64,000 nucleotides of DNA from Candidatus Poribacteria bacterium (lineage in GTDB: Bacteria; Poribacteria; WGA-4E; WGA-3G): positions 1,632,001 to 1,696,000 of the forward strand of contig OZ251518.1 of assembly GCA_965242965.1 (NCBI GenBank), read 5' to 3'. A program made the position numbers and the translations under genes. Of the stretch, positions 1 through 64,000 are shown piece by piece; the stretch's first letter is position 1; every line of letters begins with the position of its first letter. The notes beneath the pieces are model-generated. The model worked only from the letters and a program-made list of their open reading frames with translations, had not been told where the DNA came from and ran no database searches.

Positions 1-1
1 T

Positions 2-598
2 GAACCCGCCACCGACAATTCGGATAGTTTCCGGGTGACAGCGTTTCAAAAACAAGAACTCGCGCTGCAATTAAAGGAAGACTTGGAACGGGGTGAATTT
101 CAAAACCAGACACCGCGGACGATGAGTTTATCTCAACTGCAAACGTTTGTCACCGCATTGCAAAAATCGGTGCAAACCAGCGAGAACCCGGCGTATACCC
201 TCAAGCGACTCCGCGATGCCGAAGTGGAGTATCACAAAAAGTTAGCTATTCCGTTCGCGTGCCTAGCGTTTGGATTAATCGGGGTCCCGCTGGGAATGAT
301 GGTGAAACGGAGTGGCAAGATGATCGGGTTTGGCATCGGATTAGTGCTGTGTGCCGCCTATTATCTGCTGCTCCAGGTGGGACAGAGCGCGGGGTTGAAC
401 GGCGTTCTCTCTCCGGTTTTCGCCATGTGGCTGCCGAATATCGTTATCGGCGTGCTCGGCATCGTCCTGAACATCAGCATCATCGGCGAAGGGAAACTCC
501 GCGCGTGGCGAGAGAAGGATAGCAAAGTGGCTCTGAATCGCGCGTTTCATCCGAGTCATGAAAGCGCGTCGGTGCATACCGGCAATTCACCCGACTAA
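2..598 (+). CDS. lptF: LptF/LptG-family LPS export permease, 5'-truncated by window edge
   Basis: 'TMSLSQL...VEYHKKLAIPFACLAFGLIGVPLG...RSGK' and 'AMWLPN' C-terminal TM motifs; frame open from position 2; precedes an lptG-like gene. Confidence 0.85.
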   Translation, partial: EPATDNSDSFRVTAFQKQELALQLKEDLERGEFQNQTPRTMSLSQLQTFVTALQKSVQTSENPAYTLKRLRDAEVEYHKKLAIPFACLAFGLIGVPLGMMVKRSGKMIGFGIGLVLCAAYYLLLQVGQSAGLNGVLSPVFAMWLPNIVIGVLGIVLNISIIGEGKLRAWREKDSKVALNRAFHPSHESASVHTGNSPD

Positions 599-646
599 GA
601 GTAGGCGCGGTTTGCAACTACGCAAAATTTAAGCACCACGACAAAA

Positions 647-1714
647 ATGAACATTTTAGACCGGTACCTGCTTCGGGAATATCTCAAAGCCTTCATGGTG
701 GCACTCTTGTTCCTCAGCGCGTTGATTGTCCTCGTCCGTTTGTTAGACTATGACATCAAAAAATTTGAGGACGAGATTGACTATGTCACCGCCATCAAAA
801 TTGTGCTTTATCAAGCACCACGCCGAATCATGGAGATGGTGCCTATCACGGGATTCATCGCTGTCTTTTTTGTGCTAGGCAGAATGGTGCGGAGCAACGA
901 GTGGACGGCCATGAAGGCAGGCGGCTTGAGCGTTTATCGACTGCTTGCGCCTATCCTCATCGTAACGCTGCTCATCTGTGTGCTTTTCGCGCTCTTCTAC
1001 GATAGGGTTGCGGCACCGGCATTCCATCACGCGCACCTTTTGCAAAACAAGGTGCCGTCTCGCCGCGGCAGAAATATCCTCTTCAAAGGGATGGATGGCC
1101 GCATCTTCTTCTCTCGGCGCATCGATCTGGCATCGCAGAGCATCCATCAGTTAACCATTTACGAATACGACGAAAACAGACAACTCTCCCGCGTCACCTT
1201 TGCCAAGTCGGCGACATGGACACAGCATCCCGCGCAGTGGGACTTAGCCGATGGCTATGTCCGCGAGTTTGAGGCAGGGAAAGAGGTATCGTATGAGACG
1301 TTCACCGCGCGACAGATAGAACGCTACGAGGAACCGTCGCGATTTATCGGTAGTGACAAAGACCCGAGGGCGATGACTATCGCCGAGCTCCGGGAGCAGA
1401 TTGCCTATAAACAGGCCGCCGGTCAGATTTCGCGCCGGGAGCAGGTGAAGTTATATCACAAAACGGCGTATCCGTTCGCGGCGGTTGTTGTCGTCATGCT
1501 CGGCGCGCCGATTGCCATCCGATTCGGCAGAACCGGCTTCTTCGCGGGTTTGGTAATCGCCTTTTTCCTGTCGTTTCTCTACTGGGCCCTCTCCTTCGCG
1601 ACGCTGGAGGGGCTCAGCATAAATGGGAAACTTCATCCCTTTGTGGCGTGTTGGGGAGCGAATATCCTGTATGCGACTGTCGGGAGCCTCCTAATTTGGC
1701 GGACACCGAAATAG
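647..1714 (+). CDS. lptG: LptF/LptG-family LPS export permease
   Basis: 'MNILDRYLLREY', 'SNEWTAMKAGGLS', periplasmic beta-jellyroll region, 'AYPFAAVVVVMLGAP', 'ACWGAN'. Confidence 0.88.
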   Translation: MNILDRYLLREYLKAFMVALLFLSALIVLVRLLDYDIKKFEDEIDYVTAIKIVLYQAPRRIMEMVPITGFIAVFFVLGRMVRSNEWTAMKAGGLSVYRLLAPILIVTLLICVLFALFYDRVAAPAFHHAHLLQNKVPSRRGRNILFKGMDGRIFFSRRIDLASQSIHQLTIYEYDENRQLSRVTFAKSATWTQHPAQWDLADGYVREFEAGKEVSYETFTARQIERYEEPSRFIGSDKDPRAMTIAELREQIAYKQAAGQISRREQVKLYHKTAYPFAAVVVVMLGAPIAIRFGRTGFFAGLVIAFFLSFLYWALSFATLEGLSINGKLHPFVACWGANILYATVGSLLIWRTPK

Positions 1715-2010
1715 GAGCAGGATTGAGCAAGATTGAGCAGGATTGAGCAAGATTAGCAAGATTGGAGCAGGATTTACACGGTCACGCCAGTCAAGACGAT
1801 CAGGTTTTCCTGATTGTCCCTCTTCCACGATTTACCACGATTATAGAACCTGATGCACCAATGCCCCGTGGCTTGCCACAACCGGGCCGGCGCACCAGAG
1901 CTCTAATCCTGTGAAATCTTGTAAATCGTGCAAATCCTGCTCCTAATCCTGTGCAATCTTGTAAATCGTGCAAATCCTGCTCGGATTTCCAAGATTGAGC
2001 AGGATGAGCG
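1713..2010. repeat. Module E: short tandem repeats (GAGCA(G/A)GATT 10-mers, then inverted AATC(C/T)TG 9-mers with a duplicated unit of about 39 bp)
   Basis: gagcaggatt/gagcaagatt run at 1714-1773; ctaatcctgtg(a/c)aatcttgtaaatcgtgcaaatcctgctc twice at about 1903-1983. Confidence 0.85.
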
Positions 2011-2056
2011 CGTGTTTTGGCAGCACCGCAAAAGGCTATTGGCGAATTTCATGGTG

Positions 2057-2638
2057 ATGACAACGAAAACTCTGGGCAATTTTTTCTTCAAAATCCGCAG
2101 TTTCACGCCGATTCCGTTCATCTTCGCGCTGCTCTATTTCGCGAAACCTACATGGCAGACGACAACCCTCGGTCTCGCGTTCATGATTATCGGCGAATTT
2201 TTGCGGATATGGGCTGTCGGTTATGCCGGTGCTTCCACGCGCGCGCGAACCCTCGGTGCCGCGAGAGATTTGGTTACGACAGGGCCTTACGGTTATGTCC
2301 GAAACCCGCTTTATCTCGGCAATTTTTTGCTCAGTTTCGGCGTATGTCTCGTTGCGAATGTCACTTGGCTCATCCCGATTCTTGTCCTTGGATATGTCTT
2401 ACAGTATCTGCCTATCGTCGCCGTTGAGGAGGGGTATCTGTTAGAGGCGTGCGGGGTTGTCTATCAAGCGTATCAGGAGAGAGTGCCGCGGTTTCTGCCG
2501 CGTTTGCAACCTTATCCGCAACCCTCATGCCACGATTTTTCTTGGGCGCGGGCAATCAGCAGTGAAAAACGGACTTTGACAGCGATTATCTGCGTGTTGG
2601 GATTGCTCTTCGCCAAGGCAGCGCTGCATCCCTATTAA
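2057..2638 (+). CDS. Isoprenylcysteine carboxyl methyltransferase (ICMT/PEMT) family membrane protein
   Basis: 'LVTTGPYGYVRNPLYLG', 'EEGYL...YQERVPRF'; upstream ORF extension is translated repeat, so start is approximate. Confidence 0.85.
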   Translation: MTTKTLGNFFFKIRSFTPIPFIFALLYFAKPTWQTTTLGLAFMIIGEFLRIWAVGYAGASTRARTLGAARDLVTTGPYGYVRNPLYLGNFLLSFGVCLVANVTWLIPILVLGYVLQYLPIVAVEEGYLLEACGVVYQAYQERVPRFLPRLQPYPQPSCHDFSWARAISSEKRTLTAIICVLGLLFAKAALHPY

Positions 2639-2640
2639 CC

Positions 2641-3200
2641 TGAAGGTGTTTCATATATCAATGTCTTCCCCGTAGGAGAGCCCTCCCAGTCTCGATGGCT
2701 CCTCGGTAGGAGAGCCCTCTGGTCTCGATGCGTTCGGGGGGGCATAGGGCGCGTGCCTGTCCCTCGCCGAATATGAGCAGGATTTTCAAGATTTGCAAGA
2801 TTAGCAGGATTAGGGGTTTTTATCGCGCCGAAACATCTCTTTAGGTCTGTAAGACCTTAATGTCTATAGCATCCTGCATCGCAAAGCACCCTAAGGTCTG
2901 TAAGACCTTAATGTGCCGCTGCTCACTTGGCTGCCGCTGGATTAAGGTCCTAACGGACCTTGAAAACTACGGAAACCTCGTTTTTCTATAGACATGCAGG
3001 TCCTAACGGACCTGAAGAGCATTCTTTCCTAAAACACCCCGCCTCCCACCGTAGGGCTTGGGCCCTCGCATGCCATACGCGCATGCGAGCGGGTTTCCCT
3101 CGCCATGCCTCGGTCTTAACAGCAAACGTTCGTGGCATCTTGGGCTGCGGAGGTTTCTCGTTTTGGGAGAGATCGCGGGGGACAGGCCCCCGCGCTACGG
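2641..3200. repeat. Composite palindromic array: TIR half-site plus REP modules B, A, E, D, A2, A
   Basis: tgaaggtgtttcata at 2641; gtaggagagccctc...tctcgat x2; four aggtc(c/t)nnn(g/a)gacct hairpins at about 2840-3015; tcgcgggggacaggcccccgcgctac near 3175-3198. Confidence 0.85.
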
Positions 3201-3231
3201 TAGCGGCAGCGTTTTTTTTCGCGAAATAACC

Positions 3232-3437
3232 TTGACAAAAAATGCGACATTTGCTAAAATAATATTAGTTTTAAACATTTTTGGCGATTTTTCGCGGGAA
3301 TTTGACTGTTTTCACGATTTTTCCCAGAAAAACGTTGACAAAAAATGCGAAAGTTGCTAAAATAGAACCAGTTTTAACGTTTTTGGCGATTTTCCGCAAA
3401 AAAAATGTTTGACATTTATTGCATGTTCGTGTATCAT
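3232..3437 (+). promoter_or_regulatory. Three tandem sigma70-type promoters
   Basis: TTGACA-N17-TAAAAT (3232-3260), TTGACA-N17-TAAAAT (3335-3363), TTGACA-N17-TATCAT (3409-3437); first two have TGn extended -10. Confidence 0.7.
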
Positions 3438-3510
3438 CAATGCAAACGTGGTGATACGAGCGAAAAAACGTGCCACCGCGAGACCGAAACCGAACACAAG
3501 GAACGATACC

Positions 3511-3687
3511 GTGAACCAGCGAATTGATTATGCCATTGCGAAAAAGGTCACCGTAGACCTGCTTGGGCATCGAGAGATGCACGTTTGCCGTGCGTCTATG
3601 CCCGTTGTCGCGCCGTCACGACGCGTTCCCGTTCGGCTTAATGCCCGTAGGGGAGGCTCGACCCCCCCCGACACCCACAGGCGTTAA
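3511..3687 (+). CDS. Putative 58-aa basic small protein
   Basis: GTG start with AAGGA 8 nt upstream, downstream of the triple promoter; no recognisable family. Confidence 0.3.
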   Translation: MNQRIDYAIAKKVTVDLLGHREMHVCRASMPVVAPSRRVPVRLNARRGGSTPPDTHRR

Positions 3688-3991
3688 GCAAAGTTTATTC
3701 GCTTGACAGCGGCGATTTTCGTCGTCATTTTGTCATCGACCCCGCACGCATTCTTTGCGTGGCGGGTTATTTTCGTTGCATCGGGACTGGCCCGATGCAT
3801 TTCCCTGCCACATTTCCGGTTACACCGGTTTCCGTTGTTCTTTCCCCTATTTGTTCCAAGGACACTGCGCGCGGCTTTTTGCCGTACAGGATGCCGTCGC
3901 CGCGCTTTTGGGAGGAATGCAGCAAACCGAATGCACTCGGAGCACTTGTGGCAAGTCAAACGGTTTTCATTTCCCTTAGGGAGGGATTACC

Positions 3992-4927
3992 ATGCGTATC
4001 TCAATGAGACTTGGCGTGATGTTGATGATACTACTGGGGCTAGCCTGGCTGGTTCCGGTACCTCTTTCGGTAGTCTCCGCGCACACCGAGGAGGTTGAAC
4101 TCCAACGCCGCGTTGATGAAATCAGACGCGATATAGATGAGAAAGTGGATAATGAGTTTGCGAGAATCAGCGAAGAACTGAAATGGCGGGATACCTCCCT
4201 GAGTTGGCGAGGTAGATCTATTGATAGATGGTTGGTGGTTCTCGGCATCATCATTACCGTTTTCGCCGTGGTGATTGCTGTTCTCGCTGCCTGCGGGTTC
4301 TATGAGTTTCGGAAACTTAGAAACCAGGCTGAAGAAATTACTGATGCCATCAAGGACGCTAAAAGCAAAGCGGATGAAGCCGCGGAGAAGGCCCAGGCAG
4401 CTGCAGAGAGGGCAAATGCAGCGGCCCGGCAATCCTTGTTTGAGAAAAGGGGATCAGACCTCGATCTCTCACGGCGTTCTCCTATAGAGGCGCAAGAAAG
4501 CATCCCGGTTCACAACGCGAGTTCCGATGTTACCGCTAGTCACGAAGCCCAGACGACAGGTTCGCATGAGGCCGATATTTCTTACGAGGAAGCGGTTGCG
4601 AAGTTGACGCACCAGGACTATCGGGGTGCTATTGGTGATTTTGATCGAGTCATTGCTCTCAATCCAGACTACGCTGGAGGTTACAATGGGCGCGGGTTTG
4701 CGCGGAAGATGCTCGGGCAATACTATACAGCCCGAGAGGATTTTGATGCAGCGGTGAGGCGCAACCCGCACTATGTGAGAGCTTACATTAACCGTGGACT
4801 GGCGAATGCCAGCCTAGGCGAGACTGAGGCAGCGAAAGCGGATTGGGGTAAGGCATTAGATTTGGCTGAACAACAAGGCCTCACCGAGCTCATACACTTT
4901 ATTAAGGGGCTACTGCGTGACATTTAG
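3992..4927 (+). CDS. Membrane-anchored coiled-coil TPR protein
   Basis: GGAGG RBS; signal/TM segments, coiled coil, C-terminal TPRs ('AIGDFDRVIALNPDYAGGYNGRG', 'AYINRGLA'). Confidence 0.85.
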   Translation: MRISMRLGVMLMILLGLAWLVPVPLSVVSAHTEEVELQRRVDEIRRDIDEKVDNEFARISEELKWRDTSLSWRGRSIDRWLVVLGIIITVFAVVIAVLAACGFYEFRKLRNQAEEITDAIKDAKSKADEAAEKAQAAAERANAAARQSLFEKRGSDLDLSRRSPIEAQESIPVHNASSDVTASHEAQTTGSHEADISYEEAVAKLTHQDYRGAIGDFDRVIALNPDYAGGYNGRGFARKMLGQYYTAREDFDAAVRRNPHYVRAYINRGLANASLGETEAAKADWGKALDLAEQQGLTELIHFIKGLLRDI

Positions 4928-5069
4928 CCATTTTTGCTATCGTAAGTCGGCACCGCGGCCTATTTTGGAACCTTTTCCATATTCGCGGGAGGCACTGCCT
5001 CGCCGAAAGGCGGCTGCAACCTCCCGCCGCAACCCCAGATACGTTATCTGGAGACGAACGACGATTAAT

Positions 5070-5250
5070 TGTCTGAATCAGGATTCACAAGATTATAGGA
5101 TTTACAAAATTAGGAGTCTCTTGTCAGAGAAAACCTGCTGTTCCTAGTGAAGCAATCTCTGGGTCGAAATCTCAAGGGGATGCCCTTTGGATAAGTGGGG
5201 TGCTCATAATCCTGCTAATCCTATAATCCCGTAAATCCTGATTCAGACAG
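5070..5250. repeat. Inverted pair of module E runs
   Basis: tgtctgaatcaggatt... at about 5070-5110 is the reverse complement of ...aatcctgattcagaca at about 5208-5249. Confidence 0.75.
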
Positions 5251-5422
5251 AAGAATGTGGGCGGATAGCGACACTATTTGCCCTTACCATGCCGACAAGG
5301 CACATACAAACCGGGCGGGCCCTGTGCCCGCCCACACCACAGGGGGAGATATCCCCTTAACGTTAGGGCGGCCCGGGCTGTTTGAGGCCAGAGCCGCCCA
5401 CTTTCAAAAGGAGCAATCTATC

Positions 5423-7015
5423 ATGAAAAAATTGACGCTTTTAACCTTAACATTGGTGTTGACAGCAGCGATGGCACTGACGACCGCCAACGCGCAACAA
5501 TACGTCCGCACCGACACCCTGACAAGACACGCGAAAAGTTTCAATGCGATAGCCTTCAAGGATAACGATACGCTTATCAGTGGGGGTGCAGACAGCACCC
5601 TCCGCGCCTGGGATGTCACCACCGGCAGACAACGCTGGGAAAAGGATGTCGGTAATATAGTCCGCGCCGTCGCGCTGCCCTCGCATAACCCCCACTTCAT
5701 CGCCTATGGTGGGAAGGATAATCATAACATTCGGATGCGCTATAGCGCCGATGGCGACTGGCGCGGCTCGGTGGAGGGGCATACAAAAAGTGTCTATAGC
5801 CTCGCCTTCAAGCCGAACAGTTATCTACTAGCAAGTGGGAGTGGGGACAATACCATCCGGATCTGGGATGTGGGTGATAACACCAACCTGCGGCATGTGC
5901 GCACACTGCGGGGGCATACGGTTGCAGTCAGGTCGGTTGCGTGGAGTCCGGATGGTAGCACGCTGGCGAGTGCGAGTAGTGATGGCACGGTGCGGTTGTG
6001 GAATCCAAACAACGGCATCAACTTTGCCGTGCTGCGGGGGCATACGGACCGAGTCTGGTGCGTGGCGTGGAGTCCGGATGGCCGCATCCTCGCGAGTGGG
6101 AGTCATGACTACACCGTCCGCCTCTGGGATCCGGATACGCACGACATCCGGCGCGTGCTGCGGGGGCATACGAATTATGTCCGTTCCTTAGCGTTCCATC
6201 CAAACGGGGAGACGCTGGCGAGTGGAAGTTCCGACGAGATCCGCTTGTGGAATCCGAACACGGGTGCCCACAAAGCCACGCTCACGGGACACATAGGCAC
6301 GCTCAGCCTCTTAGCATTTTCACCGAATGGGCAGATTCTCGCAGGCAGGGGGACTAATGCTCTAGACATCAATTTGTATCGGTTGCTTACGGTGGATGTG
6401 ACAGGGAATGGTAAAGTTAACGTGAACGATCTGGTTGAGGTAGCAAGAAACTACGGGAAAACCGTCGGTGGTGGTGCAAACCGGAAGGCGGATGTCAACG
6501 GCGATGGCAAGGTGGACATTGACGATCTCATTGCCGTCGCAGAGGCGGTGGATGCTGCAGCTGCACCTGCATTGGCACATGAAGACATTGAGACCGGGAG
6601 TCTACAAGCAGCAGATGTGCAGCGGTGGATTCGCGATGCAAAGGCAGCAAACGCAGACCCGGCGGGGATTGCTGCATTGGAGAGGCTCTTAGCGGCATTA
6701 ACGCGCGTTGAAACACAGCCGAAAGAGACAGTCCTGCTTGCGAATTATCCAAATCCGTTTAACCCAGAAACGTGGATACCGTATGAATTGGCAGAGGCCG
6801 CGGAGGTCACTGTCACTATCCATGCCTCGGACGGAAAACTGGTCCGCACACTGGAGTTCGGGCAGTTACCTGCCGGCATTTACCAAACGAAGAGTCGTGC
6901 GGCGTATTGGGATGGCCGCAATGCACAGGGTGAACCTGTCGCAAGTGGGGTCTATTTCTATACGCTCACGGCGGGAGATTTTTCTGCCACGCGCAAAATG
7001 CTCATCAGAAAATGA
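5423..7015 (+). CDS. Secreted WD40-repeat protein with dockerin-like EF-hand pair and C-terminal FlgD-Ig/T9SS-like sorting domain
   Basis: AAGGAG RBS, signal peptide, repeated 'GHT..V.SVAWSPDG..LASGS.D.T.RLW', 'DVNGDGKVDIDDL', 'LANYPNPFNPETWIPY...SGVYFYTL...TRKMLIRK'. Confidence 0.92.
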   Translation: MKKLTLLTLTLVLTAAMALTTANAQQYVRTDTLTRHAKSFNAIAFKDNDTLISGGADSTLRAWDVTTGRQRWEKDVGNIVRAVALPSHNPHFIAYGGKDNHNIRMRYSADGDWRGSVEGHTKSVYSLAFKPNSYLLASGSGDNTIRIWDVGDNTNLRHVRTLRGHTVAVRSVAWSPDGSTLASASSDGTVRLWNPNNGINFAVLRGHTDRVWCVAWSPDGRILASGSHDYTVRLWDPDTHDIRRVLRGHTNYVRSLAFHPNGETLASGSSDEIRLWNPNTGAHKATLTGHIGTLSLLAFSPNGQILAGRGTNALDINLYRLLTVDVTGNGKVNVNDLVEVARNYGKTVGGGANRKADVNGDGKVDIDDLIAVAEAVDAAAAPALAHEDIETGSLQAADVQRWIRDAKAANADPAGIAALERLLAALTRVETQPKETVLLANYPNPFNPETWIPYELAEAAEVTVTIHASDGKLVRTLEFGQLPAGIYQTKSRAAYWDGRNAQGEPVASGVYFYTLTAGDFSATRKMLIRK

Positions 7016-7115
7016 GTCGTTGGGGAGTGGGCGGATTTTTGAATTCGCCCATTTCCTACTAATCCCGCAAATTCTTTAACTTCGTAGATCTTGACTCAAC
7101 AAAGGAGGTTTACCA

Positions 7116-8281
7116 ATGGACATACTAAGCATTGGATCGCTATTGGTAATCGTTATTGGAATTCTCAATTTCGTCTATCGCTTTTTTATCCGCCGTGGAC
7201 CTGGTAAGCGTATTGTGATTGGGATCTTAAATTTCCTCCATCACTTTATTCGCCGTGAACATTCTAACGATAAGGCTGGCAGCGGAGAAGAGTCAAGGAT
7301 AAAAGTATTGGGAATCACCATCGACCCCAGAATAAGCGTTGGATCTCTATTAGCCATTGTCTTTGCAATCTTCACTTTCTGCCATACCGAATTTGTAGGT
7401 AAGGTAAAGAAGGACGAACCGCCGCCAACGAGCTCGGAAGCCAGCCTCCTGCCTCAGGACCCCCGTAAGGAAGAGAAGGGCAAACCGCTGCCAACGGCCC
7501 CTCGTGTTGATATAATTCCGACCGAGAAAAAGATGCCAACTCAACTGTTGACTGGCAAGTCCGGCAGCGGTATCCCTGAGACCGGGGAAGGGACTATTGT
7601 TCTGCAGCCAGCTCCGCAGACTTTCCCCTATCTGTTGGACAGCCCTGGGGTCATTGAAAACGCGGGAGGAGAAGGCACTTTCACCGACAAATATAATTTT
7701 GCTGAAGGTGAGTGTGGCACATCCGGCTTTATCAGCAAAGGGCCAACTGATGTCGTTATATTCACGCTGGAGAACAAATTCACAAACCTCAATGGAGGAA
7801 CCATCGAGGTTTGTGTAACCCCGCATCGCGATCCTAAAGAGGCTCTCCACAACTTCTCCTTACTCAGAATCCCGTCGCACGAGAAAAAAGCAGGGGTTAC
7901 GCTAAAAGTTGTTGGGATTGTAAATAAAGCCCCGGCAATTCGCATGCGAATTGTGATAAACCCTGAAATAGCCAAATCTGTGAGGAGCAGAGGCGTTCTC
8001 GATTGGGAAGTGAAAAAACATTACCATATAGCCGGAACCTGGGGACCCGAGGGGATGTATCTATACATGGCAAAAATGTGGGAGTCAACACCGACTTTAA
8101 AGAGAGCCCTAAAAGTCTTCAAGGGAAACTTGCGATTAATAATGACGGACTCAATGACGGACCTGACGATTCATTTAATAATCCAACTGAATGTGTCATT
8201 AGCAATCTTCAGATTTCCAACTATCAGAAGAGCGCAGAGGAGATCGAGGAGAGTTATCTTAAACTCCATCCAGATCCGTAA
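7116..8281 (+). pseudogene. Membrane-anchored LamG/concanavalin-like domain protein, frameshifted near 8065
   Basis: AGGAGG RBS; LamG-like 'GGTIEVCV...HIAGTWGPEGMYLY' continues in another frame as 'IHGKNVG...LAINN...ISNLQISNYQKSAEEIEESY' to TAA at 8281. Confidence 0.65.
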
Positions 8282-8314
8282 TTTCCGAGGCGCATCCGTT
8301 GCCGAAAGTCTGTT

Positions 8315-8845
8315 GAGACCGGGAAGTCTCTCCTACGGGATGCGCGCTGGCCTGTCCCTCGCCATGCCTAAGGTCTTTTAAGTCCTTAATGTCTATAGCC
8401 CTCTTGGCTGCCGCTGGATTAAGATTAAGGTCCTAACGGACCTTGAAAACGGTGGCAGATCTATTTTTCTATAGACATGCAGGTCCTAACGGACCTGAAG
8501 AGGCATCCATTGCAAAAAACGCTAGCGGCGCGGGAGATAATCTTGTAAATCTTGTAAATCCTGCAAATCCTGATTCAGACAATTAGCATCGCGGGGGACA
8601 GGCCCCCGCGCTACGGTACCTAAAACACCCCTTCTCCCACCGTAGGGCGAGGGACAGGCCCTCGCCATGCATCGATCGTGACAGTAAACGTCCATGCCTC
8701 TTGGGCTGCGGACGTTTTTCGTTTCGGCGGAGAGATCGCGGGGGACAGGCCCCCGCGCTACGATAAAAAACGGTTATTGAATCATCGCAGAGGAAACCCG
8801 CTCGGATGCGCGTGTGGCATCCGAGGGCCCCGCGCTACGGTTAAA
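8315..8845. repeat. Composite palindromic array (B, A, D, E, A, A, A, A2)
   Basis: D hairpins with tgtctatag/ctatagaca at about 8370-8500; aatcttgta run at 8538-8582; several gcgggggacaggcccccgcgctac. Confidence 0.85.
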
Positions 8846-8882
8846 AACGGTCCCCTTTACCGTAGCGCGACGGCCCTCGCAA

Positions 8883-9830
8883 TTACAACGTCTCCAATCC
8901 CGCGCGGGCACGGAATTGATTAAACGTCTTCAGAATTCCCTGCTCCATCGTGTAAGCAGGCGTGAAACCCATTTCTTCGGCGATGGCGGTTGCATCGTAA
9001 TCCCACGAAATACCGAATACACCCGGCTCCAGCGTAATCTGTGCATCTGGCACCAACGTTTTCAGATACTCGACTCCATCCTTAACGGGCCGGATGCCGC
9101 CCTTCACATTGAAAACGCGCGTCTTCGTGGCCGGACAGGTGCAGGCGAGGACGATGGAGCGCGAGACATCTTCCACGTATTGCCAATCCACGGTATCGTC
9201 ACCGAAGGGACAGGCGTGCGGTTGCCCTAATGCCACCGCCTCAATCAGCTGCGTCGTGAACGAACTCATCCCGCGCGTGCGCCCAACGCCGTAGACAGCC
9301 GTAAACCGAAGTCCGATCGAGTCCACGCCGTATGCATCAAAATAGTGCATTGCGTATCTTTCGTTGAGGGATTTGCACGCGCCGTAGATAAACTTCGGGT
9401 AGTGCGGCGCGTCGTTGAGAATCTGCTGGTGGTTGTAATCCTCCGGCGCGCCGAACACGGCGACGCTACTCGCCCAAACGACGCGCTTGAGGTTGAAAAT
9501 GCGGGCGGCTTCTAGCATATTGATAGTGCCTTCGCACACGATTTTCAACGCCTGCGGCGGGTTCGCATTGCACGCCGGCACCTGCCACGAAGCGAGATGG
9601 ATAACCCGCTCGATCTGGTGTTCTTGGATGGTGCGCAAAACATGCGGCAAATCGGTGATGTCGCCTTGCACGAAGGTGAACGCTTCAAGTTGTTCATCCT
9701 TCAGCACCATCTTCGGAATCGTTAAATCGTAAGCGAAGTCGTAAACCACTACCTTTTCACCGGCGGCGAGCAGGTCGCGAATAACGTAACTACCGATGCA
9801 TCCCATGCCACCGGTGAGCAAATACGCCAT
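8883..9830 (-). CDS. NAD-dependent epimerase/dehydratase (extended SDR)
   Basis: 'YLLTGGMGCIGS', 'VIHLA', 'WASSVAVFG', 'YGACK', 'LRFTAVYG'; real start MAYLL, upstream extension is REP translation. Confidence 0.92.
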   Translation of the reverse strand: MAYLLTGGMGCIGSYVIRDLLAAGEKVVVYDFAYDLTIPKMVLKDEQLEAFTFVQGDITDLPHVLRTIQEHQIERVIHLASWQVPACNANPPQALKIVCEGTINMLEAARIFNLKRVVWASSVAVFGAPEDYNHQQILNDAPHYPKFIYGACKSLNERYAMHYFDAYGVDSIGLRFTAVYGVGRTRGMSSFTTQLIEAVALGQPHACPFGDDTVDWQYVEDVSRSIVLACTCPATKTRVFNVKGGIRPVKDGVEYLKTLVPDAQITLEPGVFGISWDYDATAIAEEMGFTPAYTMEQGILKTFNQFRARAGLETL

Positions 9831-9854
9831 GGTGTTTCTCCTATGAATTGAGGG

Positions 9855-10060
9855 CTTGCGAGGGATAAGCCCGCGCACGACGAGCTGTCGAGACCGGGAG
9901 GTCTCTCCTACCCGAAGAAATCGAGACCGGGAGGTCTCTCCTACCGGCAGAAATCGAGACCAGGAGGTCTCTCCTACTGTCAAGGACGAACGAAACTCGC
10001 GGGGGACAGGCCCCCGCGCTACGGTAGGGAGAGCTCTCCTACTGTCAAGGACGAACCCTG
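9855..10060. repeat. REP array: three B units (33-bp period) and an A unit flanked by a 23-bp direct repeat
   Basis: cgagacc(g/a)ggaggtctctcctac at 9889, 9922, 9955; ctctcctactgtcaaggacgaac at 9969 and 10034. Confidence 0.85.
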
Positions 10061-10087
10061 TCTGCCTAAGTGGGCGCGCCCTCGCGT

Positions 10088-10417
10088 CTACGGACTGGCC
10101 GGATTTGGCGCGTCCACATTGACGAGGATGTCGTCACCTTCAACTTTGACAGGATAGGTAGGAAGACTCTCCTCACCCGGCCAGACGCACTTTCCTGTCG
10201 TGACATCAAACTCCCACATGTGCAGCGGACACGTGATACAGGCATCGTCAAGGAAGCCGTAACTCAGCACTCCACCGAGATGCGGACAGATGTTGTTCAT
10301 GGCGTAGTATTCGCCTTTCACGTTATAGATACCGATGAAAACGCCTTCAACTTTCACGCCGACGCATTTACCGGGCTGAACCTGCTCGGTTGTCGCGGCT
10401 TTGACAAATTGTGACAT
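10088..10417 (-). CDS. Rieske [2Fe-2S] ferredoxin
   Basis: 'CPHLG...CPLHMWEFD' Rieske motifs. Confidence 0.93.
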   Translation of the reverse strand: MSQFVKAATTEQVQPGKCVGVKVEGVFIGIYNVKGEYYAMNNICPHLGGVLSYGFLDDACITCPLHMWEFDVTTGKCVWPGEESLPTYPVKVEGDDILVNVDAPNPASP

Positions 10418-10517
10418 AGTGTCAAGATTCCTCGTGTTTCTTGCGAAATACAAATTAACGGTTATGTCAACGTCATTCTGCGAGAAAAATGCCGAACAAC
10501 GCATTGCGAAATACAAA

Positions 10518-12113
10518 TTAACGGCCTAGGACTTTGCCTTCGCCGCGCGGATCTGTGCCGGCGTGGTGTTTACCATCACCCCATAAGACGATGCCGTGTC
10601 CGGGGCCGCCGATGCCGTCACTTTCCGTAACTTCGTGCCCCAGTTGTCGCAGTGCCTTGAGCGTCGCTTCGCCAGCACGCGACTCTACTTGAATCGGTTC
10701 TGCGCCATCGGTGTGAATGCGCGGTGCATCTAACGCATGCTGAATTGGCACTTGCAAGTCCATCAAGTTGACGCTGATGTTGAGTTGATTGTTCGGAATA
10801 GTGCGCCCGCCGGGGATGCCGTATGTGGCGAACGGTAGTCCATCGCGCAAAGCGAGAAATGGGCCCATGTTATGAAGCGGCCGTTTGCCAGGGCCGATAG
10901 AATTAGCGAGGCCAGGCCTCGGGTCGAAACGGCCGACACCGTGTCCAAAGAGCAAACCGGTGCCCGGCACCGTCACCATTGAACCGAATCCACCCCCGTG
11001 CGTTTGCGTTAACGACACCATATTTCCTTCCGCGTCCGCTGTGGAGATATGGCTCGTGCAATTCATCGGTTCGTGGTAGATAACTTCTCCGGGCTGCGGC
11101 GATGCGAGTCCCGCCTTCAGTTTTTCGCAAAGTACCGCAGTGAAACTATCCGAGAGTTCTTCGGATATGTTTATCTCAACGAAACTCGGGTCACCGAACC
11201 GGCGGAGGCGTTCAGGCCAGCATACCTTCATCGCCTCGGCGAAGAGATGGAAGCGTTCTGCCACGGACATCGCCGCCATATCATACTCCTCAATCAAGCG
11301 GAGCATCTGCAATGTGGTAAGCCCACCCGCGCCGAGGGGTGCAGTGTAAACAGAGTAGCCGCGATAGAAGATTTCATACGGTGCCGCAATGAAGGGACGA
11401 TAGTTCTTCAGATCTTCTGCAGTGAGACATCCTCCCAACTCTTGAATGTGGTTTGCAATTGTCTCCGCGATTTTCCCTTCATAAAACGCTGGTGCACCGC
11501 CTTCGGCTACAGCCTCCAAGGTCTGGGCAAGTTCCGGATTCGTAAGCGTCTCGCCTTTTTGCGGTGGGCTTCCGTTTTTAAGGAAGACGCGTGCAGTTTC
11601 GGGAAATTCCTGTTTCCACCGTTCCGCATTTCCCGCGATGCCGCCGCGGTTCGCGCTGTTCGGCGCGTAGCCGTAGCGCGCCGAACGGATGGCGGGCCGG
11701 AGGACATCGGCGAGGGACATTGTGCCAAATTCTTCCAAGGCTAAACACAAGCCCGCGACGACACCCGGCACACCGATGGACAGCGGGCCGTGGACGTTCA
11801 CGCGTCCCGGCACCCGATAGCCCGCGGGAACGTCTGCTTCTTCAATGGTAAACATATCCGCTGAAGCCGCGGCTGGCGCGGCGGTGTTGTAATCTATCGC
11901 GATGACATCTTGCGTTTTCTTGCGATAGATGAGCACGCACCCGCCGTAACCCGCGATGCCGTTATGCGAAGGCTCAACGACTCCTTCCGCGAAGGCTGCA
12001 GCGACAGCGGCATCCACTGCATTTCCGCCTGCGAGAAGCATATCAAGTCCTGCTTTCGCGGTGCGCGGGTGCGGACCGGCTACAGTTCCGTAGTCTCTCT
12101 CGTTTGAATTCAT
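10518..12113 (-). CDS. ggt: Gamma-glutamyltransferase family protein
   Basis: 'GGNAVDAAVA', 'VPGVVAG', catalytic 'TSHIS', 'PGKRP', 'GIPGGRTI', 'GTDPRGEG'. Confidence 0.92.
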   Translation of the reverse strand: MNSNERDYGTVAGPHPRTAKAGLDMLLAGGNAVDAAVAAAFAEGVVEPSHNGIAGYGGCVLIYRKKTQDVIAIDYNTAAPAAASADMFTIEEADVPAGYRVPGRVNVHGPLSIGVPGVVAGLCLALEEFGTMSLADVLRPAIRSARYGYAPNSANRGGIAGNAERWKQEFPETARVFLKNGSPPQKGETLTNPELAQTLEAVAEGGAPAFYEGKIAETIANHIQELGGCLTAEDLKNYRPFIAAPYEIFYRGYSVYTAPLGAGGLTTLQMLRLIEEYDMAAMSVAERFHLFAEAMKVCWPERLRRFGDPSFVEINISEELSDSFTAVLCEKLKAGLASPQPGEVIYHEPMNCTSHISTADAEGNMVSLTQTHGGGFGSMVTVPGTGLLFGHGVGRFDPRPGLANSIGPGKRPLHNMGPFLALRDGLPFATYGIPGGRTIPNNQLNISVNLMDLQVPIQHALDAPRIHTDGAEPIQVESRAGEATLKALRQLGHEVTESDGIGGPGHGIVLWGDGKHHAGTDPRGEGKVLGR

Positions 12114-12148
12114 ACTCAAATTCCTTTTACTGAAGGCTAATGCATCAA

Positions 12149-12257
12149 ATGTTAAAGGAATTTCACATAATTGTCAAGAATTTTTTTCGCTGCGCAACTT
12201 GTAGCATTTTTGTCTTTACCATTTTTGCTTGACACACCGTGGAAAATTGTGTATAAT
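12149..12257. promoter_or_regulatory. Divergent sigma70 promoters for ggt (-) and the nusB operon (+)
   Basis: Plus strand TTGACA(12229)-N17-TATAAT(12252), perfect consensus; minus strand TTGACA(12177)-N17-TAACAT(12154). Confidence 0.75.
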
Positions 12258-12312
12258 ATAAGCACTAGGTTAACCCTGAAAATTATTCGCACATTCGCAT
12301 AAAGGATACCTT

Positions 12313-12738
12313 ATGTCGTCTCGGAGAAAATCGCGCATCATCGCGGTGCAGCTGTTATATCAGATTCAGTTGACAGATGCAGAGGCAACAGATGTCATCA
12401 AGTTGTATTGGCAGAACCGTGAAACGTCGGCGGAAATTCGACCTTTCGCGGAGATGCTCGTGCAAAATACCACTGCAAATCTGGCGGCGATTGATTCGGT
12501 GATTCAAGCCACATCCAAAAATTGGAAGCTGCACCGGATGCCTGTCGTCGATCTTTCTATTCTGCGCTGCGCGACGTATGAAATCCTCTATTGTGAGGAT
12601 ATTGACGCGGCAACCTCTATCAACGAAGCCGTTGAGATTGCCAAAATTTATAGCACGCCGGATTCACCGAAGTTTATCAACGGGATTCTGGACAACATCC
12701 GAAAACAGCACGCAAAATCTACAAATGGTTCACCTTAA
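12313..12738 (+). CDS. nusB: Transcription antitermination factor NusB
   Basis: 'RRKSRIIAVQLLYQ', 'NWKLHRMPVVDLSILR', 'INEAVEIAK', 'KFINGILD'. Confidence 0.96.
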   Translation: MSSRRKSRIIAVQLLYQIQLTDAEATDVIKLYWQNRETSAEIRPFAEMLVQNTTANLAAIDSVIQATSKNWKLHRMPVVDLSILRCATYEILYCEDIDAATSINEAVEIAKIYSTPDSPKFINGILDNIRKQHAKSTNGSP

Positions 12739-14566
12739 AAACTTAACTTTTTTCCTACTCTTCCTCATACCGTTGTGCCTGCATGCCGCGCCAACGTTTG
12801 AGTTCGTCGGTGAATTCGGCGGAAAAGGGGAACAGGAAGGGCAATTCGCAAAGAACGTGTTCATGGCGTTCGGCCCCGATGATGCCGTCTATGTCACGGA
12901 TACCGATAACTATCGCATCCAGAAATTTAGCCGCACCGGCACTTTTATCTTTAGCATCCAGATGGAAGATTCGGCGGCGTTTCGGTTCATTAATCCTAAC
13001 GCTATCGCTATCGGCGAGGATAGTGCCATCTACGTCATGGATTGGATGTTGATGCACATCTCGGAGACGGAGAACCCGAAAATCTTCAACTACGGGCCCT
13101 GTATCCACAAATTTGATGCACAAGGCGCGTTTGTCGCCAGTTATCCGCTCCAAGATATGAGCCAGCGGTTAGGGAATTCTACCCCGGGGCTCGCGATTGA
13201 GGCGGTTGTCCCCGGTGTCGATGCCGAGGGCAAGTCCGCGCTCATCATTCCAAACGGCGATACGAAGCGTGCCTTTCTGCTGAGCGTGGATGCCGAAGGA
13301 AATCTCTATGTCTGTGATAACGGCTTGGTTTACAAACTGGATAGGAACGGTAAATCGCTTGCGCGCTATTCCATTGCGCAACCCGGCGCGGGACAAGTGA
13401 TTCAGCCCGCGGATATGACGGTAGACGCGGCCGGAAACCTCTATATTGTTGACGAGAGGGGACATCGCGTTTTGAAATATGCCCCCGATGGCACATTTGC
13501 ACTCGCTTTTGGCGACTCTGGCGATGCAGATGGACAATTCATCGCACCGTTCCGCATCGCGGCGTTGACAGATGGAACGCTCCTCGTCGCAGATAAGGCG
13601 AAGTATCAGAAGGATTTCGTCTCAACACTACCGCAGCGACTCAACGACCCGAGGCGATTCTTGAACGCGGGCAGCGCGACGGGAAGGATACTCCTACCGG
13701 GAGAAGGACGCACCTTCCGCTATCGCCTCCGACGCTTGCAAACGTTCACGACAGCGGGAGACTTCGCCCAGAAATCGCTCGTCCCCTTCCAGCGAGAACG
13801 GGAAGCGGATGCGGCACTGCTGCTAACGGGAATTGACAAAAAAGGGAATCTCTACTATTTTAACCGTGAGGAGTGCACCTTCCGGAAATATGCGCGGCCG
13901 ACGACGCTGAGGTTTCCCGCGATGTTCCAAACCGAGTTAAAATTGCGTTATACCCGTGACTTGCAGGATGTGGAAATAGACAATCAGGATGATCTGGACG
14001 CGGATTTGTATACCAAAGCCGATTTCGATCAACAGATTATCCGCGACGTGGCCGATGCTAGGTTAACTGTGGCTTACGATTTGAACGAAGATATTCGCCT
14101 CGCGCTCTCAAATCGTCTCGCCTACGTTCGGATGAGCGATACCAACTACTATCGTTCACAAGATTTTGAGGATTTCCGCGGCACCTTCAATCAGGATGAC
14201 AGCGCGACCGAGGCATCATGGGATAACCGAATTCAACTTGACTTAATTTGGGTGCGCAATCATAATATCTACCGTTACCGAGAAGCGCGCGCGTTTGCAT
14301 ATTTTAGCGCGATTCGACTTGATTTTCGGAACGCCGCACTTGACAGTCAAAACTTCCGCGTCTTTGACTTCGGCGCGCATCTATCCGATTGGGGCGGCGG
14401 CATCCACTACGACTTAAGCCGAACGTTCCGCTTAAACTTTGAAATTACGCATTTTTTCGGAGAAAATACCTATACCTATCTTGATGAAACGAACGTTCTC
14501 TACGCAACCGGCTTTCAGGAAGCAAATACCACGCGCGCCGTTCTGTTCATCAATGGCATTTTTTAG
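12725..14566 (+). CDS. Secreted NHL-repeat protein with probable C-terminal outer-membrane beta-barrel
   Basis: Signal peptide; NHL motifs 'VYVTDTDNYRIQKF', 'GNLYIVDERGHRVLKY', 'GQFIAP'; amphipathic beta C-terminus ending in Phe. Confidence 0.75.
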   Translation: MVHLKNLTFFLLFLIPLCLHAAPTFEFVGEFGGKGEQEGQFAKNVFMAFGPDDAVYVTDTDNYRIQKFSRTGTFIFSIQMEDSAAFRFINPNAIAIGEDSAIYVMDWMLMHISETENPKIFNYGPCIHKFDAQGAFVASYPLQDMSQRLGNSTPGLAIEAVVPGVDAEGKSALIIPNGDTKRAFLLSVDAEGNLYVCDNGLVYKLDRNGKSLARYSIAQPGAGQVIQPADMTVDAAGNLYIVDERGHRVLKYAPDGTFALAFGDSGDADGQFIAPFRIAALTDGTLLVADKAKYQKDFVSTLPQRLNDPRRFLNAGSATGRILLPGEGRTFRYRLRRLQTFTTAGDFAQKSLVPFQREREADAALLLTGIDKKGNLYYFNREECTFRKYARPTTLRFPAMFQTELKLRYTRDLQDVEIDNQDDLDADLYTKADFDQQIIRDVADARLTVAYDLNEDIRLALSNRLAYVRMSDTNYYRSQDFEDFRGTFNQDDSATEASWDNRIQLDLIWVRNHNIYRYREARAFAYFSAIRLDFRNAALDSQNFRVFDFGAHLSDWGGGIHYDLSRTFRLNFEITHFFGENTYTYLDETNVLYATGFQEANTTRAVLFINGIF

Positions 14567-14581
14567 CGGAGGTTTTGGACG

Positions 14582-16048
14582 ATGCACGCTGCATACGATG
14601 CGGCTTTCATAAACACTTTAAACAAAGGGCGCACGCTCATCCGTGGAGATAACCTTGAGGAGATGCGGAAATGTCCCGATGAGACATTCGACATCATCGC
14701 GACGGATCCGCCGTTCAATTCCAAGCGCGACTATTTCGTGCCGTATCGCGATGAACACGGCAAAGAACCTGATACGCTCGTCAAGGCATTCACCGATACG
14801 TGGACATGGGGGCCGGCGGCGGCGCGCACCTGCGAAGAGCTCATCTGCGATGTGGGCGGCAAAATCGGTGAGGTGATGGAAGGGCTATCGCTGTTTTTGA
14901 AGGATACGCCGATGTTGGCGTATCTGTCGATGATGGCTATCCGGTTGGTAGAGATGCGGCGCATCCTCAAACCCACCGGCTCCATCTATCTCCACTGCGA
15001 TGCAACGGCGAGTCACTACTTGAAACTCATCATGGACGCGGTTTTCGGCCAGACGAATTTCAGAAACGAGATTGTGTGGCATTATCGCAGGTGGACGGCT
15101 GCCTCCAAGCAGTTTCAGAAGATGCACGATGTCATTTTCTGGTATTCAAAAACAGCCCAGTATCTCTTTACGAAACCGTTGCAGGCTTATGCCAACGAGA
15201 AGTATATTGAAGATACGGTTCGCGGTGTCGTTGATGGAAAGGTCGTCCGGTTGAGAGGTGAGGATGGCAACTATATCAAGCGGGAAAGGCAGCGGGAAGG
15301 TGTGTTGATGCACGACGTATGGGAGGACATCAATTTCATTGCGCCGACTGCGAAAGAGCGGGTGGGCTATCCGACGCAGAAGCCGATTGAACTCTATCAG
15401 CGGATTCTCCAAGCCTCTAGCAACGAGGGCGACTTGGTGCTGGATCCTTTCTGCGGGTGCGGCACGACGCTCATCGCCGCCGAGACACTCAACCGCCGCT
15501 GGCTCGGCATTGACTTGACATATCTTGCGACAGGTGCAGTCAAACTCCAAGTGGAGAAATTCTTTCCGCAACTCGCCGACAGCATCGTTCTCACCGGCAC
15601 GCCAGAGAATGCGGACATGGCACTACGGCTGGCGCGCGAGAATCCTCATGGCTTTGAGGCATGGTGTGTGACACATGTCCTGAAATTCAAATCAAACGCG
15701 AAGAAAGGCGCGGATGGTGGCATTGACGGCACCTATCGCTTTCCGATAGGCAAGGTAAAAGGCAGGAATGCCTACGGGAAGATGGTGGCGCAAGTCAAGG
15801 GTGGTAATTTTACGTTGGACCAGGTTCGCGCGTTTCGCACGGCGATGGCAAATACCGGTGCGGAGCTCGGGATATTCGTCGTGACGAAGCCGCCAACGGC
15901 AGGGATGCGGCAGGAGGCCCTCTTAGCCGGGACATGGCAGCATCCGGTGTGGGATATGGAATATCCTCGGCTTCAATTCTATCTGATTCAGGAGCATTTT
16001 GAGGGCCGGCCGCCGCAGATTCCGGTGGGGGAGAGAAAGATTTTGTAA
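14582..16048 (+). CDS. Beta-class amino-DNA methyltransferase with C-terminal Mrr-like restriction endonuclease domain
   Basis: 'ATDPPFNS', 'YPTQKP', 'VLDPFCGCGTT'; C-terminal 'ADGGIDG...AQVKGG'. Confidence 0.88.
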   Translation: MHAAYDAAFINTLNKGRTLIRGDNLEEMRKCPDETFDIIATDPPFNSKRDYFVPYRDEHGKEPDTLVKAFTDTWTWGPAAARTCEELICDVGGKIGEVMEGLSLFLKDTPMLAYLSMMAIRLVEMRRILKPTGSIYLHCDATASHYLKLIMDAVFGQTNFRNEIVWHYRRWTAASKQFQKMHDVIFWYSKTAQYLFTKPLQAYANEKYIEDTVRGVVDGKVVRLRGEDGNYIKRERQREGVLMHDVWEDINFIAPTAKERVGYPTQKPIELYQRILQASSNEGDLVLDPFCGCGTTLIAAETLNRRWLGIDLTYLATGAVKLQVEKFFPQLADSIVLTGTPENADMALRLARENPHGFEAWCVTHVLKFKSNAKKGADGGIDGTYRFPIGKVKGRNAYGKMVAQVKGGNFTLDQVRAFRTAMANTGAELGIFVVTKPPTAGMRQEALLAGTWQHPVWDMEYPRLQFYLIQEHFEGRPPQIPVGERKIL

Positions 16049-16071
16049 GCCGAAAGGGGAGGTTCTGGACG

Positions 16072-16737
16072 ATGCAAACCTATCGCTTTTCAGAATTGAC
16101 TGAAGAGACGCTTCGGACACTCGTAACCCTTGACGAAGAGGACAGTGCTGCCGAAACGTGGGAGGAAATGCAGGCGACACCTTTGACACCCGAAGAGAGC
16201 GTGCGCCTTGAGTATCTCACGTCCGACATGCACTAACGCCACCTGCCACTGATGAACGAAGCGACAGTCTGGACGCGTGCGATTTATCCGATGTTAAGAC
16301 TGGCTGAACAAGGATGGATTCTCGCGTGGGCAGGCGTTCCGTTGAAAGCCACCTATGCCACATTTAGGCTTGAAGGTGAGGCAGATGGCGCGCTTGCTCC
16401 TTCCGTTGGGGGTAGGATTCAACCGCCGTATCTCATTGTGCATGAGGCAAAAAGGGGTGTCGATGCACCCAATCCGCAATTTCAACTCTACGGCGAAATG
16501 CTCGCCGCGGCATGGCTTAATTGGGAAAGAGACGCTCACACCCAACAAGAGATTTTCGGGTGCTACACCATCGCGGACAACTGGACATTTGTTCAAGGTG
16601 GTGTTAGCGAGATTGTGTCTGAGAAACCGGCGTTCGCTGTCCAACTGTCACGGAGATATAACGGCATCTTTGAGGCAGAACGCATCGTGCAGATTCTGAA
16701 GACTATCGTTGCCAAGCAATTGGTGCCTCGCCAATAA
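16072..16737 (+). pseudogene. PD-(D/E)xK-like paralog 1 with in-frame TAA at 16234-16236
   Basis: GGAGG RBS and MQTYRFSELTEETL start shared with the next two genes; 'DMH*RHL' aligns with 'WYERHL' of copy 3. Confidence 0.85.
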
Positions 16738-16754
16738 GTGGGAGGAATTCATCC

Positions 16755-17411
16755 ATGCAAACCTATCGCTTTTCAGAATTAACTGAAGAGACGCTCAGCA
16801 CGCTAGTGTCCCTAAACAAAATCGCCGGCGAATTCGAGGACGAGGCATGGGAGAAAATGCAGATAACCCTCACCGCGGAAGAAGGGAAACGCATTGACGT
16901 TTTTAAGTCGGATTTGAACGCACTTGAGTTAATCGCGATGAACGAGGCGACACTCTGGTCCCGTGTTGTTTATCCGCTTTTAGTCCTTGCGGAACAAGAA
17001 CATATCCGGGCATGGGCGGGCGTTCCCCTCAAAGCCACTTATGCCACCTTTCAACTTGAAGGTGAGGCGGATGGCGCACTCGCTCCGTGCATTTTGGGTA
17101 GGATGCGTCAACCTTATTTTCTTGTGCATGAAACCCAGCCTGGTGTGAATGCGCCGGACCCGCTGTATCACCTTCTCGGCGAGATGCTCGCCGCGGCATG
17201 GCTCAATTGGAAAAAGGATGCCAACCCCGAACCTGAGATTTTCGGGTGTTATACGGTTGCGGCGAGTTGGGCATTCGTTCGCGGAGTTGTCGGCGAGATT
17301 GATTCCGAAAAGCCGACGTTCGCCGTGGAGAAGTCGCGCACGTATGACGGCGTTTCGGATGCGGAACGCATCGTGCAAATCCTCAAGGCTATCGTCGCGA
17401 AGCATTTGTAG
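16755..17411 (+). CDS. PD-(D/E)xK-like paralog 2 (ExK motif altered to ETQ)
   Basis: Paralog of neighbours: 'EGEADGALA...VHETQ...GEMLAAAW...FGCYT'. Confidence 0.8.
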   Translation: MQTYRFSELTEETLSTLVSLNKIAGEFEDEAWEKMQITLTAEEGKRIDVFKSDLNALELIAMNEATLWSRVVYPLLVLAEQEHIRAWAGVPLKATYATFQLEGEADGALAPCILGRMRQPYFLVHETQPGVNAPDPLYHLLGEMLAAAWLNWKKDANPEPEIFGCYTVAASWAFVRGVVGEIDSEKPTFAVEKSRTYDGVSDAERIVQILKAIVAKHL

Positions 17412-17438
17412 CCTGCAACAAACGGGAGGTGCTGAATC

Positions 17439-18104
17439 ATGCAAACCTATCGCTTCTCCGAATTGACTGAAGAGACGCTCAGCACGTTAGTGTCCCTAAA
17501 CAAAATCGCTGGCGTGTCTGAAGACTGGGCGAAGATGCAGGAAGTTGCCTTAACTCCCGCTGAACTCGGACAACTTGACTATCTGAAATCCCTTTGGTAT
17601 GAACGTCACTTGAGCGTCATGAACGAGGCCACGGTTTGGGCGCGTGCCATCTATCCGATGTTGGTGCTCGCCGAACAAGGCCCCATTCAAGCCTGGGCAG
17701 GTGTTCCGCTCAAAGCTACCTATGCCAATTTCCACTTGGAAGGTGAGGCAGATGGCGCGCTTGCACTTGACATCGGTGGCAAGATTCATCCGCCGTATCT
17801 CATTGTGCATGAGGCAAAACGCGGTATCAATGCCCCAGACCCCGAGGTACAACTCCTCGGTGAAATGCTCGCCGCCGCATGGCTCAATTGGAAAAAGGAT
17901 GCCAAACCTGAACAAGAAATCTTCGGATGCTATACTATCGCAGACGGTTGGACTTTCATCCAAGGGATTATCGGTGGAATTGAAACCGAAAAACCGACGT
18001 TCACTGTTGAGTTATCAAAGCGATATAACGGTATTTTTGAAGCCGAACGTATCGTGCAACTCCTGAAAACGCTCGTTGCGAAGCAACACAGAAAACACAA
18101 CTAA
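17439..18104 (+). CDS. PD-(D/E)xK restriction-endonuclease-like protein, paralog 3 (intact)
   Basis: 'EGEADG...IVHEAKRG...QLLGEMLAA...FGCYTIADGWTF' resembles HsdR-N-like D...EAK...Q fold. Confidence 0.75.
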   Translation: MQTYRFSELTEETLSTLVSLNKIAGVSEDWAKMQEVALTPAELGQLDYLKSLWYERHLSVMNEATVWARAIYPMLVLAEQGPIQAWAGVPLKATYANFHLEGEADGALALDIGGKIHPPYLIVHEAKRGINAPDPEVQLLGEMLAAAWLNWKKDAKPEQEIFGCYTIADGWTFIQGIIGGIETEKPTFTVELSKRYNGIFEAERIVQLLKTLVAKQHRKHN

Positions 18105-18123
18105 CCGACAGGAGGCATTGACT

Positions 18124-18972
18124 ATGGCAACTTTCGGAACCGGCGATTACCAATATGAGGTAGTGGAAGGCTGGGGGATGATTCCGCAACTCGGACTCGT
18201 CTCCGGCGTAGCGTGTGACTCAAATGACAGGGTTTACGTCTACAACCGCAGCCCACAACCCGCTATGCTCGTTTTTGAGGCAGACGGCACCCTCGTCGCA
18301 GAATGGGGCAAAGATATTTTCCGGAAACCTCACGGCATCTGGATTAGCCCCGACGATGAAATCTATACCACCGACACGGTAACTCACACCGTCTGCAAGT
18401 TTTCACTTGAGGGGGAACTGCTGCAGACGTTCGGCATCGTCAATCAACCGGGCGCGCCCGGCACACCGTTTAACGAACCGACGCGCGCTGTCCTCTCAAC
18501 ATCCGGTGAGATGTATGTCTCCGATGGTTACGGGCAGTCGCGCGTGCATCGCATGACGGCTGATGGGGAAGTCATCGTTTCGTGGGGCGCGCCGGGCACG
18601 GGGCCCGGTGAATTTAACCTCCCGCACGATGTCACCGTTGATTGCAATGAACGCGTCTATATTCTGGACAGGGGTAACCTCCGATGCCAGATTTTCAACG
18701 CGAACGGCGAATACCTTACGGAATGGCGCGCTCTTCGTTCCCCGAACGATCTGTTTATTGATGCCGATAACGTTATCCACATCGCTGAAGGGGGACAGCG
18801 CATCAGCATCATGACGCTTGATGGCAAAGTCATCGGACGGTGGGGTGAGAAAGGCACCGCCCCAGGGCAATTCAGCGATTCGCCGCACGGCATTTGGATT
18901 GATTCAAAAGGTGACATATACGTCAGCGAAGTTATCGCGGAGAGACGTTTCCAGAAATTCGCGCGTGTTTAG
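18124..18972 (+). CDS. NHL-repeat protein, peptidyl-alpha-hydroxyglycine alpha-amidating lyase-like
   Basis: AGGAGG RBS; 'PHGIWI', 'YVSDGYGQSRVH', 'GEFNLPHDV', 'GQFSDSPHGIWIDSKGDIYVSEV'. Confidence 0.88.
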   Translation: MATFGTGDYQYEVVEGWGMIPQLGLVSGVACDSNDRVYVYNRSPQPAMLVFEADGTLVAEWGKDIFRKPHGIWISPDDEIYTTDTVTHTVCKFSLEGELLQTFGIVNQPGAPGTPFNEPTRAVLSTSGEMYVSDGYGQSRVHRMTADGEVIVSWGAPGTGPGEFNLPHDVTVDCNERVYILDRGNLRCQIFNANGEYLTEWRALRSPNDLFIDADNVIHIAEGGQRISIMTLDGKVIGRWGEKGTAPGQFSDSPHGIWIDSKGDIYVSEVIAERRFQKFARV

Positions 18973-18978
18973 CAGTTC

Positions 18979-19190
18979 GTAGCACGGGGGCTCCTGTCCC
19001 CTGCGATGCCACGTGTGAGGCATCCGTAGCGCGGGGGCCTGTCCCCCGCGATGCCCACGTATTAGCATCCGTAGCGCGGGGGACAGGCCCCCGCGGACCT
19101 TCGCACACATCCGTAGCGCGGGGGCCTGTCTCCCGCGAACCTTCGCACACGTAATAGCCCCGTAGCGCGGGGGCCTGTCCCCCGCGAACC
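18979..19190. repeat. Five tandem module-A GTAG REPs
   Basis: GTAGCGCGGGG(G)..CCCGCG units starting at 18979, 19026, 19071, 19113, 19162. Confidence 0.9.
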
Positions 19191-19208
19191 TCGCAAAGGA
19201 GTAACATT

Positions 19209-20123
19209 TTGAAGAAACACTCTGCCTGTCTTATCATTCTCGTTCTTGTCACGCTCATGAGCTGCGTTACAGCGTTTGCGGACAGCGGCCACGAACACTC
19301 CGGTGACCGGTTGAAAGAATTTATCACCCAACCGCTCACACTGCAACTTGCCGTTGTCGCCTTAGTTGTCTCATTCGTGCTCGGTGGGTTGCACGCGTTG
19401 ACTCCCGGGCATGGAAAAGCGGTTGTCGCGGCGTATTTAGTCGGCTCTAAAGGCAGGATTATTGACGCAGTTTTCTTGGGACTCGTGGTAACTTTTACGC
19501 ATACCTTCAGCGTCATCGCCCTCGGCATAGTGATGCTGTTGGCGGAGAGTTATCTAGTACCACAGGATATCGTCCCATGGCTCAGCCTATTTTCTGGCGT
19601 GTTGATTGCCGGCATCGGCGCTTGGCTTCTGGCAAAAAATATGAAGCAGTATTATGGCGGGCACGGACACAGTCATTCACATGGGCATTCGCATGGGCAC
19701 TCACATGGGCACTCACATGGGCATTCGCATGGGCATGGACACCACCATCATCACGGCGACGGACACAGCCACTCGCACGCGCCAGCGGAGGTGTCAACGC
19801 GCACCGGTTTCTGGGGCCTGTTATCACTCGGCATCTCCGGTGGTATCGTGCCGTGCGTTGACGCGCTTGTGGGCCTGCTCTTTGCCATCAGCCTCAACAA
19901 ACTCACGTGGGGTATCGTTATCTTGTGTGCGTTTTCGTTAGGGCTCGCCGCCGTGTTAGTCGCCATCGGCGTGTTGATGGTAGTGGCGAAGCCGTTTATT
20001 GAGCGATTCACCGGCGAAGGCATCTGGCTCAAACGATTGCCGATTTTCAGTGCCGCTGTCGTGATTATTCTCGGTGCCGTATTGGTATTCAAAGCACTCA
20101 GCGATGTGGGCATCCAGATTTAG
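19209..20123 (+). CDS. RcnA/NicO-family nickel/cobalt transporter with His-rich loop
   Basis: 'HALTPGHGK', 'HTFSV', (GHSH)n loop, 'GGIVPC', 'FSLGLAAVL'. Confidence 0.9.
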
Positions 20124-20164
20124 AGGCTCCAAACATTTCGTGTTTAACGGAAGGGATTTTTGAT

Positions 20165-21049
20165 ATGTCGGATACCATTGGAATTTTAAGCCCCGGCGAT
20201 ATGGGGCATACCGTCGGCGATGTCCTGCGTCAAAACGGGGCGCGCGTCATCACCTGTCTGGAGGGGAGAAGTGCTCGCACTCGCGCGCTCGCCGAAAAAG
20301 CAGGAATTATTGATGTGCCGACGTATCGGCAACTCGTCACCGAGTCAGACTTGGTGCTTTCCATCATGGTGCCAGCACAGGCGATGTCCGCTGCAGAAGT
20401 TGTCGCCGATGCACTGCGCGGGACAGATACGCCGCTGACGTATGCCGATTGCAACGCGATTGCGCCACAAACGGTGCGAGCACTCGGAGAGGTTCTCACA
20501 TCGGCAGGCGGCACATTTGTGGATGCCTCAATCATCGGCCCGCCGCCGCGAACCGCGGGCGCGACTCGGTTCTATGCCTCAGGACCGGAACTTGAAACGT
20601 TTTTGATGCTCAACCGATATGGCTTAGACGTGCGTCCCCTCGGCGACGAAATCGGGCTCGCCTCGGCGATGAAGATGTGTTATGCCTCGTTAACGAAAGG
20701 GTTAACTGCACTCTGCACTGAACTCCTGACTGCGGCGGAAGTCTTAGGCGTTTCGGATGCGCTGACAGCGGAGTTTCGGTTAAGTCAATCCGCACTCTTT
20801 GAACGGATGGAAAAAGGGTTGCCGAGTATGCCGCCGAAGGCAAAACGGTGGATCGGCGAGATGGAGGAAATCTCGGCAACCTTTGAGCATGTCGGGTTAA
20901 CTCCGAAAATTCTAGCCGGTGCGGCGGACATGTATCGTCTCGTTGGCGAAACGCCCCTTGCTAACCTGCCGCCGGAAGCACGAGACCGGTTTCCAACGTT
21001 GGCTGAGCTCATCGCGATTTTGGCGGGACAGATTCAACCGCGCACATAA
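20165..21049 (+). CDS. NAD(P)-dependent oxidoreductase (6PGD/HIBADH-like, DUF1932 C-terminus)
   Basis: 'GILSPGDMG', 'DASIIGPPP', 'ASAMKMCYA...KG', 'RWIGEMEEI'. Confidence 0.88.
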   Translation: MSDTIGILSPGDMGHTVGDVLRQNGARVITCLEGRSARTRALAEKAGIIDVPTYRQLVTESDLVLSIMVPAQAMSAAEVVADALRGTDTPLTYADCNAIAPQTVRALGEVLTSAGGTFVDASIIGPPPRTAGATRFYASGPELETFLMLNRYGLDVRPLGDEIGLASAMKMCYASLTKGLTALCTELLTAAEVLGVSDALTAEFRLSQSALFERMEKGLPSMPPKAKRWIGEMEEISATFEHVGLTPKILAGAADMYRLVGETPLANLPPEARDRFPTLAELIAILAGQIQPRT

Positions 21050-21061
21050 CCTTCCTGGGCC

Positions 21062-21092
21062 CGTAGGACGGAGGATAGCCTCTCGTCCTACG
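21062..21092. terminator. GTAG..CTAC palindrome between convergent genes; possible terminator or REP
   Basis: cgtaggacggaggatagcctctcgtcctacg. Confidence 0.5.
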
Positions 21093-21915
21093 GGCTAGCG
21101 GCGTTTTCTTCCGCTGCCTCACCTTCCGCCGATTCCATAATCCATTTTTCAAACGCGGCGGTATCCTTGAAAAATGAACGCATCAGCGCAAATTCAGCGG
21201 GAGACGCGATGGCGCACCGCAAAAGCCCCTCCGATGCATCGTGCTTCTCTAGACGTTCGCGCCACGCGCGCTGATACACTGCTGTATGCATGGCGGCAAG
21301 TTCATCAGGAATTGCACCTGCCTGTATCATTTTCTGGAAAAACAGCGGAAAAGAGATGCCCTTGAGCTCTGTCTGTATGAATTCGGCATAAGGTTTTGCC
21401 AGATATTCCTTTCTCAGTTCGCTGTGTTCATCCGTGTTAAGGACGGCGAATCCCTTTTCTGCAATCAGATGCCGCACCTTGAAATAGTAACCGACGAAGA
21501 TTTGCAACTCTTTCGCCGATGTCTCCGGTGAAAAGGCATCCTTGAACGCGAATAACACAGCGGTTTTGCGCTTCGGTGTCGGCATCTCGGCAACGTAGGC
21601 AGGAAAATCGGGATAGTCCTTCCCCACCTGCTCCTTCAGATAAGCGAGATAGCGTGCTGTGGACAAACTTGCATCTACCGGAACGCCGCTTTTCAGCAGT
21701 GCCCCGAGCAGTTGTTGTTGCGTCTCGGTTAACGGAGTCCGGGCCAATATCTCTAACGCCGTTTTGCGCTGTGATCCCTTGTCGACGAGTTCTTTCATGT
21801 CCTTCACGATGTCGCCGACTGGGGCTTGTTCTTCCGCGTTTGCTAGACAGAGCGGCAGAACGAGAAAAAGGAACAACATCCCGTTCCCGATTCTTGCGAG
21901 GATGGTTTGTCTCAC
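21088..21915 (-). CDS. Exported hypothetical helical protein
   Basis: 275-aa ORF with signal peptide; 4-nt overlap with upstream gene. Confidence 0.7.
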   Translation of the reverse strand: MRQTILARIGNGMLFLFLVLPLCLANAEEQAPVGDIVKDMKELVDKGSQRKTALEILARTPLTETQQQLLGALLKSGVPVDASLSTARYLAYLKEQVGKDYPDFPAYVAEMPTPKRKTAVLFAFKDAFSPETSAKELQIFVGYYFKVRHLIAEKGFAVLNTDEHSELRKEYLAKPYAEFIQTELKGISFPLFFQKMIQAGAIPDELAAMHTAVYQRAWRERLEKHDASEGLLRCAIASPAEFALMRSFFKDTAAFEKWIMESAEGEAAEENAASP

Positions 21916-22904
21916 GGTTGCACCTCCGTTGGTAAAGGTTGTTCAATGCGCAGCGTTGCTTCGGATGCTGCAGGCGGCTGTTCATCGGCAACCCAAGCCT
22001 CTATTTCCGCCGATGAACCGAAGCGTTCCAGCAGCCAATTTGCCGCCTCTTCGTCGGTTTCAAGCAGATGCAAGACTCCTTCATCAGTGCCGTGGGAAGA
22101 CAGTGTATCTCGGATAGTTGTTATCCGCGATGCCGACATCGGCGCAGGCGCGTCAGGTTGAGATGCCGCGCTCTCCACAGAGGCGGCCGGCGATGTCAAC
22201 GAAGTTTCTCCCGACACAGCGGGCGCGAAGAGAGACGACATATCTGGTGGAACAGTAAACGGTTCTGCTTCTAATTCGCCAGCGACGAGGATTTGTTCCA
22301 TCAGCCACCCCATTCCCGTGCTGAGGTCCCCTTTGAAGTAGGCCAGGTCCCATAGTAAAAAATCCTGGTCTTCGTGCACGAGTTCCTCGACAACCGTGAG
22401 GACTTCTCGAAAGTCACCAGGGGTCTCAAAGACAATCGCATGAACCTTTGCTGCCATTTCGGGTTCGTAATCCGCCGGATCTCCGCCGGGACCGCGTTCT
22501 TGAAATGCCGCTAGTGCGATTTCCCCAATATCGATGCGCTCTACGCCTTGTGCATCGGCGAAAGTATCAAATATCTCCTGTAAGGAGAAATGGATATCCG
22601 GTCCGTCGGCAAGCGTTTTCCCTTCAAACCGTTGAACGAGTGACTGGTGGAGCTGCTGTTTAACAGCGTCCATTTTCGCCGTCTGTTCGGCAGTTGGAGC
22701 CGGACTCCCTGACTGAGGTGTTTTCACAACTTCCTCAGTGTCGCGCGCAGGGGTTGTGCTGACGGCCGGCTCATCCGTTTGGCGTGTTATGTTCTCTGGC
22801 GCAATCGGGGCCTCCGTTTGGGAACGCGACACCATAAAAAGTGCCACGCCAATCAGGCAAACGAGACAGACACCGAGAACCGTCGAAAAAAAACGGGTTT
22901 TCAT
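21912..22904 (-). CDS. Membrane-anchored acidic hypothetical protein
   Basis: AGGAGG RBS; N-terminal TM, Pro/Thr linker, acidic body. Confidence 0.75.
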   Translation of the reverse strand: MKTRFFSTVLGVCLVCLIGVALFMVSRSQTEAPIAPENITRQTDEPAVSTTPARDTEEVVKTPQSGSPAPTAEQTAKMDAVKQQLHQSLVQRFEGKTLADGPDIHFSLQEIFDTFADAQGVERIDIGEIALAAFQERGPGGDPADYEPEMAAKVHAIVFETPGDFREVLTVVEELVHEDQDFLLWDLAYFKGDLSTGMGWLMEQILVAGELEAEPFTVPPDMSSLFAPAVSGETSLTSPAASVESAASQPDAPAPMSASRITTIRDTLSSHGTDEGVLHLLETDEEAANWLLERFGSSAEIEAWVADEQPPAASEATLRIEQPLPTEVQP

Positions 22905-22916
22905 GAGAATCCTCCT

Positions 22917-23621
22917 TTAGCGTTTGCGGAATTCTTGTTCTATCATCTTCCGCCGTTCTGCCGGCGAAGCGTTACGAAACTTCATGGCTTTGCCCGGGTC
23001 CAGTTGAGATTTTCCGGGCTGTCTGTTCGGCTTGTGACTCTCCGCGGCTTTTTCGCCTTCGTTACGCGGTTTGGCATCCACATTTGCGCGCGTCTCAAAA
23101 CCACGGCGCGAACGTGATTGTGTTAGGAATTGCAGCGAACCTGCCTTCAGTGTTATCGCCTTTCCCGCTTCGTCCAAGACAACTTGTTTCGATTGAATAT
23201 CCTTCACCGTTGCGTTGCCTACCTTTTCGCCGATGGTGACGAAGTAATAGCGGTTCGCCCGGGTCTCCTGCAAAATCGCCTGCGCTATCGCCGTGTCGGT
23301 GTCAACAACGGTGCCGAGCAGCCGATACGACGGTGCCTCATTCGGCTTTCTCCAGCCGAGAGGCCGAAAGAGATTGTTGTCGATGATGACGCGATAAAAC
23401 GCTTCGTTCTCGCCGAAGTCGGCTTGACGTTGATGCGCGCGGGCTCGTGCGCGTTGTTGCGTCGCAGTTTTTTGATTCGTCGTCCTAGCCTCAGATTGTG
23501 TGGCGATGGCATCACCCGCGGGTTTCTCTTGCGCATCAGGGGCTCGGATTGCAAGCACCATAAATAGGCACACCACGCATCCGATGCCCACACTGCAGGT
23601 AATCTTCAGCAGTAAGTTCAT
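22917..23621 (-). CDS. GspC/PilP-like (type II secretion protein C-like) membrane protein
   Basis: AGGAGG RBS; TM, then 'NNLFRP...YRLLGTV...AILQ...IGEKVGNATVKDIQSKQVVL'. Confidence 0.65.
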   Translation of the reverse strand: MNLLLKITCSVGIGCVVCLFMVLAIRAPDAQEKPAGDAIATQSEARTTNQKTATQQRARARAHQRQADFGENEAFYRVIIDNNLFRPLGWRKPNEAPSYRLLGTVVDTDTAIAQAILQETRANRYYFVTIGEKVGNATVKDIQSKQVVLDEAGKAITLKAGSLQFLTQSRSRRGFETRANVDAKPRNEGEKAAESHKPNRQPGKSQLDPGKAMKFRNASPAERRKMIEQEFRKR

Positions 23622-23920
23622 GCTTAACCTCCTACTAACATTGTCGGACATTTTTTGCAAAGTGCCCCAACTTTTTGACGATATCCGCGCTTTAACACCT
23701 ATAGACGTGATTTTGAGGCAAAAGGCCCCAAAAAACAGTGAAAAAAAAATGATGCCGAGCCGGAAACCGAAATTTTTCTGCTAAAATCCGGTCGATTTTT
23801 TGAAAAATGTGAAGTCTGAGATGCTGCTGACATATTATATCCAATCGCACCTTTTCGTGCATCTTGAAAACGCTTTTGCCCCTTTTGGGGTAATTTCACT
23901 GATTCGCGGCGGGAATTTAT

Positions 23921-23936
23921 TGGCATAGAATTTGCA
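23921..23936 (+). promoter_or_regulatory. sigma54 (-24/-12) promoter
   Basis: TGGCATAGAATTTGCA, GG-N10-GC spacing, about 70 nt upstream of ATG 24006. Confidence 0.65.
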
Positions 23937-24005
23937 CGTATCTTTGCAATAAGTTTTGTAACGACGCGCGTTAAGACGCGCAAATATCTTTTGGAGGACG
24001 AAACC

Positions 24006-25478
24006 ATGAGTGCGAAAAGAACTTCAAGCGCGCTGATGACATCACTAGTGCTACACCTCGTCATCGCGCTTATCGCTGGGTTCTACCTCATCAGTCAAAC
24101 GGACTATTTTGAGGCTGTTTTTGATATTGACTTCCTTGACACGGAGCCGCCGAAACCGCCAAGAGTGCGGGAGATTCTCATCCGAAAACCAATTAGGCCG
24201 TCCGCATCGCCGCAGCACACGGTTGTTTCTGAACCTGTTCAGGTGAAACCGCATGTCACGAAGGCATTTGATAAACCTACCGTTTTCCAGCCGCAGCAGG
24301 TGCTGGAATTCACAAATGAGGTTGTCAAGGTAGACGCGCCGATGAACCCGAACGTGCCAAGTGTTGTCGTGTCAAATACGCAACCGCAGGTGTGGACGCA
24401 GGCAGCACTGCCGGTATCCGATGCGCCCGGGGCGTTAGTTTTCTCATCCCCAGTGGCGACTGCACCTTCCGCAGGGCCCGCCCGTGTGAATAGGGGTGCA
24501 GCGGGACATGTCCAACTCAAGGTTACATTTAAGCGGCCGCCGGTACTTGCGATGGTTCAGCACGTCGGTGCTGTGAACAGCGGATTGAATGATGTCGTGA
24601 AAAGCATCTCACTCGGCGGTGAGGACGTGCAACCGCTTGAAAGAGGCAACCCGGGTGGAACAGTTGTCGGTAAAGGCCGCGACATCCGCGGTGTTTTCCG
24701 TTTTACGCGTATTCGTCACAGCCTTTCCGACTGGTGGGCTGATGCGTCTTCGTTGAACGCCTTGACGAAATGGCTCAACGAACGCACGAAGATCAAGACA
24801 GACATGAACGTTGAGGGTGGCGCAGTAAAGTTGACTGATGCCAATCTGTTAAAAATGCCGCTTGCGTTTATGACAGGGCATGATCCTTCGCTTACGCGTT
24901 CCCGGAACTTACTCGGCAGACAGTATGGCGGCGGGAAAATGGATAGCCGATTTTCTGAGGCAGAGGCTGCTGGGCTGCGCCGGTATCTTGTCGAGAAAGG
25001 CGGGTTCCTCGTCTTTGACGACTGCGGTGTGAACGCGCCCGCGCAGGCGATGGTGCGCCTCTTCCTCGCGCAGATGCGTTATGTCATGCCGGAATACCAG
25101 ATCGAACGTATCCCGAATCACCACGAGGTTTACAACAACTTCTATGAAATGGGCGGCCCACCGGTTGGCTTTGACATCTTCTGGTGGGGGACGCGCCCGC
25201 CGAAACGGAACTACCTTGAAGGTATCTCTGTCGGCGAGAAGTTGTCTGTCATCGTCGTCCGTCGCGACTACATGTGCGCGATGGAGTCGGTGAGCCTTCC
25301 GACGCGGAGTGTGCACTATTCGCCGGGTGTGTATCGTTTCATGACGAACGTTGTCGTGTATGCGCTGACACACGGCGGAATTTCGGATTATTCCAATTAT
25401 GTGCCGGCGGATACGTTGGCGAATAAGGAGCTGCCGACGCGTGCGCCGCAAGCGGCGAAGGTAGGTGGTTTTGAATAG
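24006..25478 (+). CDS. DUF4159 domain protein with TonB-like N-terminal anchor and Pro-rich linker
   Basis: 'SLVLHL' TM; 'PLAFMTGH...LRRYLVEKGGFLVFDDC...IPNHHEVY...NVVVYALTHG'. Confidence 0.8.
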   Translation: MSAKRTSSALMTSLVLHLVIALIAGFYLISQTDYFEAVFDIDFLDTEPPKPPRVREILIRKPIRPSASPQHTVVSEPVQVKPHVTKAFDKPTVFQPQQVLEFTNEVVKVDAPMNPNVPSVVVSNTQPQVWTQAALPVSDAPGALVFSSPVATAPSAGPARVNRGAAGHVQLKVTFKRPPVLAMVQHVGAVNSGLNDVVKSISLGGEDVQPLERGNPGGTVVGKGRDIRGVFRFTRIRHSLSDWWADASSLNALTKWLNERTKIKTDMNVEGGAVKLTDANLLKMPLAFMTGHDPSLTRSRNLLGRQYGGGKMDSRFSEAEAAGLRRYLVEKGGFLVFDDCGVNAPAQAMVRLFLAQMRYVMPEYQIERIPNHHEVYNNFYEMGGPPVGFDIFWWGTRPPKRNYLEGISVGEKLSVIVVRRDYMCAMESVSLPTRSVHYSPGVYRFMTNVVVYALTHGGISDYSNYVPADTLANKELPTRAPQAAKVGGFE

Positions 25479-25489
25479 TGAAGGAGACT

Positions 25490-25529
25490 CGATTCCTCTC
25501 TGTAGCCTTCGTGCTGCAGAGGGGAATTT
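25490..25529. terminator. Hairpin between convergent genes
   Basis: attcctctctgtagc...gctgcagaggggaat followed by tt. Confidence 0.55.
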
Positions 25530-25554
25530 GGTGTCAATTAGGGATATGTCGCGG

Positions 25555-26376
25555 TTAACCCCTATATAATTCGTTTAAGCATCCAGAAAGTCCTAACAAC
25601 CGGAGCTCTCGCGCAACATAATCGATGACAGCCTTTTCCAGCGCGAAAGGATAATTGTCTCCGTGCTGCTTGGCAATGCCCGGGCCATATCGTTGCATCA
25701 TCGCTGCCAGCCGAAGATGCGCTTTTGCCAGACTTTCTTTCTCTATGCCGTTCATTGTTAACGCCGCCTCAATTTCTTTTCGGTGCTCTTGCGGCAAGAA
25801 AACGTTGACATTTTTCACGCCTCTATCGCGTTGTTTCCCACCGCCGATAATCAGTACTTCCGTAAGCGACATCACCACAAATGTCGTTCCCATGAACCCC
25901 GCGATGTGTTCTTCACGTCCGAGGACTGTAGGCAAAATGGCGAGCAGCCGCCAAAACTCGTTGAAATGCCGCGCTAATTCTGAAGCAACATCTTTCGGTT
26001 CGCTGTTTTCCTGTGCATCCTTGAATTGAATGCTTTCTTGAACTGCATACAACAAGCGAACTGCTGTCCGGTCCCGTAAAATCGTTGTCCCAGAATGCAC
26101 CCAGACATCAAGACGCAGTCCCACCACGGTAATACCGGTTATCATTTGCCCCGGAAATGTCTCCCGAAAAAGGATTAAGGGCTGAATATCGGATAGCCAC
26201 GATTCAAGGCCTTGCTGGAATACCTCCTCATTCTCTGGCGCAACCAAGAGGTGGATATCGATGTCCGAGTATCTATCAGCGGTGTTTTTCGCGAAGCTTC
26301 CTTCAAGCCAAGCTGCTAGCACTCGCGTATCGGAATCGGCTTTGCTTTGGAGGGAATTCAAGTATTCTTGGTGCAT
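25555..26376 (-). CDS. Pol-beta-type nucleotidyltransferase domain protein (AadK/Lnu-like architecture)
   Basis: 'GSFAKNTADRYSDIDI' motif, third Asp in 'RLDV', helical C-terminus. Confidence 0.82.
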   Translation of the reverse strand: MHQEYLNSLQSKADSDTRVLAAWLEGSFAKNTADRYSDIDIHLLVAPENEEVFQQGLESWLSDIQPLILFRETFPGQMITGITVVGLRLDVWVHSGTTILRDRTAVRLLYAVQESIQFKDAQENSEPKDVASELARHFNEFWRLLAILPTVLGREEHIAGFMGTTFVVMSLTEVLIIGGGKQRDRGVKNVNVFLPQEHRKEIEAALTMNGIEKESLAKAHLRLAAMMQRYGPGIAKQHGDNYPFALEKAVIDYVARELRLLGLSGCLNELYRG

Positions 26377-26501
26377 TTTTTTTCTCCTAAAAGTTGAATC
26401 TGGTGGCATGCCGCCAATCTCCCCATGTTTCATAAGTTCCTCCGTTCTCTTGTAAGAAAGTATACCAAAATGCGCCGTTTAATGCCACAATGCTAGAAAA
26501 C

Positions 26502-27040
26502 TGAGGGGGTTTCATAACTCGTTGTTGTCAAAATGGTTTCGTGATACCCTGAACGATTCCGTTTCCGCGGTAGGAGAGCCGTCCTGGTCTCAATGCGAGC
26601 GATGCTCCCGTAGGAGAGCCCTCCTGGTCTCCATGCAATTTGTCCTCTGTCCCTCGCCATGCGGCGATCGCGGGGGAAACCCGCTCGGATGCGCGTGTGG
26701 CATCCGAGGGCCCCCGCGCTAGGGGAAAAAACGGCCTCCCTTCACCGTAGGGCGAGGGCCTGTCCCTCGCCGTGCCCGGACCCTATAAAAGACCGTAGTT
26801 CGGGAGCACCCGGTCTTGAACGGGTCGACGGTAAAAAAACGCCCCGGGTTACCGTAGGGCGAGGGCCTGTCCCTCGCCGTGCCTAGACCTTGGAAAAGAC
26901 CGTAGTTCGGGAGCGCCCGCTCCCGAACGGGTCAAGATCAGGCGATCTTGACCTACAGAGGGGGCCTGTCTTACCGTAGGGCGGGGGCCTGTCCCTCGCC
27001 ATGCAACGATCGCGGGGGACAGGCCCCCGCGCTACGGGAA
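26502..27040. repeat. Composite array with TIR half-site (B, B, A2, A, C, A...)
   Basis: tgagggggtttcata at 26502; its first ~70 bp match the reverse complement of 31200-31272. Confidence 0.85.
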
Positions 27041-27293
27041 AAAACGGCACTCGTTCTCTTCAGGTCCTTTTTTTATAAAAAAACGCATTTTTCTCCATTT
27101 CGAGCGACCGTTTTCGCGTTTTAAACGTCTTATCTTATGAAAAACGACATCGCGGGCGACCGTTTTCCCGTTTCAAACGTCTTATCAAACAAAGAAACGG
27201 CGCGCGGAAGTCCCCGATTTTGCTTTCAATCTTGTCTGATGTTGTGATATAATACGCGACACGGACGCGAAAAATAGGAGGATACCCACACGT

Positions 27294-27443
27294 ATGTGCT
27301 ACAACCCTGATGAGCCTTTCCTCGACAACGGAGAAACATCTGCAACCGATGCCGAACTCGTCGCGCGCAGCCTGACAGGTGATGACGACGCGCTTGTTGA
27401 GTTGCTCGTCAAATATGAGGCCCTCGTGCGGGAAGTCAGATGA
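27294..27443 (+). pseudogene. Truncated ECF sigma factor N-terminus (49 aa)
   Basis: AGGAGG and TGnTATAAT upstream; 'TDAELVARSLTGDDDALVELLVKYEALV' resembles ECF region 1.2/2.1, then TGA. Confidence 0.6.
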
Positions 27444-27606
27444 ATCGTCCGATGCGTAGGGCACAGCGTTTTTCGTGCTGCATCCGTTTATCTGCTCCTA
27501 TCTGTTTTTAGCAGAAACATCGTTCACGTTCGCGCGAAACGTTCGCGTAGACAGAGATAACGTTTATGAACGGCGCGTCATCAAAAGCGCGCAAGGAGAA
27601 TTTGTA

Positions 27607-28584
27607 ATGAAACCGAAAACGATGGTTATCGCGATTGGCATCCTCATTGCCTTCTGCGCTGGCATCTTCTTTTATGCCGAATGGCAAAAGAAAGCGTTTG
27701 ATGCATCGCTACCACAACCACCGCCTCCGGAACAGGCGGCTCACGCGGATCCCCACGCCGGCCACAACCACGGCCCAGGCGAACACCACGGCAACATGAT
27801 TGAGGTTGAATATCTCGAAGCGCCGCCGGAACAGCTGAGCAACGCAGAAATTGCCTCCCTCCACGCAGGGCTCCCACCTTCATCGGTGCAGGAAGACATT
27901 CCCGAACGCTATCAGCTGCCAAAAGAGTGGAGAAACGTCTATGCATACGAAGCGGGTAAAGAGAGACAAACCAATCCTGACATACCGCTCACCGAGATGC
28001 AAGAGTTTCTCTATCAAGTCACCGTCTATGTGGTTGAAAATCACAACCCGGGACGTCCTATTGCAGAAGTATGGCCCGCCTTCATGGAGGCGGAATTCAT
28101 CTACAACAGCCTCGCCGAACAGGACCTCGGTTTCTTCCCCGGCGAGTATGGCGGCAGCCGCGTCGAATGGGATTATGAGCAGGTTTGGGGGTTCCCAGAA
28201 GTTTACGAACTCGTCCTTAACCATATCAAGGAAGGTTCAAAACCCAATCCGCTCACGTATCTGGTTTACCAAATCGAACTCGGATTAGATTCACCCAATT
28301 GGAATGTTATTCCACTACCAGATGGGCGATCCTTCCGAACACGCCGAAACTACTACTATGAGTTCCGGTACCCTGGTGGTGGATACAGTTGTAACTTCGT
28401 CAGCAAAGAGAAAGCCGAAAGGGTCGTCGTCGTTGACAATATTTTTGAAACCAGCGACGAAGAGCTTGAACGGATTAGTGGATGGGACTACAACATCAAC
28501 CCCTTCACCGGGCGGACAATCAAGCGTTACCGCGCGCAGAGTACCCCTGAACCCGATGGAGAGGTTCACGTTTTCTTTCAATAA
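27607..28584 (+). CDS. Membrane-anchored hypothetical protein with His-rich linker
   Basis: AAGGAG RBS; TM, 'PQPPPP', 'HADPHAGHNHGPGEHH', acidic/aromatic domain. Confidence 0.75.
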   Translation: MKPKTMVIAIGILIAFCAGIFFYAEWQKKAFDASLPQPPPPEQAAHADPHAGHNHGPGEHHGNMIEVEYLEAPPEQLSNAEIASLHAGLPPSSVQEDIPERYQLPKEWRNVYAYEAGKERQTNPDIPLTEMQEFLYQVTVYVVENHNPGRPIAEVWPAFMEAEFIYNSLAEQDLGFFPGEYGGSRVEWDYEQVWGFPEVYELVLNHIKEGSKPNPLTYLVYQIELGLDSPNWNVIPLPDGRSFRTRRNYYYEFRYPGGGYSCNFVSKEKAERVVVVDNIFETSDEELERISGWDYNINPFTGRTIKRYRAQSTPEPDGEVHVFFQ

Positions 28585-28603
28585 CGGAGGATAATTTTAA
28601 AGC

Positions 28604-30118
28604 ATGAAAACGAAACTGATTCTATCCTGGATGCTGCTTGTTATCCTGTTGTGCCCGGCTTCCGAAGGTCGCGAGAAAACAACAGCAGGCACACTCGCTG
28701 TGGACCACGTAGTGGACAGAGACGCGTACACTTACAAGACGGTCAACGGCAAAAAGGTAAAACGTGTTAAGACCCAATGCGTTGCCCTCAAGCGCGTCCG
28801 GTTCAACACGTCTACAGGTTCGGCGTATGCAGCTAGTAGTGTTTTCGTCGGATTCGTCTTAGAAAACGGCGGGGCTGCTGTAGTAAACGGCTACATCCGA
28901 GGCTCCGCTAACCAAGGCGTAACCTATGGCAAGATTAAGGCAAACCCTGTTGTTGAGTCGAAAGATATTCCGGGCAAAAACGACGTACGGAGTAGGTACA
29001 AACTCAACCAATGGACGAAGGATAGCCACCCTAAGAAAGGTAGCGATCCCGGCAGACGTGCCCGAAATGACGTTGCCTACGTCGCCTGGAAGTCACACGA
29101 AGTGAGAAATTCCCGTATGAACCTCAGACCCTCCCAAAACGGCGTGAGGAACTTTAACATGGAGGACCACGGTAACGCCAAGATAACCATACCGAGTGCT
29201 AGACAAGGTAGTTCGAGTTGGCTCAAAGGTGCTTTGAACCCCTTCGCATTTGCTGCAGTGAAGGCAGGAACAAACCAAGGCCACTACATCCCAGAGCTCT
29301 CTGTCAGCACCAATGACCCGAAGACTAACAAGAAAGGGGACGGTAGAGGGACGAGGACAGATAACTCAACGGAGAATGTCTCCAACGATGACTACATCGC
29401 CCCCGAGTCGTTGCCGACTCCCACAACGAGCCCTATCTGTCTGAATTGCGGAGAAGTCGTGAGCACGGATTCAGAGCACCAGAGGACCTGTGCCGGCTGT
29501 GGCACCACCTACTATACGTGCGCTTTACAACGCGTCATCGCCGCCAACAGCGAAGCTGCAGAGACGGATGGATGGGGCAGACACTGGCAGGGCCGTTGTG
29601 TTGATTCAACTTCAATCCTCGATCGTTTTGGAAATTCGATAGAAGGATGTGGTGCACTCATTTGGGCATGCAACAATGGCATCCATGGTCTTGATAAGTG
29701 TGCCAGTTGTAAAGATTGGAAACGTGACTGTCAAACGCATGTCTGTCCCAATAGTGGCAGCGGTAGTGGCAGCAGTGGCGGTGGTGGCGGCAGCAGCACC
29801 CCACCGACAACGACACCCTCGACACCCTCTAGGAGTGATAACGGCCGCAATAGCGGCGACAGCAGCAACCGCGTCCGCTGTGGATACAGCGGATGTAGCC
29901 TCGGCGGGTATGCCTCCAGCCGCACCGCGCATCAGAGCACGTGTCCGCGGGGACATGTCTTCTGGACATGTAAAAGAGGTACCGGCTCTGGCAACGATTG
30001 GCATGGAAACCGCACCTGTATACGCTCAGGATGTGGTGAAACGTTCACGCGGTGCAGCAATGCACACCGTGGCAATAATCCATGCCGATTTAATGGGGGC
30101 GGTTGGCATACCGACTAA
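28604..30118 (+). CDS. Secreted protein with basic N-domain and Cys/His-rich C-terminal repeats
   Basis: GGAGG RBS; signal peptide; repeated CxxC...HxxxCxxC-like units separated by a Ser/Gly/Thr/Pro linker. Confidence 0.8.
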   Translation: MKTKLILSWMLLVILLCPASEGREKTTAGTLAVDHVVDRDAYTYKTVNGKKVKRVKTQCVALKRVRFNTSTGSAYAASSVFVGFVLENGGAAVVNGYIRGSANQGVTYGKIKANPVVESKDIPGKNDVRSRYKLNQWTKDSHPKKGSDPGRRARNDVAYVAWKSHEVRNSRMNLRPSQNGVRNFNMEDHGNAKITIPSARQGSSSWLKGALNPFAFAAVKAGTNQGHYIPELSVSTNDPKTNKKGDGRGTRTDNSTENVSNDDYIAPESLPTPTTSPICLNCGEVVSTDSEHQRTCAGCGTTYYTCALQRVIAANSEAAETDGWGRHWQGRCVDSTSILDRFGNSIEGCGALIWACNNGIHGLDKCASCKDWKRDCQTHVCPNSGSGSGSSGGGGGSSTPPTTTPSTPSRSDNGRNSGDSSNRVRCGYSGCSLGGYASSRTAHQSTCPRGHVFWTCKRGTGSGNDWHGNRTCIRSGCGETFTRCSNAHRGNNPCRFNGGGWHTD

Positions 30119-30146
30119 ACCCGCGCGTCATACACGCGCACAACCC

Positions 30147-30181
30147 AAAACCTCGCTGTGGATTTTCCGCAGCGGGGTTTC
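30147..30181. terminator. Probable intrinsic terminator
   Basis: aaaacctcgctgtgg-atttt-ccgcagcggggttt hairpin after 30118. Confidence 0.65.
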
Positions 30182-30304
30182 CCCTTTCAAGATAAACCGC
30201 ATCTTCATCAGCGCATGCCTCGCCCCCCCTCATTGCATCCCTCCTCCAACCCGACAGCGGACAAATTCATCCTGCAAAACTGTCAACGCCGACGCTTAAA
30301 AATC

Positions 30305-30333
30305 TTGACAAAACGCAGAAAAATCGGTATACT
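30305..30333 (+). promoter_or_regulatory. sigma70 promoter, probably producing a leaderless mRNA
   Basis: TTGACA-N17-TATACT, ATG 7 nt after the -10 box, no SD. Confidence 0.65.
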
Positions 30334-30340
30334 AATTGCT

Positions 30341-31003
30341 ATGATGAAACTTTTATCTATCAACGTCTCAAAACCGAAACCTATCCAATACCGTGGCAAA
30401 ACCGTGATGACAGGGATTTTCAAAGAGCCGGTAACCGGTACCGTCATGCTCCGAGAAACAAACATTGATGGCGATGGACAGGGCGATCTTCGCGTCCACG
30501 GCGGCACCTATAAAGCCGTTTATGCTTACCCAAGTGAGCACTACGCACACTGGAAAGAGGTATTGCAGCGAGAGGACTTGTCCCCCGGACAATTTGGCGA
30601 GAACCTGACTGTCGAAGGCTTAGTGGAAGACGCTGTCCACATCGGCGATGTTTTTCATATAGGCGGCGCGGCAAAACTGCAAGTCACGCAGCCGCGCGTT
30701 CCCTGTTTCAAGTTGGAACACAAAATGGGAACGCCGGGTTTCATAAAACAGTTTTTGGAGAGCCGCCGCGTCGGTTTCTACTTTCGGGTGCTTGCGGAGG
30801 GGGACATCACCGCTGGCGATGCTATTCTGCGAATTGAGCGTGCCGCCGAATCGATGAGCGTCACGGAAATCGTGAACCTGCGCTATTTTGATACGGATAA
30901 CCATGCCAAAATCGCAATAGCGCGAAAACTGCCGGCCCTCTCGCCGAGTTGGAAACGCGATTTTACTCGCATGTTATCGAAAACGAGAGATGGCCGTGTG
31001 TAA
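30341..31003 (+). CDS. MOSC domain protein (YiiM-like)
   Basis: 'TGIFKEP', 'DGQGDLRVHGG', 'FGENLT', 'QPRVPCFK', 'GFYFRVL'. Confidence 0.93.
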   Translation: MMKLLSINVSKPKPIQYRGKTVMTGIFKEPVTGTVMLRETNIDGDGQGDLRVHGGTYKAVYAYPSEHYAHWKEVLQREDLSPGQFGENLTVEGLVEDAVHIGDVFHIGGAAKLQVTQPRVPCFKLEHKMGTPGFIKQFLESRRVGFYFRVLAEGDITAGDAILRIERAAESMSVTEIVNLRYFDTDNHAKIAIARKLPALSPSWKRDFTRMLSKTRDGRV

Positions 31004-31029
31004 AGGTGGCTGTCTATGGTTTCCTCCAG

Positions 31030-31272
31030 ACTGCATCCCCCTGTAGTTCAGGATCGCCTGAAGTTCTGGCATATTTGCCAAACGATCCTGAACCGTTCGG
31101 GAGCGGGTGCTCCCGAACTACAGCGGTGGGCCCGATGCCTGCCGGTAGGCGGGACATCCTTGTCCCGAAACCGAACCACATTGAGACCGGGAGGTCTCGC
31201 CTACCGGGGAAACGGAATCGTTCGGGGTGCCCCGAAATCATTTTGACAACAACGAGTTATGAAATACCCGCA
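31030..31272. repeat. Composite array (C, B, B) ending in a TIR half-site
   Basis: gtagttcaggatcgcctg...gggagcgggtgctcccgaactac; tatgaaatacccgca at 31258-31272. Confidence 0.8.
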
Positions 31273-31284
31273 GTAAATTAAACA

Positions 31285-32019
31285 ATGAAAATTTTTAAAG
31301 CGACAACCAAACGCGAAACCAGCGAGGCGGCGGCGCACGCTGCACGCACGAAACTCCAAGCGGCAATTGCCGACAATGGATACGCGAACTTCATCGTCGC
31401 GACGGGTGCCTCGCAGTTCAATTTCCTCGCCGCGCTCACCGCCGATACCGCCATTGACTGGGACAAGACGACGATGTTCCATCTAGACGAATACATCGGG
31501 ATTCCAGAGACGCATCCCGCCAGTTTCCGCAAATATCTGCGGGAACGGCTTGTGAATATCGTGCATCCTGGGACGGTGCATTTCCTGAACGGCGAAACAG
31601 ACAATCCACAAGCGGAGTGCGAACGGCTCAACCAGATCATCGCGCGACACCCGATTGACGTGGCGTTCGTCGGCATCGGCGAAAATGGGCACCTCGCCTT
31701 CAACGATCCGCCTGCTGACTTTGAAACCGACGCGCCCTATATTGTCGTCGAATTGGATGAGGCGTGTCGGCTGCAGCAAGTAGGCGAAGGCTGGTTTTCT
31801 GGACTTGACGAGGTGCCGGTGCAAGCCATCTCAATGTCTATCCGCCAGATTCTGAAGGCGAAGGCGATTATTTGCACAGTCCCCGATGAACGGAAAGCGA
31901 TGGCAGTGCGCGATTGCCTCACCGGGGAAATAACGCCGATGCATCCCGCGTCTATCCTGCAGACGCACGCGGATTGCGCGGTATTTTTGGATGCAGGTTC
32001 CGCTTCATTACTTGACTGA
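31285..32019 (+). CDS. nagB: Glucosamine-6-phosphate deaminase family
   Basis: 'ATGASQ', 'FHLDEY', '[13 protein letters not shown]', 'PASILQTH'. Confidence 0.88.
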
Positions 32020-32555
32020 GGGTTTTTCATAAATCGATGGATTCCGGGTAGGAGAGACCTCCTGGTCTCGATGGCTTCCGGTAGGAGAGACCTCCCGGTC
32101 TCGATGCAATAGGGCGGCGCGCCTCCCGGGGCTGCGGCGGCAAAAAGCCCCCTTCATCGTAGGGCGAGGGCCTATCCCTCGCCATGCGTTTGGCTGGCAG
32201 ACTGCATCACCCCTGTAGGTCAGGATCGCCAGATCCTGACCCGTTTGTGATCAGGCGATCACAAACTACAGAGAGGGGAGAACGAAAAAAAACGTCTCTT
32301 GTTCACTTCAGGTCCTAAAGGACTTAAAACGCCACAGTTTGACGATGGAGCTCGCGGGGGACAGGCCCCCGCGCTACGGGAAAATCAAGCCCCGAGGTCT
32401 CTCCTACGGGCAAGAAATCGAGACCGGGAGGTCTCTCCTACCGGGCGGGCGCGCCGCCCTATTGCATCGAGACCTGGTGGTCTCTCCTACGGAGAAGACA
32501 TCAAGACCAGGAGGGCTCTCCTATCGGGAAGGCATTGATATATGAAACACCCTCA
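32017..32555. mobile_element. MITE-like cassette with 15-bp TIRs and REP-module cargo (539 bp)
   Basis: tgagggtttttcata ... tatgaaacaccctca; left TIR supplies the nagB stop codon. Confidence 0.72.
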
Positions 32556-32594
32556 CTTGACCCAACACGAGCCCGTTAGGCGAGGGTTTCAACT

Positions 32595-33329
32595 CTATCG
32601 GCCCGGGACGGTTTTGATTCGCGCCCACGTGACAGCTAGTTTATCTTGCGGCGCAACATCGAACGGAATCGCGCCGATAGCATAGAGAATCGAACGGTGG
32701 ATAAGCTCCCAACCGTCATCGGTTACCATGCTCCAGCCGGTTGAGTGGGGCCAGATATTAACGTGGCGTGCTTTCGTTGCGCCTTTCAAGGTTTTCGCGC
32801 CTTCTTCGTAAACCGAGAGCGCGACGAAATCGTCCATATCCTCGCGCACAGCGAGGACTTCGATCTCGCCTTCAAAGCCGTTGCACGTCATCAGTTGCGC
32901 TGCCGGTTTACTGACGGTAATATCACCCTTGAATCCCTCCGTTATCGGATGCTCGTCGTTGACAATGGTGATTTTGTCACCAGCATCAGAGTTGAAGGTG
33001 CCGTCCGGGGCAAATCCCATGTCATCGTAAGTCCAGGTCTCCGCGTTGACGACAGGGACATTGACATCTTTATACGCATCGAGGATATTCGCGCTAGAGG
33101 TGGATTCCGAAATAAACACGAGATCGATGCCGTTCAGTTTGACGGGATGCTTCTCCAGATGTTCGTGGGCATTGACGACGTAACCCCACTTTTCTAGGTA
33201 TTCTATCAGGAGCGCGTCCTTCGGATCTGGCGCGCCGGAGCCGACAAGCACCAGCGTTTCGCCCTCGGCTACTGCCCAGTGAACGGCGCAAAATAGCACC
33301 AGTAGTGGTAAAAGAAAATAGCGATACAT
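32595..33329 (-). CDS. Secreted hypothetical protein (GATase/ThuA-like fold) with C-terminal 'VAPQDKLAVTWARIK' motif
   Basis: AGGAGG RBS; signal peptide; 'IDLVFISES', 'HPITEGF'; terminal motif. Confidence 0.75.
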   Translation of the reverse strand: MYRYFLLPLLVLFCAVHWAVAEGETLVLVGSGAPDPKDALLIEYLEKWGYVVNAHEHLEKHPVKLNGIDLVFISESTSSANILDAYKDVNVPVVNAETWTYDDMGFAPDGTFNSDAGDKITIVNDEHPITEGFKGDITVSKPAAQLMTCNGFEGEIEVLAVREDMDDFVALSVYEEGAKTLKGATKARHVNIWPHSTGWSMVTDDGWELIHRSILYAIGAIPFDVAPQDKLAVTWARIKTVPGR

Positions 33330-33454
33330 CGAAGAATTTTCCTCCTTTTCGGTTAAAATACAGTGACGTGCGCGTTGTTCCAACCAACTGCACGTTCCCG
33401 AAACTTGAAAAATATTCTATAAAAGTTGACAAAAAATGTCAAGAGGAAAAAGAG

Positions 33455-34309
33455 GTGGAACAACCAATCCATGGATTAACTGTCCGCGGTGTTACAAAAG
33501 ATTTTCATCGAACGAAGCGGACAAATCAGGCGGCAAGCCCGCGTTTTTACCAACGGCTACATCAGATTTTTAAGCGGGAGAAAGAGACTATCCGCGCCGT
33601 TGACAACATCTCGCTTGAGGTTGGCATCGGCGAGATTTACGGTATTCTCGGGGCTAACGGCTCTGGAAAATCAACGCTGATTCGCTGTATCTCAACGTTA
33701 CTTCTGCCGGATGCAGGCGACATTCGCGTTTTCGGCGATGACGTTGTTAAGGAGAGCCTGAAGGTGAGACAGGTGATGAACCGCGTTTCCGTTGAGGCTT
33801 CTTTTTTCAAACGGCTGTCTTCTGCCGAAAACCTAATTTACGCCGCGCGCCTCTACGGCATCACTGCAGAGACCGCGGAGAAAAGAGCGCGCGAGATTTT
33901 AGAACGCCTCGGTTTCAATGCGAATCGGATGAACGAAGAGATGGAGAACCTGTCGCGCGGGATGCAGCAGAAAGTGGCGATTGCGCGTGCATTGCTTACT
34001 TCGCCCATGCTTCTGTTGCTTGATGAACCGACAACCGGGTTGGATCCGAAATCCAAACGCGATGTGCAGGCGTTTATTGAGGAAATCCGAAGTGAACGCA
34101 ACGCTGTCATCGTTCTGACAACGCACGATATGGCGGAGGCGGAACGACTGTGCGACAAAATCGCCATTATTGATAAGGGACGCTTTATCGCCGAAGGCAC
34201 TGTCAAGGAACTCATCGCTCAAGTGCCTTCGCAGAACGGCGCACCGGCGACGTTGGAAGAGGTCTTCATCGCGCTCACCGGCAAAGAAATCGGAGACGAG
34301 GAGGAATGA
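33455..34309 (+). CDS. ABC-2 exporter ATP-binding protein
   Basis: Walker A 'GANGSGKST', signature 'LSRGMQQK', 'LLDEPTTGLD', 'TTH'. Confidence 0.95.
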   Translation: MEQPIHGLTVRGVTKDFHRTKRTNQAASPRFYQRLHQIFKREKETIRAVDNISLEVGIGEIYGILGANGSGKSTLIRCISTLLLPDAGDIRVFGDDVVKESLKVRQVMNRVSVEASFFKRLSSAENLIYAARLYGITAETAEKRAREILERLGFNANRMNEEMENLSRGMQQKVAIARALLTSPMLLLLDEPTTGLDPKSKRDVQAFIEEIRSERNAVIVLTTHDMAEAERLCDKIAIIDKGRFIAEGTVKELIAQVPSQNGAPATLEEVFIALTGKEIGDEEE

Positions 34310-34313
34310 ACCG

Positions 34314-35120
34314 ATGCTGAATCTCGTCCGGGAAACCGTCGTTTCCTACGCCTTCATTGAACGCAATTTTAACCTCGTGAAGCGGTATCTGAGCTGGGAA
34401 ATCCTGTTTTTCAGTTACTCTATTGTGAACGCGCTGACTATCGGTTTAATCATGGTAGGACGCGGCACGAGTAAAGATGTGCTTTACCTCCTCATCGGCG
34501 CGCTTATCTGGGGATTCTTCTCCGTTATGATGCGCGAAGTCAGCGATGCAATCACGTGGGAACGATGGGAAGGCACGATAGAATACACCTTCATGGCACC
34601 CATCCACCGCATCACGCATCTTGTCGGTTCCTGCCTATTCGCAATCCTGTATGGGCTCTTGCGGACAGGGCTCATCTTAGCGATACTGCCGCTCTTCTTC
34701 GGTGAGCACATCGACCTAGGACGCGCGAATTGGCTCACGATGGGAGTGATAGTTGCTGTTTCCAGCCTCTCTTTCATTGGGATTGGGCTGATGGCGGCGA
34801 TTTTTCCGCTGCTATCACCGGAAAAGGGACAGGCAGCGACAGGGATTATCCCGTCCGTGCTGCTGTTAGTCTCCGGCATTTATTACGAGATTGAGGTGCT
34901 CCCGGAATGGCTGCAACCGTTTTCGTGGATGTCCCCGGCGACTTACACCCTCAAATCCATTCGTGCGGCGATTCTTGAAAACGCGTCGGTTGCGAGTCAG
35001 GCGGGCAATCTGTTGTTGCTGCTGATTATCGGGATAGTGCTGATTCCGGTCGGCTTTTGCGTCTTCCACCTCGGCGAGAAGTATGCCAAGCGCGTGGGTA
35101 GGTTGAAACGGAGTGGGTAG
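34314..35120 (+). CDS. ABC-2 exporter permease
   Basis: 'ERWEGTIEY', six TMs, 'SGIYY...LPEWLQ...SPATY'. Confidence 0.92.
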   Translation: MLNLVRETVVSYAFIERNFNLVKRYLSWEILFFSYSIVNALTIGLIMVGRGTSKDVLYLLIGALIWGFFSVMMREVSDAITWERWEGTIEYTFMAPIHRITHLVGSCLFAILYGLLRTGLILAILPLFFGEHIDLGRANWLTMGVIVAVSSLSFIGIGLMAAIFPLLSPEKGQAATGIIPSVLLLVSGIYYEIEVLPEWLQPFSWMSPATYTLKSIRAAILENASVASQAGNLLLLLIIGIVLIPVGFCVFHLGEKYAKRVGRLKRSG

Positions 35121-35164
35121 GTGAAAAAAAAGGGACGTTTCGTTTTCGGTTTTGGCTGCCGTTT

Positions 35165-35650
35165 CCCCGGTAGGAGAGACCTCCTGGTCTCGATGCGAGC
35201 GATGTCCCCGTAGGAGAGACCTCCTGGTCTCGATGCAATAGGGCGGCAGAAAGCCTCTATCATCGTAGGGCGAGGGCCCTCGGATGCCATACGCGCATCC
35301 GAGGGCCCTCGCCATCGCTCGCGCACTCCAACGCTCGCGGGGGACAGGCCCCCGCGCTACGCGAAAAAAACGGCACTTCATCGTAGGGCGAGGGCCTGTC
35401 CCTCGCCATGCATTTTGCTGGCAGACCTCCTCACCCCTGTAGGTCAGGATCGCCTGATCCTGACCCGTTTGTGATCAGGCGATCACAAACTACAGAATGA
35501 GTGTTGCTATAGACATGTAGGACCTAAAGGACCTAAAACGGCATCTTAACGATGGCAATCGCGGGGGACAGGCCCCCGCGCTACGGTAAAATCAAGACCC
35601 GAGGGCTCTCCTACGGTATTGCATCGAGACCAGGAGGGCTCTCCTACCGA
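35165..35650. repeat. Composite palindromic array (B, B, A2, A, A, C, D, A, B, B)
   Basis: Module order closely parallels 32048-32520. Confidence 0.85.
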
Positions 35651-35706
35651 ACGCCCTATTAGGCACTATCGCCCGCTATCGTTGCCATAGCGGAAGAAAA
35701 AAATGA

Positions 35707-35735
35707 TTGACAACCGATTCATCATTTGCTAAACT
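35707..35735 (+). promoter_or_regulatory. sigma70 promoter of DapA-family/aroA operon
   Basis: TTGACA-N17-TAAACT with TGn. Confidence 0.65.
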
Positions 35736-35771
35736 CTAAAGCACTTAGCCAAACCGACTCAGGAGAGACGA

Positions 35772-36671
35772 ATGAATATCCGCTTTGAAGGAATTTTTAC
35801 TCCCACGATAACACCACTCGATGCAAAAGAACGCATTGATGAACTCGGATTTACCAAGCAAATTAACCGCCTCATCGGCAACGGTGTTCACGGCATCTAT
35901 CTCTTAGGCACTTCCGGTGAATTTACCACGCTGACAAACGCGGAACGCGAACGTGCCATTGACATCGCCGTGAAGGTGGTTAACGGCCGCGTGCCGATTG
36001 TGAGCGGTGTCATGGACACCAGCACGCAGCGCGTCATCCAAAACATTGAGATTGCGCAAGAACTCGGTGTGGATGCAGTCGCCGCGACACCGGGTTACTA
36101 TTATCCCTCCACCGACGACGCAGACCTGATTGAATTTTACGAGGCCATCGCCGCCAGCACCGACTTGCCGGTGCTGATTTACAACATCCCGTCTACCGTC
36201 AAAACGGCGATTAAACCGCAGCTAGTCGCCGAACTCGCCGACCGGTGCGACAACATCATCGGCATGAAGGATAGTTCCGGAGACTGGACTAACTGCCTTA
36301 ACCTTCTGGCACTGCTTGGAGACAGAGACGATTTCTCGCTCCTCCTCGGTTCGCATACCGCTTTGGGGGCGGCACTGTTATTCGGTGCCGATGGCGGGGT
36401 CGTCTCCATATCAAACGTCGCGCCGAAGCAAGCCGTCGCGCTCTATAACGCCGGGAAGGCACGCGATATTGACGAAGTGCATCGATTGCAAAAATGGCTG
36501 CTCCGCCTCAGCAAAATCTACACCTACGGCCAAGGCGTGAGCGGGATGAAGGCGTGCTTGGAAATTCTCGGTGTCTGCCAAGCGCACACGACGAGTCCGC
36601 TGCTGCCGGTGAGCGATGTCGCCAAATCAGAAATTCGGGGGCTGCTCACGGAGTTGGGGATTTCCGAATGA
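35772..36671 (+). CDS. Dihydrodipicolinate synthase/N-acetylneuraminate lyase family aldolase
   Basis: 'GTSGE', 'IYNIP', 'GMKDSSGD'. Confidence 0.92.
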   Translation: MNIRFEGIFTPTITPLDAKERIDELGFTKQINRLIGNGVHGIYLLGTSGEFTTLTNAERERAIDIAVKVVNGRVPIVSGVMDTSTQRVIQNIEIAQELGVDAVAATPGYYYPSTDDADLIEFYEAIAASTDLPVLIYNIPSTVKTAIKPQLVAELADRCDNIIGMKDSSGDWTNCLNLLALLGDRDDFSLLLGSHTALGAALLFGADGGVVSISNVAPKQAVALYNAGKARDIDEVHRLQKWLLRLSKIYTYGQGVSGMKACLEILGVCQAHTTSPLLPVSDVAKSEIRGLLTELGISE

Positions 36672-37939
36672 TTGAGATTCAACCCCTCCGCAAACCAGTC
36701 GATGCCACGATAGAGGTGCCGGGCTCTAAAAGTTATACCAACCGCGCGTTGTTAGTCGCCGCGCTGGCGAACGGACGCTCAACGTTAACCGGCGCGCTCT
36801 TCAGCGATGACACGCACTATATGTGTAACGCGCTACGAACGCTTGGTGTCCAACTTGAAGCAGAGGAAGCGCAAGCGACTTTCATTGTCAACGGCAACGG
36901 CGGAGACATTCCAGTGGAGAGTGCCACATTGGATATCGGAAACTCCGGCACCACGTCGCGCTCCCTTGTCAGTTACGTATCGCTCGGGCACGGCGAATTT
37001 GTCATTGATGGCGATGAACCGATGCGGCGCAGTCGTCCTATCTCCGATTTATTGGACGCGCTGACGCAAATCGGCGTTGCCGCGCGCTCGCAATTTGATA
37101 ACGGACATCTCCCAGTCATCGTGCAGGCAGATGGACTTGAAGGTGGGAAAACCCGACTGGATGCCAGCAAAAGCAGTCAATTCCTAACATCCCTGCTCCT
37201 CATCGCGCCTTACGCCAAAAATGATATGGAGATTGAGATTGTCGGCACGCTCAAAACGCCTTATATTGACATTACCACGGCTGTCATGGAGGCGTTCGGC
37301 GTAACCGTTGTCCATAACAATTATCGGCATTTCCGCATTGCGGGGCAGCAGTCGTATCAAGCGCGCGAGTATCAGATCGAACCGGATGCCTCCAGTGCCT
37401 CCTACTTTTTCGCCGCCGCTGCGATTAGCGGTGGGCGCGTCAAAGTAAAACATCTGCATCTCGCTTCGGCGCAAGGCGATGTCCAATTCGTGCGCGTCTT
37501 GGAGAAGATGGGATGTCAGGTGAACGCCGATGCCGATGGAATTGAGGTTATCGGGCCGGAACGTTTGCGCGGCATTGACGTGGATATGAACGCACTCTCT
37601 GATACCGCGCTGACCTTGGCGGCCATCGCACCCTTCGCCGATAGCAAAACCGTTATCCGAAACATTGAACATACCCGTTGGCAGGAAACAGACAGGATTC
37701 ACGCGATGGTGACGGAGTTGCGCAAATTAGGTATCCCGGTGGTGGAGCATCGCGACGGTGTAGAGATTATGCCTGCGCCGATTGTTCCATCGGCAATTGA
37801 TACTTACGAAGATCACCGCGTGGCGATGGCATTTTCGCTGATTGGGTTGAAAGTCCCTGGAATTCAGATTTGTAATCCGGGGTGTGTAAGTAAAACGTTT
37901 CCGCATTTTTTTGAGGTGTTGCAGGGATTATACCGTTAA
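36668..37939 (+). CDS. aroA: 3-phosphoshikimate 1-carboxyvinyltransferase (EPSP synthase)
   Basis: 'PGSKSYTNR', 'GNSGT', 'SSQFLTSLL', 'ETDRI', 'DHRVAM', 'KTFP'. Confidence 0.96.
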   Translation: MIEIQPLRKPVDATIEVPGSKSYTNRALLVAALANGRSTLTGALFSDDTHYMCNALRTLGVQLEAEEAQATFIVNGNGGDIPVESATLDIGNSGTTSRSLVSYVSLGHGEFVIDGDEPMRRSRPISDLLDALTQIGVAARSQFDNGHLPVIVQADGLEGGKTRLDASKSSQFLTSLLLIAPYAKNDMEIEIVGTLKTPYIDITTAVMEAFGVTVVHNNYRHFRIAGQQSYQAREYQIEPDASSASYFFAAAAISGGRVKVKHLHLASAQGDVQFVRVLEKMGCQVNADADGIEVIGPERLRGIDVDMNALSDTALTLAAIAPFADSKTVIRNIEHTRWQETDRIHAMVTELRKLGIPVVEHRDGVEIMPAPIVPSAIDTYEDHRVAMAFSLIGLKVPGIQICNPGCVSKTFPHFFEVLQGLYR

Positions 37940-37974
37940 CCGGAGGATTTCTTAGTCAAAGCACATCCCCTTTT

Positions 37975-38515
37975 TCCGTAGGGCGAGGGCCTGTCCCTCG
38001 CTATGCGTTTGGCTGCCAGACCGCCTCACTCCTGTAGTTCAGGATCGCCTGATCCTGACCCGTTCGGGAGCGGGCGCTCCCGAACTACAGAGGTGGGCCT
38101 TTTCCCGTAGGGCGAGGGCCTGTCCCTCGCCATGCTGCGGTCCACCGGACGATCGCGGGGGAACCCGCTCGGATGCGCGTGTGGCATCCGAGGCCCCCGC
38201 GCTACGATGAAAAACGCCGCCTCTTCACGTAGGGCGAGGGCCTGTCCCTCGCCATCGTTCGCGCTACGAAAAAACACCTATCTTGTTCTCTTAGGTCCGT
38301 AGGACCTTAATGTCTATAGCACTCGGCAACCCGAAGAAATTTAAGGTCCTTTAGGTCCTTAATGTGTTTTGCCATGTCTGCGCGGGTTTTTATTAAGGAC
38401 CTAAAGGACCTTGAAAACGGGATGCCCCGTGCTGCTATAGACATGTAGGACCTAAAGGACCTAAAACGCGACTCTTGACGCTGGACAACGCGGGGGACAG
38501 GCCCCCGCGCTACGG
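37975..38515. repeat. Composite palindromic array (A, C, A, A2, A, D-block, A)
   Basis: gtagggcgagggcctgtccctcgc x3; four D hairpins at about 38290-38465. Confidence 0.85.
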
Positions 38516-38560
38516 TAACACGAGGGTTTCTTTTATGATTAAAACAAAGGAAATTTTAAA

Positions 38561-41557
38561 ATGATCAAGGAAAATACAGTCACGACGAAAGTTCGTGAAT
38601 TGCTCAGTAAGATGACACACGGCTGGACATTCCGAGAACAGCAGGCGGCGTTCGTAGGTAACCAGCGCACGCCCGACATTATAGCGATGCGGGATGGACG
38701 AGAGACAGTTGCCATTGAGGCGAAGGCGCATAACAAGGACATCGCCGATGCGGTGGCCGAACTCCAAACGGATTACTTCGGGCAGCGTTTAAAACCGCAG
38801 TATCAACGTGTCTCCCCGACGTTAACGGCAGGACTAGCACTGCGATACCCGAAGGCGGTGCAGGACATTGACGACGACGAGCTGGAGCACGCGCTAGTCC
38901 ATACAGATGCGATTGACTACTGCGTGATAACGGCGGACGGCGAGGGCAACTTCCCGAAATCGGGATATGCCACAGGTTCACTGCAGGACATCGCAACGGC
39001 GTTACACATCGGTGCATCGCCGACGAAAAAGATCGCCGAAGTCGCTGAAGTCTACAGCGCGGGCATGGAGGCGTGGTCTAAGGACATCGAACGCTCGATT
39101 CAAGTTCGTCCTGTTATCGGTGACATGCTGGCGGAGATTCTGGGGCAAGAGGCTACCGAAGAAGCTTGTAAAATGGCGTGCATGTTCGTCATCGATGCGT
39201 TCATCTTCCAGAATGCTGTTGCTGGGAAAAACGGCTTCGAGGAAGTGCGGGGACTGGAGCATTATGATGACGACGCGCAGATCGACTACAAAGGTATTAT
39301 CGCTAACTGGGTTCGTATTCTGAAAGTGAACTACGTCCCGATTTTCAACGATGCTGTTGCGATTGTCAAAGTGATGCGCGAGTATGACGTGGCGATGGCG
39401 CGGCGTGTGTTAAAAGGCCTGTTGCAAACGGCGAACGAGATCTGCCACTCCCATCTAGCGCAGGTTCAGGAGATTGGGGGCGAGCTGTTCCAGAAGCTCG
39501 TCGTAGACCGCGATTACGTAAAGGCGCACTATACACTGCCTGAAAGTGCGGCACTGCTGTCTGCACTGGTTTGCCCCGACATTGATGTCGACAACTTGCC
39601 GAAAGTCGCCGACTACGCCTGCGGGACAGGCGCGCTAATTAACGGCGTTTACAAGCGGATTCAGAGTCTCTACGAGCGGAAGACAGGGACGAGTAGTCAG
39701 GAAATTCATCGCGTGATGGTTGAAAACAATCTGGGGGCATCCGATATTTATCCACACACGACGCATCTGACGTTCACGGCGATGGCGGCGACGCATCCGA
39801 CGACAACATTAGGTAAGACCCGGGTCATCACTGCACCCTACGGGATGCTGGACGATGAATCCTACAAAATCGGTTCGCTGGAACTACTGGATACCAAACA
39901 GTTGGATCTGCGGACGATGGGGACGCTGGCGGCGCAGATCATCGGTGACGACGACATCGCAACCGTCGACTACAAGCGGGAATTCCCCGATGACGAGATG
40001 GATATCGTTATCATGAATCCGCCATTCTCGCGGCCGGGCGCAAATAACGGCAGGAGAAATGCCTACAGCACTTTTCAAAGTTCGTCGCACGAAGACGATG
40101 TGCAGGCGGAATTGCAGCGCAGACTGAACAATATGCCTACGCGGTTTTACTCCGCAAAGGCGGGGTTTGCAGCGGCATTCGTCGAAATGGCAGATTGCAA
40201 ACTGAAAGAAGGCGGGTGCGCAGGTTTCATTCTTCCACAAACAATGATGACAGCTCTTAGTTGGAATACTGTTCGTAACCTGTTTGCAACGGAGTATCAT
40301 AATGTGCTCGTGGTAACATTGTCTAGCCATCGCGCATTAGATATGGCATTTTCGCACGATACCGGTATGGCGGAGTGCATGGTTGTTGCGACGAAGGGCG
40401 TGGATGTTACTGCGTCGATTCCGACCGGTCGCGCGCGTTTTGTCTGCCTGAATTCCCGTCCCGATAGTCTCTTATCGGCGGAGATGATTGCAGGCAAAAT
40501 CCGTAGTGCAGATGGTAGTCGTCGGTTAGACGGTGCGCCGAATGGCGGCGATGAACTTTACATCGGTGCGGGCAATTTCGGTAGGATGCTGGATGCGCCC
40601 ATCGGTGAACGTGAGTGGGTTGTCGCCCGTGCGAATTCGCTGTCTCTCCTCCAAACAGCGTATAATCTGAGTGTTGGGCGGTTACATCTACCACAGATGC
40701 GCACGGGGCATTCGGTCCCGATAGCGACGATCGGCGATGTGGGTGTGGTTGGTTATGCACATCAGAAAATAAAATCGCCGAAGACAGGGGCATTTGATAT
40801 GCATCCCCGACAGGCAGCCACACAAGATGGTTACGATGCGCTCTGGCAATCGCATGCGCAGAGCCAACGGGCGATGACAGCACATCCTGATTTCAAAGCC
40901 CAAATTCGTATAGGCAAAGAGAAGTCAGCCGATGATGTTTTGAGACGAACGAGTCGAACACATTTTCACATGAATCCCAAATATAGTTCGTCTTCGATGT
41001 TGGCATCCTATACCGAGAAGCCTGCAATTGGCGTATGCTCATTAACGGATGTCAAATTGGCGAACCCTACCCATGATTCCGTGTGGACGTTATGGGCAAA
41101 TTCAACGCTAGGCTTGCTGTGTCATTGGCTGAATGCTGGTAAACAACAAGAAGGCCGGGCCAGATACAATGATAGCCAAATCCAGAATGTCCCGACGCTT
41201 GACGTTCGCCAGCTTACTGACAATCAGTTGGCGGCGGCAGATCGGATATTCGCTGACTTAAAGGCAGTGCGGATGCTGCCGTATAACGAGTGTGCATGGG
41301 ACGAATGGCGGCACGTTCTGGATGCCCGGCTGCTGTCCGAGGTGCTGGGTATCAGTGACAGAGAGATTCATGAGGCGATGCAGAATCTTCGGGAGATGCT
41401 TTGCGCCGAGCCTACGATTGCTGGCACGAAGAAGTCTACCTGTGATCTTGAAGCAGAACGCGCAAAGTTCGATCTGGGCGGCTGTCCGGTGGCTGATAAG
41501 CAGGCGTTGGATGCGCAGCAAGACCGCCTACGGCAGCGGGGGATTTACCTCCCGTAG
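38561..41557 (+). CDS. Single-chain Type IIG-like restriction-modification enzyme (REase, gamma N6-MTase, TRD)
   Basis: N-terminal 'TPDII...IEAK'; 'YTLP', 'DYACGTG', 'MNPPF'. Confidence 0.85.
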   Translation: MIKENTVTTKVRELLSKMTHGWTFREQQAAFVGNQRTPDIIAMRDGRETVAIEAKAHNKDIADAVAELQTDYFGQRLKPQYQRVSPTLTAGLALRYPKAVQDIDDDELEHALVHTDAIDYCVITADGEGNFPKSGYATGSLQDIATALHIGASPTKKIAEVAEVYSAGMEAWSKDIERSIQVRPVIGDMLAEILGQEATEEACKMACMFVIDAFIFQNAVAGKNGFEEVRGLEHYDDDAQIDYKGIIANWVRILKVNYVPIFNDAVAIVKVMREYDVAMARRVLKGLLQTANEICHSHLAQVQEIGGELFQKLVVDRDYVKAHYTLPESAALLSALVCPDIDVDNLPKVADYACGTGALINGVYKRIQSLYERKTGTSSQEIHRVMVENNLGASDIYPHTTHLTFTAMAATHPTTTLGKTRVITAPYGMLDDESYKIGSLELLDTKQLDLRTMGTLAAQIIGDDDIATVDYKREFPDDEMDIVIMNPPFSRPGANNGRRNAYSTFQSSSHEDDVQAELQRRLNNMPTRFYSAKAGFAAAFVEMADCKLKEGGCAGFILPQTMMTALSWNTVRNLFATEYHNVLVVTLSSHRALDMAFSHDTGMAECMVVATKGVDVTASIPTGRARFVCLNSRPDSLLSAEMIAGKIRSADGSRRLDGAPNGGDELYIGAGNFGRMLDAPIGEREWVVARANSLSLLQTAYNLSVGRLHLPQMRTGHSVPIATIGDVGVVGYAHQKIKSPKTGAFDMHPRQAATQDGYDALWQSHAQSQRAMTAHPDFKAQIRIGKEKSADDVLRRTSRTHFHMNPKYSSSSMLASYTEKPAIGVCSLTDVKLANPTHDSVWTLWANSTLGLLCHWLNAGKQQEGRARYNDSQIQNVPTLDVRQLTDNQLAAADRIFADLKAVRMLPYNECAWDEWRHVLDARLLSEVLGISDREIHEAMQNLREMLCAEPTIAGTKKSTCDLEAERAKFDLGGCPVADKQALDAQQDRLRQRGIYLP

Positions 41558-41644
41558 CCGTAGCGCAGATCATCAAAACCTCCGCTTTTTCTTTATGATT
41601 TCTTCCCGAAATCCTCCAGAAATCGTAAAAATAGTATATTTAAC

Positions 41645-42265
41645 TGAGGGTGTTTCATAAATCGCTCAACGTCGCGGTGACATGCCCCGCGCTACGATGA
41701 AAAAAAACGCCGCCCCTTTACGTAGGGCGAGGGCCTGTCCCTCGCCATGCTGCGATCGCGGGGGACAGGCCCCCGCGCTACGGTTAAAAACAGTCCCCTT
41801 CATCGTAGGGCTTGGGCCCTCGCATGCCACACGCGCATCCGAGCGGGTTCCCCTCGCCATCGTCCGCGCACTCCAACGATCGCGGGGGACAGGCCCCCGC
41901 ACTACGATGAAAAAACGGTTCTTAGGTCCGTAGGACCTTAATGTCTATAGCACGTGAGGATGCAAAGAACGCTAAGGTCTGTAAGACCTTAGTGTGTTTT
42001 GACGCACTGCGTGGTTTTTATTAAGGACCTAAAGGACCTTGACGTGAGCCGGCACGTTTTTCTATAGACATTAAGGACCTAAAGGACCTAAAACGCCGCT
42101 GCTTGCCGATGGCCAACGCGGGGAACAGGCGGGATAATCGAGACCGGGAGGTCTCTCCTACCGGGAAGAAATCGAGACCAGGAGGTCTCGCCTACGGGGA
42201 CATCACAGGCATTGAGACCAGGAGGTCTCTCCTACGGGTGTGCATCGAAATATGAAACACTCTCA
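41645..42265. mobile_element. MITE-like cassette with 15-bp TIRs (621 bp)
   Basis: ttaac-tgagggtgtttcata ... tatgaaacactctca-attaa; cargo A/A2/D/B modules. Confidence 0.75.
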
Positions 42266-42310
42266 ATTAATTTTTTTCGATAAAATTTCGTCAGGAATTC
42301 CACGATAGCC

Positions 42311-42709
42311 TCAGAAGGCATCGTTCACCTCTGTCAATCCCAACTCTGCACTCATCTCTCGCAAGGTTTTCCCGCGCCGCTTTCCTAAAGCCATCAGGCT
42401 TTCGATGCGCTTCAGGTTCCTGGCATACAACTCGCTCAGCAACGCCTGATACTCCGCAAGTTCAACATCGGTGATGGTTTCATCCTCGCATTTGCGCCAC
42501 AACGCCTGATACCGCTGATGCTTTTCGCCCGGCAGACATGAATTTTCGTAGATAGAGGCTAACAGCGCGGTTTCGTCTGGAATGTCCCGCAGCTTCTGCC
42601 ACTCGGCAAACCGTTCGGTAAACTCCCACAATTCGGTGGGAGATAACTGTCTGACGTTATCAAGCAGGCATTCTACCGTTAATTGCCTCGTTCCTTCGTT
42701 GATTGACAT
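42311..42709 (-). CDS. Small helical hypothetical protein (antitoxin-like)
   Basis: AGGAGG RBS; 'VRQLSPTEL...RYQALWRK...ELAEYQAL...KRIESLMAL'. Confidence 0.65.
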   Translation of the reverse strand: MSINEGTRQLTVECLLDNVRQLSPTELWEFTERFAEWQKLRDIPDETALLASIYENSCLPGEKHQRYQALWRKCEDETITDVELAEYQALLSELYARNLKRIESLMALGKRRGKTLREMSAELGLTEVNDAF

Positions 42710-42739
42710 CTCTTTCCTCCTATATGGTATTTTGGTTAA

Positions 42740-43017
42740 ATTTCGTGATACCCCGAACGATTCCGTTTCCCCGGTAGGAGAGACCTCCTGGTCTCGATGC
42801 ACCACCGTAGCGCGGGGGCCTGTCCCCCGCGATCGTTGGATGCCGCGTGCGCGGACGATGGCGAGGGACAGGCCCTCGCCCTACGATAACACGAACCGTT
42901 ATTTCCCGTAGCGCGGGGGCCTGTCCCCCGCGATCTCCATCGTCCCGATGTGTGTTTCCCCATCTGTAGTTTGTGATCGCCTGATCACAAACAGGTCAGG
43001 ATCAGGCGATCCTGACC
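42740..43017. repeat. Composite palindromic array (B, A, A, A, C)
   Basis: Begins tttcgtgataccccgaacgattccgtttccccggtagg, also present near 26538. Confidence 0.8.
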
Positions 43018-44474
43018 TAATTTATCTCCTTAATGTCAAGTGTTTTTAGCGTGCGGAATTCTCCCAAAACAGCAAGGCCTCCCCCATAAAACAACACCGC
43101 CAACGGAATCAACACCCAAACCGACAGCAACCCTCTCATCAAAACTAAACCCACTCCCATCAAAACCGAAAGGACAACCGCCTTGACAATAAATCCCGTT
43201 TCGGTAAGTTTGGCAAGCCGCTTTGAGATGTAGCCGAACCCGACGATGAGCAGATACGCCTCGCTAATACACATCGCTATCGCCGCACCGACGTGGCTGA
43301 AGCGCGGAATGAGGAACAGATTCAAACCGATGTTCAGCAGTGCCGTTGTCGCCATTAGGAGCGAAAACGCACGGCGTTTATCCGCTGCGCGGAGCACCGT
43401 CAGAACCACAGTCGTTAGGAAGATGAGGCCGCCGGAACCTCCGAGCCATCGCAATGCTGCCGCGATGTTATCTACCGTCTCTGCAGTAAACAACGCTGCG
43501 GTAATCTCGTGGGAGAGGGTTGTAAGCCCCACGGCGAACGGGATGCCGCTCAGCACCATCCATCGCACGCCGAACGTGTATGCCTTCGGGAAATCACCCG
43601 GTGCCTTCTCAAATGCGCGGGAGAGAACGGGAAACATCGCGCCCATCATGAACGCGCCCGGCAGAATTGTGAACGCGTTGACCAGCGTATACGCTAAACC
43701 ATACCACGAATTCGCCTCCACGCCGTCCGGACTCAGTTTTGACAACAGCACCGCGTCGATGCGAAAGTAGACTAGGTTGAAGAGATTGCCGACTGCGAAC
43801 GGCAATGCCTGTCGCATCAGCACTGAGATAATCTGCCAGTTCAACTTAAAACGGAGCGGCGTAAATCGGTAACGGGTTACTGCAACGCTCAATAGCAAAT
43901 TGATGCAACTCGCCGCGAGCATGACTTGACAGATAGTCACCAGTCCATAACCGAGCAAAATCGCGCCGCCGCCGATGAGGACGAAAGCACCGCGTTCTGC
44001 CACCACCGTCAGTGCCTCATATTTCATCTGTTCGTGCGCGCGGAAGACGCAACGATACAGTTGCGCGATAGAATTCGCAATCTCTGCCAACCCTAAAAAA
44101 ACTATCATCTTGACGATGAGCGGGGTGTAGCCGAGTTGCACGCCGCTCATCACCATGATGGCATAAGCGATGAGCGATAGGACTCCGCGCACGAGGAGCG
44201 CGTTGCCGAGAAATTGCCGAGTGCGCGGCAAGTCCAGCGTCATCTCCCGGATGAGCGGGTTTTGAAGTCCCAATTCTGTCAAAATTGCGATGAGGTTCGT
44301 CAGCGCAATCGCGACGAAGTAGCCGCCGAGCGCGCTTTCGGTAAAATACCGCGGCATCAGCCAGATGGTTATCACTAGCGCGCCGAGTCTACCCAGGAGG
44401 TGCGCGCCAAAAAGTGTGGACGTGTTTTGGAATATTTTTGTTGTTCGCATCGGTGGCGTGCTTACGCGATGCAA
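43017..44474 (-). CDS. Wzx/MOP-family polysaccharide flippase
   Basis: Many TMs; 'ELGLQNPLIRE', 'YFRIDAVLL', 'LNLFLIPRFSHVGAAIA'; start uncertain. Confidence 0.9.
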   Translation of the reverse strand: MHRVSTPPMRTTKIFQNTSTLFGAHLLGRLGALVITIWLMPRYFTESALGGYFVAIALTNLIAILTELGLQNPLIREMTLDLPRTRQFLGNALLVRGVLSLIAYAIMVMSGVQLGYTPLIVKMIVFLGLAEIANSIAQLYRCVFRAHEQMKYEALTVVAERGAFVLIGGGAILLGYGLVTICQVMLAASCINLLLSVAVTRYRFTPLRFKLNWQIISVLMRQALPFAVGNLFNLVYFRIDAVLLSKLSPDGVEANSWYGLAYTLVNAFTILPGAFMMGAMFPVLSRAFEKAPGDFPKAYTFGVRWMVLSGIPFAVGLTTLSHEITAALFTAETVDNIAAALRWLGGSGGLIFLTTVVLTVLRAADKRRAFSLLMATTALLNIGLNLFLIPRFSHVGAAIAMCISEAYLLIVGFGYISKRLAKLTETGFIVKAVVLSVLMGVGLVLMRGLLSVWVLIPLAVLFYGGGLAVLGEFRTLKTLDIKEIN

Positions 44475-44489
44475 TGCACGCAGTTTGTA

Positions 44490-44720
44490 TGAGGGTGTTT
44501 CATATATCGCTCAGCGTCGCGGTGAAACCCGCTCGGATGCGCGTGTGGCATCCGAGGGCCCCGCGCTGCGGTGAAAAAAACGCCGCCCGTTCACGTAGGG
44601 CGAGGGCCTGTCCCTCGCCATGTGTTCGGTTGTCAGAGCACATCACCCCTGTAGAGCAGGAGCACCTGCTCCTGATCCGTTCGGGAGCGGGTGCTCCCGA
44701 ACTACAGAGATGGGCCCTGC
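44490..44720. repeat. TIR half-site plus A2, A, C modules
   Basis: tgagggtgtttcata at 44490; no partner TIR seen. Confidence 0.8.
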
Positions 44721-44732
44721 GATGCTATTTTT

Positions 44733-47700
44733 CTACAAAGGCCATCCCCCATGCCGTGCAATTTCCGACTCGATTTCTGTCATCACCGATAGGGTTTCGC
44801 GCAGGGCTTGGCAGATAGACTGATAGTGCCGAATATCCTCTGGCTGCAAGATGCGTCCCTTCCGAACTTTCAACCAATTTTGAGCGGGTGGATACGCGCC
44901 AATCTGAAATTGCCACACTTCTGGGACGACTCCCTCGAAATACTGATGCCTGTTTATCCAGACCTGGCGCGCCGAATTATCATAGCGAACTTGCCCGACA
45001 ACGTTGCTACCCACCACATCAAAGCGAGGTTCGTTTTTATCAACCGTGTCCTCTGGGGTTAGGATATGGCAATTGACTAATCGTTTGCCAAGTTGACACA
45101 ACCCGCGGAAAAGGTTTGGCTGATGTGTAAACGCAACCCGCGGAAAATCGGTTTTGAGGAATTCGGCGTAGCGTTCCCGATAGGTAGGCGCATAAAGCAC
45201 GGCATAGAGATAGTGTAGGACATCCGCCGCGCCGAAAGTTTCGCGTCCATCGCCACAACCGCATCCGATAAAACGCATGCCGAGGTTTGTCGCGAGTTTT
45301 TCGGCAAATCCTTCCGCAAAGTTCGGCTCAGGTTCTTCGCTACCATCAGGGTAACGGTAGAGCGGAAAAAAGTAATGCTGGTCTGCACAGGCCACCATAG
45401 TGTTAGCGACAAAGGCATGGCACCAAGGGGTTGCTTGTGGATTTTGACGGACGGTGACGAGTCCAATATTTGTCCTGCCAAAGAAGTGCTGCATGACAGG
45501 GACACGCGGACTATTGTGGATGCCCTCGGAGCGGCCTGTCCAATACGTGAATTGGATATCAAAGGCACGGTAACAGACAGGGACAGTGTGCTTTTCCCTA
45601 TCCGGATGGGCGCGTAAATCCTCTTGTATGCGCTGCACCGATGCATTTTTGGACAACTTAAAGCGGCTGCGCGCCTCAGCCTCTGACAGCGCACAAAATC
45701 TATTGACAGTCTGATAGACTTCCTCTCGCGTCCACTGAAATGCCAATCTATTTTTCCCGCTTATGATACCGATGGAGTTAACCGGAAAAATTTCCCTCAT
45801 GCCGAGCCCCTTCTCATATTCTTCCCGGTAAGTTCCCTCTTTGGGAACGAGGAAATAGTTAGGCGACATCGGAGAAAGTTCACGCCACTTCGTGGTGTGG
45901 ATATCGTTTTCCGATAACCAGTCTGTTTTGCTGGCGCGGTTCCCCCAAAGATCTGCGTAAAATACGCGGCAAGGCCCTTTCGCGTTTCCTTCCTTCTTGA
46001 CAAAGAAACCGATTGCAACGCCTTGCTGGATGTCAAACACGTTCTCGTCTTTCCCACCGTCGGGAGTTCTCTCTTTTTTTCGGAGATTCCCGTGTAGATT
46101 GAGCAGGTAGATTTCGTCAAACGCGTTCAGCAAACTTTCCCGCATCCCCTTGAAGGTGAGGTTATCAAGGTAGCCGTGGTTGGTAATGCAACCGAGCACG
46201 CCATAACCTGTCCGTTCAATATGCCACTGCGCGAACCTGAAAAATTTGACGTAGTCGTCATTGAGCATTTTCGGGTTTCTCTCGTTGAGCGGCTGTCCAT
46301 CGACTTGGAAGTAGTTCGCTGTCGCAATGTCGCTACCGTCGGAGCCGCGCAGCAAGTTATGAATCCAATCGCTTTTGTTTGCGGAGTTGACAGCGTAAGG
46401 CGGGTTGCCGAGGATTACCATCAGTTGATACAACTTCTTAATCTTGATGGCGGCATCGCCTTCCTTCGCGATAGGGTTTTCTTCCGCGAGATAGAGTTGC
46501 AAGTCACGTTCATCCAGCGTATTGGTGAGGTAAACGTGCAGCCGTTCGTCTTCCGTAAAGTGGTATCCCATTCCGGCGAGGTGCTGCGTTAAACTGAGGT
46601 GACACATCGCATACGGTGCCACCATCAGTTCAAAACCGAATAGGCGCGGCAAGAGATGTTTCCGAACGTAATCAGGCCAGGTTTCCGGCGAATTACCTCG
46701 CGAGGTTATGTAGACATTATGCACCTTATCAACGACGTGCCGCAGGAAAGTGCCGGTGCCGGTAGCCGGATCGAGAATTGTTACCCGCGGTTGCGTTCGC
46801 GCTGCGCCGCTGTGTTGCGCGACGGTTTCGGTATCGGCGAGCCCATCGGGAATGCCGAAATCTCTCTGCAAAATCTGGTGAACGCTGCGCACAATGTAAG
46901 AGACAACAGCATCCGGCGTGTAGTATACCCCGCGCAACTTCTTTTCGTTCGGATTATACGCCTTTAAGAACGTCTCATAAAAATGGATAATGGCATCGCC
47001 TTGGGAGACATCCTTCAGGAGGGTGTGGATATCGAGTTCCTCAAGGAATGCCACCAAGTCGTCTACAATCCAGTTCAGGTCTGCGTCAAGCAGGATTTCT
47101 TGTGAAAGCAGGTTTGCATCTTCCTGAAGTCCCTTATCGGCACGCGTGAAAATCGCGTGCAGGAACGGGCTCGTTTTCAGGAAACCTTTCACTGCACTCT
47201 CACGTGTAAACGGCCCGGTTTTGTGTTCGGCGCGGGCGGCAAACAGGCCATACGTCATCGTTTGTGCTATCATGTCCGCGAATTGTGACGGAGATAACCC
47301 TTCAACCAGATGCTCTTTAAACGCCGCGAAGAGTTCGCCGAGTTTTGAGGCATTATCGTTTTCTAGGATACGGCTTATCCCGTAGCGAAGGAGAAGTGCC
47401 TTCTGACTCAGCCGTTCCGCCAAGTCTTCCGGGCTAATTACGACGACAGGTTGATAGCCGTAGATGAAGGCGTTCAGCAAATCACTGATGTCGGATGCGT
47501 TGTCCGGCAAATACTGGATATGCCGATGCGAGATGTCACCAAGCCGAACGCTTTGATGCTTTTCGCTCTGACGATACAGGCGGAATTCGAGATAATCTGT
47601 CAGAATCAGATTCTCTAACCCGTTGCGATATCTTTGGAGCTGCTCCGTTTCCTCAACGCTGTCAAGGTTGGCACCGATATTCTTCGCCTCAATGTAGCCG

Positions 47701-47912
47701 ACCGGCTGCTGATTCTTGAGAATGAGCATGTCCGGTGCGTTGCGGCCGAGATGCGTCGGTTCGTTGATTACCGTATACGCATCGGATTTCAGAAAATCGG
47801 TGAGTAATCGCTCAAGATTTGAGCGATACGTATGTTCGGTTGCGCGGCCGCTGTGCCATTTCTGCTCTATTTCTCTGAGATACGCCTTAAACAAGGTAGT
47901 TTCCCTCCTCAA
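44733..47912 (-). CDS. Single-chain R-M enzyme (REase, N6-MTase, Type ISP-like C-terminal specificity domain; no helicase)
   Basis: 'APD...YIEAK', 'GVYYTP', 'LDPATGTGTF', 'GNPPY', 'YAPTYRERYAEFLKTDFPRV', 'QIGAY...WLK.RKGR'. Confidence 0.9.
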   Translation of the reverse strand: MRRETTLFKAYLREIEQKWHSGRATEHTYRSNLERLLTDFLKSDAYTVINEPTHLGRNAPDMLILKNQQPVGYIEAKNIGANLDSVEETEQLQRYRNGLENLILTDYLEFRLYRQSEKHQSVRLGDISHRHIQYLPDNASDISDLLNAFIYGYQPVVVISPEDLAERLSQKALLLRYGISRILENDNASKLGELFAAFKEHLVEGLSPSQFADMIAQTMTYGLFAARAEHKTGPFTRESAVKGFLKTSPFLHAIFTRADKGLQEDANLLSQEILLDADLNWIVDDLVAFLEELDIHTLLKDVSQGDAIIHFYETFLKAYNPNEKKLRGVYYTPDAVVSYIVRSVHQILQRDFGIPDGLADTETVAQHSGAARTQPRVTILDPATGTGTFLRHVVDKVHNVYITSRGNSPETWPDYVRKHLLPRLFGFELMVAPYAMCHLSLTQHLAGMGYHFTEDERLHVYLTNTLDERDLQLYLAEENPIAKEGDAAIKIKKLYQLMVILGNPPYAVNSANKSDWIHNLLRGSDGSDIATANYFQVDGQPLNERNPKMLNDDYVKFFRFAQWHIERTGYGVLGCITNHGYLDNLTFKGMRESLLNAFDEIYLLNLHGNLRKKERTPDGGKDENVFDIQQGVAIGFFVKKEGNAKGPCRVFYADLWGNRASKTDWLSENDIHTTKWRELSPMSPNYFLVPKEGTYREEYEKGLGMREIFPVNSIGIISGKNRLAFQWTREEVYQTVNRFCALSEAEARSRFKLSKNASVQRIQEDLRAHPDREKHTVPVCYRAFDIQFTYWTGRSEGIHNSPRVPVMQHFFGRTNIGLVTVRQNPQATPWCHAFVANTMVACADQHYFFPLYRYPDGSEEPEPNFAEGFAEKLATNLGMRFIGCGCGDGRETFGAADVLHYLYAVLYAPTYRERYAEFLKTDFPRVAFTHQPNLFRGLCQLGKRLVNCHILTPEDTVDKNEPRFDVVGSNVVGQVRYDNSARQVWINRHQYFEGVVPEVWQFQIGAYPPAQNWLKVRKGRILQPEDIRHYQSICQALRETLSVMTEIESEIARHGGWPL

Positions 47913-48685
47913 TAGAGCCCTATTCTAACATAGTTCGGCACTAAAGTCCAATAGTTATCGCCATCGCCATTTTGCAAGCGTTGCGCGCCGAGATGCGCGA
48001 CTGTCGCCCCGCGAGGCGCATTGAAGATCGCATCGGCGAAGCGGATTTCTTCACCGAGTGCTGTCTGCACCGCGTCCGCGTATCTCTCAAGTCCATCGCC
48101 GACGAAGGTGCATTGCAGTAGGCGTGCCCTCCTGTTCTCGCCTTCCGGTAGGAGAGACCTCCCGGTCTCGTTTCTTTCGGGTAGGAGAGACCTCCCGGTC
48201 TCGACTCCCCCCGGTAGGAGAGACCTCCTGGTCTCGATTTCCGCAAGAACTGCCTCAATCGGTAAACACCAATCATCGGTGAGGCGTTGCCATTCGTCAC
48301 CACCGCGGAAGATAGCACCGTAACTCTCATTCCGCCGCGCGTCAAGGATAGGACAGATGAGCCCTTCAGTCCAGCGCAGATTGTAGGCGATTGCCTCCAG
48401 CGTTGAAACGCCGATGATGGGTTTGTCAAGCGCGTAACAGAGGGATTTGATTGTTGCAATGCCGATGCGGATGCCGGTGAATGAACCGGGGCCGATGCCG
48501 ACAGCGCCTCCATCTAATTCTTCAGCCGTGATGTCGCCCCATTTCAGGACGGTGTCAATCGCCGGCATGAGTCGGGAAGAGTGCGCCTTCACGATATTGA
48601 GCGTATGTTCGGCGACGAGGGATTCGCCATCAATTAAGGCGACGCTTCCGATGGGGGTTGATGTGTCAATACCTAAGATTTTCAT
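47909..48685 (-). CDS. tsaB: tRNA threonylcarbamoyladenosine biosynthesis protein TsaB with in-frame REP insertion
   Basis: 'ILGIDTST', 'HSSRLMPAI', 'GPGSFTGIRIG', 'LDARRNE', 'PNYVR'; about 40-aa insert (ET(R/G)RSLLP)x3. Confidence 0.95.
   Translation of the reverse strand: MKILGIDTSTPIGSVALIDGESLVAEHTLNIVKAHSSRLMPAIDTVLKWGDITAEELDGGAVGIGPGSFTGIRIGIATIKSLCYALDKPIIGVSTLEAIAYNLRWTEGLICPILDARRNESYGAIFRGGDEWQRLTDDWCLPIEAVLAEIETRRSLLPGGVETGRSLLPERNETGRSLLPEGENRRARLLQCTFVGDGLERYADAVQTALGEEIRFADAIFNAPRGATVAHLGAQRLQNGDGDNYWTLVPNYVRIGLY
48118..48238. repeat. Four module-B REPs inside the tsaB coding sequence
   Basis: GTAG starts at 48118, 48148, 48181, 48214 (spacings 30, 33, 33). Confidence 0.92.
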
Positions 48686-49674
48686 TCCAATTCAACCAAT
48701 AGTTCTGAATCGTAATTCAGCCTTTGCTCCTGTTCTTGTAGAATTGCTTTTGGCGTGACAGAGGCTTGCACGTCATCGGAAAGTATGACAGGCAAAATTT
48801 TGTCCAACGCCGCTTGCAGTTCGCCGGTAAACGGGCGGCACGGAATAGAGAGTTCGTTAAGCACCTGCTCAAATCGCTGATACCCGTTGTCTGCCTGAAG
48901 TTCCACCCAGAGGATGTTATCCGCGTCCATCTGGGTTTTGTTTGCTTCAGAGAGTTTATTGGCAACCAGCACACGGCTTCCGCGCGCGTAGACCGCGTCT
49001 GCACTTTCGGGATTGCCTCTGCCCATGAGTTTCACTTCGCAGCGATGCCGCGTTCCAGTATCATCAAGCAGATAAAAATCCGCTTCACGCAATGAATCTG
49101 GAATCTCGCCCTGGTCGAAGAATTTCCTAGGCACTTGGAAAAGGGCACAAAGCGTTGCCATCAAAGGTTTTTCGACTTGCTTCCCCGCGGTGCTCCACAA
49201 GCCGCCGCGAAGTGCAGAACGTTTGACTGCCAGCGTGTTGATGACAACCAAACTCTCGTTAAGAGTCAAGTCAACGCTTACGTGACGCAGTTTTATGGTT
49301 AATGTTACGTCAACGTCGTCCTGCCCTGTGAGGCTGTTAATCGCGTCGTAGAGAGCATCGTAGTGTTCCAACGATGCCTCTAGCACGATTTTCTTGCTCG
49401 CCGAATTATACATGTTGGAGATAGTTTTCATGTTCATGCCCGAATGAATGGCTACCTCCTCCTTGGTCAGGGACTCATTGCAGAGGAGTTCCTTTCTATA
49501 CCAATCGGCGGTTACGGCTTCATTATCCAACTTCGCGTGCGCAATGCGTTTGAAAAAATCCACAACGTATTGCAAGAACTCGGCATCGATTAGGGTAATG
49601 ACTTCCGACCGGTAATCTTCACCCGCGATGAGTTTGCGAATGATATTCTTGATGACGGATCCGGTAACAGTCAC
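48682..49674 (-). CDS. Type II restriction endonuclease, CfrBI-like
   Basis: 'LAVKRSALRGGLWSTAGKQVEKPLM', 'READF...CEVKLMGRGNPESAD'; coupled to an N4-C MTase. Confidence 0.8.
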   Translation of the reverse strand: MTVTGSVIKNIIRKLIAGEDYRSEVITLIDAEFLQYVVDFFKRIAHAKLDNEAVTADWYRKELLCNESLTKEEVAIHSGMNMKTISNMYNSASKKIVLEASLEHYDALYDAINSLTGQDDVDVTLTIKLRHVSVDLTLNESLVVINTLAVKRSALRGGLWSTAGKQVEKPLMATLCALFQVPRKFFDQGEIPDSLREADFYLLDDTGTRHRCEVKLMGRGNPESADAVYARGSRVLVANKLSEANKTQMDADNILWVELQADNGYQRFEQVLNELSIPCRPFTGELQAALDKILPVILSDDVQASVTPKAILQEQEQRLNYDSELLVELE

Positions 49675-51074
49675 GGTTTGTGATTCCTCCGTTCTTCAGT
49701 TTTAAGTTCTGCCAAGGACAGGCTCCTTGGCGGCTGTTCGGGTGAAAAGAGGGACACGTCAAGCTGTTGCATCGCGCGCGCCACGTATTCTTCCTCTTTT
49801 TCACAGAGGAGAAAATACCTTTCAAGTGCCATCGCTGCTTGTCCAACGGTGCCGCTTCCCCCAAACGGGTCGAACACCAAGTCGCCTTTGAAGGAATAGA
49901 ATTGGATGACGCGCGCCGCCAACTCAACCGGAAAGACAGCCGGATGCACTTTGTCCGATGAGGGATTGATGTGCCAGACATTTGTCTTTTCATAATCCCC
50001 TACGATTCGGCTGGCCTCAATGGTTTCCTCGTCATATTGACGCATGTTCCAATCGAGCAGCTTGTTCGTTTTCTTCCGATAAACCATAACCGATTCGGTG
50101 ACAGAATTCGCCTTGTAACCGAGCGGTTTGCGGTGTTGAAAGAAACCTCCGTTCCGGTTCTTCGCGGCGTAATCCGGTTTCACCCAAGTGATGTCATCAA
50201 TAAACTCCCACCCGATTTCGGTGAGGCGCGGGTGGATGTCGTAAGGGATGGCATACCGCGTGCTCGCATGCGCACGACTGATACGCGGCACGATGACAGG
50301 GGACGTATTCAATACGAAGAACCGTCCCTCTTTCGTAATCCGATGCGTCTCCGCGAAGACAGTTACGAGAAATTCAAGATACGCCTCGTAACTCTCGAAA
50401 ATCGTGTAATCGCGCGCATTGTAGTAGGGCGGCGACGTGAAGGTGAGATGCACCGACGCAGTCGGGATTGCTCGCAAAACTTCACTCACATCCGCACAGA
50501 CAACCACGTTTTTCAGGAAATCGGGACTGAGGGGATGCGGCTGCCGTTGCGCGTTATCCTCAATCCCGCCGCCGGGTGTCAACGCCTGCTTGACGTGTTC
50601 GCGGAGCAATTCGTTCGGGTGTTCGCGCAACGGCGTTAAGCACCGCTGAACTTCCGGATGTTCCTTGAAGCAGAGCAAGCCGCGCACCGCCTGCAGGATA
50701 ATCTTCGGATCTGCGTCTGTCAGGAACTGTTTCAGCACCGGAATCGCCTTCTCGGTTTTGAGCCTGCCGATTGCCGAGACTCCCTCGCGGCGCGCCAGCG
50801 TATTTTTCTCGGCACGCGCGAACGCTGACATCGCCTCTAGGAACGTTTCGTCTTTCAGTTTCCCAACGTTTTTCACGGCGAGACAGCGAATCTTCGGGTT
50901 TGAATGCGCGAACAACGGCAGAAAAACCTCTCCATCAAACCCTTTTGGCAATCTGCCCAGGTTTTCGAGGGTGAAGAGGAGTGTCTGCTCCGGTGTGTTC
51001 GTCGCGAGCACGCGCGCGAAAAATGGCGCGTTCGCCCGCAATTTTTCGTTCTCAATCTGCAATTTCGTTATCAT
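49671..51074 (-). CDS. N4-cytosine DNA methyltransferase (beta class) with N-terminal HEAT repeats
   Basis: 'FTSPPYYN', 'HPAVFP', 'DPFGGSGT'; HEAT-like 'HSNPKIRCLAVKNVGKL', 'DADPKIILQAVRGL'. Confidence 0.88.
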   Translation of the reverse strand: MITKLQIENEKLRANAPFFARVLATNTPEQTLLFTLENLGRLPKGFDGEVFLPLFAHSNPKIRCLAVKNVGKLKDETFLEAMSAFARAEKNTLARREGVSAIGRLKTEKAIPVLKQFLTDADPKIILQAVRGLLCFKEHPEVQRCLTPLREHPNELLREHVKQALTPGGGIEDNAQRQPHPLSPDFLKNVVVCADVSEVLRAIPTASVHLTFTSPPYYNARDYTIFESYEAYLEFLVTVFAETHRITKEGRFFVLNTSPVIVPRISRAHASTRYAIPYDIHPRLTEIGWEFIDDITWVKPDYAAKNRNGGFFQHRKPLGYKANSVTESVMVYRKKTNKLLDWNMRQYDEETIEASRIVGDYEKTNVWHINPSSDKVHPAVFPVELAARVIQFYSFKGDLVFDPFGGSGTVGQAAMALERYFLLCEKEEEYVARAMQQLDVSLFSPEQPPRSLSLAELKTEERRNHKP

Positions 51075-51129
51075 TTTAGACCTTTTTGTCGATTTTTTGA
51101 CAATTTTTCGCAAAAAAGTGCAATTTAAT

Positions 51130-51158
51130 TTGCATTTTGCTCAAAATTGTGGTATAAT
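51130..51158 (+). promoter_or_regulatory. sigma70 promoter of tRNA-Ala
   Basis: TTGCAT-N17-TATAAT with TGn. Confidence 0.7.
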
Positions 51159-51181
51159 TAAAACAATCACATCAATAATGT

Positions 51182-51254
<73 letters not shown>

Positions 51255-51324
51255 CTTCTTCTTTTTGCGCCTTCCTTATCGCCTTCCCATTTTCCAAAGT
51301 CCCGCTAAAAAAACGCTTCCTCTT

Positions 51325-51560
51325 CACGTAGGGCGAGGGCCCTCGGATGCCACACGCGCATCCGAGCGGTTTTCCCTCGCCATGCGTTTTGGTGTCAGCC
51401 CGCATCCCCCCTGTAAGTCAGGATCGCCTGATCCTGACCCGTTCGGGAGCGGGCGCTCCCGAACTACAGAGGTGGGCCCGATGCCTACCGGTAGGAGAGA
51501 CCTCCTGGTCTCGATTAAGCGGCCACGTGTGAGAGCGCGCGGTTTGAAACCGCGTCTACG
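51325..51560. repeat. REP array (A2, C, B, other GTAG palindrome)
   Basis: Same modules as in other arrays. Confidence 0.8.
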
Positions 51561-51584
51561 GTGTTTTTTCTGCGTCCATTTTAA

Positions 51585-51881
51585 TGAGGGTGTTTCATAA
51601 ATCGCCCAACGTCGCGGGGGACAGGCCCCCGCGCTACGATGAAAAAACGCCTCCCCTTTACGTAGGGCGAGGGCCTGTCCCTCGCCATGCGTTTTGGAGT
51701 CAGACTGCATCACCCCCGTAGGTCAGGATCGCCTGATCCTGACCCGTTCGGGTGCAGGCGCTCCCGAACTACAGAGGTGGGCCCGATGCCTTACGGTAGG
51801 AGGGACATCCTTGTCCCGATACGGAAAATCAAGACCAGGAGGTCTCTCCTACCGAACACATTGAAATATGAAACATCCTCG
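51585..51881. mobile_element. MITE-like cassette with TIRs (297 bp)
   Basis: ttaa-tgagggtgtttcata ... tatgaaacatcctcg-ttttaa; cargo A, A, C, B, B. Confidence 0.72.
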
Positions 51882-52066
51882 TTTTAATAGGTTAACATAT
51901 CATATCAAAATTGTCAAGAAAAATCCGCTGATAAACAGAGGCATTCTGTCATCCAAAAACTGAAACGTCCTAATAATTCTTGCTTGAAAAAATGAAATAG
52001 GGTAAAATACGAATAAACGAAAAGGCTTCTTGCTTTAACCTGCGGACATGTGATAGTATAAATCTC

Positions 52067-53068
52067 GTGAACTTAAAAACGCTTTTTGCACAACTTCAAG
52101 GCAAACGGATTACCATTATCGGGGATATCATCGTTGACGCATATCTCTGGGGGGATGTCAACCGAATTTCTCCGGAGGCACCGGTGCCGGTGTTTGACAT
52201 CACTTCGGAGGCGACGGGCTGCGGCGGCGCGGCGAACGTCGCACAGAATGTCGTCAGTGTAGGTGGGAGAGCAGAACTCGTCGGGGTTATCGGGAAGGAC
52301 AGCGCGGGGGAGAAGCTGCGCCGGATGCTCGCTGAGCCGCAAATCGGCGCCACCGGCATCTACACCGACGCGCAGCGGCCTACCAGCACGAAAACCCGCG
52401 CTATCGTCAATGAGAATGGGAAAACGAAAAACGGACAGGGACACCATCTGCTCCGCATTGATAAAGAGGCGAAGCATGCAATTTCCCCAAAGTTGCGGCA
52501 ACACCTGCTGGATGCTGTCACCTCGCGCTTTGCGGAAACGGACGCGATTGTGTTCGCCGATTACGATAAAGGCGTTGTCAGTCCCGAGCTCATCCGCGCT
52601 GTCGTCAAGCAGGCATCGCCGTTAGGCATCCCGATTATCGCTGATCCGAAGCAAAAGAACTTCTGGCACTACACCGGTGTGACCGCCATCACTCCGAATC
52701 AGAAGGAAGCCGGGAGTGCTGTCAAGAAGAAAATGCGCGATGAAGCGTGTCTCGCCGCCGCAGGCAAGGAGATTTTAGAACGGCTCTCCATCTCTGCTGT
52801 CCTGATGACGCGCGATGAGAACGGGATGACGCTCTTCCAACGCAATCGGGTGGAACACCTGCCACCGCAATCGGGCGCGGTTGTTGATGTAACCGGCGCG
52901 GGCGACACGGTAACCGCTGTCTTCGCGCTTGCACTCAGCTGCAAACAGTGCGCCGATATGCGAAGTGCCGCCGAGTTATCGAACCTTGCCGCCGGCATCG
53001 TCGTCGGGAAAATGGGGTGCGCTACCGTCACGCCGACAGAATTACGAGAGGCAATTGAATCGCGATGA
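52067..53068 (+). CDS. rfaE1: D-glycero-beta-D-manno-heptose-7-phosphate kinase (HldE kinase domain only)
   Basis: 'RISPEAPVPV', 'GGAANVA', 'DYDKG', 'TPNQKEA', 'DVTGAGDT'. Confidence 0.92.
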   Translation: MNLKTLFAQLQGKRITIIGDIIVDAYLWGDVNRISPEAPVPVFDITSEATGCGGAANVAQNVVSVGGRAELVGVIGKDSAGEKLRRMLAEPQIGATGIYTDAQRPTSTKTRAIVNENGKTKNGQGHHLLRIDKEAKHAISPKLRQHLLDAVTSRFAETDAIVFADYDKGVVSPELIRAVVKQASPLGIPIIADPKQKNFWHYTGVTAITPNQKEAGSAVKKKMRDEACLAAAGKEILERLSISAVLMTRDENGMTLFQRNRVEHLPPQSGAVVDVTGAGDTVTAVFALALSCKQCADMRSAAELSNLAAGIVVGKMGCATVTPTELREAIESR

Positions 53069-53658
53069 AAACAATTTTCTTGGATAGAGACGGCGTTATC
53101 AACAAAACATCGGAAGAATCCCCCTTCGTCCAAAATCCGCCAAACTACGGCTACGTCCGAACGTGGGAAGGGTTTGATTTTCTGCCGAACTCGCGGAAAG
53201 CCATCAGAAACTTGACACAAAATGGGTATCGTGTTATTGTGGTTACCAATCAGGCTGGCATCGGGAGAGGGCTCTATACTGAAGATGCCCTGAACGATAT
53301 CCACCGTCGGATGTGTGCTGAGGTTGCGGCGGCTGGCGGGAAGATTCACGCTGTCTACTATTGTCCGCATCACCCGGACGATGGATGCGAGTGCCGTAAA
53401 CCGAAGCCGGGGATGTTGCACCGCGCCGCCCGCGAACACGGTATTGATGTATCAAAAACATATTTCATTGGCGATTCACTGGGAGATATTGAGGCAGGAC
53501 ACAGCGCGGGTGCCTCAACGATACTTGTCTTAACCGGGCATGGCCGCGAGAGTTACCGGCGTTATATCCATTCCGAGAACGCAGATGAGAAACCCGACAA
53601 AATCTTTACGAACCTCTACGCAGCAGTATGTTGGCTAACGGAAACCGGCGAACGATGA
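53065..53658 (+). CDS. gmhB: D-glycero-D-manno-heptose 1,7-bisphosphate phosphatase
   Basis: 'FLDRDGVIN', 'VTNQAG', 'CPHHP...CECRKPKPGM', 'IGD'. Confidence 0.93.
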   Translation: MKTIFLDRDGVINKTSEESPFVQNPPNYGYVRTWEGFDFLPNSRKAIRNLTQNGYRVIVVTNQAGIGRGLYTEDALNDIHRRMCAEVAAAGGKIHAVYYCPHHPDDGCECRKPKPGMLHRAAREHGIDVSKTYFIGDSLGDIEAGHSAGASTILVLTGHGRESYRRYIHSENADEKPDKIFTNLYAAVCWLTETGER

Positions 53659-54962
53659 AAAACACGCTTCTTCAGAAAATTGAAACCCGCACCGCTCACG
53701 CCGGTGTCATCGGACTCGGCTATGTCGGATTGCCGCTCACGGTGGCCATCGCGAGTGCCGGCTTCCGCGTCACGGGCATTGACATCTGCGAGGAAAAAGT
53801 CGCGCGGCTGCAACGCGGCACCTCTGATGTCCCTGGTGTCCCCGAAGAACGCCTCGCCGATTTCATCCGTTCTGGACGCATTCAGGTGACAACGGATTAT
53901 GCGGTGCTTCGGGAACTAGATACCGTCAATATCTGTGTGCCAACGCCGCTGAACGAGAACCGAACGCCGGACATGCAGTTCATCAACGCCGCCGTTCATC
54001 AGATTGCGCAGTCCTTGCATCGCGAGCAGCTCATCCTGCTAGAGAGCACCACTTACCCCGGCACCACCGAAGAAATCGTGTTACCGACGCTTGGGACGAA
54101 AGCGCAAGTGGGACGCGATTTTTACCTTGCCTACTCACCCGAACGCATCGAGCCGGGAAACAGCACCTACTTCATGGAGAACACCCCTAAGATTATCGGT
54201 GGTATTACGCCGCAATGCACTAAAATCGCGACGGCGTTCTATGCGCAGTTTATTCATAAAACGCACACCGTCTCCTCACCCCGCGCCGCCGAGATGGTAA
54301 AATTGTTAGAGAATACCTTCCGGAGTGTCAACATCGGGCTCATCAACGAAATGGCACTCATCTGCGATAAAATGGGGTTGGATGTGTGGGAAATTGTTGA
54401 TGCCGCCGCAACGAAACCGTTCGGGTTTATGCCGTTTTATCCTGGGCCCGGCTCTGGCGGACATTGCATTCCCGTAGACGCGCAGTATCTCTCTTGGAAG
54501 GCGCGCGCCTATCATCATCACGCACGTTTTATTGAACTCGCCAGTGACATTAACGGTGCCATGCCGAAATATGTGCTGGATAAAATCGTCCACGCGCTCA
54601 ACCTCCAACGGAAACCGCTCAACGGCTCAAAACTCCTCATCTTGGGAATTGCTTACAAAAAAGAGGTAGGCGACATCCGAGAATCCCCTGCAATTGAAGT
54701 TATTCGGTTAATTCTTGACAAAAAAGCGGATTTCGTGTATCATGATCCTTACGTATCCAATTTTGTGTTGGATGCGCGCGAAACCTATCATTCTCAACCG
54801 CTAACCCCCGCGCTTGTAGCGAATGCAGACGGTGTGGTAATTCTCACAGACCACGGTGGCATCGATTACGAGTGCGTGGTGCGCCACGCGCAAGTCGTGG
54901 TGGATACGCGCAACGCGACGCGCGGCATCCAACACGGCCGCGAGAAAATTATCAAAATTTAA
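53655..54962 (+). CDS. UDP-N-acetyl-hexosamine 6-dehydrogenase (WbpA/WecC family)
   Basis: 'GLGYVGLP', 'CVPTP', 'ESTTYPGTT', 'KLLENTFR', 'GGHCIP', 'DIRESP'. Confidence 0.93.
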   Translation: MKNTLLQKIETRTAHAGVIGLGYVGLPLTVAIASAGFRVTGIDICEEKVARLQRGTSDVPGVPEERLADFIRSGRIQVTTDYAVLRELDTVNICVPTPLNENRTPDMQFINAAVHQIAQSLHREQLILLESTTYPGTTEEIVLPTLGTKAQVGRDFYLAYSPERIEPGNSTYFMENTPKIIGGITPQCTKIATAFYAQFIHKTHTVSSPRAAEMVKLLENTFRSVNIGLINEMALICDKMGLDVWEIVDAAATKPFGFMPFYPGPGSGGHCIPVDAQYLSWKARAYHHHARFIELASDINGAMPKYVLDKIVHALNLQRKPLNGSKLLILGIAYKKEVGDIRESPAIEVIRLILDKKADFVYHDPYVSNFVLDARETYHSQPLTPALVANADGVVILTDHGGIDYECVVRHAQVVVDTRNATRGIQHGREKIIKI

Positions 54963-54988
54963 CGCCTCCCCTTTGGAGGAAACGAACA

Positions 54989-56542
54989 ATGTCAAAGTTG
55001 AACCCGAAATTGCAAATACGGCGGGACCAGCTCGCATGGCTCCTCGGCATGCTTTTGGACGAACGCGCCGTTTTCCAACTGGTAACCCTCTCCGGACTCG
55101 TGCCAGATCTGGACAAACTCTGCTCATTATCGAAGCGAAAATTGTTGGACAACTTAACCGATGCCTTCTTTGTGGAGGCCACCGTTGAAGAAACAACCTG
55201 CGAATTCTTTGCGGAACAAGCCGAGGCGGCGATAGCCCGCGTCGGATACATGGAGGTAGCCGAAATCGAGATGTTTTTTGATACCTCCGAGACCCTCATC
55301 GAGGCAGGGGAATTTGCCGAAGTCGTCTGGGCCCTGTTAACCGACGAACGGACAGCTGTCGCCACCCACGGCTATAGCCTCCTGCATGCCTCACACGCCG
55401 AAGAGTCCGCGCGTTCCGCAGACCGGGCGGCACTCGAAAATCAACTCGCCGCCGAAGAAATCGAAAAAATCCGAGTCGAATACGCCTACAACCTCGAAAT
55501 CGCGCAACAGGAGTTTGACAACCAGACCCGGGAGATGGAGCTCCTCCGACGTAAACGGGCTGAACTGCAGGGGCAGTATACGTCACTTGAGAAGAAGCAC
55601 AAGCAACAAGAGCAACACGTCGCGTTCCTGCTTGCCGAAAACAAGGCGCTGCGGGACAAAGACGAAAGTTATGAAGAAGAACGGAAGCGGTTGAAGATGC
55701 TTGAGCAGGAGAACAACATCTTCCGCGAACGCGAAGAGCAGTATGCCGCCATGAACGAGGAACTGCAGCAGCTCAGGCACGAAAACGAGAGCCTCATCGC
55801 CGCGCACGCTAACACGGCCGTCCGACTCAAGGAATACGAACGGATTAAGGCGGTAAAAGAAACCTTCGGCGTGGATTTGACGTTAGTAGAAGAAGCCGTT
55901 TACAAAGGCAATCAGGGACTGGAGGAACTGCAAACCAGCCTTGACGAGCATTTCAAAGCGTTGCAAAGAAATCAGGAGACCACGCGCAGCACGCTAACAC
56001 GGATTCGCGACACGCTCACCTATTTGGATACGCCGCCGGACCCTGAGGGCAAGCACGCACTCACACCCCAACAGCCGCGCGTCGGCGTGTTCGTGGATGT
56101 CCAGAATATGTTCTATGCCGCGAAGGACCGGTTTGCTCGACGCGTTGACTATATCAAGCTACTCGACCTGATAGTCGGGCCCCGGCACCTAGAGGCGGCG
56201 TATGCCTACGTGGTGCAGATACCGGAGATTAACCAGTCCAGTTTCCTGTCGCTGCTGGAGCATAACGGATACACAATCAAGAGCAAGGATTTGCGACTGC
56301 GCGGCGACGGTTCAGCGAAAGGCGATTGGGATGTCGGCATCGCCGTTGATGTCGTCTCCATGCTCGGCACACTGGACGTTGTCATCCTCGCGAGTGGCGA
56401 TGGGGATTTTTGCCCGCTCGCGGAACTCATCAAACAGCAGGACAAACGGGTGGAGGTGGTGGCGTTTGAACACAATACCTCCATGGATTTACAACACATC
56501 GCAGACCAGTTCTTCCCCATCGGAAACGAACTGTTGATTTAA
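54989..56542 (+). CDS. Coiled-coil protein with C-terminal NYN (LabA/DUF88, PIN-like) domain
   Basis: GGAGG RBS; long heptad region; 'VFVDVQNM', 'KGDWDVGIAVD', 'SGDGDF', 'ADQF'. Confidence 0.88.
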   Translation: MSKLNPKLQIRRDQLAWLLGMLLDERAVFQLVTLSGLVPDLDKLCSLSKRKLLDNLTDAFFVEATVEETTCEFFAEQAEAAIARVGYMEVAEIEMFFDTSETLIEAGEFAEVVWALLTDERTAVATHGYSLLHASHAEESARSADRAALENQLAAEEIEKIRVEYAYNLEIAQQEFDNQTREMELLRRKRAELQGQYTSLEKKHKQQEQHVAFLLAENKALRDKDESYEEERKRLKMLEQENNIFREREEQYAAMNEELQQLRHENESLIAAHANTAVRLKEYERIKAVKETFGVDLTLVEEAVYKGNQGLEELQTSLDEHFKALQRNQETTRSTLTRIRDTLTYLDTPPDPEGKHALTPQQPRVGVFVDVQNMFYAAKDRFARRVDYIKLLDLIVGPRHLEAAYAYVVQIPEINQSSFLSLLEHNGYTIKSKDLRLRGDGSAKGDWDVGIAVDVVSMLGTLDVVILASGDGDFCPLAELIKQQDKRVEVVAFEHNTSMDLQHIADQFFPIGNELLI

Positions 56543-56543
56543 T

Positions 56544-56841
56544 TGAGGGTGTTTCATAAATCGCTCAGCGTCGCGGTGATATGCCCCGCGCTACGGTAAA
56601 AAAAACGCTGCCCCTTCACGTAGGGCGAGGGCCCTCGCATGCCACACGCGCATGCGAGTGGGTTTCCCTCGCCATGCGTTTGGCTGGCAGAGCGCATCAC
56701 CCCTGTAGTTCAGGATCGCCTGATCCTGACCCGTTCGGGAGCAGGCGCTCCCGAACTACAGAAGTGGGCCCGATGCATTCCGGTATTCGCCCGCCCTCCA
56801 AGGCGGGATAGATTCCGAAACGGGGTTATGAAACACCCGCA
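56544..56841. mobile_element. MITE-like cassette with TIRs (298 bp)
   Basis: ttaat-tgagggtgtttcata ... tatgaaacacccgca-tttaa; directly after the NYN-gene TAA. Confidence 0.72.
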
Positions 56842-56958
56842 TTTAATTGAGGTGGCGGTAGGCACGCCTGCCGCCACCGTAACTTCAATCGCAAAAGATT
56901 TACGCAGAAGCGATTGCCGTAGGCGCGGTTTCAAACCGCACCTATCCGGGCGAAAACA

Positions 56959-57972
56959 TTGAATGGCGTAAGTCTTGTAGCAAAGGATAATTTATTGATG
57001 TATACCTTCATCATCATGTCATCGGGCGGTAAATCCTTCCGCCAGCATCCGATTGGCCCGTGGCACCTATTGCTATTCGCGCTGGTTGGCATCCTCGCCA
57101 TTGTCGGGACAGTCGGCGGGATAGGCTATGGGCTCCACGAAAAAAACAGAGCCATCGCGGCTGAAAAACAACGCCAAAATTCATTGGAGAAGATCGAACG
57201 TTTGGAGCAGGAGAAACTCATCGTTGAAACCGAACTTGAAAACGTTGAAGCGGAGATGAACGAGATCCGCGATATGGCCGTGAAGGTCAAGCAGGGATTA
57301 GGGCTCTTCGGGCAAGGCGGCGGCACTTATGAACCGACACCCGACACCCAAACCGAGGCAGGACTTTGGCAACCGGCAAACGCAAACGGCGCGGCCACGG
57401 ATACCGAAACCCACAACGGAAATTCCGAAACGCAAACCATCACGCTGTCCATCCTGAGACAGGAAGTTCAGCCGCTTTACGATTACGTCGTGGAACACCA
57501 AGAACAGGCGAACGGGTATCCTTCGATTCTGCCGGTGCAACTAGAGCAGGGAAATGGAAAGGAGAAGCTAGTTTTCTGGTATTCTTCGCCGTTTGGACAG
57601 CGCATTCATCCCTTAACGAAAAAGCGCGAATTTCACAAAGGATTAGACATCAAAACCCGTCCCGGTGTCCCTGTCATCGCCGCCGCTGATGGCACCGTCA
57701 CCAAAGTGAAACGCGAGGTGTATCTCGGCAAGATGGTAGAGATTAACCATACCGCGCAACGCCTGAAAACCTTGTATGCGCATTTGCAGGGTTACGCCGA
57801 CGGCCTCAAGGCAGGACAGCAGGTGAAACGCGGGCAGGTTATCGGTTATGTCGGGAATACGGGACGCAGCACCGGCGCGCATCTCCACTACGGTGTTTAC
57901 GATTCTCGCCAACGCAAATGGGTGAACCCAATTGGCTATATTCTTGACCAGGAACCAGTTTTCAAGCGATAG
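56959..57972 (+). CDS. M23 family metallopeptidase with TM and coiled coil
   Basis: 'HKGLD', 'YAHL', 'GRSTGAHLHY'; start uncertain (56959 or 56998). Confidence 0.92.
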   Translation: MNGVSLVAKDNLLMYTFIIMSSGGKSFRQHPIGPWHLLLFALVGILAIVGTVGGIGYGLHEKNRAIAAEKQRQNSLEKIERLEQEKLIVETELENVEAEMNEIRDMAVKVKQGLGLFGQGGGTYEPTPDTQTEAGLWQPANANGAATDTETHNGNSETQTITLSILRQEVQPLYDYVVEHQEQANGYPSILPVQLEQGNGKEKLVFWYSSPFGQRIHPLTKKREFHKGLDIKTRPGVPVIAAADGTVTKVKREVYLGKMVEINHTAQRLKTLYAHLQGYADGLKAGQQVKRGQVIGYVGNTGRSTGAHLHYGVYDSRQRKWVNPIGYILDQEPVFKR

Positions 57973-59482
57973 TGGCATAATTTCGGCGTTGTTTATCTCG
58001 CTACCCGGATGCTTGCTCATTTTTCTCGTGAGCGTGGGTATTGCCTTCGCACAATGGCGCACCGCGCCCCATCGAGACCAGGAGGTCTCGCCTACCGGAA
58101 GGTTGCATCGAGACCGGGAGGTCTCGCCTACGGGGACATCAGTCGTCTTCGCACAAGGGGCACAATGGCGCGCCGAGCCCACTGAAAACCTGCCGCTTTG
58201 CACCGCGAAGAACGAACAACACTTCCCAGTCCTCATCACCGATGGCGCGGACGGCGCAATCGTCGCTTGGAGTGATGCACGCAGCGCGAACCGTGACATC
58301 TACGCACAGCGAGTGAACACAAACGGTGAGATGCTCTGGAACCCTGATGGCATCCCTGTTTGCGATACCCCCGCGGCGCAAAGTTGGCCCCTGATCGTCG
58401 AAGATGGAGACGATGGGGCGATTATCGTGTGGGGAGATACGCGCTACGGCAACCAAGACATCTACGCGCAACGCATTGACGCAAACGGCGCGAAGATATG
58501 GCAACCCGAAGGCATCTCTGTCTGCACCGAACCGTCCTTACAAGACGGCCTCCAAGCCATCGCCGATGGCGAAGGCGGCGTGATTGTCACATGGGAGGAC
58601 TGGCGAAACGGCAATCAAGATGTCTATGCACAGAAAATTGACGGTGCGGGGAAACCTGTCTGGCAGGAAAACGGCGTGCCTGCCTACAAAGGTGCTGGAG
58701 ACCAGTACGACCCGGTTTTAATCGCCGATGGCGAAGGCGGCGCGATTTTCGCATGGTGGGACATCAGCACGCCGGATTGGAATATCTTCGCGCAACGTCT
58801 GTCTGCAAATGGCACATCGATGTGGGGAGAAGCACTTCCTATTTGCACAGCGATGGGGAATCAGGGAGGCCCGGCTGTCGTTAGCGATGAAAACGGCGGT
58901 GCGTTCTTCACCTGGTCAGATTATCGCAACGATCCGAATTTCTACACGAGTGCGCAGTTGTATGCGCAGCATGTCAACGCCGATGGCATTGCACTTTGGG
59001 AGCAGGATGGGATTCCTATCAGTGCGTTGGCTGTCAATCAGCAACAGCCTGCCTGTATTCCTGATGGCGCGGGCGGCTTCATCGTCGTTTGGTGGGATGA
59101 GCGCGATATCTTCGCCGACATCTATGCGCAACGGATGAACGCCGCTGGAGAAGTGCTGTGGGCAAAAGCGGGAGTCCCTGTTTGCACCGGTGCCGGTGTC
59201 CAGCGTGAGCCGCAGCTTGTCTCTGCTGGTGATGGCGGCGCGATTGCCTACTGGCTTGATTACCGCGAAGACTTCGGCGATACAACGGAGGATGCCATTT
59301 ATGCGCAACGCCTCAGTCCGAACGGCGAGGCGTTGTGGGAGAAAGATGGCGTGCCAGTCTGCACCGCGAAGAGAGAGCAAATCTCACCGCAGGCGGTTGC
59401 AGCTGGTGTGGGGAAGGCCATCATCGTTTGGAGTGATGCGCGTGGTGAGGATTATGATATTTATGTGCATCGGGTGCCGTGA
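57932..59482 (+). CDS. Secreted beta-propeller-like repeat protein with in-frame REP insertion after the signal peptide
   Basis: About 8 repeats 'DG.GGAI..W.D.R...DIYAQR...G..LW...G.PVC'; 'HRD(Q/R)EVSPTG' x2 insert; start uncertain. Confidence 0.85.
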   Translation: MAIFLTRNQFSSDSGIISALFISLPGCLLIFLVSVGIAFAQWRTAPHRDQEVSPTGRLHRDREVSPTGTSVVFAQGAQWRAEPTENLPLCTAKNEQHFPVLITDGADGAIVAWSDARSANRDIYAQRVNTNGEMLWNPDGIPVCDTPAAQSWPLIVEDGDDGAIIVWGDTRYGNQDIYAQRIDANGAKIWQPEGISVCTEPSLQDGLQAIADGEGGVIVTWEDWRNGNQDVYAQKIDGAGKPVWQENGVPAYKGAGDQYDPVLIADGEGGAIFAWWDISTPDWNIFAQRLSANGTSMWGEALPICTAMGNQGGPAVVSDENGGAFFTWSDYRNDPNFYTSAQLYAQHVNADGIALWEQDGIPISALAVNQQQPACIPDGAGGFIVVWWDERDIFADIYAQRMNAAGEVLWAKAGVPVCTGAGVQREPQLVSAGDGGAIAYWLDYREDFGDTTEDAIYAQRLSPNGEALWEKDGVPVCTAKREQISPQAVAAGVGKAIIVWSDARGEDYDIYVHRVP

Positions 59483-59499
59483 AACCTATTTTTCCTGTA

Positions 59500-60370
59500 T
59501 CGTAGCGCGGGGGCCTGTCCCCCGCGTTGTCCAGCGTCAAGATGCAGTCTTAGGTCCTTTAGGACCTACATGTCTATAGAAAAACGTGTCGTACCGTTTT
59601 TAAGGTCCTTTAGGTCCTTAATAAAAAAGCGCGGCCCTGGTAAAATCTATTAAGGACCTAAAGGACCTTAGGGCTCTTCGTGGGTGTGCGTGCTATAGAC
59701 ATTAAGGTCCTACGGACCTAAATAGTTATCCATTGCAAAATCAGTTTCGTCGTCGCGAGGGGTATAATCCTGAAAATCGTGGAAATCTTGAAAATCCTGC
59801 TTCAGCGCGTTGGCATGGCGCGGGACAGGCCCGCGCCCTACGGTGCGGGGGAGCGATTTGAGAATGTGCTATAGACATTCAGGTCCTACGGCCCTAAAGA
59901 GCAGGTTTTTACAAAAGCGGTTTCGTCGTCGCGCGGGCCCTAATCCTGAAAATCTTGTGAATCTTGTAAATCCTGCTTCAGCGCGTTGGCATGGCGAGGG
60001 ACAGGCCCCCGCCCTACGGTAAGTGGGCGCGATTTGGATCTCTGGCGAGGGCCAGGTTATCGCCCGATGGGTGCGCTCCTACATTAAGGTCTTACAGACC
60101 TTATGTATTGCCAGTTCTGACGTGCTATAGACATGTAGGTCCTACGGACCTAAAGAGCCGTCCATTGCAAAATCAGTTTCGTCGCCGCGCGGGGTATAAT
60201 CGTGAAAATCGTGGAAATCGTGAAAATCCTGCTTCAGAGCGTTGGCATGGCGCGGGACAGGCCCGCGCCCTACGGTAAGGGCGCGCGATTTGAGTCTGGC
60301 GCGGGACAGGCCCGCGCCCTACGGTGCGCGCGGGCGCGATTTGTCTGACGCGGGACAGGCCCGCGCCAAA
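59500..60370. repeat. Large array with three direct copies of a ~153-bp D-E-A composite unit
   Basis: tgctatagacat...aggtcctacgg...gtttcgtcg...aatcctgcttcag..gttggcatggcg.gggacaggccc.cgccctacgg at about 59691, 59867, 60123. Confidence 0.88.
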
Positions 60371-60376
60371 CGGTTA

Positions 60377-62314
60377 TCAGTTCGACAATTCAGCCAACCG
60401 AGTCAAATGCCAATTCGCATCCTCCAATGCCTCATAGACGACACCGCCTTCAACGTTGGCAGGCATCGGAAGGCCCAGCAGATAGCAAAGCGTCGGCGCG
60501 ACATCGACGACGCGAACTTGCCGCTGTAAAGTAACCCCTGCCCGAACGCCAGCACCCGATAGGATAAACGTTGAATGCTGCCCACCAATGCCGAAACTGA
60601 CAGAAGGCAACTGCTTCCCATGCGCTCCATCAAATTCTGGCAGCAGCGCGTAGACAACGTCTCCGACGAGCTCGCCGTGTAAATTGAGCATCTCCGCGTC
60701 CGCGCGCGTCACGGCTAAGGTGAAGGGATGTCTGCCGGTTTCTGCATCTTGATAAGCGTGGAGCGCGGCGATAATTTCACGTTGCGTCGCCTCATAGGCT
60801 TCCGGTACGACGATACCGTTCGGTTCGCGGCCGGCTAAATTGATGAAGATATGCACCAGCCCAACGTTGACAGCGCGGGTTTTGCTCCAGTCGATTTCCC
60901 CGTTCTCAGTGCGGACGATGAACCCTGTCTCCTCTAATACCTTCTCAATATCGACAGCGCGAAATTGGTTCGGCGTGCCACCGTGGTCGGAACAGACGAG
61001 GATGACGGTGTCTTCATCGGCAAGTTGCATCAACCTGCCTATCATCCTATCGACGGATTCATACGTGCGGCGCAAACCTTCACGACACCGGTGGATGGTT
61101 TCCGAGGCGGCACCACTGAGCTCATCCGCTTGGCTGAGGAAAAAATGACTGGCGTAGTCGGGCGCATGCGTCTCTACCATCAGCACATTCCACTCGTCGT
61201 CGTTTTTGGCGAGGTGCGTCGCCACATCGGCGAGGCGTTGGTGGTGATACTCCAGCAGCTCAAAATAGGTGTCGTCATCAAGCTGCCCGAGCGCGTCGCG
61301 CGCCGGATTCTGAAGGAACGAACCGATTTCTTCGTCGATTGTCGTTGCGACGGCTGAAGGTACCGTGTATCCTTCGCGGGGCCAGATCTGCGGCACGAAC
61401 AACTCAAACGCGTCAGCGTTCGGTGTCAGCGTGACCAGTTTCATCCGAACGTAGCCTTCCACTTCTGCGCCGTCAATTTCAAATGCGTCTAGCCACCAGT
61501 CGCTCCACTCTCCCACGCCGAGTTCCGCAACGACATCGTCACCGGAACGGGTTCGGCAGATGCGAATCGTGTCGTATCCGTTCTCGCCATCGGCGTAGAT
61601 GAGGCCGTAAAACGGCTTCGGTGTCCCGGTTTTACCGCGGTTCATATTCTCTCTGCCTCGCGCCAGCGGTTGGATGGTTAACTCAACTTCCAGCGCGGGT
61701 TCTTGTGAATCTGGCAGTGCATTCCATTTGTCCGCTTCAATAGGCTGAAGCGTCACAGGATCGATGTGCCGAATTTTCTGCAGCGCGCTCGGGTCTAACG
61801 TTTCCGGGTCGCGTTGGCCGCCAATGGGACGTGGTGCCCACTTCCCGGCGACGAAAAGGTGATACCCGGCAATCTGATGGTGATTGGATACACCGGGTCC
61901 CGTGCCTTCCACCTGAATCCCCGTTGTGACGGTAGGCGGCCAGGACATCTCCCATTTTACCAAAATCGGTTTACCACCGGCGCGTTCAACGAGATTCCAC
62001 AGGTATTCGGATTGACAGAGGCTGGTGTTGATACCCCACACCGTCTTGTCGAGTTGTTCGCCGAGGGCACGAATGTTAAAATCCATCACTTTGTGCGTGC
62101 CGGGCCATGAGCCGGTGGAGAGTGCAGTCCAGCCGGGTGGTGTGAGCGTCGGGAATACGCCTATCATCGGGCGATACACGCCGGTGTTGAGGAGGTGTCC
62201 CATATTCGGCGCGTGTCCCCAGTCAATAGAATTTTTGACGAGTTCCATGCTTGCCCCGTCCATGCCGATGATAATGGCGCGTTTCGCGGGTGCAAGGTGT
62301 GTCTGTCTTTTCAT
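60377..62314 (-). CDS. Alkaline phosphatase superfamily type I phosphodiesterase/nucleotide pyrophosphatase
   Basis: 'IIGMDG', 'PTLTPPGWT...TG..PG.H', 'SDHG', 'INLAGREP.G', 'DVAPTL'. Confidence 0.9.
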   Translation of the reverse strand: MKRQTHLAPAKRAIIIGMDGASMELVKNSIDWGHAPNMGHLLNTGVYRPMIGVFPTLTPPGWTALSTGSWPGTHKVMDFNIRALGEQLDKTVWGINTSLCQSEYLWNLVERAGGKPILVKWEMSWPPTVTTGIQVEGTGPGVSNHHQIAGYHLFVAGKWAPRPIGGQRDPETLDPSALQKIRHIDPVTLQPIEADKWNALPDSQEPALEVELTIQPLARGRENMNRGKTGTPKPFYGLIYADGENGYDTIRICRTRSGDDVVAELGVGEWSDWWLDAFEIDGAEVEGYVRMKLVTLTPNADAFELFVPQIWPREGYTVPSAVATTIDEEIGSFLQNPARDALGQLDDDTYFELLEYHHQRLADVATHLAKNDDEWNVLMVETHAPDYASHFFLSQADELSGAASETIHRCREGLRRTYESVDRMIGRLMQLADEDTVILVCSDHGGTPNQFRAVDIEKVLEETGFIVRTENGEIDWSKTRAVNVGLVHIFINLAGREPNGIVVPEAYEATQREIIAALHAYQDAETGRHPFTLAVTRADAEMLNLHGELVGDVVYALLPEFDGAHGKQLPSVSFGIGGQHSTFILSGAGVRAGVTLQRQVRVVDVAPTLCYLLGLPMPANVEGGVVYEALEDANWHLTRLAELSN

Positions 62315-62341
62315 GTTTTCTCCTTGTATGCCACATTAACC

Positions 62342-62661
62342 TGGGGGTGTTTCATATATCAATGCCTTCCCCGTAGGAGAGCCCTCCCGGTCTCGATTTC
62401 TCCGCCCGGTCTCGATGCAAGCGATGTCCCCGTAAGAGAGACTTGTGAAAAAATGTCACAGTACCGTAGCGCGGGGGCCCTCGGATGCCACACGCGCCTC
62501 CGAGCGGGTTTCCTCCGCGAATTTCCGGTAGACCGAAGCACGGCGAGGGACAGGCCCTCGCCCTACGCAGAAGGGGGCGTTTTTCGACCAAGAAACCCTC
62601 CCGTTACCGTAGCGCGGGGGCCTGTCCCCCGCGACGTTGAGCGATTTATGAAACACCCTCA
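62342..62661. mobile_element. MITE-like cassette with TIRs (320 bp), inverted relative to 41645 and 51585
   Basis: ttaacc-tgggggtgtttcata ... tatgaaacaccctca; cargo B, B', A2, A, A. Confidence 0.72.
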
Positions 62662-62667
62662 GATAAA

Positions 62668-63642
62668 TTAAATTGTCGCGCGGGTTTGCGCGATGTTTCG
62701 ATAGGCACGCACATCGTCGTTTGGTGTGAGACGCAGTGCCTCATCGTAATCGCGCGTTGCTTCAGCATACTGGTGCATAGCGAAGTTTGCGTGCGCGCGT
62801 CCCACATAAGCATCAGCATAATCCGGTTTTCGTGCGAGTGCCGCGTCGTAATCGCGAATTGCATCGGCATAGGCATGCATCTGAAACTTCGTCACGGCGC
62901 GGTTGAAATAGCCTTCCACCCGGTCTGGTTGCAGATGGATGGCCTGGTTGTAATCCTGAATCGCGGCCCCGTGGTCCCCCAAGGCGTAATGGATACTCCC
63001 GCGGTTGCAATAAGCCTCCGCATAATCTGGTTTCAGGCGGAGAGCCGTGTCGTAAGCCGAAATGGCTTGTTCTCCCAGTCCCTTTTCCCACAGGAAGCCT
63101 CCAAGGCCGAAAAAGGCATTAATAGCTACCTCTTCTTCTGTTGGGACGTAAATGTGCCGCTTATTTGCCCCAGTCCTTTCAAGAATTTCTTGGATAATCG
63201 GGTCTTGTTCGCGGAGTTCCGGCCAGAGGTCCCTCATTTTGGGGAAGTTTTTATCCTCATAATTCCGAATAAAATCCCCGACACATGCTTCTGCGGCGGC
63301 CAAGGGATGCGTTTCATCCTCACCGATGCTCCAGCATAAGTCGTCTATTAAGGCAGAGAGTTGTTCGTATTCAGCCTCCGTTACCGTGACGCAGAGGAGC
63401 TCGGCGTTCCGACTCACGAGTTCGGTTAATAGCTCTTGGAGGCTTAGCAGCCACGGAATCGAATCTTCCGGGAAAAGGACTGCCTCAGGACTCTGATTCT
63501 CTTCCGGTAGGTTGAGCCGCTGTGGAACAAAGGCATCCGATAAACTTACGCCGGATGAAATGGAAAGCATAGGTAAAGGCAACACATTTTGCGTTGCTTG
63601 ACTAGGGGTTAACACCGTTTTTATCTCCTCCTCTTGAGCCAA
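62668..63642 (-). CDS. TPR protein with HigA-antitoxin-like N-terminal segment
   Basis: 'EAEYEQLSALIDDL...IGEDETHPLA...GDFIRNYEDKNFP'; about four TPRs 'AISAYDTALRLKPDYAEAYCNRG'. Confidence 0.8.
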   Translation of the reverse strand: MAQEEEIKTVLTPSQATQNVLPLPMLSISSGVSLSDAFVPQRLNLPEENQSPEAVLFPEDSIPWLLSLQELLTELVSRNAELLCVTVTEAEYEQLSALIDDLCWSIGEDETHPLAAAEACVGDFIRNYEDKNFPKMRDLWPELREQDPIIQEILERTGANKRHIYVPTEEEVAINAFFGLGGFLWEKGLGEQAISAYDTALRLKPDYAEAYCNRGSIHYALGDHGAAIQDYNQAIHLQPDRVEGYFNRAVTKFQMHAYADAIRDYDAALARKPDYADAYVGRAHANFAMHQYAEATRDYDEALRLTPNDDVRAYRNIAQTRATI

Positions 63643-63689
63643 GACTCGTATTCGGGATACGTGAAGACCTTGTAAATGATAACCTTCGG

Positions 63690-64000
63690 CTACCTACCGC
63701 CGGAGAAGAGTCCTCTCCCGATGCCGAACGCCGCATTCAATTCTTCCAAAGTATAGGTATTGATGACATCCTCTTTTGTCAACCAACCGCGGCGCGCCAC
63801 ATTGATGCCGAAATGACGATTCTCTAGGTGCGAAATCGCGTGCGCATCCGTATTGACTGCCAACTGCACTCCCGCACGCTTCGCCTGATGGACAAATTCG
63901 GGCCCCAAATCCAAACGACTCGGTGAACCGTTGATTTCCAAAACCGTTCCGTTTTCTGCGGCGGCCGCGATGATTTCCTCAAGATTAAGGGCATACATCG
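63690..64000 (-). CDS. PolX/PHP-domain protein C-terminus (truncated by window edge)
   Basis: 'LEINGSPSRLDL', 'NTDAH', 'GINVARRGWL...VINT'. Confidence 0.88.
   Translation of the reverse strand, partial: MYALNLEEIIAAAAENGTVLEINGSPSRLDLGPEFVHQAKRAGVQLAVNTDAHAISHLENRHFGINVARRGWLTKEDVINTYTLEELNAAFGIGRGLFSGGR

Follow-up and report, generated by a model that had tools for sequence, protein, structure and literature searches.

The locus examined here raises the question of which mobile system has spread a set of short cassettes that are bounded by insertion-sequence-like ends and filled with GTAG-headed REP hairpins. The cassettes lie in a window of 64,000 nucleotides, the whole stretch from position 1,632,001 to 1,696,000 of contig OZ251518.1 of a Candidatus Poribacteria bacterium. 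Very probably, they represent a single family of MITEs that descends from a 1.1-kb IS982-like DDE insertion sequence (IS) of Poribacteria, with the movement, history and diversification proposed below. An earlier description made from the letters alone (the sequence-only reading) had taken them for non-autonomous transposons bounded by terminal inverted repeats (TIRs), and this view is borne out by (i) target duplications, (ii) empty sites in related genomes, and (iii) a partner IS with the same ends.

The 15-bp end has 14 matches with at most two mismatches in the window, as compared with 0.02 expected by chance, and none of 100 shuffled controls reaches this number. All 14 coordinates assigned by the sequence-only reading proved exact, with five convergent pairs and four unpaired ends (Table 1). 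Across the 5.7-Mb genome, the end is matched 983 times (450 matches without a mismatch, 377 with one, and 156 with two), and each position of the 15-bp core is 84-99% conserved. A genome-wide scan for pairing, orientation and spacing, which that reading had suggested, shows that convergent pairs dominate: 287 of the 346 adjacent +/- neighbours are less than 1500 bp apart, mostly 200-800 bp, versus 48/346 for the -/+, 22/143 for the +/+, and 24/147 for the -/- orientation. The suspected polarity of the two end types also holds, since type A ends are paired with B1 ends in 65 cases and with B2 ends in 40, versus 6 A-A pairs. The likeness of these ends to the IS ends extends to 18-22 nt; the first 22 nt of the A end coincide with the IRR of the L142 group of ISs, and the IRL sequence of the parent IS is kept at 26 ends. 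Judging from these sequence matches, the two end types are simply the IRR- and IRL-derived ends of the parent IS.

Table 1. Elements and unpaired ends in the window (positions are those of the window)
Feature	Position	Strand	Structure	Flanks and remarks
MITE copy, 539 bp	32017..32555	.	both ends type B2	6-bp direct repeat CTTGAC at 32011-32016 and 32556-32561
MITE copy, 621 bp	41645..42265	+	left end A (IRR-like), right end B2	no intact target duplication
MITE copy, 297 bp	51585..51881	+	A end, R4, R3, R2, R1, two R5 hairpins, B2 end	target duplication TTTTAA; belongs to 8-copy cluster
MITE core without any TIR	51301..51584	+	R3 with nested hairpin, R2, R1, R5	
MITE copy, 298 bp	56544..56841	+	A end to B1 end; interior near-canonical	target duplication TTTAAT at 56538-56543 and 56842-56847
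MITE copy, 320 bp	62342..62661	-	left end B2, right end A	no intact target duplication
Truncated MITE	44490..44725	+	A end, R4 with nested hairpin, R3, R1-type doublet	B end missing
One-ended element	26502..27060	+	parent-IS left-end sequence kept (GTTGTCAAAA), then long REP array	no second TIR
One-ended element	31003..31272	-	IRL-like end at 31258-31272	REP interior reaches end of neighbouring gene
Unpaired B2-type end	2641..2760	+	two R5 hairpins after end	

The only result of an Rfam search is a tRNA at 51182-51254.

The TTAA that had been noticed 0-2 nt outside the ends is seen genome-wide as T, T, A and A at 74, 64, 74 and 60%, respectively, in positions -5 to -2. This tetranucleotide forms the middle of a target duplication, nTTAAn, which measures 6 bp and sometimes 7 bp and not, as had been supposed, TTAA or 3 nt. 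Among the 287 pairs, perfect direct repeats of 6, 7 and 8 bp flank 75, 32 and 4 pairs, whereas shuffling of the partners yields 1.6, 0.44 and 0.03. Altogether, the duplication is perfect in 111 pairs and has one mismatch in 52 (2.1 and 16.8 in the control); the remaining 124 pairs have no recognizable duplication, which counts against the MITE interpretation. Perfect duplications are found in three of the five window copies and at rates of 32-50% in every length class.

Comparison of orthologous loci revealed clean empty sites, with breakpoints at the element ends, for two of the window copies. At the place of the 56544 element, both congeners, G001 and G002, have a single TTTAAT, and at the place of the 32017 element, G001 has a single CTTGAC. 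The 56544 site is also bridged in a strain with about 98% identity, where one assembled contig of run X1 joins 56548 to 56857; that the strain evidence consists of this one contig and not of reads counts against the interpretation. Except for this contig, those of four runs over 44001-64000 break at repeats. A search of metagenome contigs with the gene ending at 56542 returned no strain-level relative, the best matches being 59% at full length and 78% for a fragment. The 51585 element is absent from G002 and has another REP array in its place in G001, there is no TIR at the orthologous place of the 62342 element in either congener, and for the flanks of the 41645 element no placement was found in the two genomes. 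Over 38 kb of synteny, 13 TIRs are observed here, two weak ones in G001 and none in G002, and the genome-wide totals with at most one mismatch are 827, 8 and 1, respectively. When 39 MITE loci were compared with 400 kb of G002, which holds a single TIR, 19 loci could be placed and none had a TIR. At nearly all of these 19 loci, the intergenic DNA of G002 is too diverged for clean breakpoints, which again counts against the interpretation; 1736428-1737225 looks clean by eye.

The search for a transposase flanked by the same TIRs identified the partner IS in other Poribacteria. The IS copy L008 is 1109 bp long, has identical TIRs and contains a 353-aa ORF, whose product matches Pfam DDE_Tnp_1_3 above the threshold (39.1 bits, cut-off 27). 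Among NCBIfam models, IS982 (NF033520) matches best, at 54.9 bits where the cut-off is 130, and the parent IS is therefore classed as IS982-like only. Residues D171, D234 and E290 are invariant in six of six aligned homologues of 40-80% identity, two loci with a stop codon having been left out. Thus, the initial guess of an IS5/IS1182-type partner was right as to the DDE clan, and the partner itself belongs to the DDE_Tnp_1_3/IS982-like type. The IS982 family, as described in ISfinder, comprises elements of about 1 kb with a single ORF, a DDE triad and a short target duplication, and the parent IS agrees with this description, being mostly 1104-1126 bp long with one ORF of 330-353 aa. Public genomes contain 78 loci of this IS, 76 of them titled Poribacteria; a TIR pair is present at 68, 40 of them flanked by a perfect 6-bp duplication and 4 by one of 7 bp. 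The G022 genome carries seven identical intact copies, with duplications of 6 bp in five and 7 bp in two.

The genome under study is nearly closed (94.66% complete by marker genes), and profile searches of it with PF01609 (DDE_Tnp_1) and PF13612 (DDE_Tnp_1_3) gave no match. Using tblastn with five homologues, we found only fragments, at C1:2371347-2371746, and weak N-terminal pieces at two (L133 as query) to four (L008 as query) of the seven places that keep 130-140 bp of the IS left end. The lack of an intact transposase counts against the MITE interpretation and means that current mobility is unproven. No transposase is encoded in the window, as was originally noted, and in the MITE copies tblastn with the IS protein finds only the first codons, in the IRL-type ends. 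Five large TIR pairs with matching flanks (2.4-5.5 kb) were considered as autonomous copies and rejected, having no transposase inside; their genes are those for ankyrin, PhoU, methylase, LRR and Type ISP proteins. One IRL-type and one IRR-type end, with a duplication of 7 bp, enclose a methylase-nuclease gene. It is scarcely credible that the 15-bp motif instead serves protein binding or regulation in a BIME-like mosaic, nothing moving as a TIR-bounded unit: the copies are indeed located at gene ends, and enterobacterial BIMEs mix REPs with conserved non-REP motifs (PMC2817692, in the excerpts available), but the target duplications, the empty sites and an IS that shares these ends and codes for a DDE transposase all contradict it.

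The interior of the MITE has a canonical form of 269 bp with four GTAG REP hairpins and one other, non-GTAG hairpin, in the order IRR end, R4, R3, R2, R1, non-GTAG hairpin, IRL-side end. The genome contains 240 full-length copies of a 157-bp core, and at least one GTAG hairpin is present in 266 of the 287 pairs. The sequence-only reading, which held that the cargo differs in every copy and that no constant interior exists, unlike in ordinary MITEs, was thus overstated: 67 of the 287 pairs fall into four colinear clusters (48, 8, 6 and 5 copies), and 203 have no colinear partner. Interiors differ because REPs have been added to the canonical form, nested in it or duplicated. Exact-motif architecture strings, 236 of them distinct among the 287 copies, were dropped as a measure, since point mutations inflate this number. 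The closest copies are 96% identical, with a median best match of 89%; the nearest relative of the 56544 copy, although this copy is absent from the ~98% identical strain, is at 91.9%, and both findings count against the MITE interpretation. Compared with a BIME, that is, an alternating REP mosaic with conserved linkers and without TIRs or duplication, the interior is similar, yet the unit as a whole has IS-type TIRs and target duplications.

Not every one of the 240 full-length cores is accompanied by two TIRs: for 79 there is none within 400 bp, and for 75 there is a single one. The 79 TIR-less cores, among them the one that adjoins the 51585 element on its left, count against the MITE interpretation and would suit an alternative that we regard as improbable, namely, that a multi-REP composite of BIME- or REPIN-like type, moved by RAYT or by recombination, spread independently and acquired the IS ends later, perhaps repeatedly. 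The central R2/R1 doublet, moreover, has the GTAG...CTAC layout of the doublets flanking the RAYT gene. However, TIR-less cores resemble the query less closely than the others do (median 80% versus 86%, a comparison biased by the query itself being a TIR-bounded copy), as expected of decayed copies, and the unpaired ends in the window belong to visibly truncated MITEs. The distribution among relatives also argues against an older core: G002 has single REPs and no composite core, the longest core matches among those listed for G001 include the two TIR-bounded elements, and G022, with its intact IS, has neither REPs nor core.

The assignment of the interior to GTAG REPs of a second system, of the HUH/RAYT type, is supported as well. 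With a GTAG head and a perfect stem of at least 8 bp as the criterion, the genome has 5,567 hairpins, a population distinct from the MITEs and far larger than theirs, the main families comprising 100-1,600 copies each, and two families are mostly found in the MITE-core context. A single RAYT gene (C1:~3147499-3147970; NF047646, 120.3 bits, cut-off 80) has R1-type REP arrays on both sides, and the only other Y1 match in the genome belongs to an IS605 remnant that adjoins a TnpB gene. R1 and R2 represent the kind of REP that flanks this RAYT.

The sequence-only reading had further proposed that the carriers collect or shuffle REPs. In its active form, in which inserted TIR carriers serve as preferred landing sites for RAYT-mobilized REPs and gain most of their variable cargo in place, we find this rather unlikely. 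Hairpins are denser inside TIR pairs (7.1 per kb) than genome-wide (0.98 per kb), but the latter value includes coding DNA and hence gives no measure of enrichment relative to intergenic DNA elsewhere; moreover, 85% of all hairpins occur outside such pairs. Active collection would agree with the correlation of element length with hairpin count (r 0.53), with a 25-nt hairpin nested in REP loops at 321 places, and with the RAYT being flanked by the R1 type, the family at the core centre. It would also agree with the copies without a colinear partner having duplications as frequently as canonical ones (perfect in 39% of singleton and 40% of clustered copies). On the other hand, variant interiors form multi-copy subfamilies (8, 6 and 5 copies), which must have transposed as such. 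With respect to collecting or shuffling in general, the data are compatible both with gain after insertion and with variation before transposition.

For the preferred interpretation, a MITE family of IS982-like origin, we propose the following scenario. A transposase supplied in trans would bind the ~18-22 bp TIRs (TGAGGGTGTTTCATAAAT...) and direct insertion into AT-rich nTTAAn sites, duplicating 6 (sometimes 7) bp; such sites often occur at stop codons, and the copies therefore abut gene ends. The transposase gene would have given way to a group of clustered host REP hairpins, so that the REPs travel as passengers of a DDE transposon. A burst to hundreds of copies and about 1000 ends probably took place in this one lineage after its split from G002, which retains a single IS remnant. 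The parent IS would have decayed after the burst and its transposase vanished, leaving the copies stranded unless a transposase arrives from elsewhere. Diversification would have occurred partly before transposition, as the variant subfamilies suggest, and probably partly in place. We tentatively consider, as a possibility that falls somewhat short of even, two routes of REP spread, in which the R1 and R2 copies spread mostly by hitch-hiking in the DDE-type MITE and not by RAYT, a cut-and-paste or copy-out transposon has done most to amplify REP clusters and to seed them across the genome, and the same ends can enclose whole genes. By this history, repeats would have come to saturate the intergenic DNA of an uncultivated sponge symbiont. 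The elements also show that REP hairpins, usually thought to be tied to a tyrosine transposase of their own, can be carried around a genome and copied by an unrelated DDE transposon in which they are passengers.

Among the papers searched, none describes MITEs or REPs in Poribacteria, nor a cluster of REPs enclosed in a DDE-type MITE. As far as the available excerpts of the sources show, three known systems share some of these features. The ISCca4-derived MITE of about 240 bp from the Cardinium endosymbiont of a spider (PMC9769881) similarly occurs in a host-associated bacterium, and its ~1.1-kb single-ORF DDE parent, of the IS982 family and with the DDE_Tnp_1_3 domain, has ends that also bound short, gene-less, lineage-specific high-copy derivatives. 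In Poribacteria, by contrast, the transposase scores below the NCBIfam cut-off for IS982, the genome studied here has lost the parent IS, and the interior is a REP cluster and not IS-derived sequence. The GTAG REPs, REPINs and BIMEs associated with RAYT (Nunvar 2010, PMC2817692; Bertels and Rainey 2011, PMC3116915; Di Nocera 2013, PMC3733652) have in common with our case GTAG-headed GC-rich hairpins of several families per genome, inverted doublets, mosaic arrays and one RAYT gene flanked by its REPs. They are not known to have DDE-type TIRs or a 6-bp duplication, whereas in our case four REPs form a defined cluster that is enclosed by IS ends and has inserted as a unit. Classical bacterial MITEs such as NEMIS/Correia, RUP, ERIC and Nezha (excerpts of PMC3733652) likewise have TIRs of 15-30 bp, lack coding capacity, occupy intergenic positions beside genes and are mobilized by the transposase of a related IS; their interiors are near-constant, unlike those of the 203 copies without a colinear partner, and the sizes here are continuous from about 200 to 800 bp.

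Another genome, G032, carries six copies of a related IS (protein 45% identical) and a sister MITE of the same IS family, with a related TIR (TGAGGGGTGCTCATAA) and elements of 245-463 bp. In contrast to the MITE of the window, its interior is constant and free of arrays of GTAG hairpins (0-1 GTAG per copy in the eight examined), and the REP filling is thus specific to the lineage of the genome studied here and G001. Together, G002, where no burst occurred, and G032, where the interior is ordinary, provide natural controls for the effects of the burst on gene ends, transcription termination and genome stability.

The 15-bp motif TGAGGGTGTTTCATA has 14 matches in the window at no more than two mismatches (0.02 expected), each exactly where a sequence-only reading had placed it. 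They form five convergent pairs (297-621 bp) and four unpaired ends that are truncated or one-ended cassette copies. The whole genome (5.70 Mb in two contigs, 54% G+C) holds 983 matches, all on the main contig C1; 450 of these are perfect, 377 have a single mismatch and 156 have two. Adjacent matches were less than 1500 bp apart in 287 of 346 +/- combinations, 48 of 346 -/+, 22 of 143 +/+ and 24 of 147 -/-. The sizes of the pairs are continuous between about 200 and 800 bp and peak at 200-300 bp.

The TIR-bounded cassettes are transposons. The consensus outside the motif is A.TTAAn, and nTTAAn is the sequence of the duplicated target. Perfect direct repeats of 6, 7 and 8 bp flank 75, 32 and 4 of the 287 pairs, respectively, and 1.6, 0.44 and 0.03 pairs with shuffled partners; 52 further pairs have a repeat with one mismatch and 124 have none, the control giving 2.1 perfect and 16.8 one-mismatch repeats. 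Empty sites were found in two genomes of the same genus, G001 and G002, where window positions 26001-64000 are syntenic with one G001 contig and the G002 chromosome (76-92% identity in aligned stretches). At the 56544 site, both relatives carry the target TTTAAT in single copy, followed directly by the right flank, and at the 32017 site of G001 the right flank comes next after CTTGAC. Across these 38 kb, TIR matches at up to three mismatches number 13 in the window, two in G001 (each with three mismatches) and zero in G002. The 56544 copy is missing from a contig of sponge-metagenome run X1: with 30 differences over 1672 aligned bases, the contig follows the window from 54876 to 56548 and picks it up again at 56857, 14 letters separating the two parts. 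A 400-kb stretch of G002 with one TIR match in total accommodated 19 of 39 MITE loci from the interval between 1.35 and 2.0 Mb; most of the intergenic regions concerned have diverged too far for clean breakpoints. Counting matches with one mismatch or fewer, the window's genome has 827 copies of the motif, G001 eight, G002 one and each of 38 further relatives 0-15.

Features located in the window's genome (G000) and its relatives
Feature	Location	Remarks
MITE copy	window, 32017 (left end)	perfect 6-bp duplication CTTGAC
MITE copy	window, 41645 (left end)	no duplication
MITE copy	window, 51585 (left end)	perfect 6-bp duplication TTTTAA; adjoined by a core without TIR
MITE copy	window, 56544 (left end)	perfect 6-bp duplication TTTAAT
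MITE copy	window, 62342 (left end)	no duplication
tRNA gene	window, 51182-51254 (+)	Rfam RF00005, 63.8 bits; immediately precedes the TIR-less REP core and the 51585 MITE
Nested 25-nt hairpin, examples	window, 44521-44560 and 51370-51400	
Tandem REP arrays in G001:C137	orthologous to window 51301-51881 and 62342-62661	another REP family (GTAGGCGCG...) where G000 has MITEs
Transposase fragments	G000:C1:2371347-2371746	tblastn
IS200/IS605-type element (L006)	G000:C1:3123891-3127127	decayed Y1 transposase (2 TGA stops); intact 408-aa TnpB (NF040570, 195 bits)
Gene-sized TIR segment	G000:C1:3389586-3391968	L003 101-2483; 2383 bp; 7-bp flanking repeats
Gene-sized TIR segment	G000:C1:1154351-1157376	7-bp flanking repeats
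Gene-sized TIR segment	G000:C1:1404311-1409766	7-bp flanking repeats
Sister MITE, about 245-310 bp	G032, C1:809987-810353 (L215)	example; seven more loci, L216-L222

The autonomous partner of the cassettes was recognized in another genome, G022, in which a single 353-aa ORF sits between two perfect ends 1109 bp apart. The protein matches Pfam DDE_Tnp_1_3 (39.1 bits, cut-off 27) and DDE_Tnp_1, both of which are also carried by its Atlas neighbours; its top NCBIfam model is IS982, at 54.9 bits and under the cut-off of 130. Residues D171, D234 and E290 are invariant among six homologues (40-80% identity). Seven identical copies in G022 are inserted at AT-rich sites with duplications of 6 bp (five copies) or 7 bp (two). 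A scan of public genomes yielded 78 loci, of which 76 come from records with Poribacteria in the title; a TIR pair is present at 68, and among these a perfect 6-bp duplication is seen at 40, a 7-bp one at 4 and none at 24. Thus, the ends of the cassettes and their duplication lengths, 6 bp and less often 7 bp, are those of this IS. In its initial 22 nt the A end is identical to the right end of an IS subgroup, L142, and 26 cassette ends retain IS left-end sequence, which accounts for the end polarity noticed from sequence alone and borne out by the pairings (A-B1 65 and A-B2 40 vs A-A 6).

The window had been said to hold no transposase, and profile searches with PF01609 and PF13612 gave no match anywhere in its genome. 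Using five homologues as tblastn queries, we obtained only the tabulated fragments and weak N-terminal ones. Seven places preserve the left end of the IS over 130-140 bp (70-75% identity), and the weak fragments fall at two (L133) to four (L008, the G022 IS) of these; the sole TIR of G002 is likewise an IS left-end remnant.

The interior of the cassettes consists of GTAG REP hairpins: at least one with a perfect stem is present in 266 of the 287 pairs (median 3). Clustering by single-HSP comparison at 90% or more reciprocal coverage gave clusters of 48, 8, 6, 5 and 3 copies and seven of two copies, leaving 203 singletons. The 269-bp consensus of the largest cluster comprises the A end, R4 (GTAGCGCGGGG...) reversed, a linker, R3 (GTAGGGCGAGGG...), a linker, R2 (GTAGGTCAGGATC...), R1 (GTAGTTCGGGAGC...) reversed, a linker, a non-GTAG hairpin and the B end; smaller clusters depart from it either in having extra GTAGGAGAGACC hairpins or in bearing a 25-nt hairpin inside the loop of R4. 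The latter hairpin (CTCGGATGC..GCATCCGAG) is nested in R3 or R4 loops at 321 places genome-wide, giving 'long' and 'short' forms of one REP.

The REPs are a population separate from, and larger than, the TIR cassettes. The genome contains 5,567 GTAG hairpins whose stem is perfect over at least 8 bp; 847 (15%) of these fall within the TIR pairs, and the pairs make up 2.1% of the genome. The 157-bp core of the interior occurs 240 times at full length, with TIRs within 400 bp on both sides in 86 cases, on one side in 75 and on neither in 79. A multi-module core context was found for 53-75% of R1 and R2 hairpins, 20% of R3 and 1% of R4, which lies outside the core query. A single RAYT gene (NF047646, 120 bits, cut-off 80) has R1-type REPs on either side; a second Y1 match is an IS605 remnant beside a TnpB gene. 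G002 carries single REPs and lacks the composite core; a few cores occur in G001, two of them within TIR pairs; and in G022, where the IS is intact, both REPs and core are absent. In the G001 arrays, CATCTTAA flanks the REP and is repeated with every unit, which suggests growth by tandem duplication.

An IS982-like IS probably gave rise, in the lineage of the window's genome and G001, to a derivative with a REP-cluster interior; amplification of this derivative in trans would then have produced hundreds of copies before the IS decayed. A recent burst would account poorly for the low identity between copies (96% in the best pairs) and for the polymorphic 56544 copy, which has no close relative (91.9%). 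Interior variation probably comes from REP addition, nesting and duplication. Some of it is older than transposition, because variant subfamilies exist; the remainder may or may not have arisen in place, since canonical and singleton copies have target duplications equally often. MITEs are already known as a class, and earlier reports describe MITEs derived from IS982 elements (PMC9769881) and GTAG REPs with RAYTs (PMC3733652, PMC2817692, PMC3116915); a literature search for Poribacteria MITEs, or for REP clusters packaged in DDE MITEs, returned no description.

A sister IS in the genome G032 gave rise to a MITE of the ordinary type, whose interior is constant and free of REPs. The transposase of this sister IS is 45% identical, its TIR is TGAGGGGTGCTCATAA, and the IS is present in six copies, with 55 TIR matches in that genome.

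TIR pairs may have moved genes too. Perfect 6-8 bp repeats flank 5 of 227 +/- combinations 1.5-6 kb apart (1.55 expected). Three gene-sized segments lie between outward-facing TIR pairs; the tabulated 2383-bp one is bounded by an IRL-type end on its left and an IRR-type end on its right, and encloses a gene for a 528-aa methylase/Mrr-nuclease fusion. In G001 and G002 the orthologous position lacks this segment and holds 108-166 bp of other DNA.
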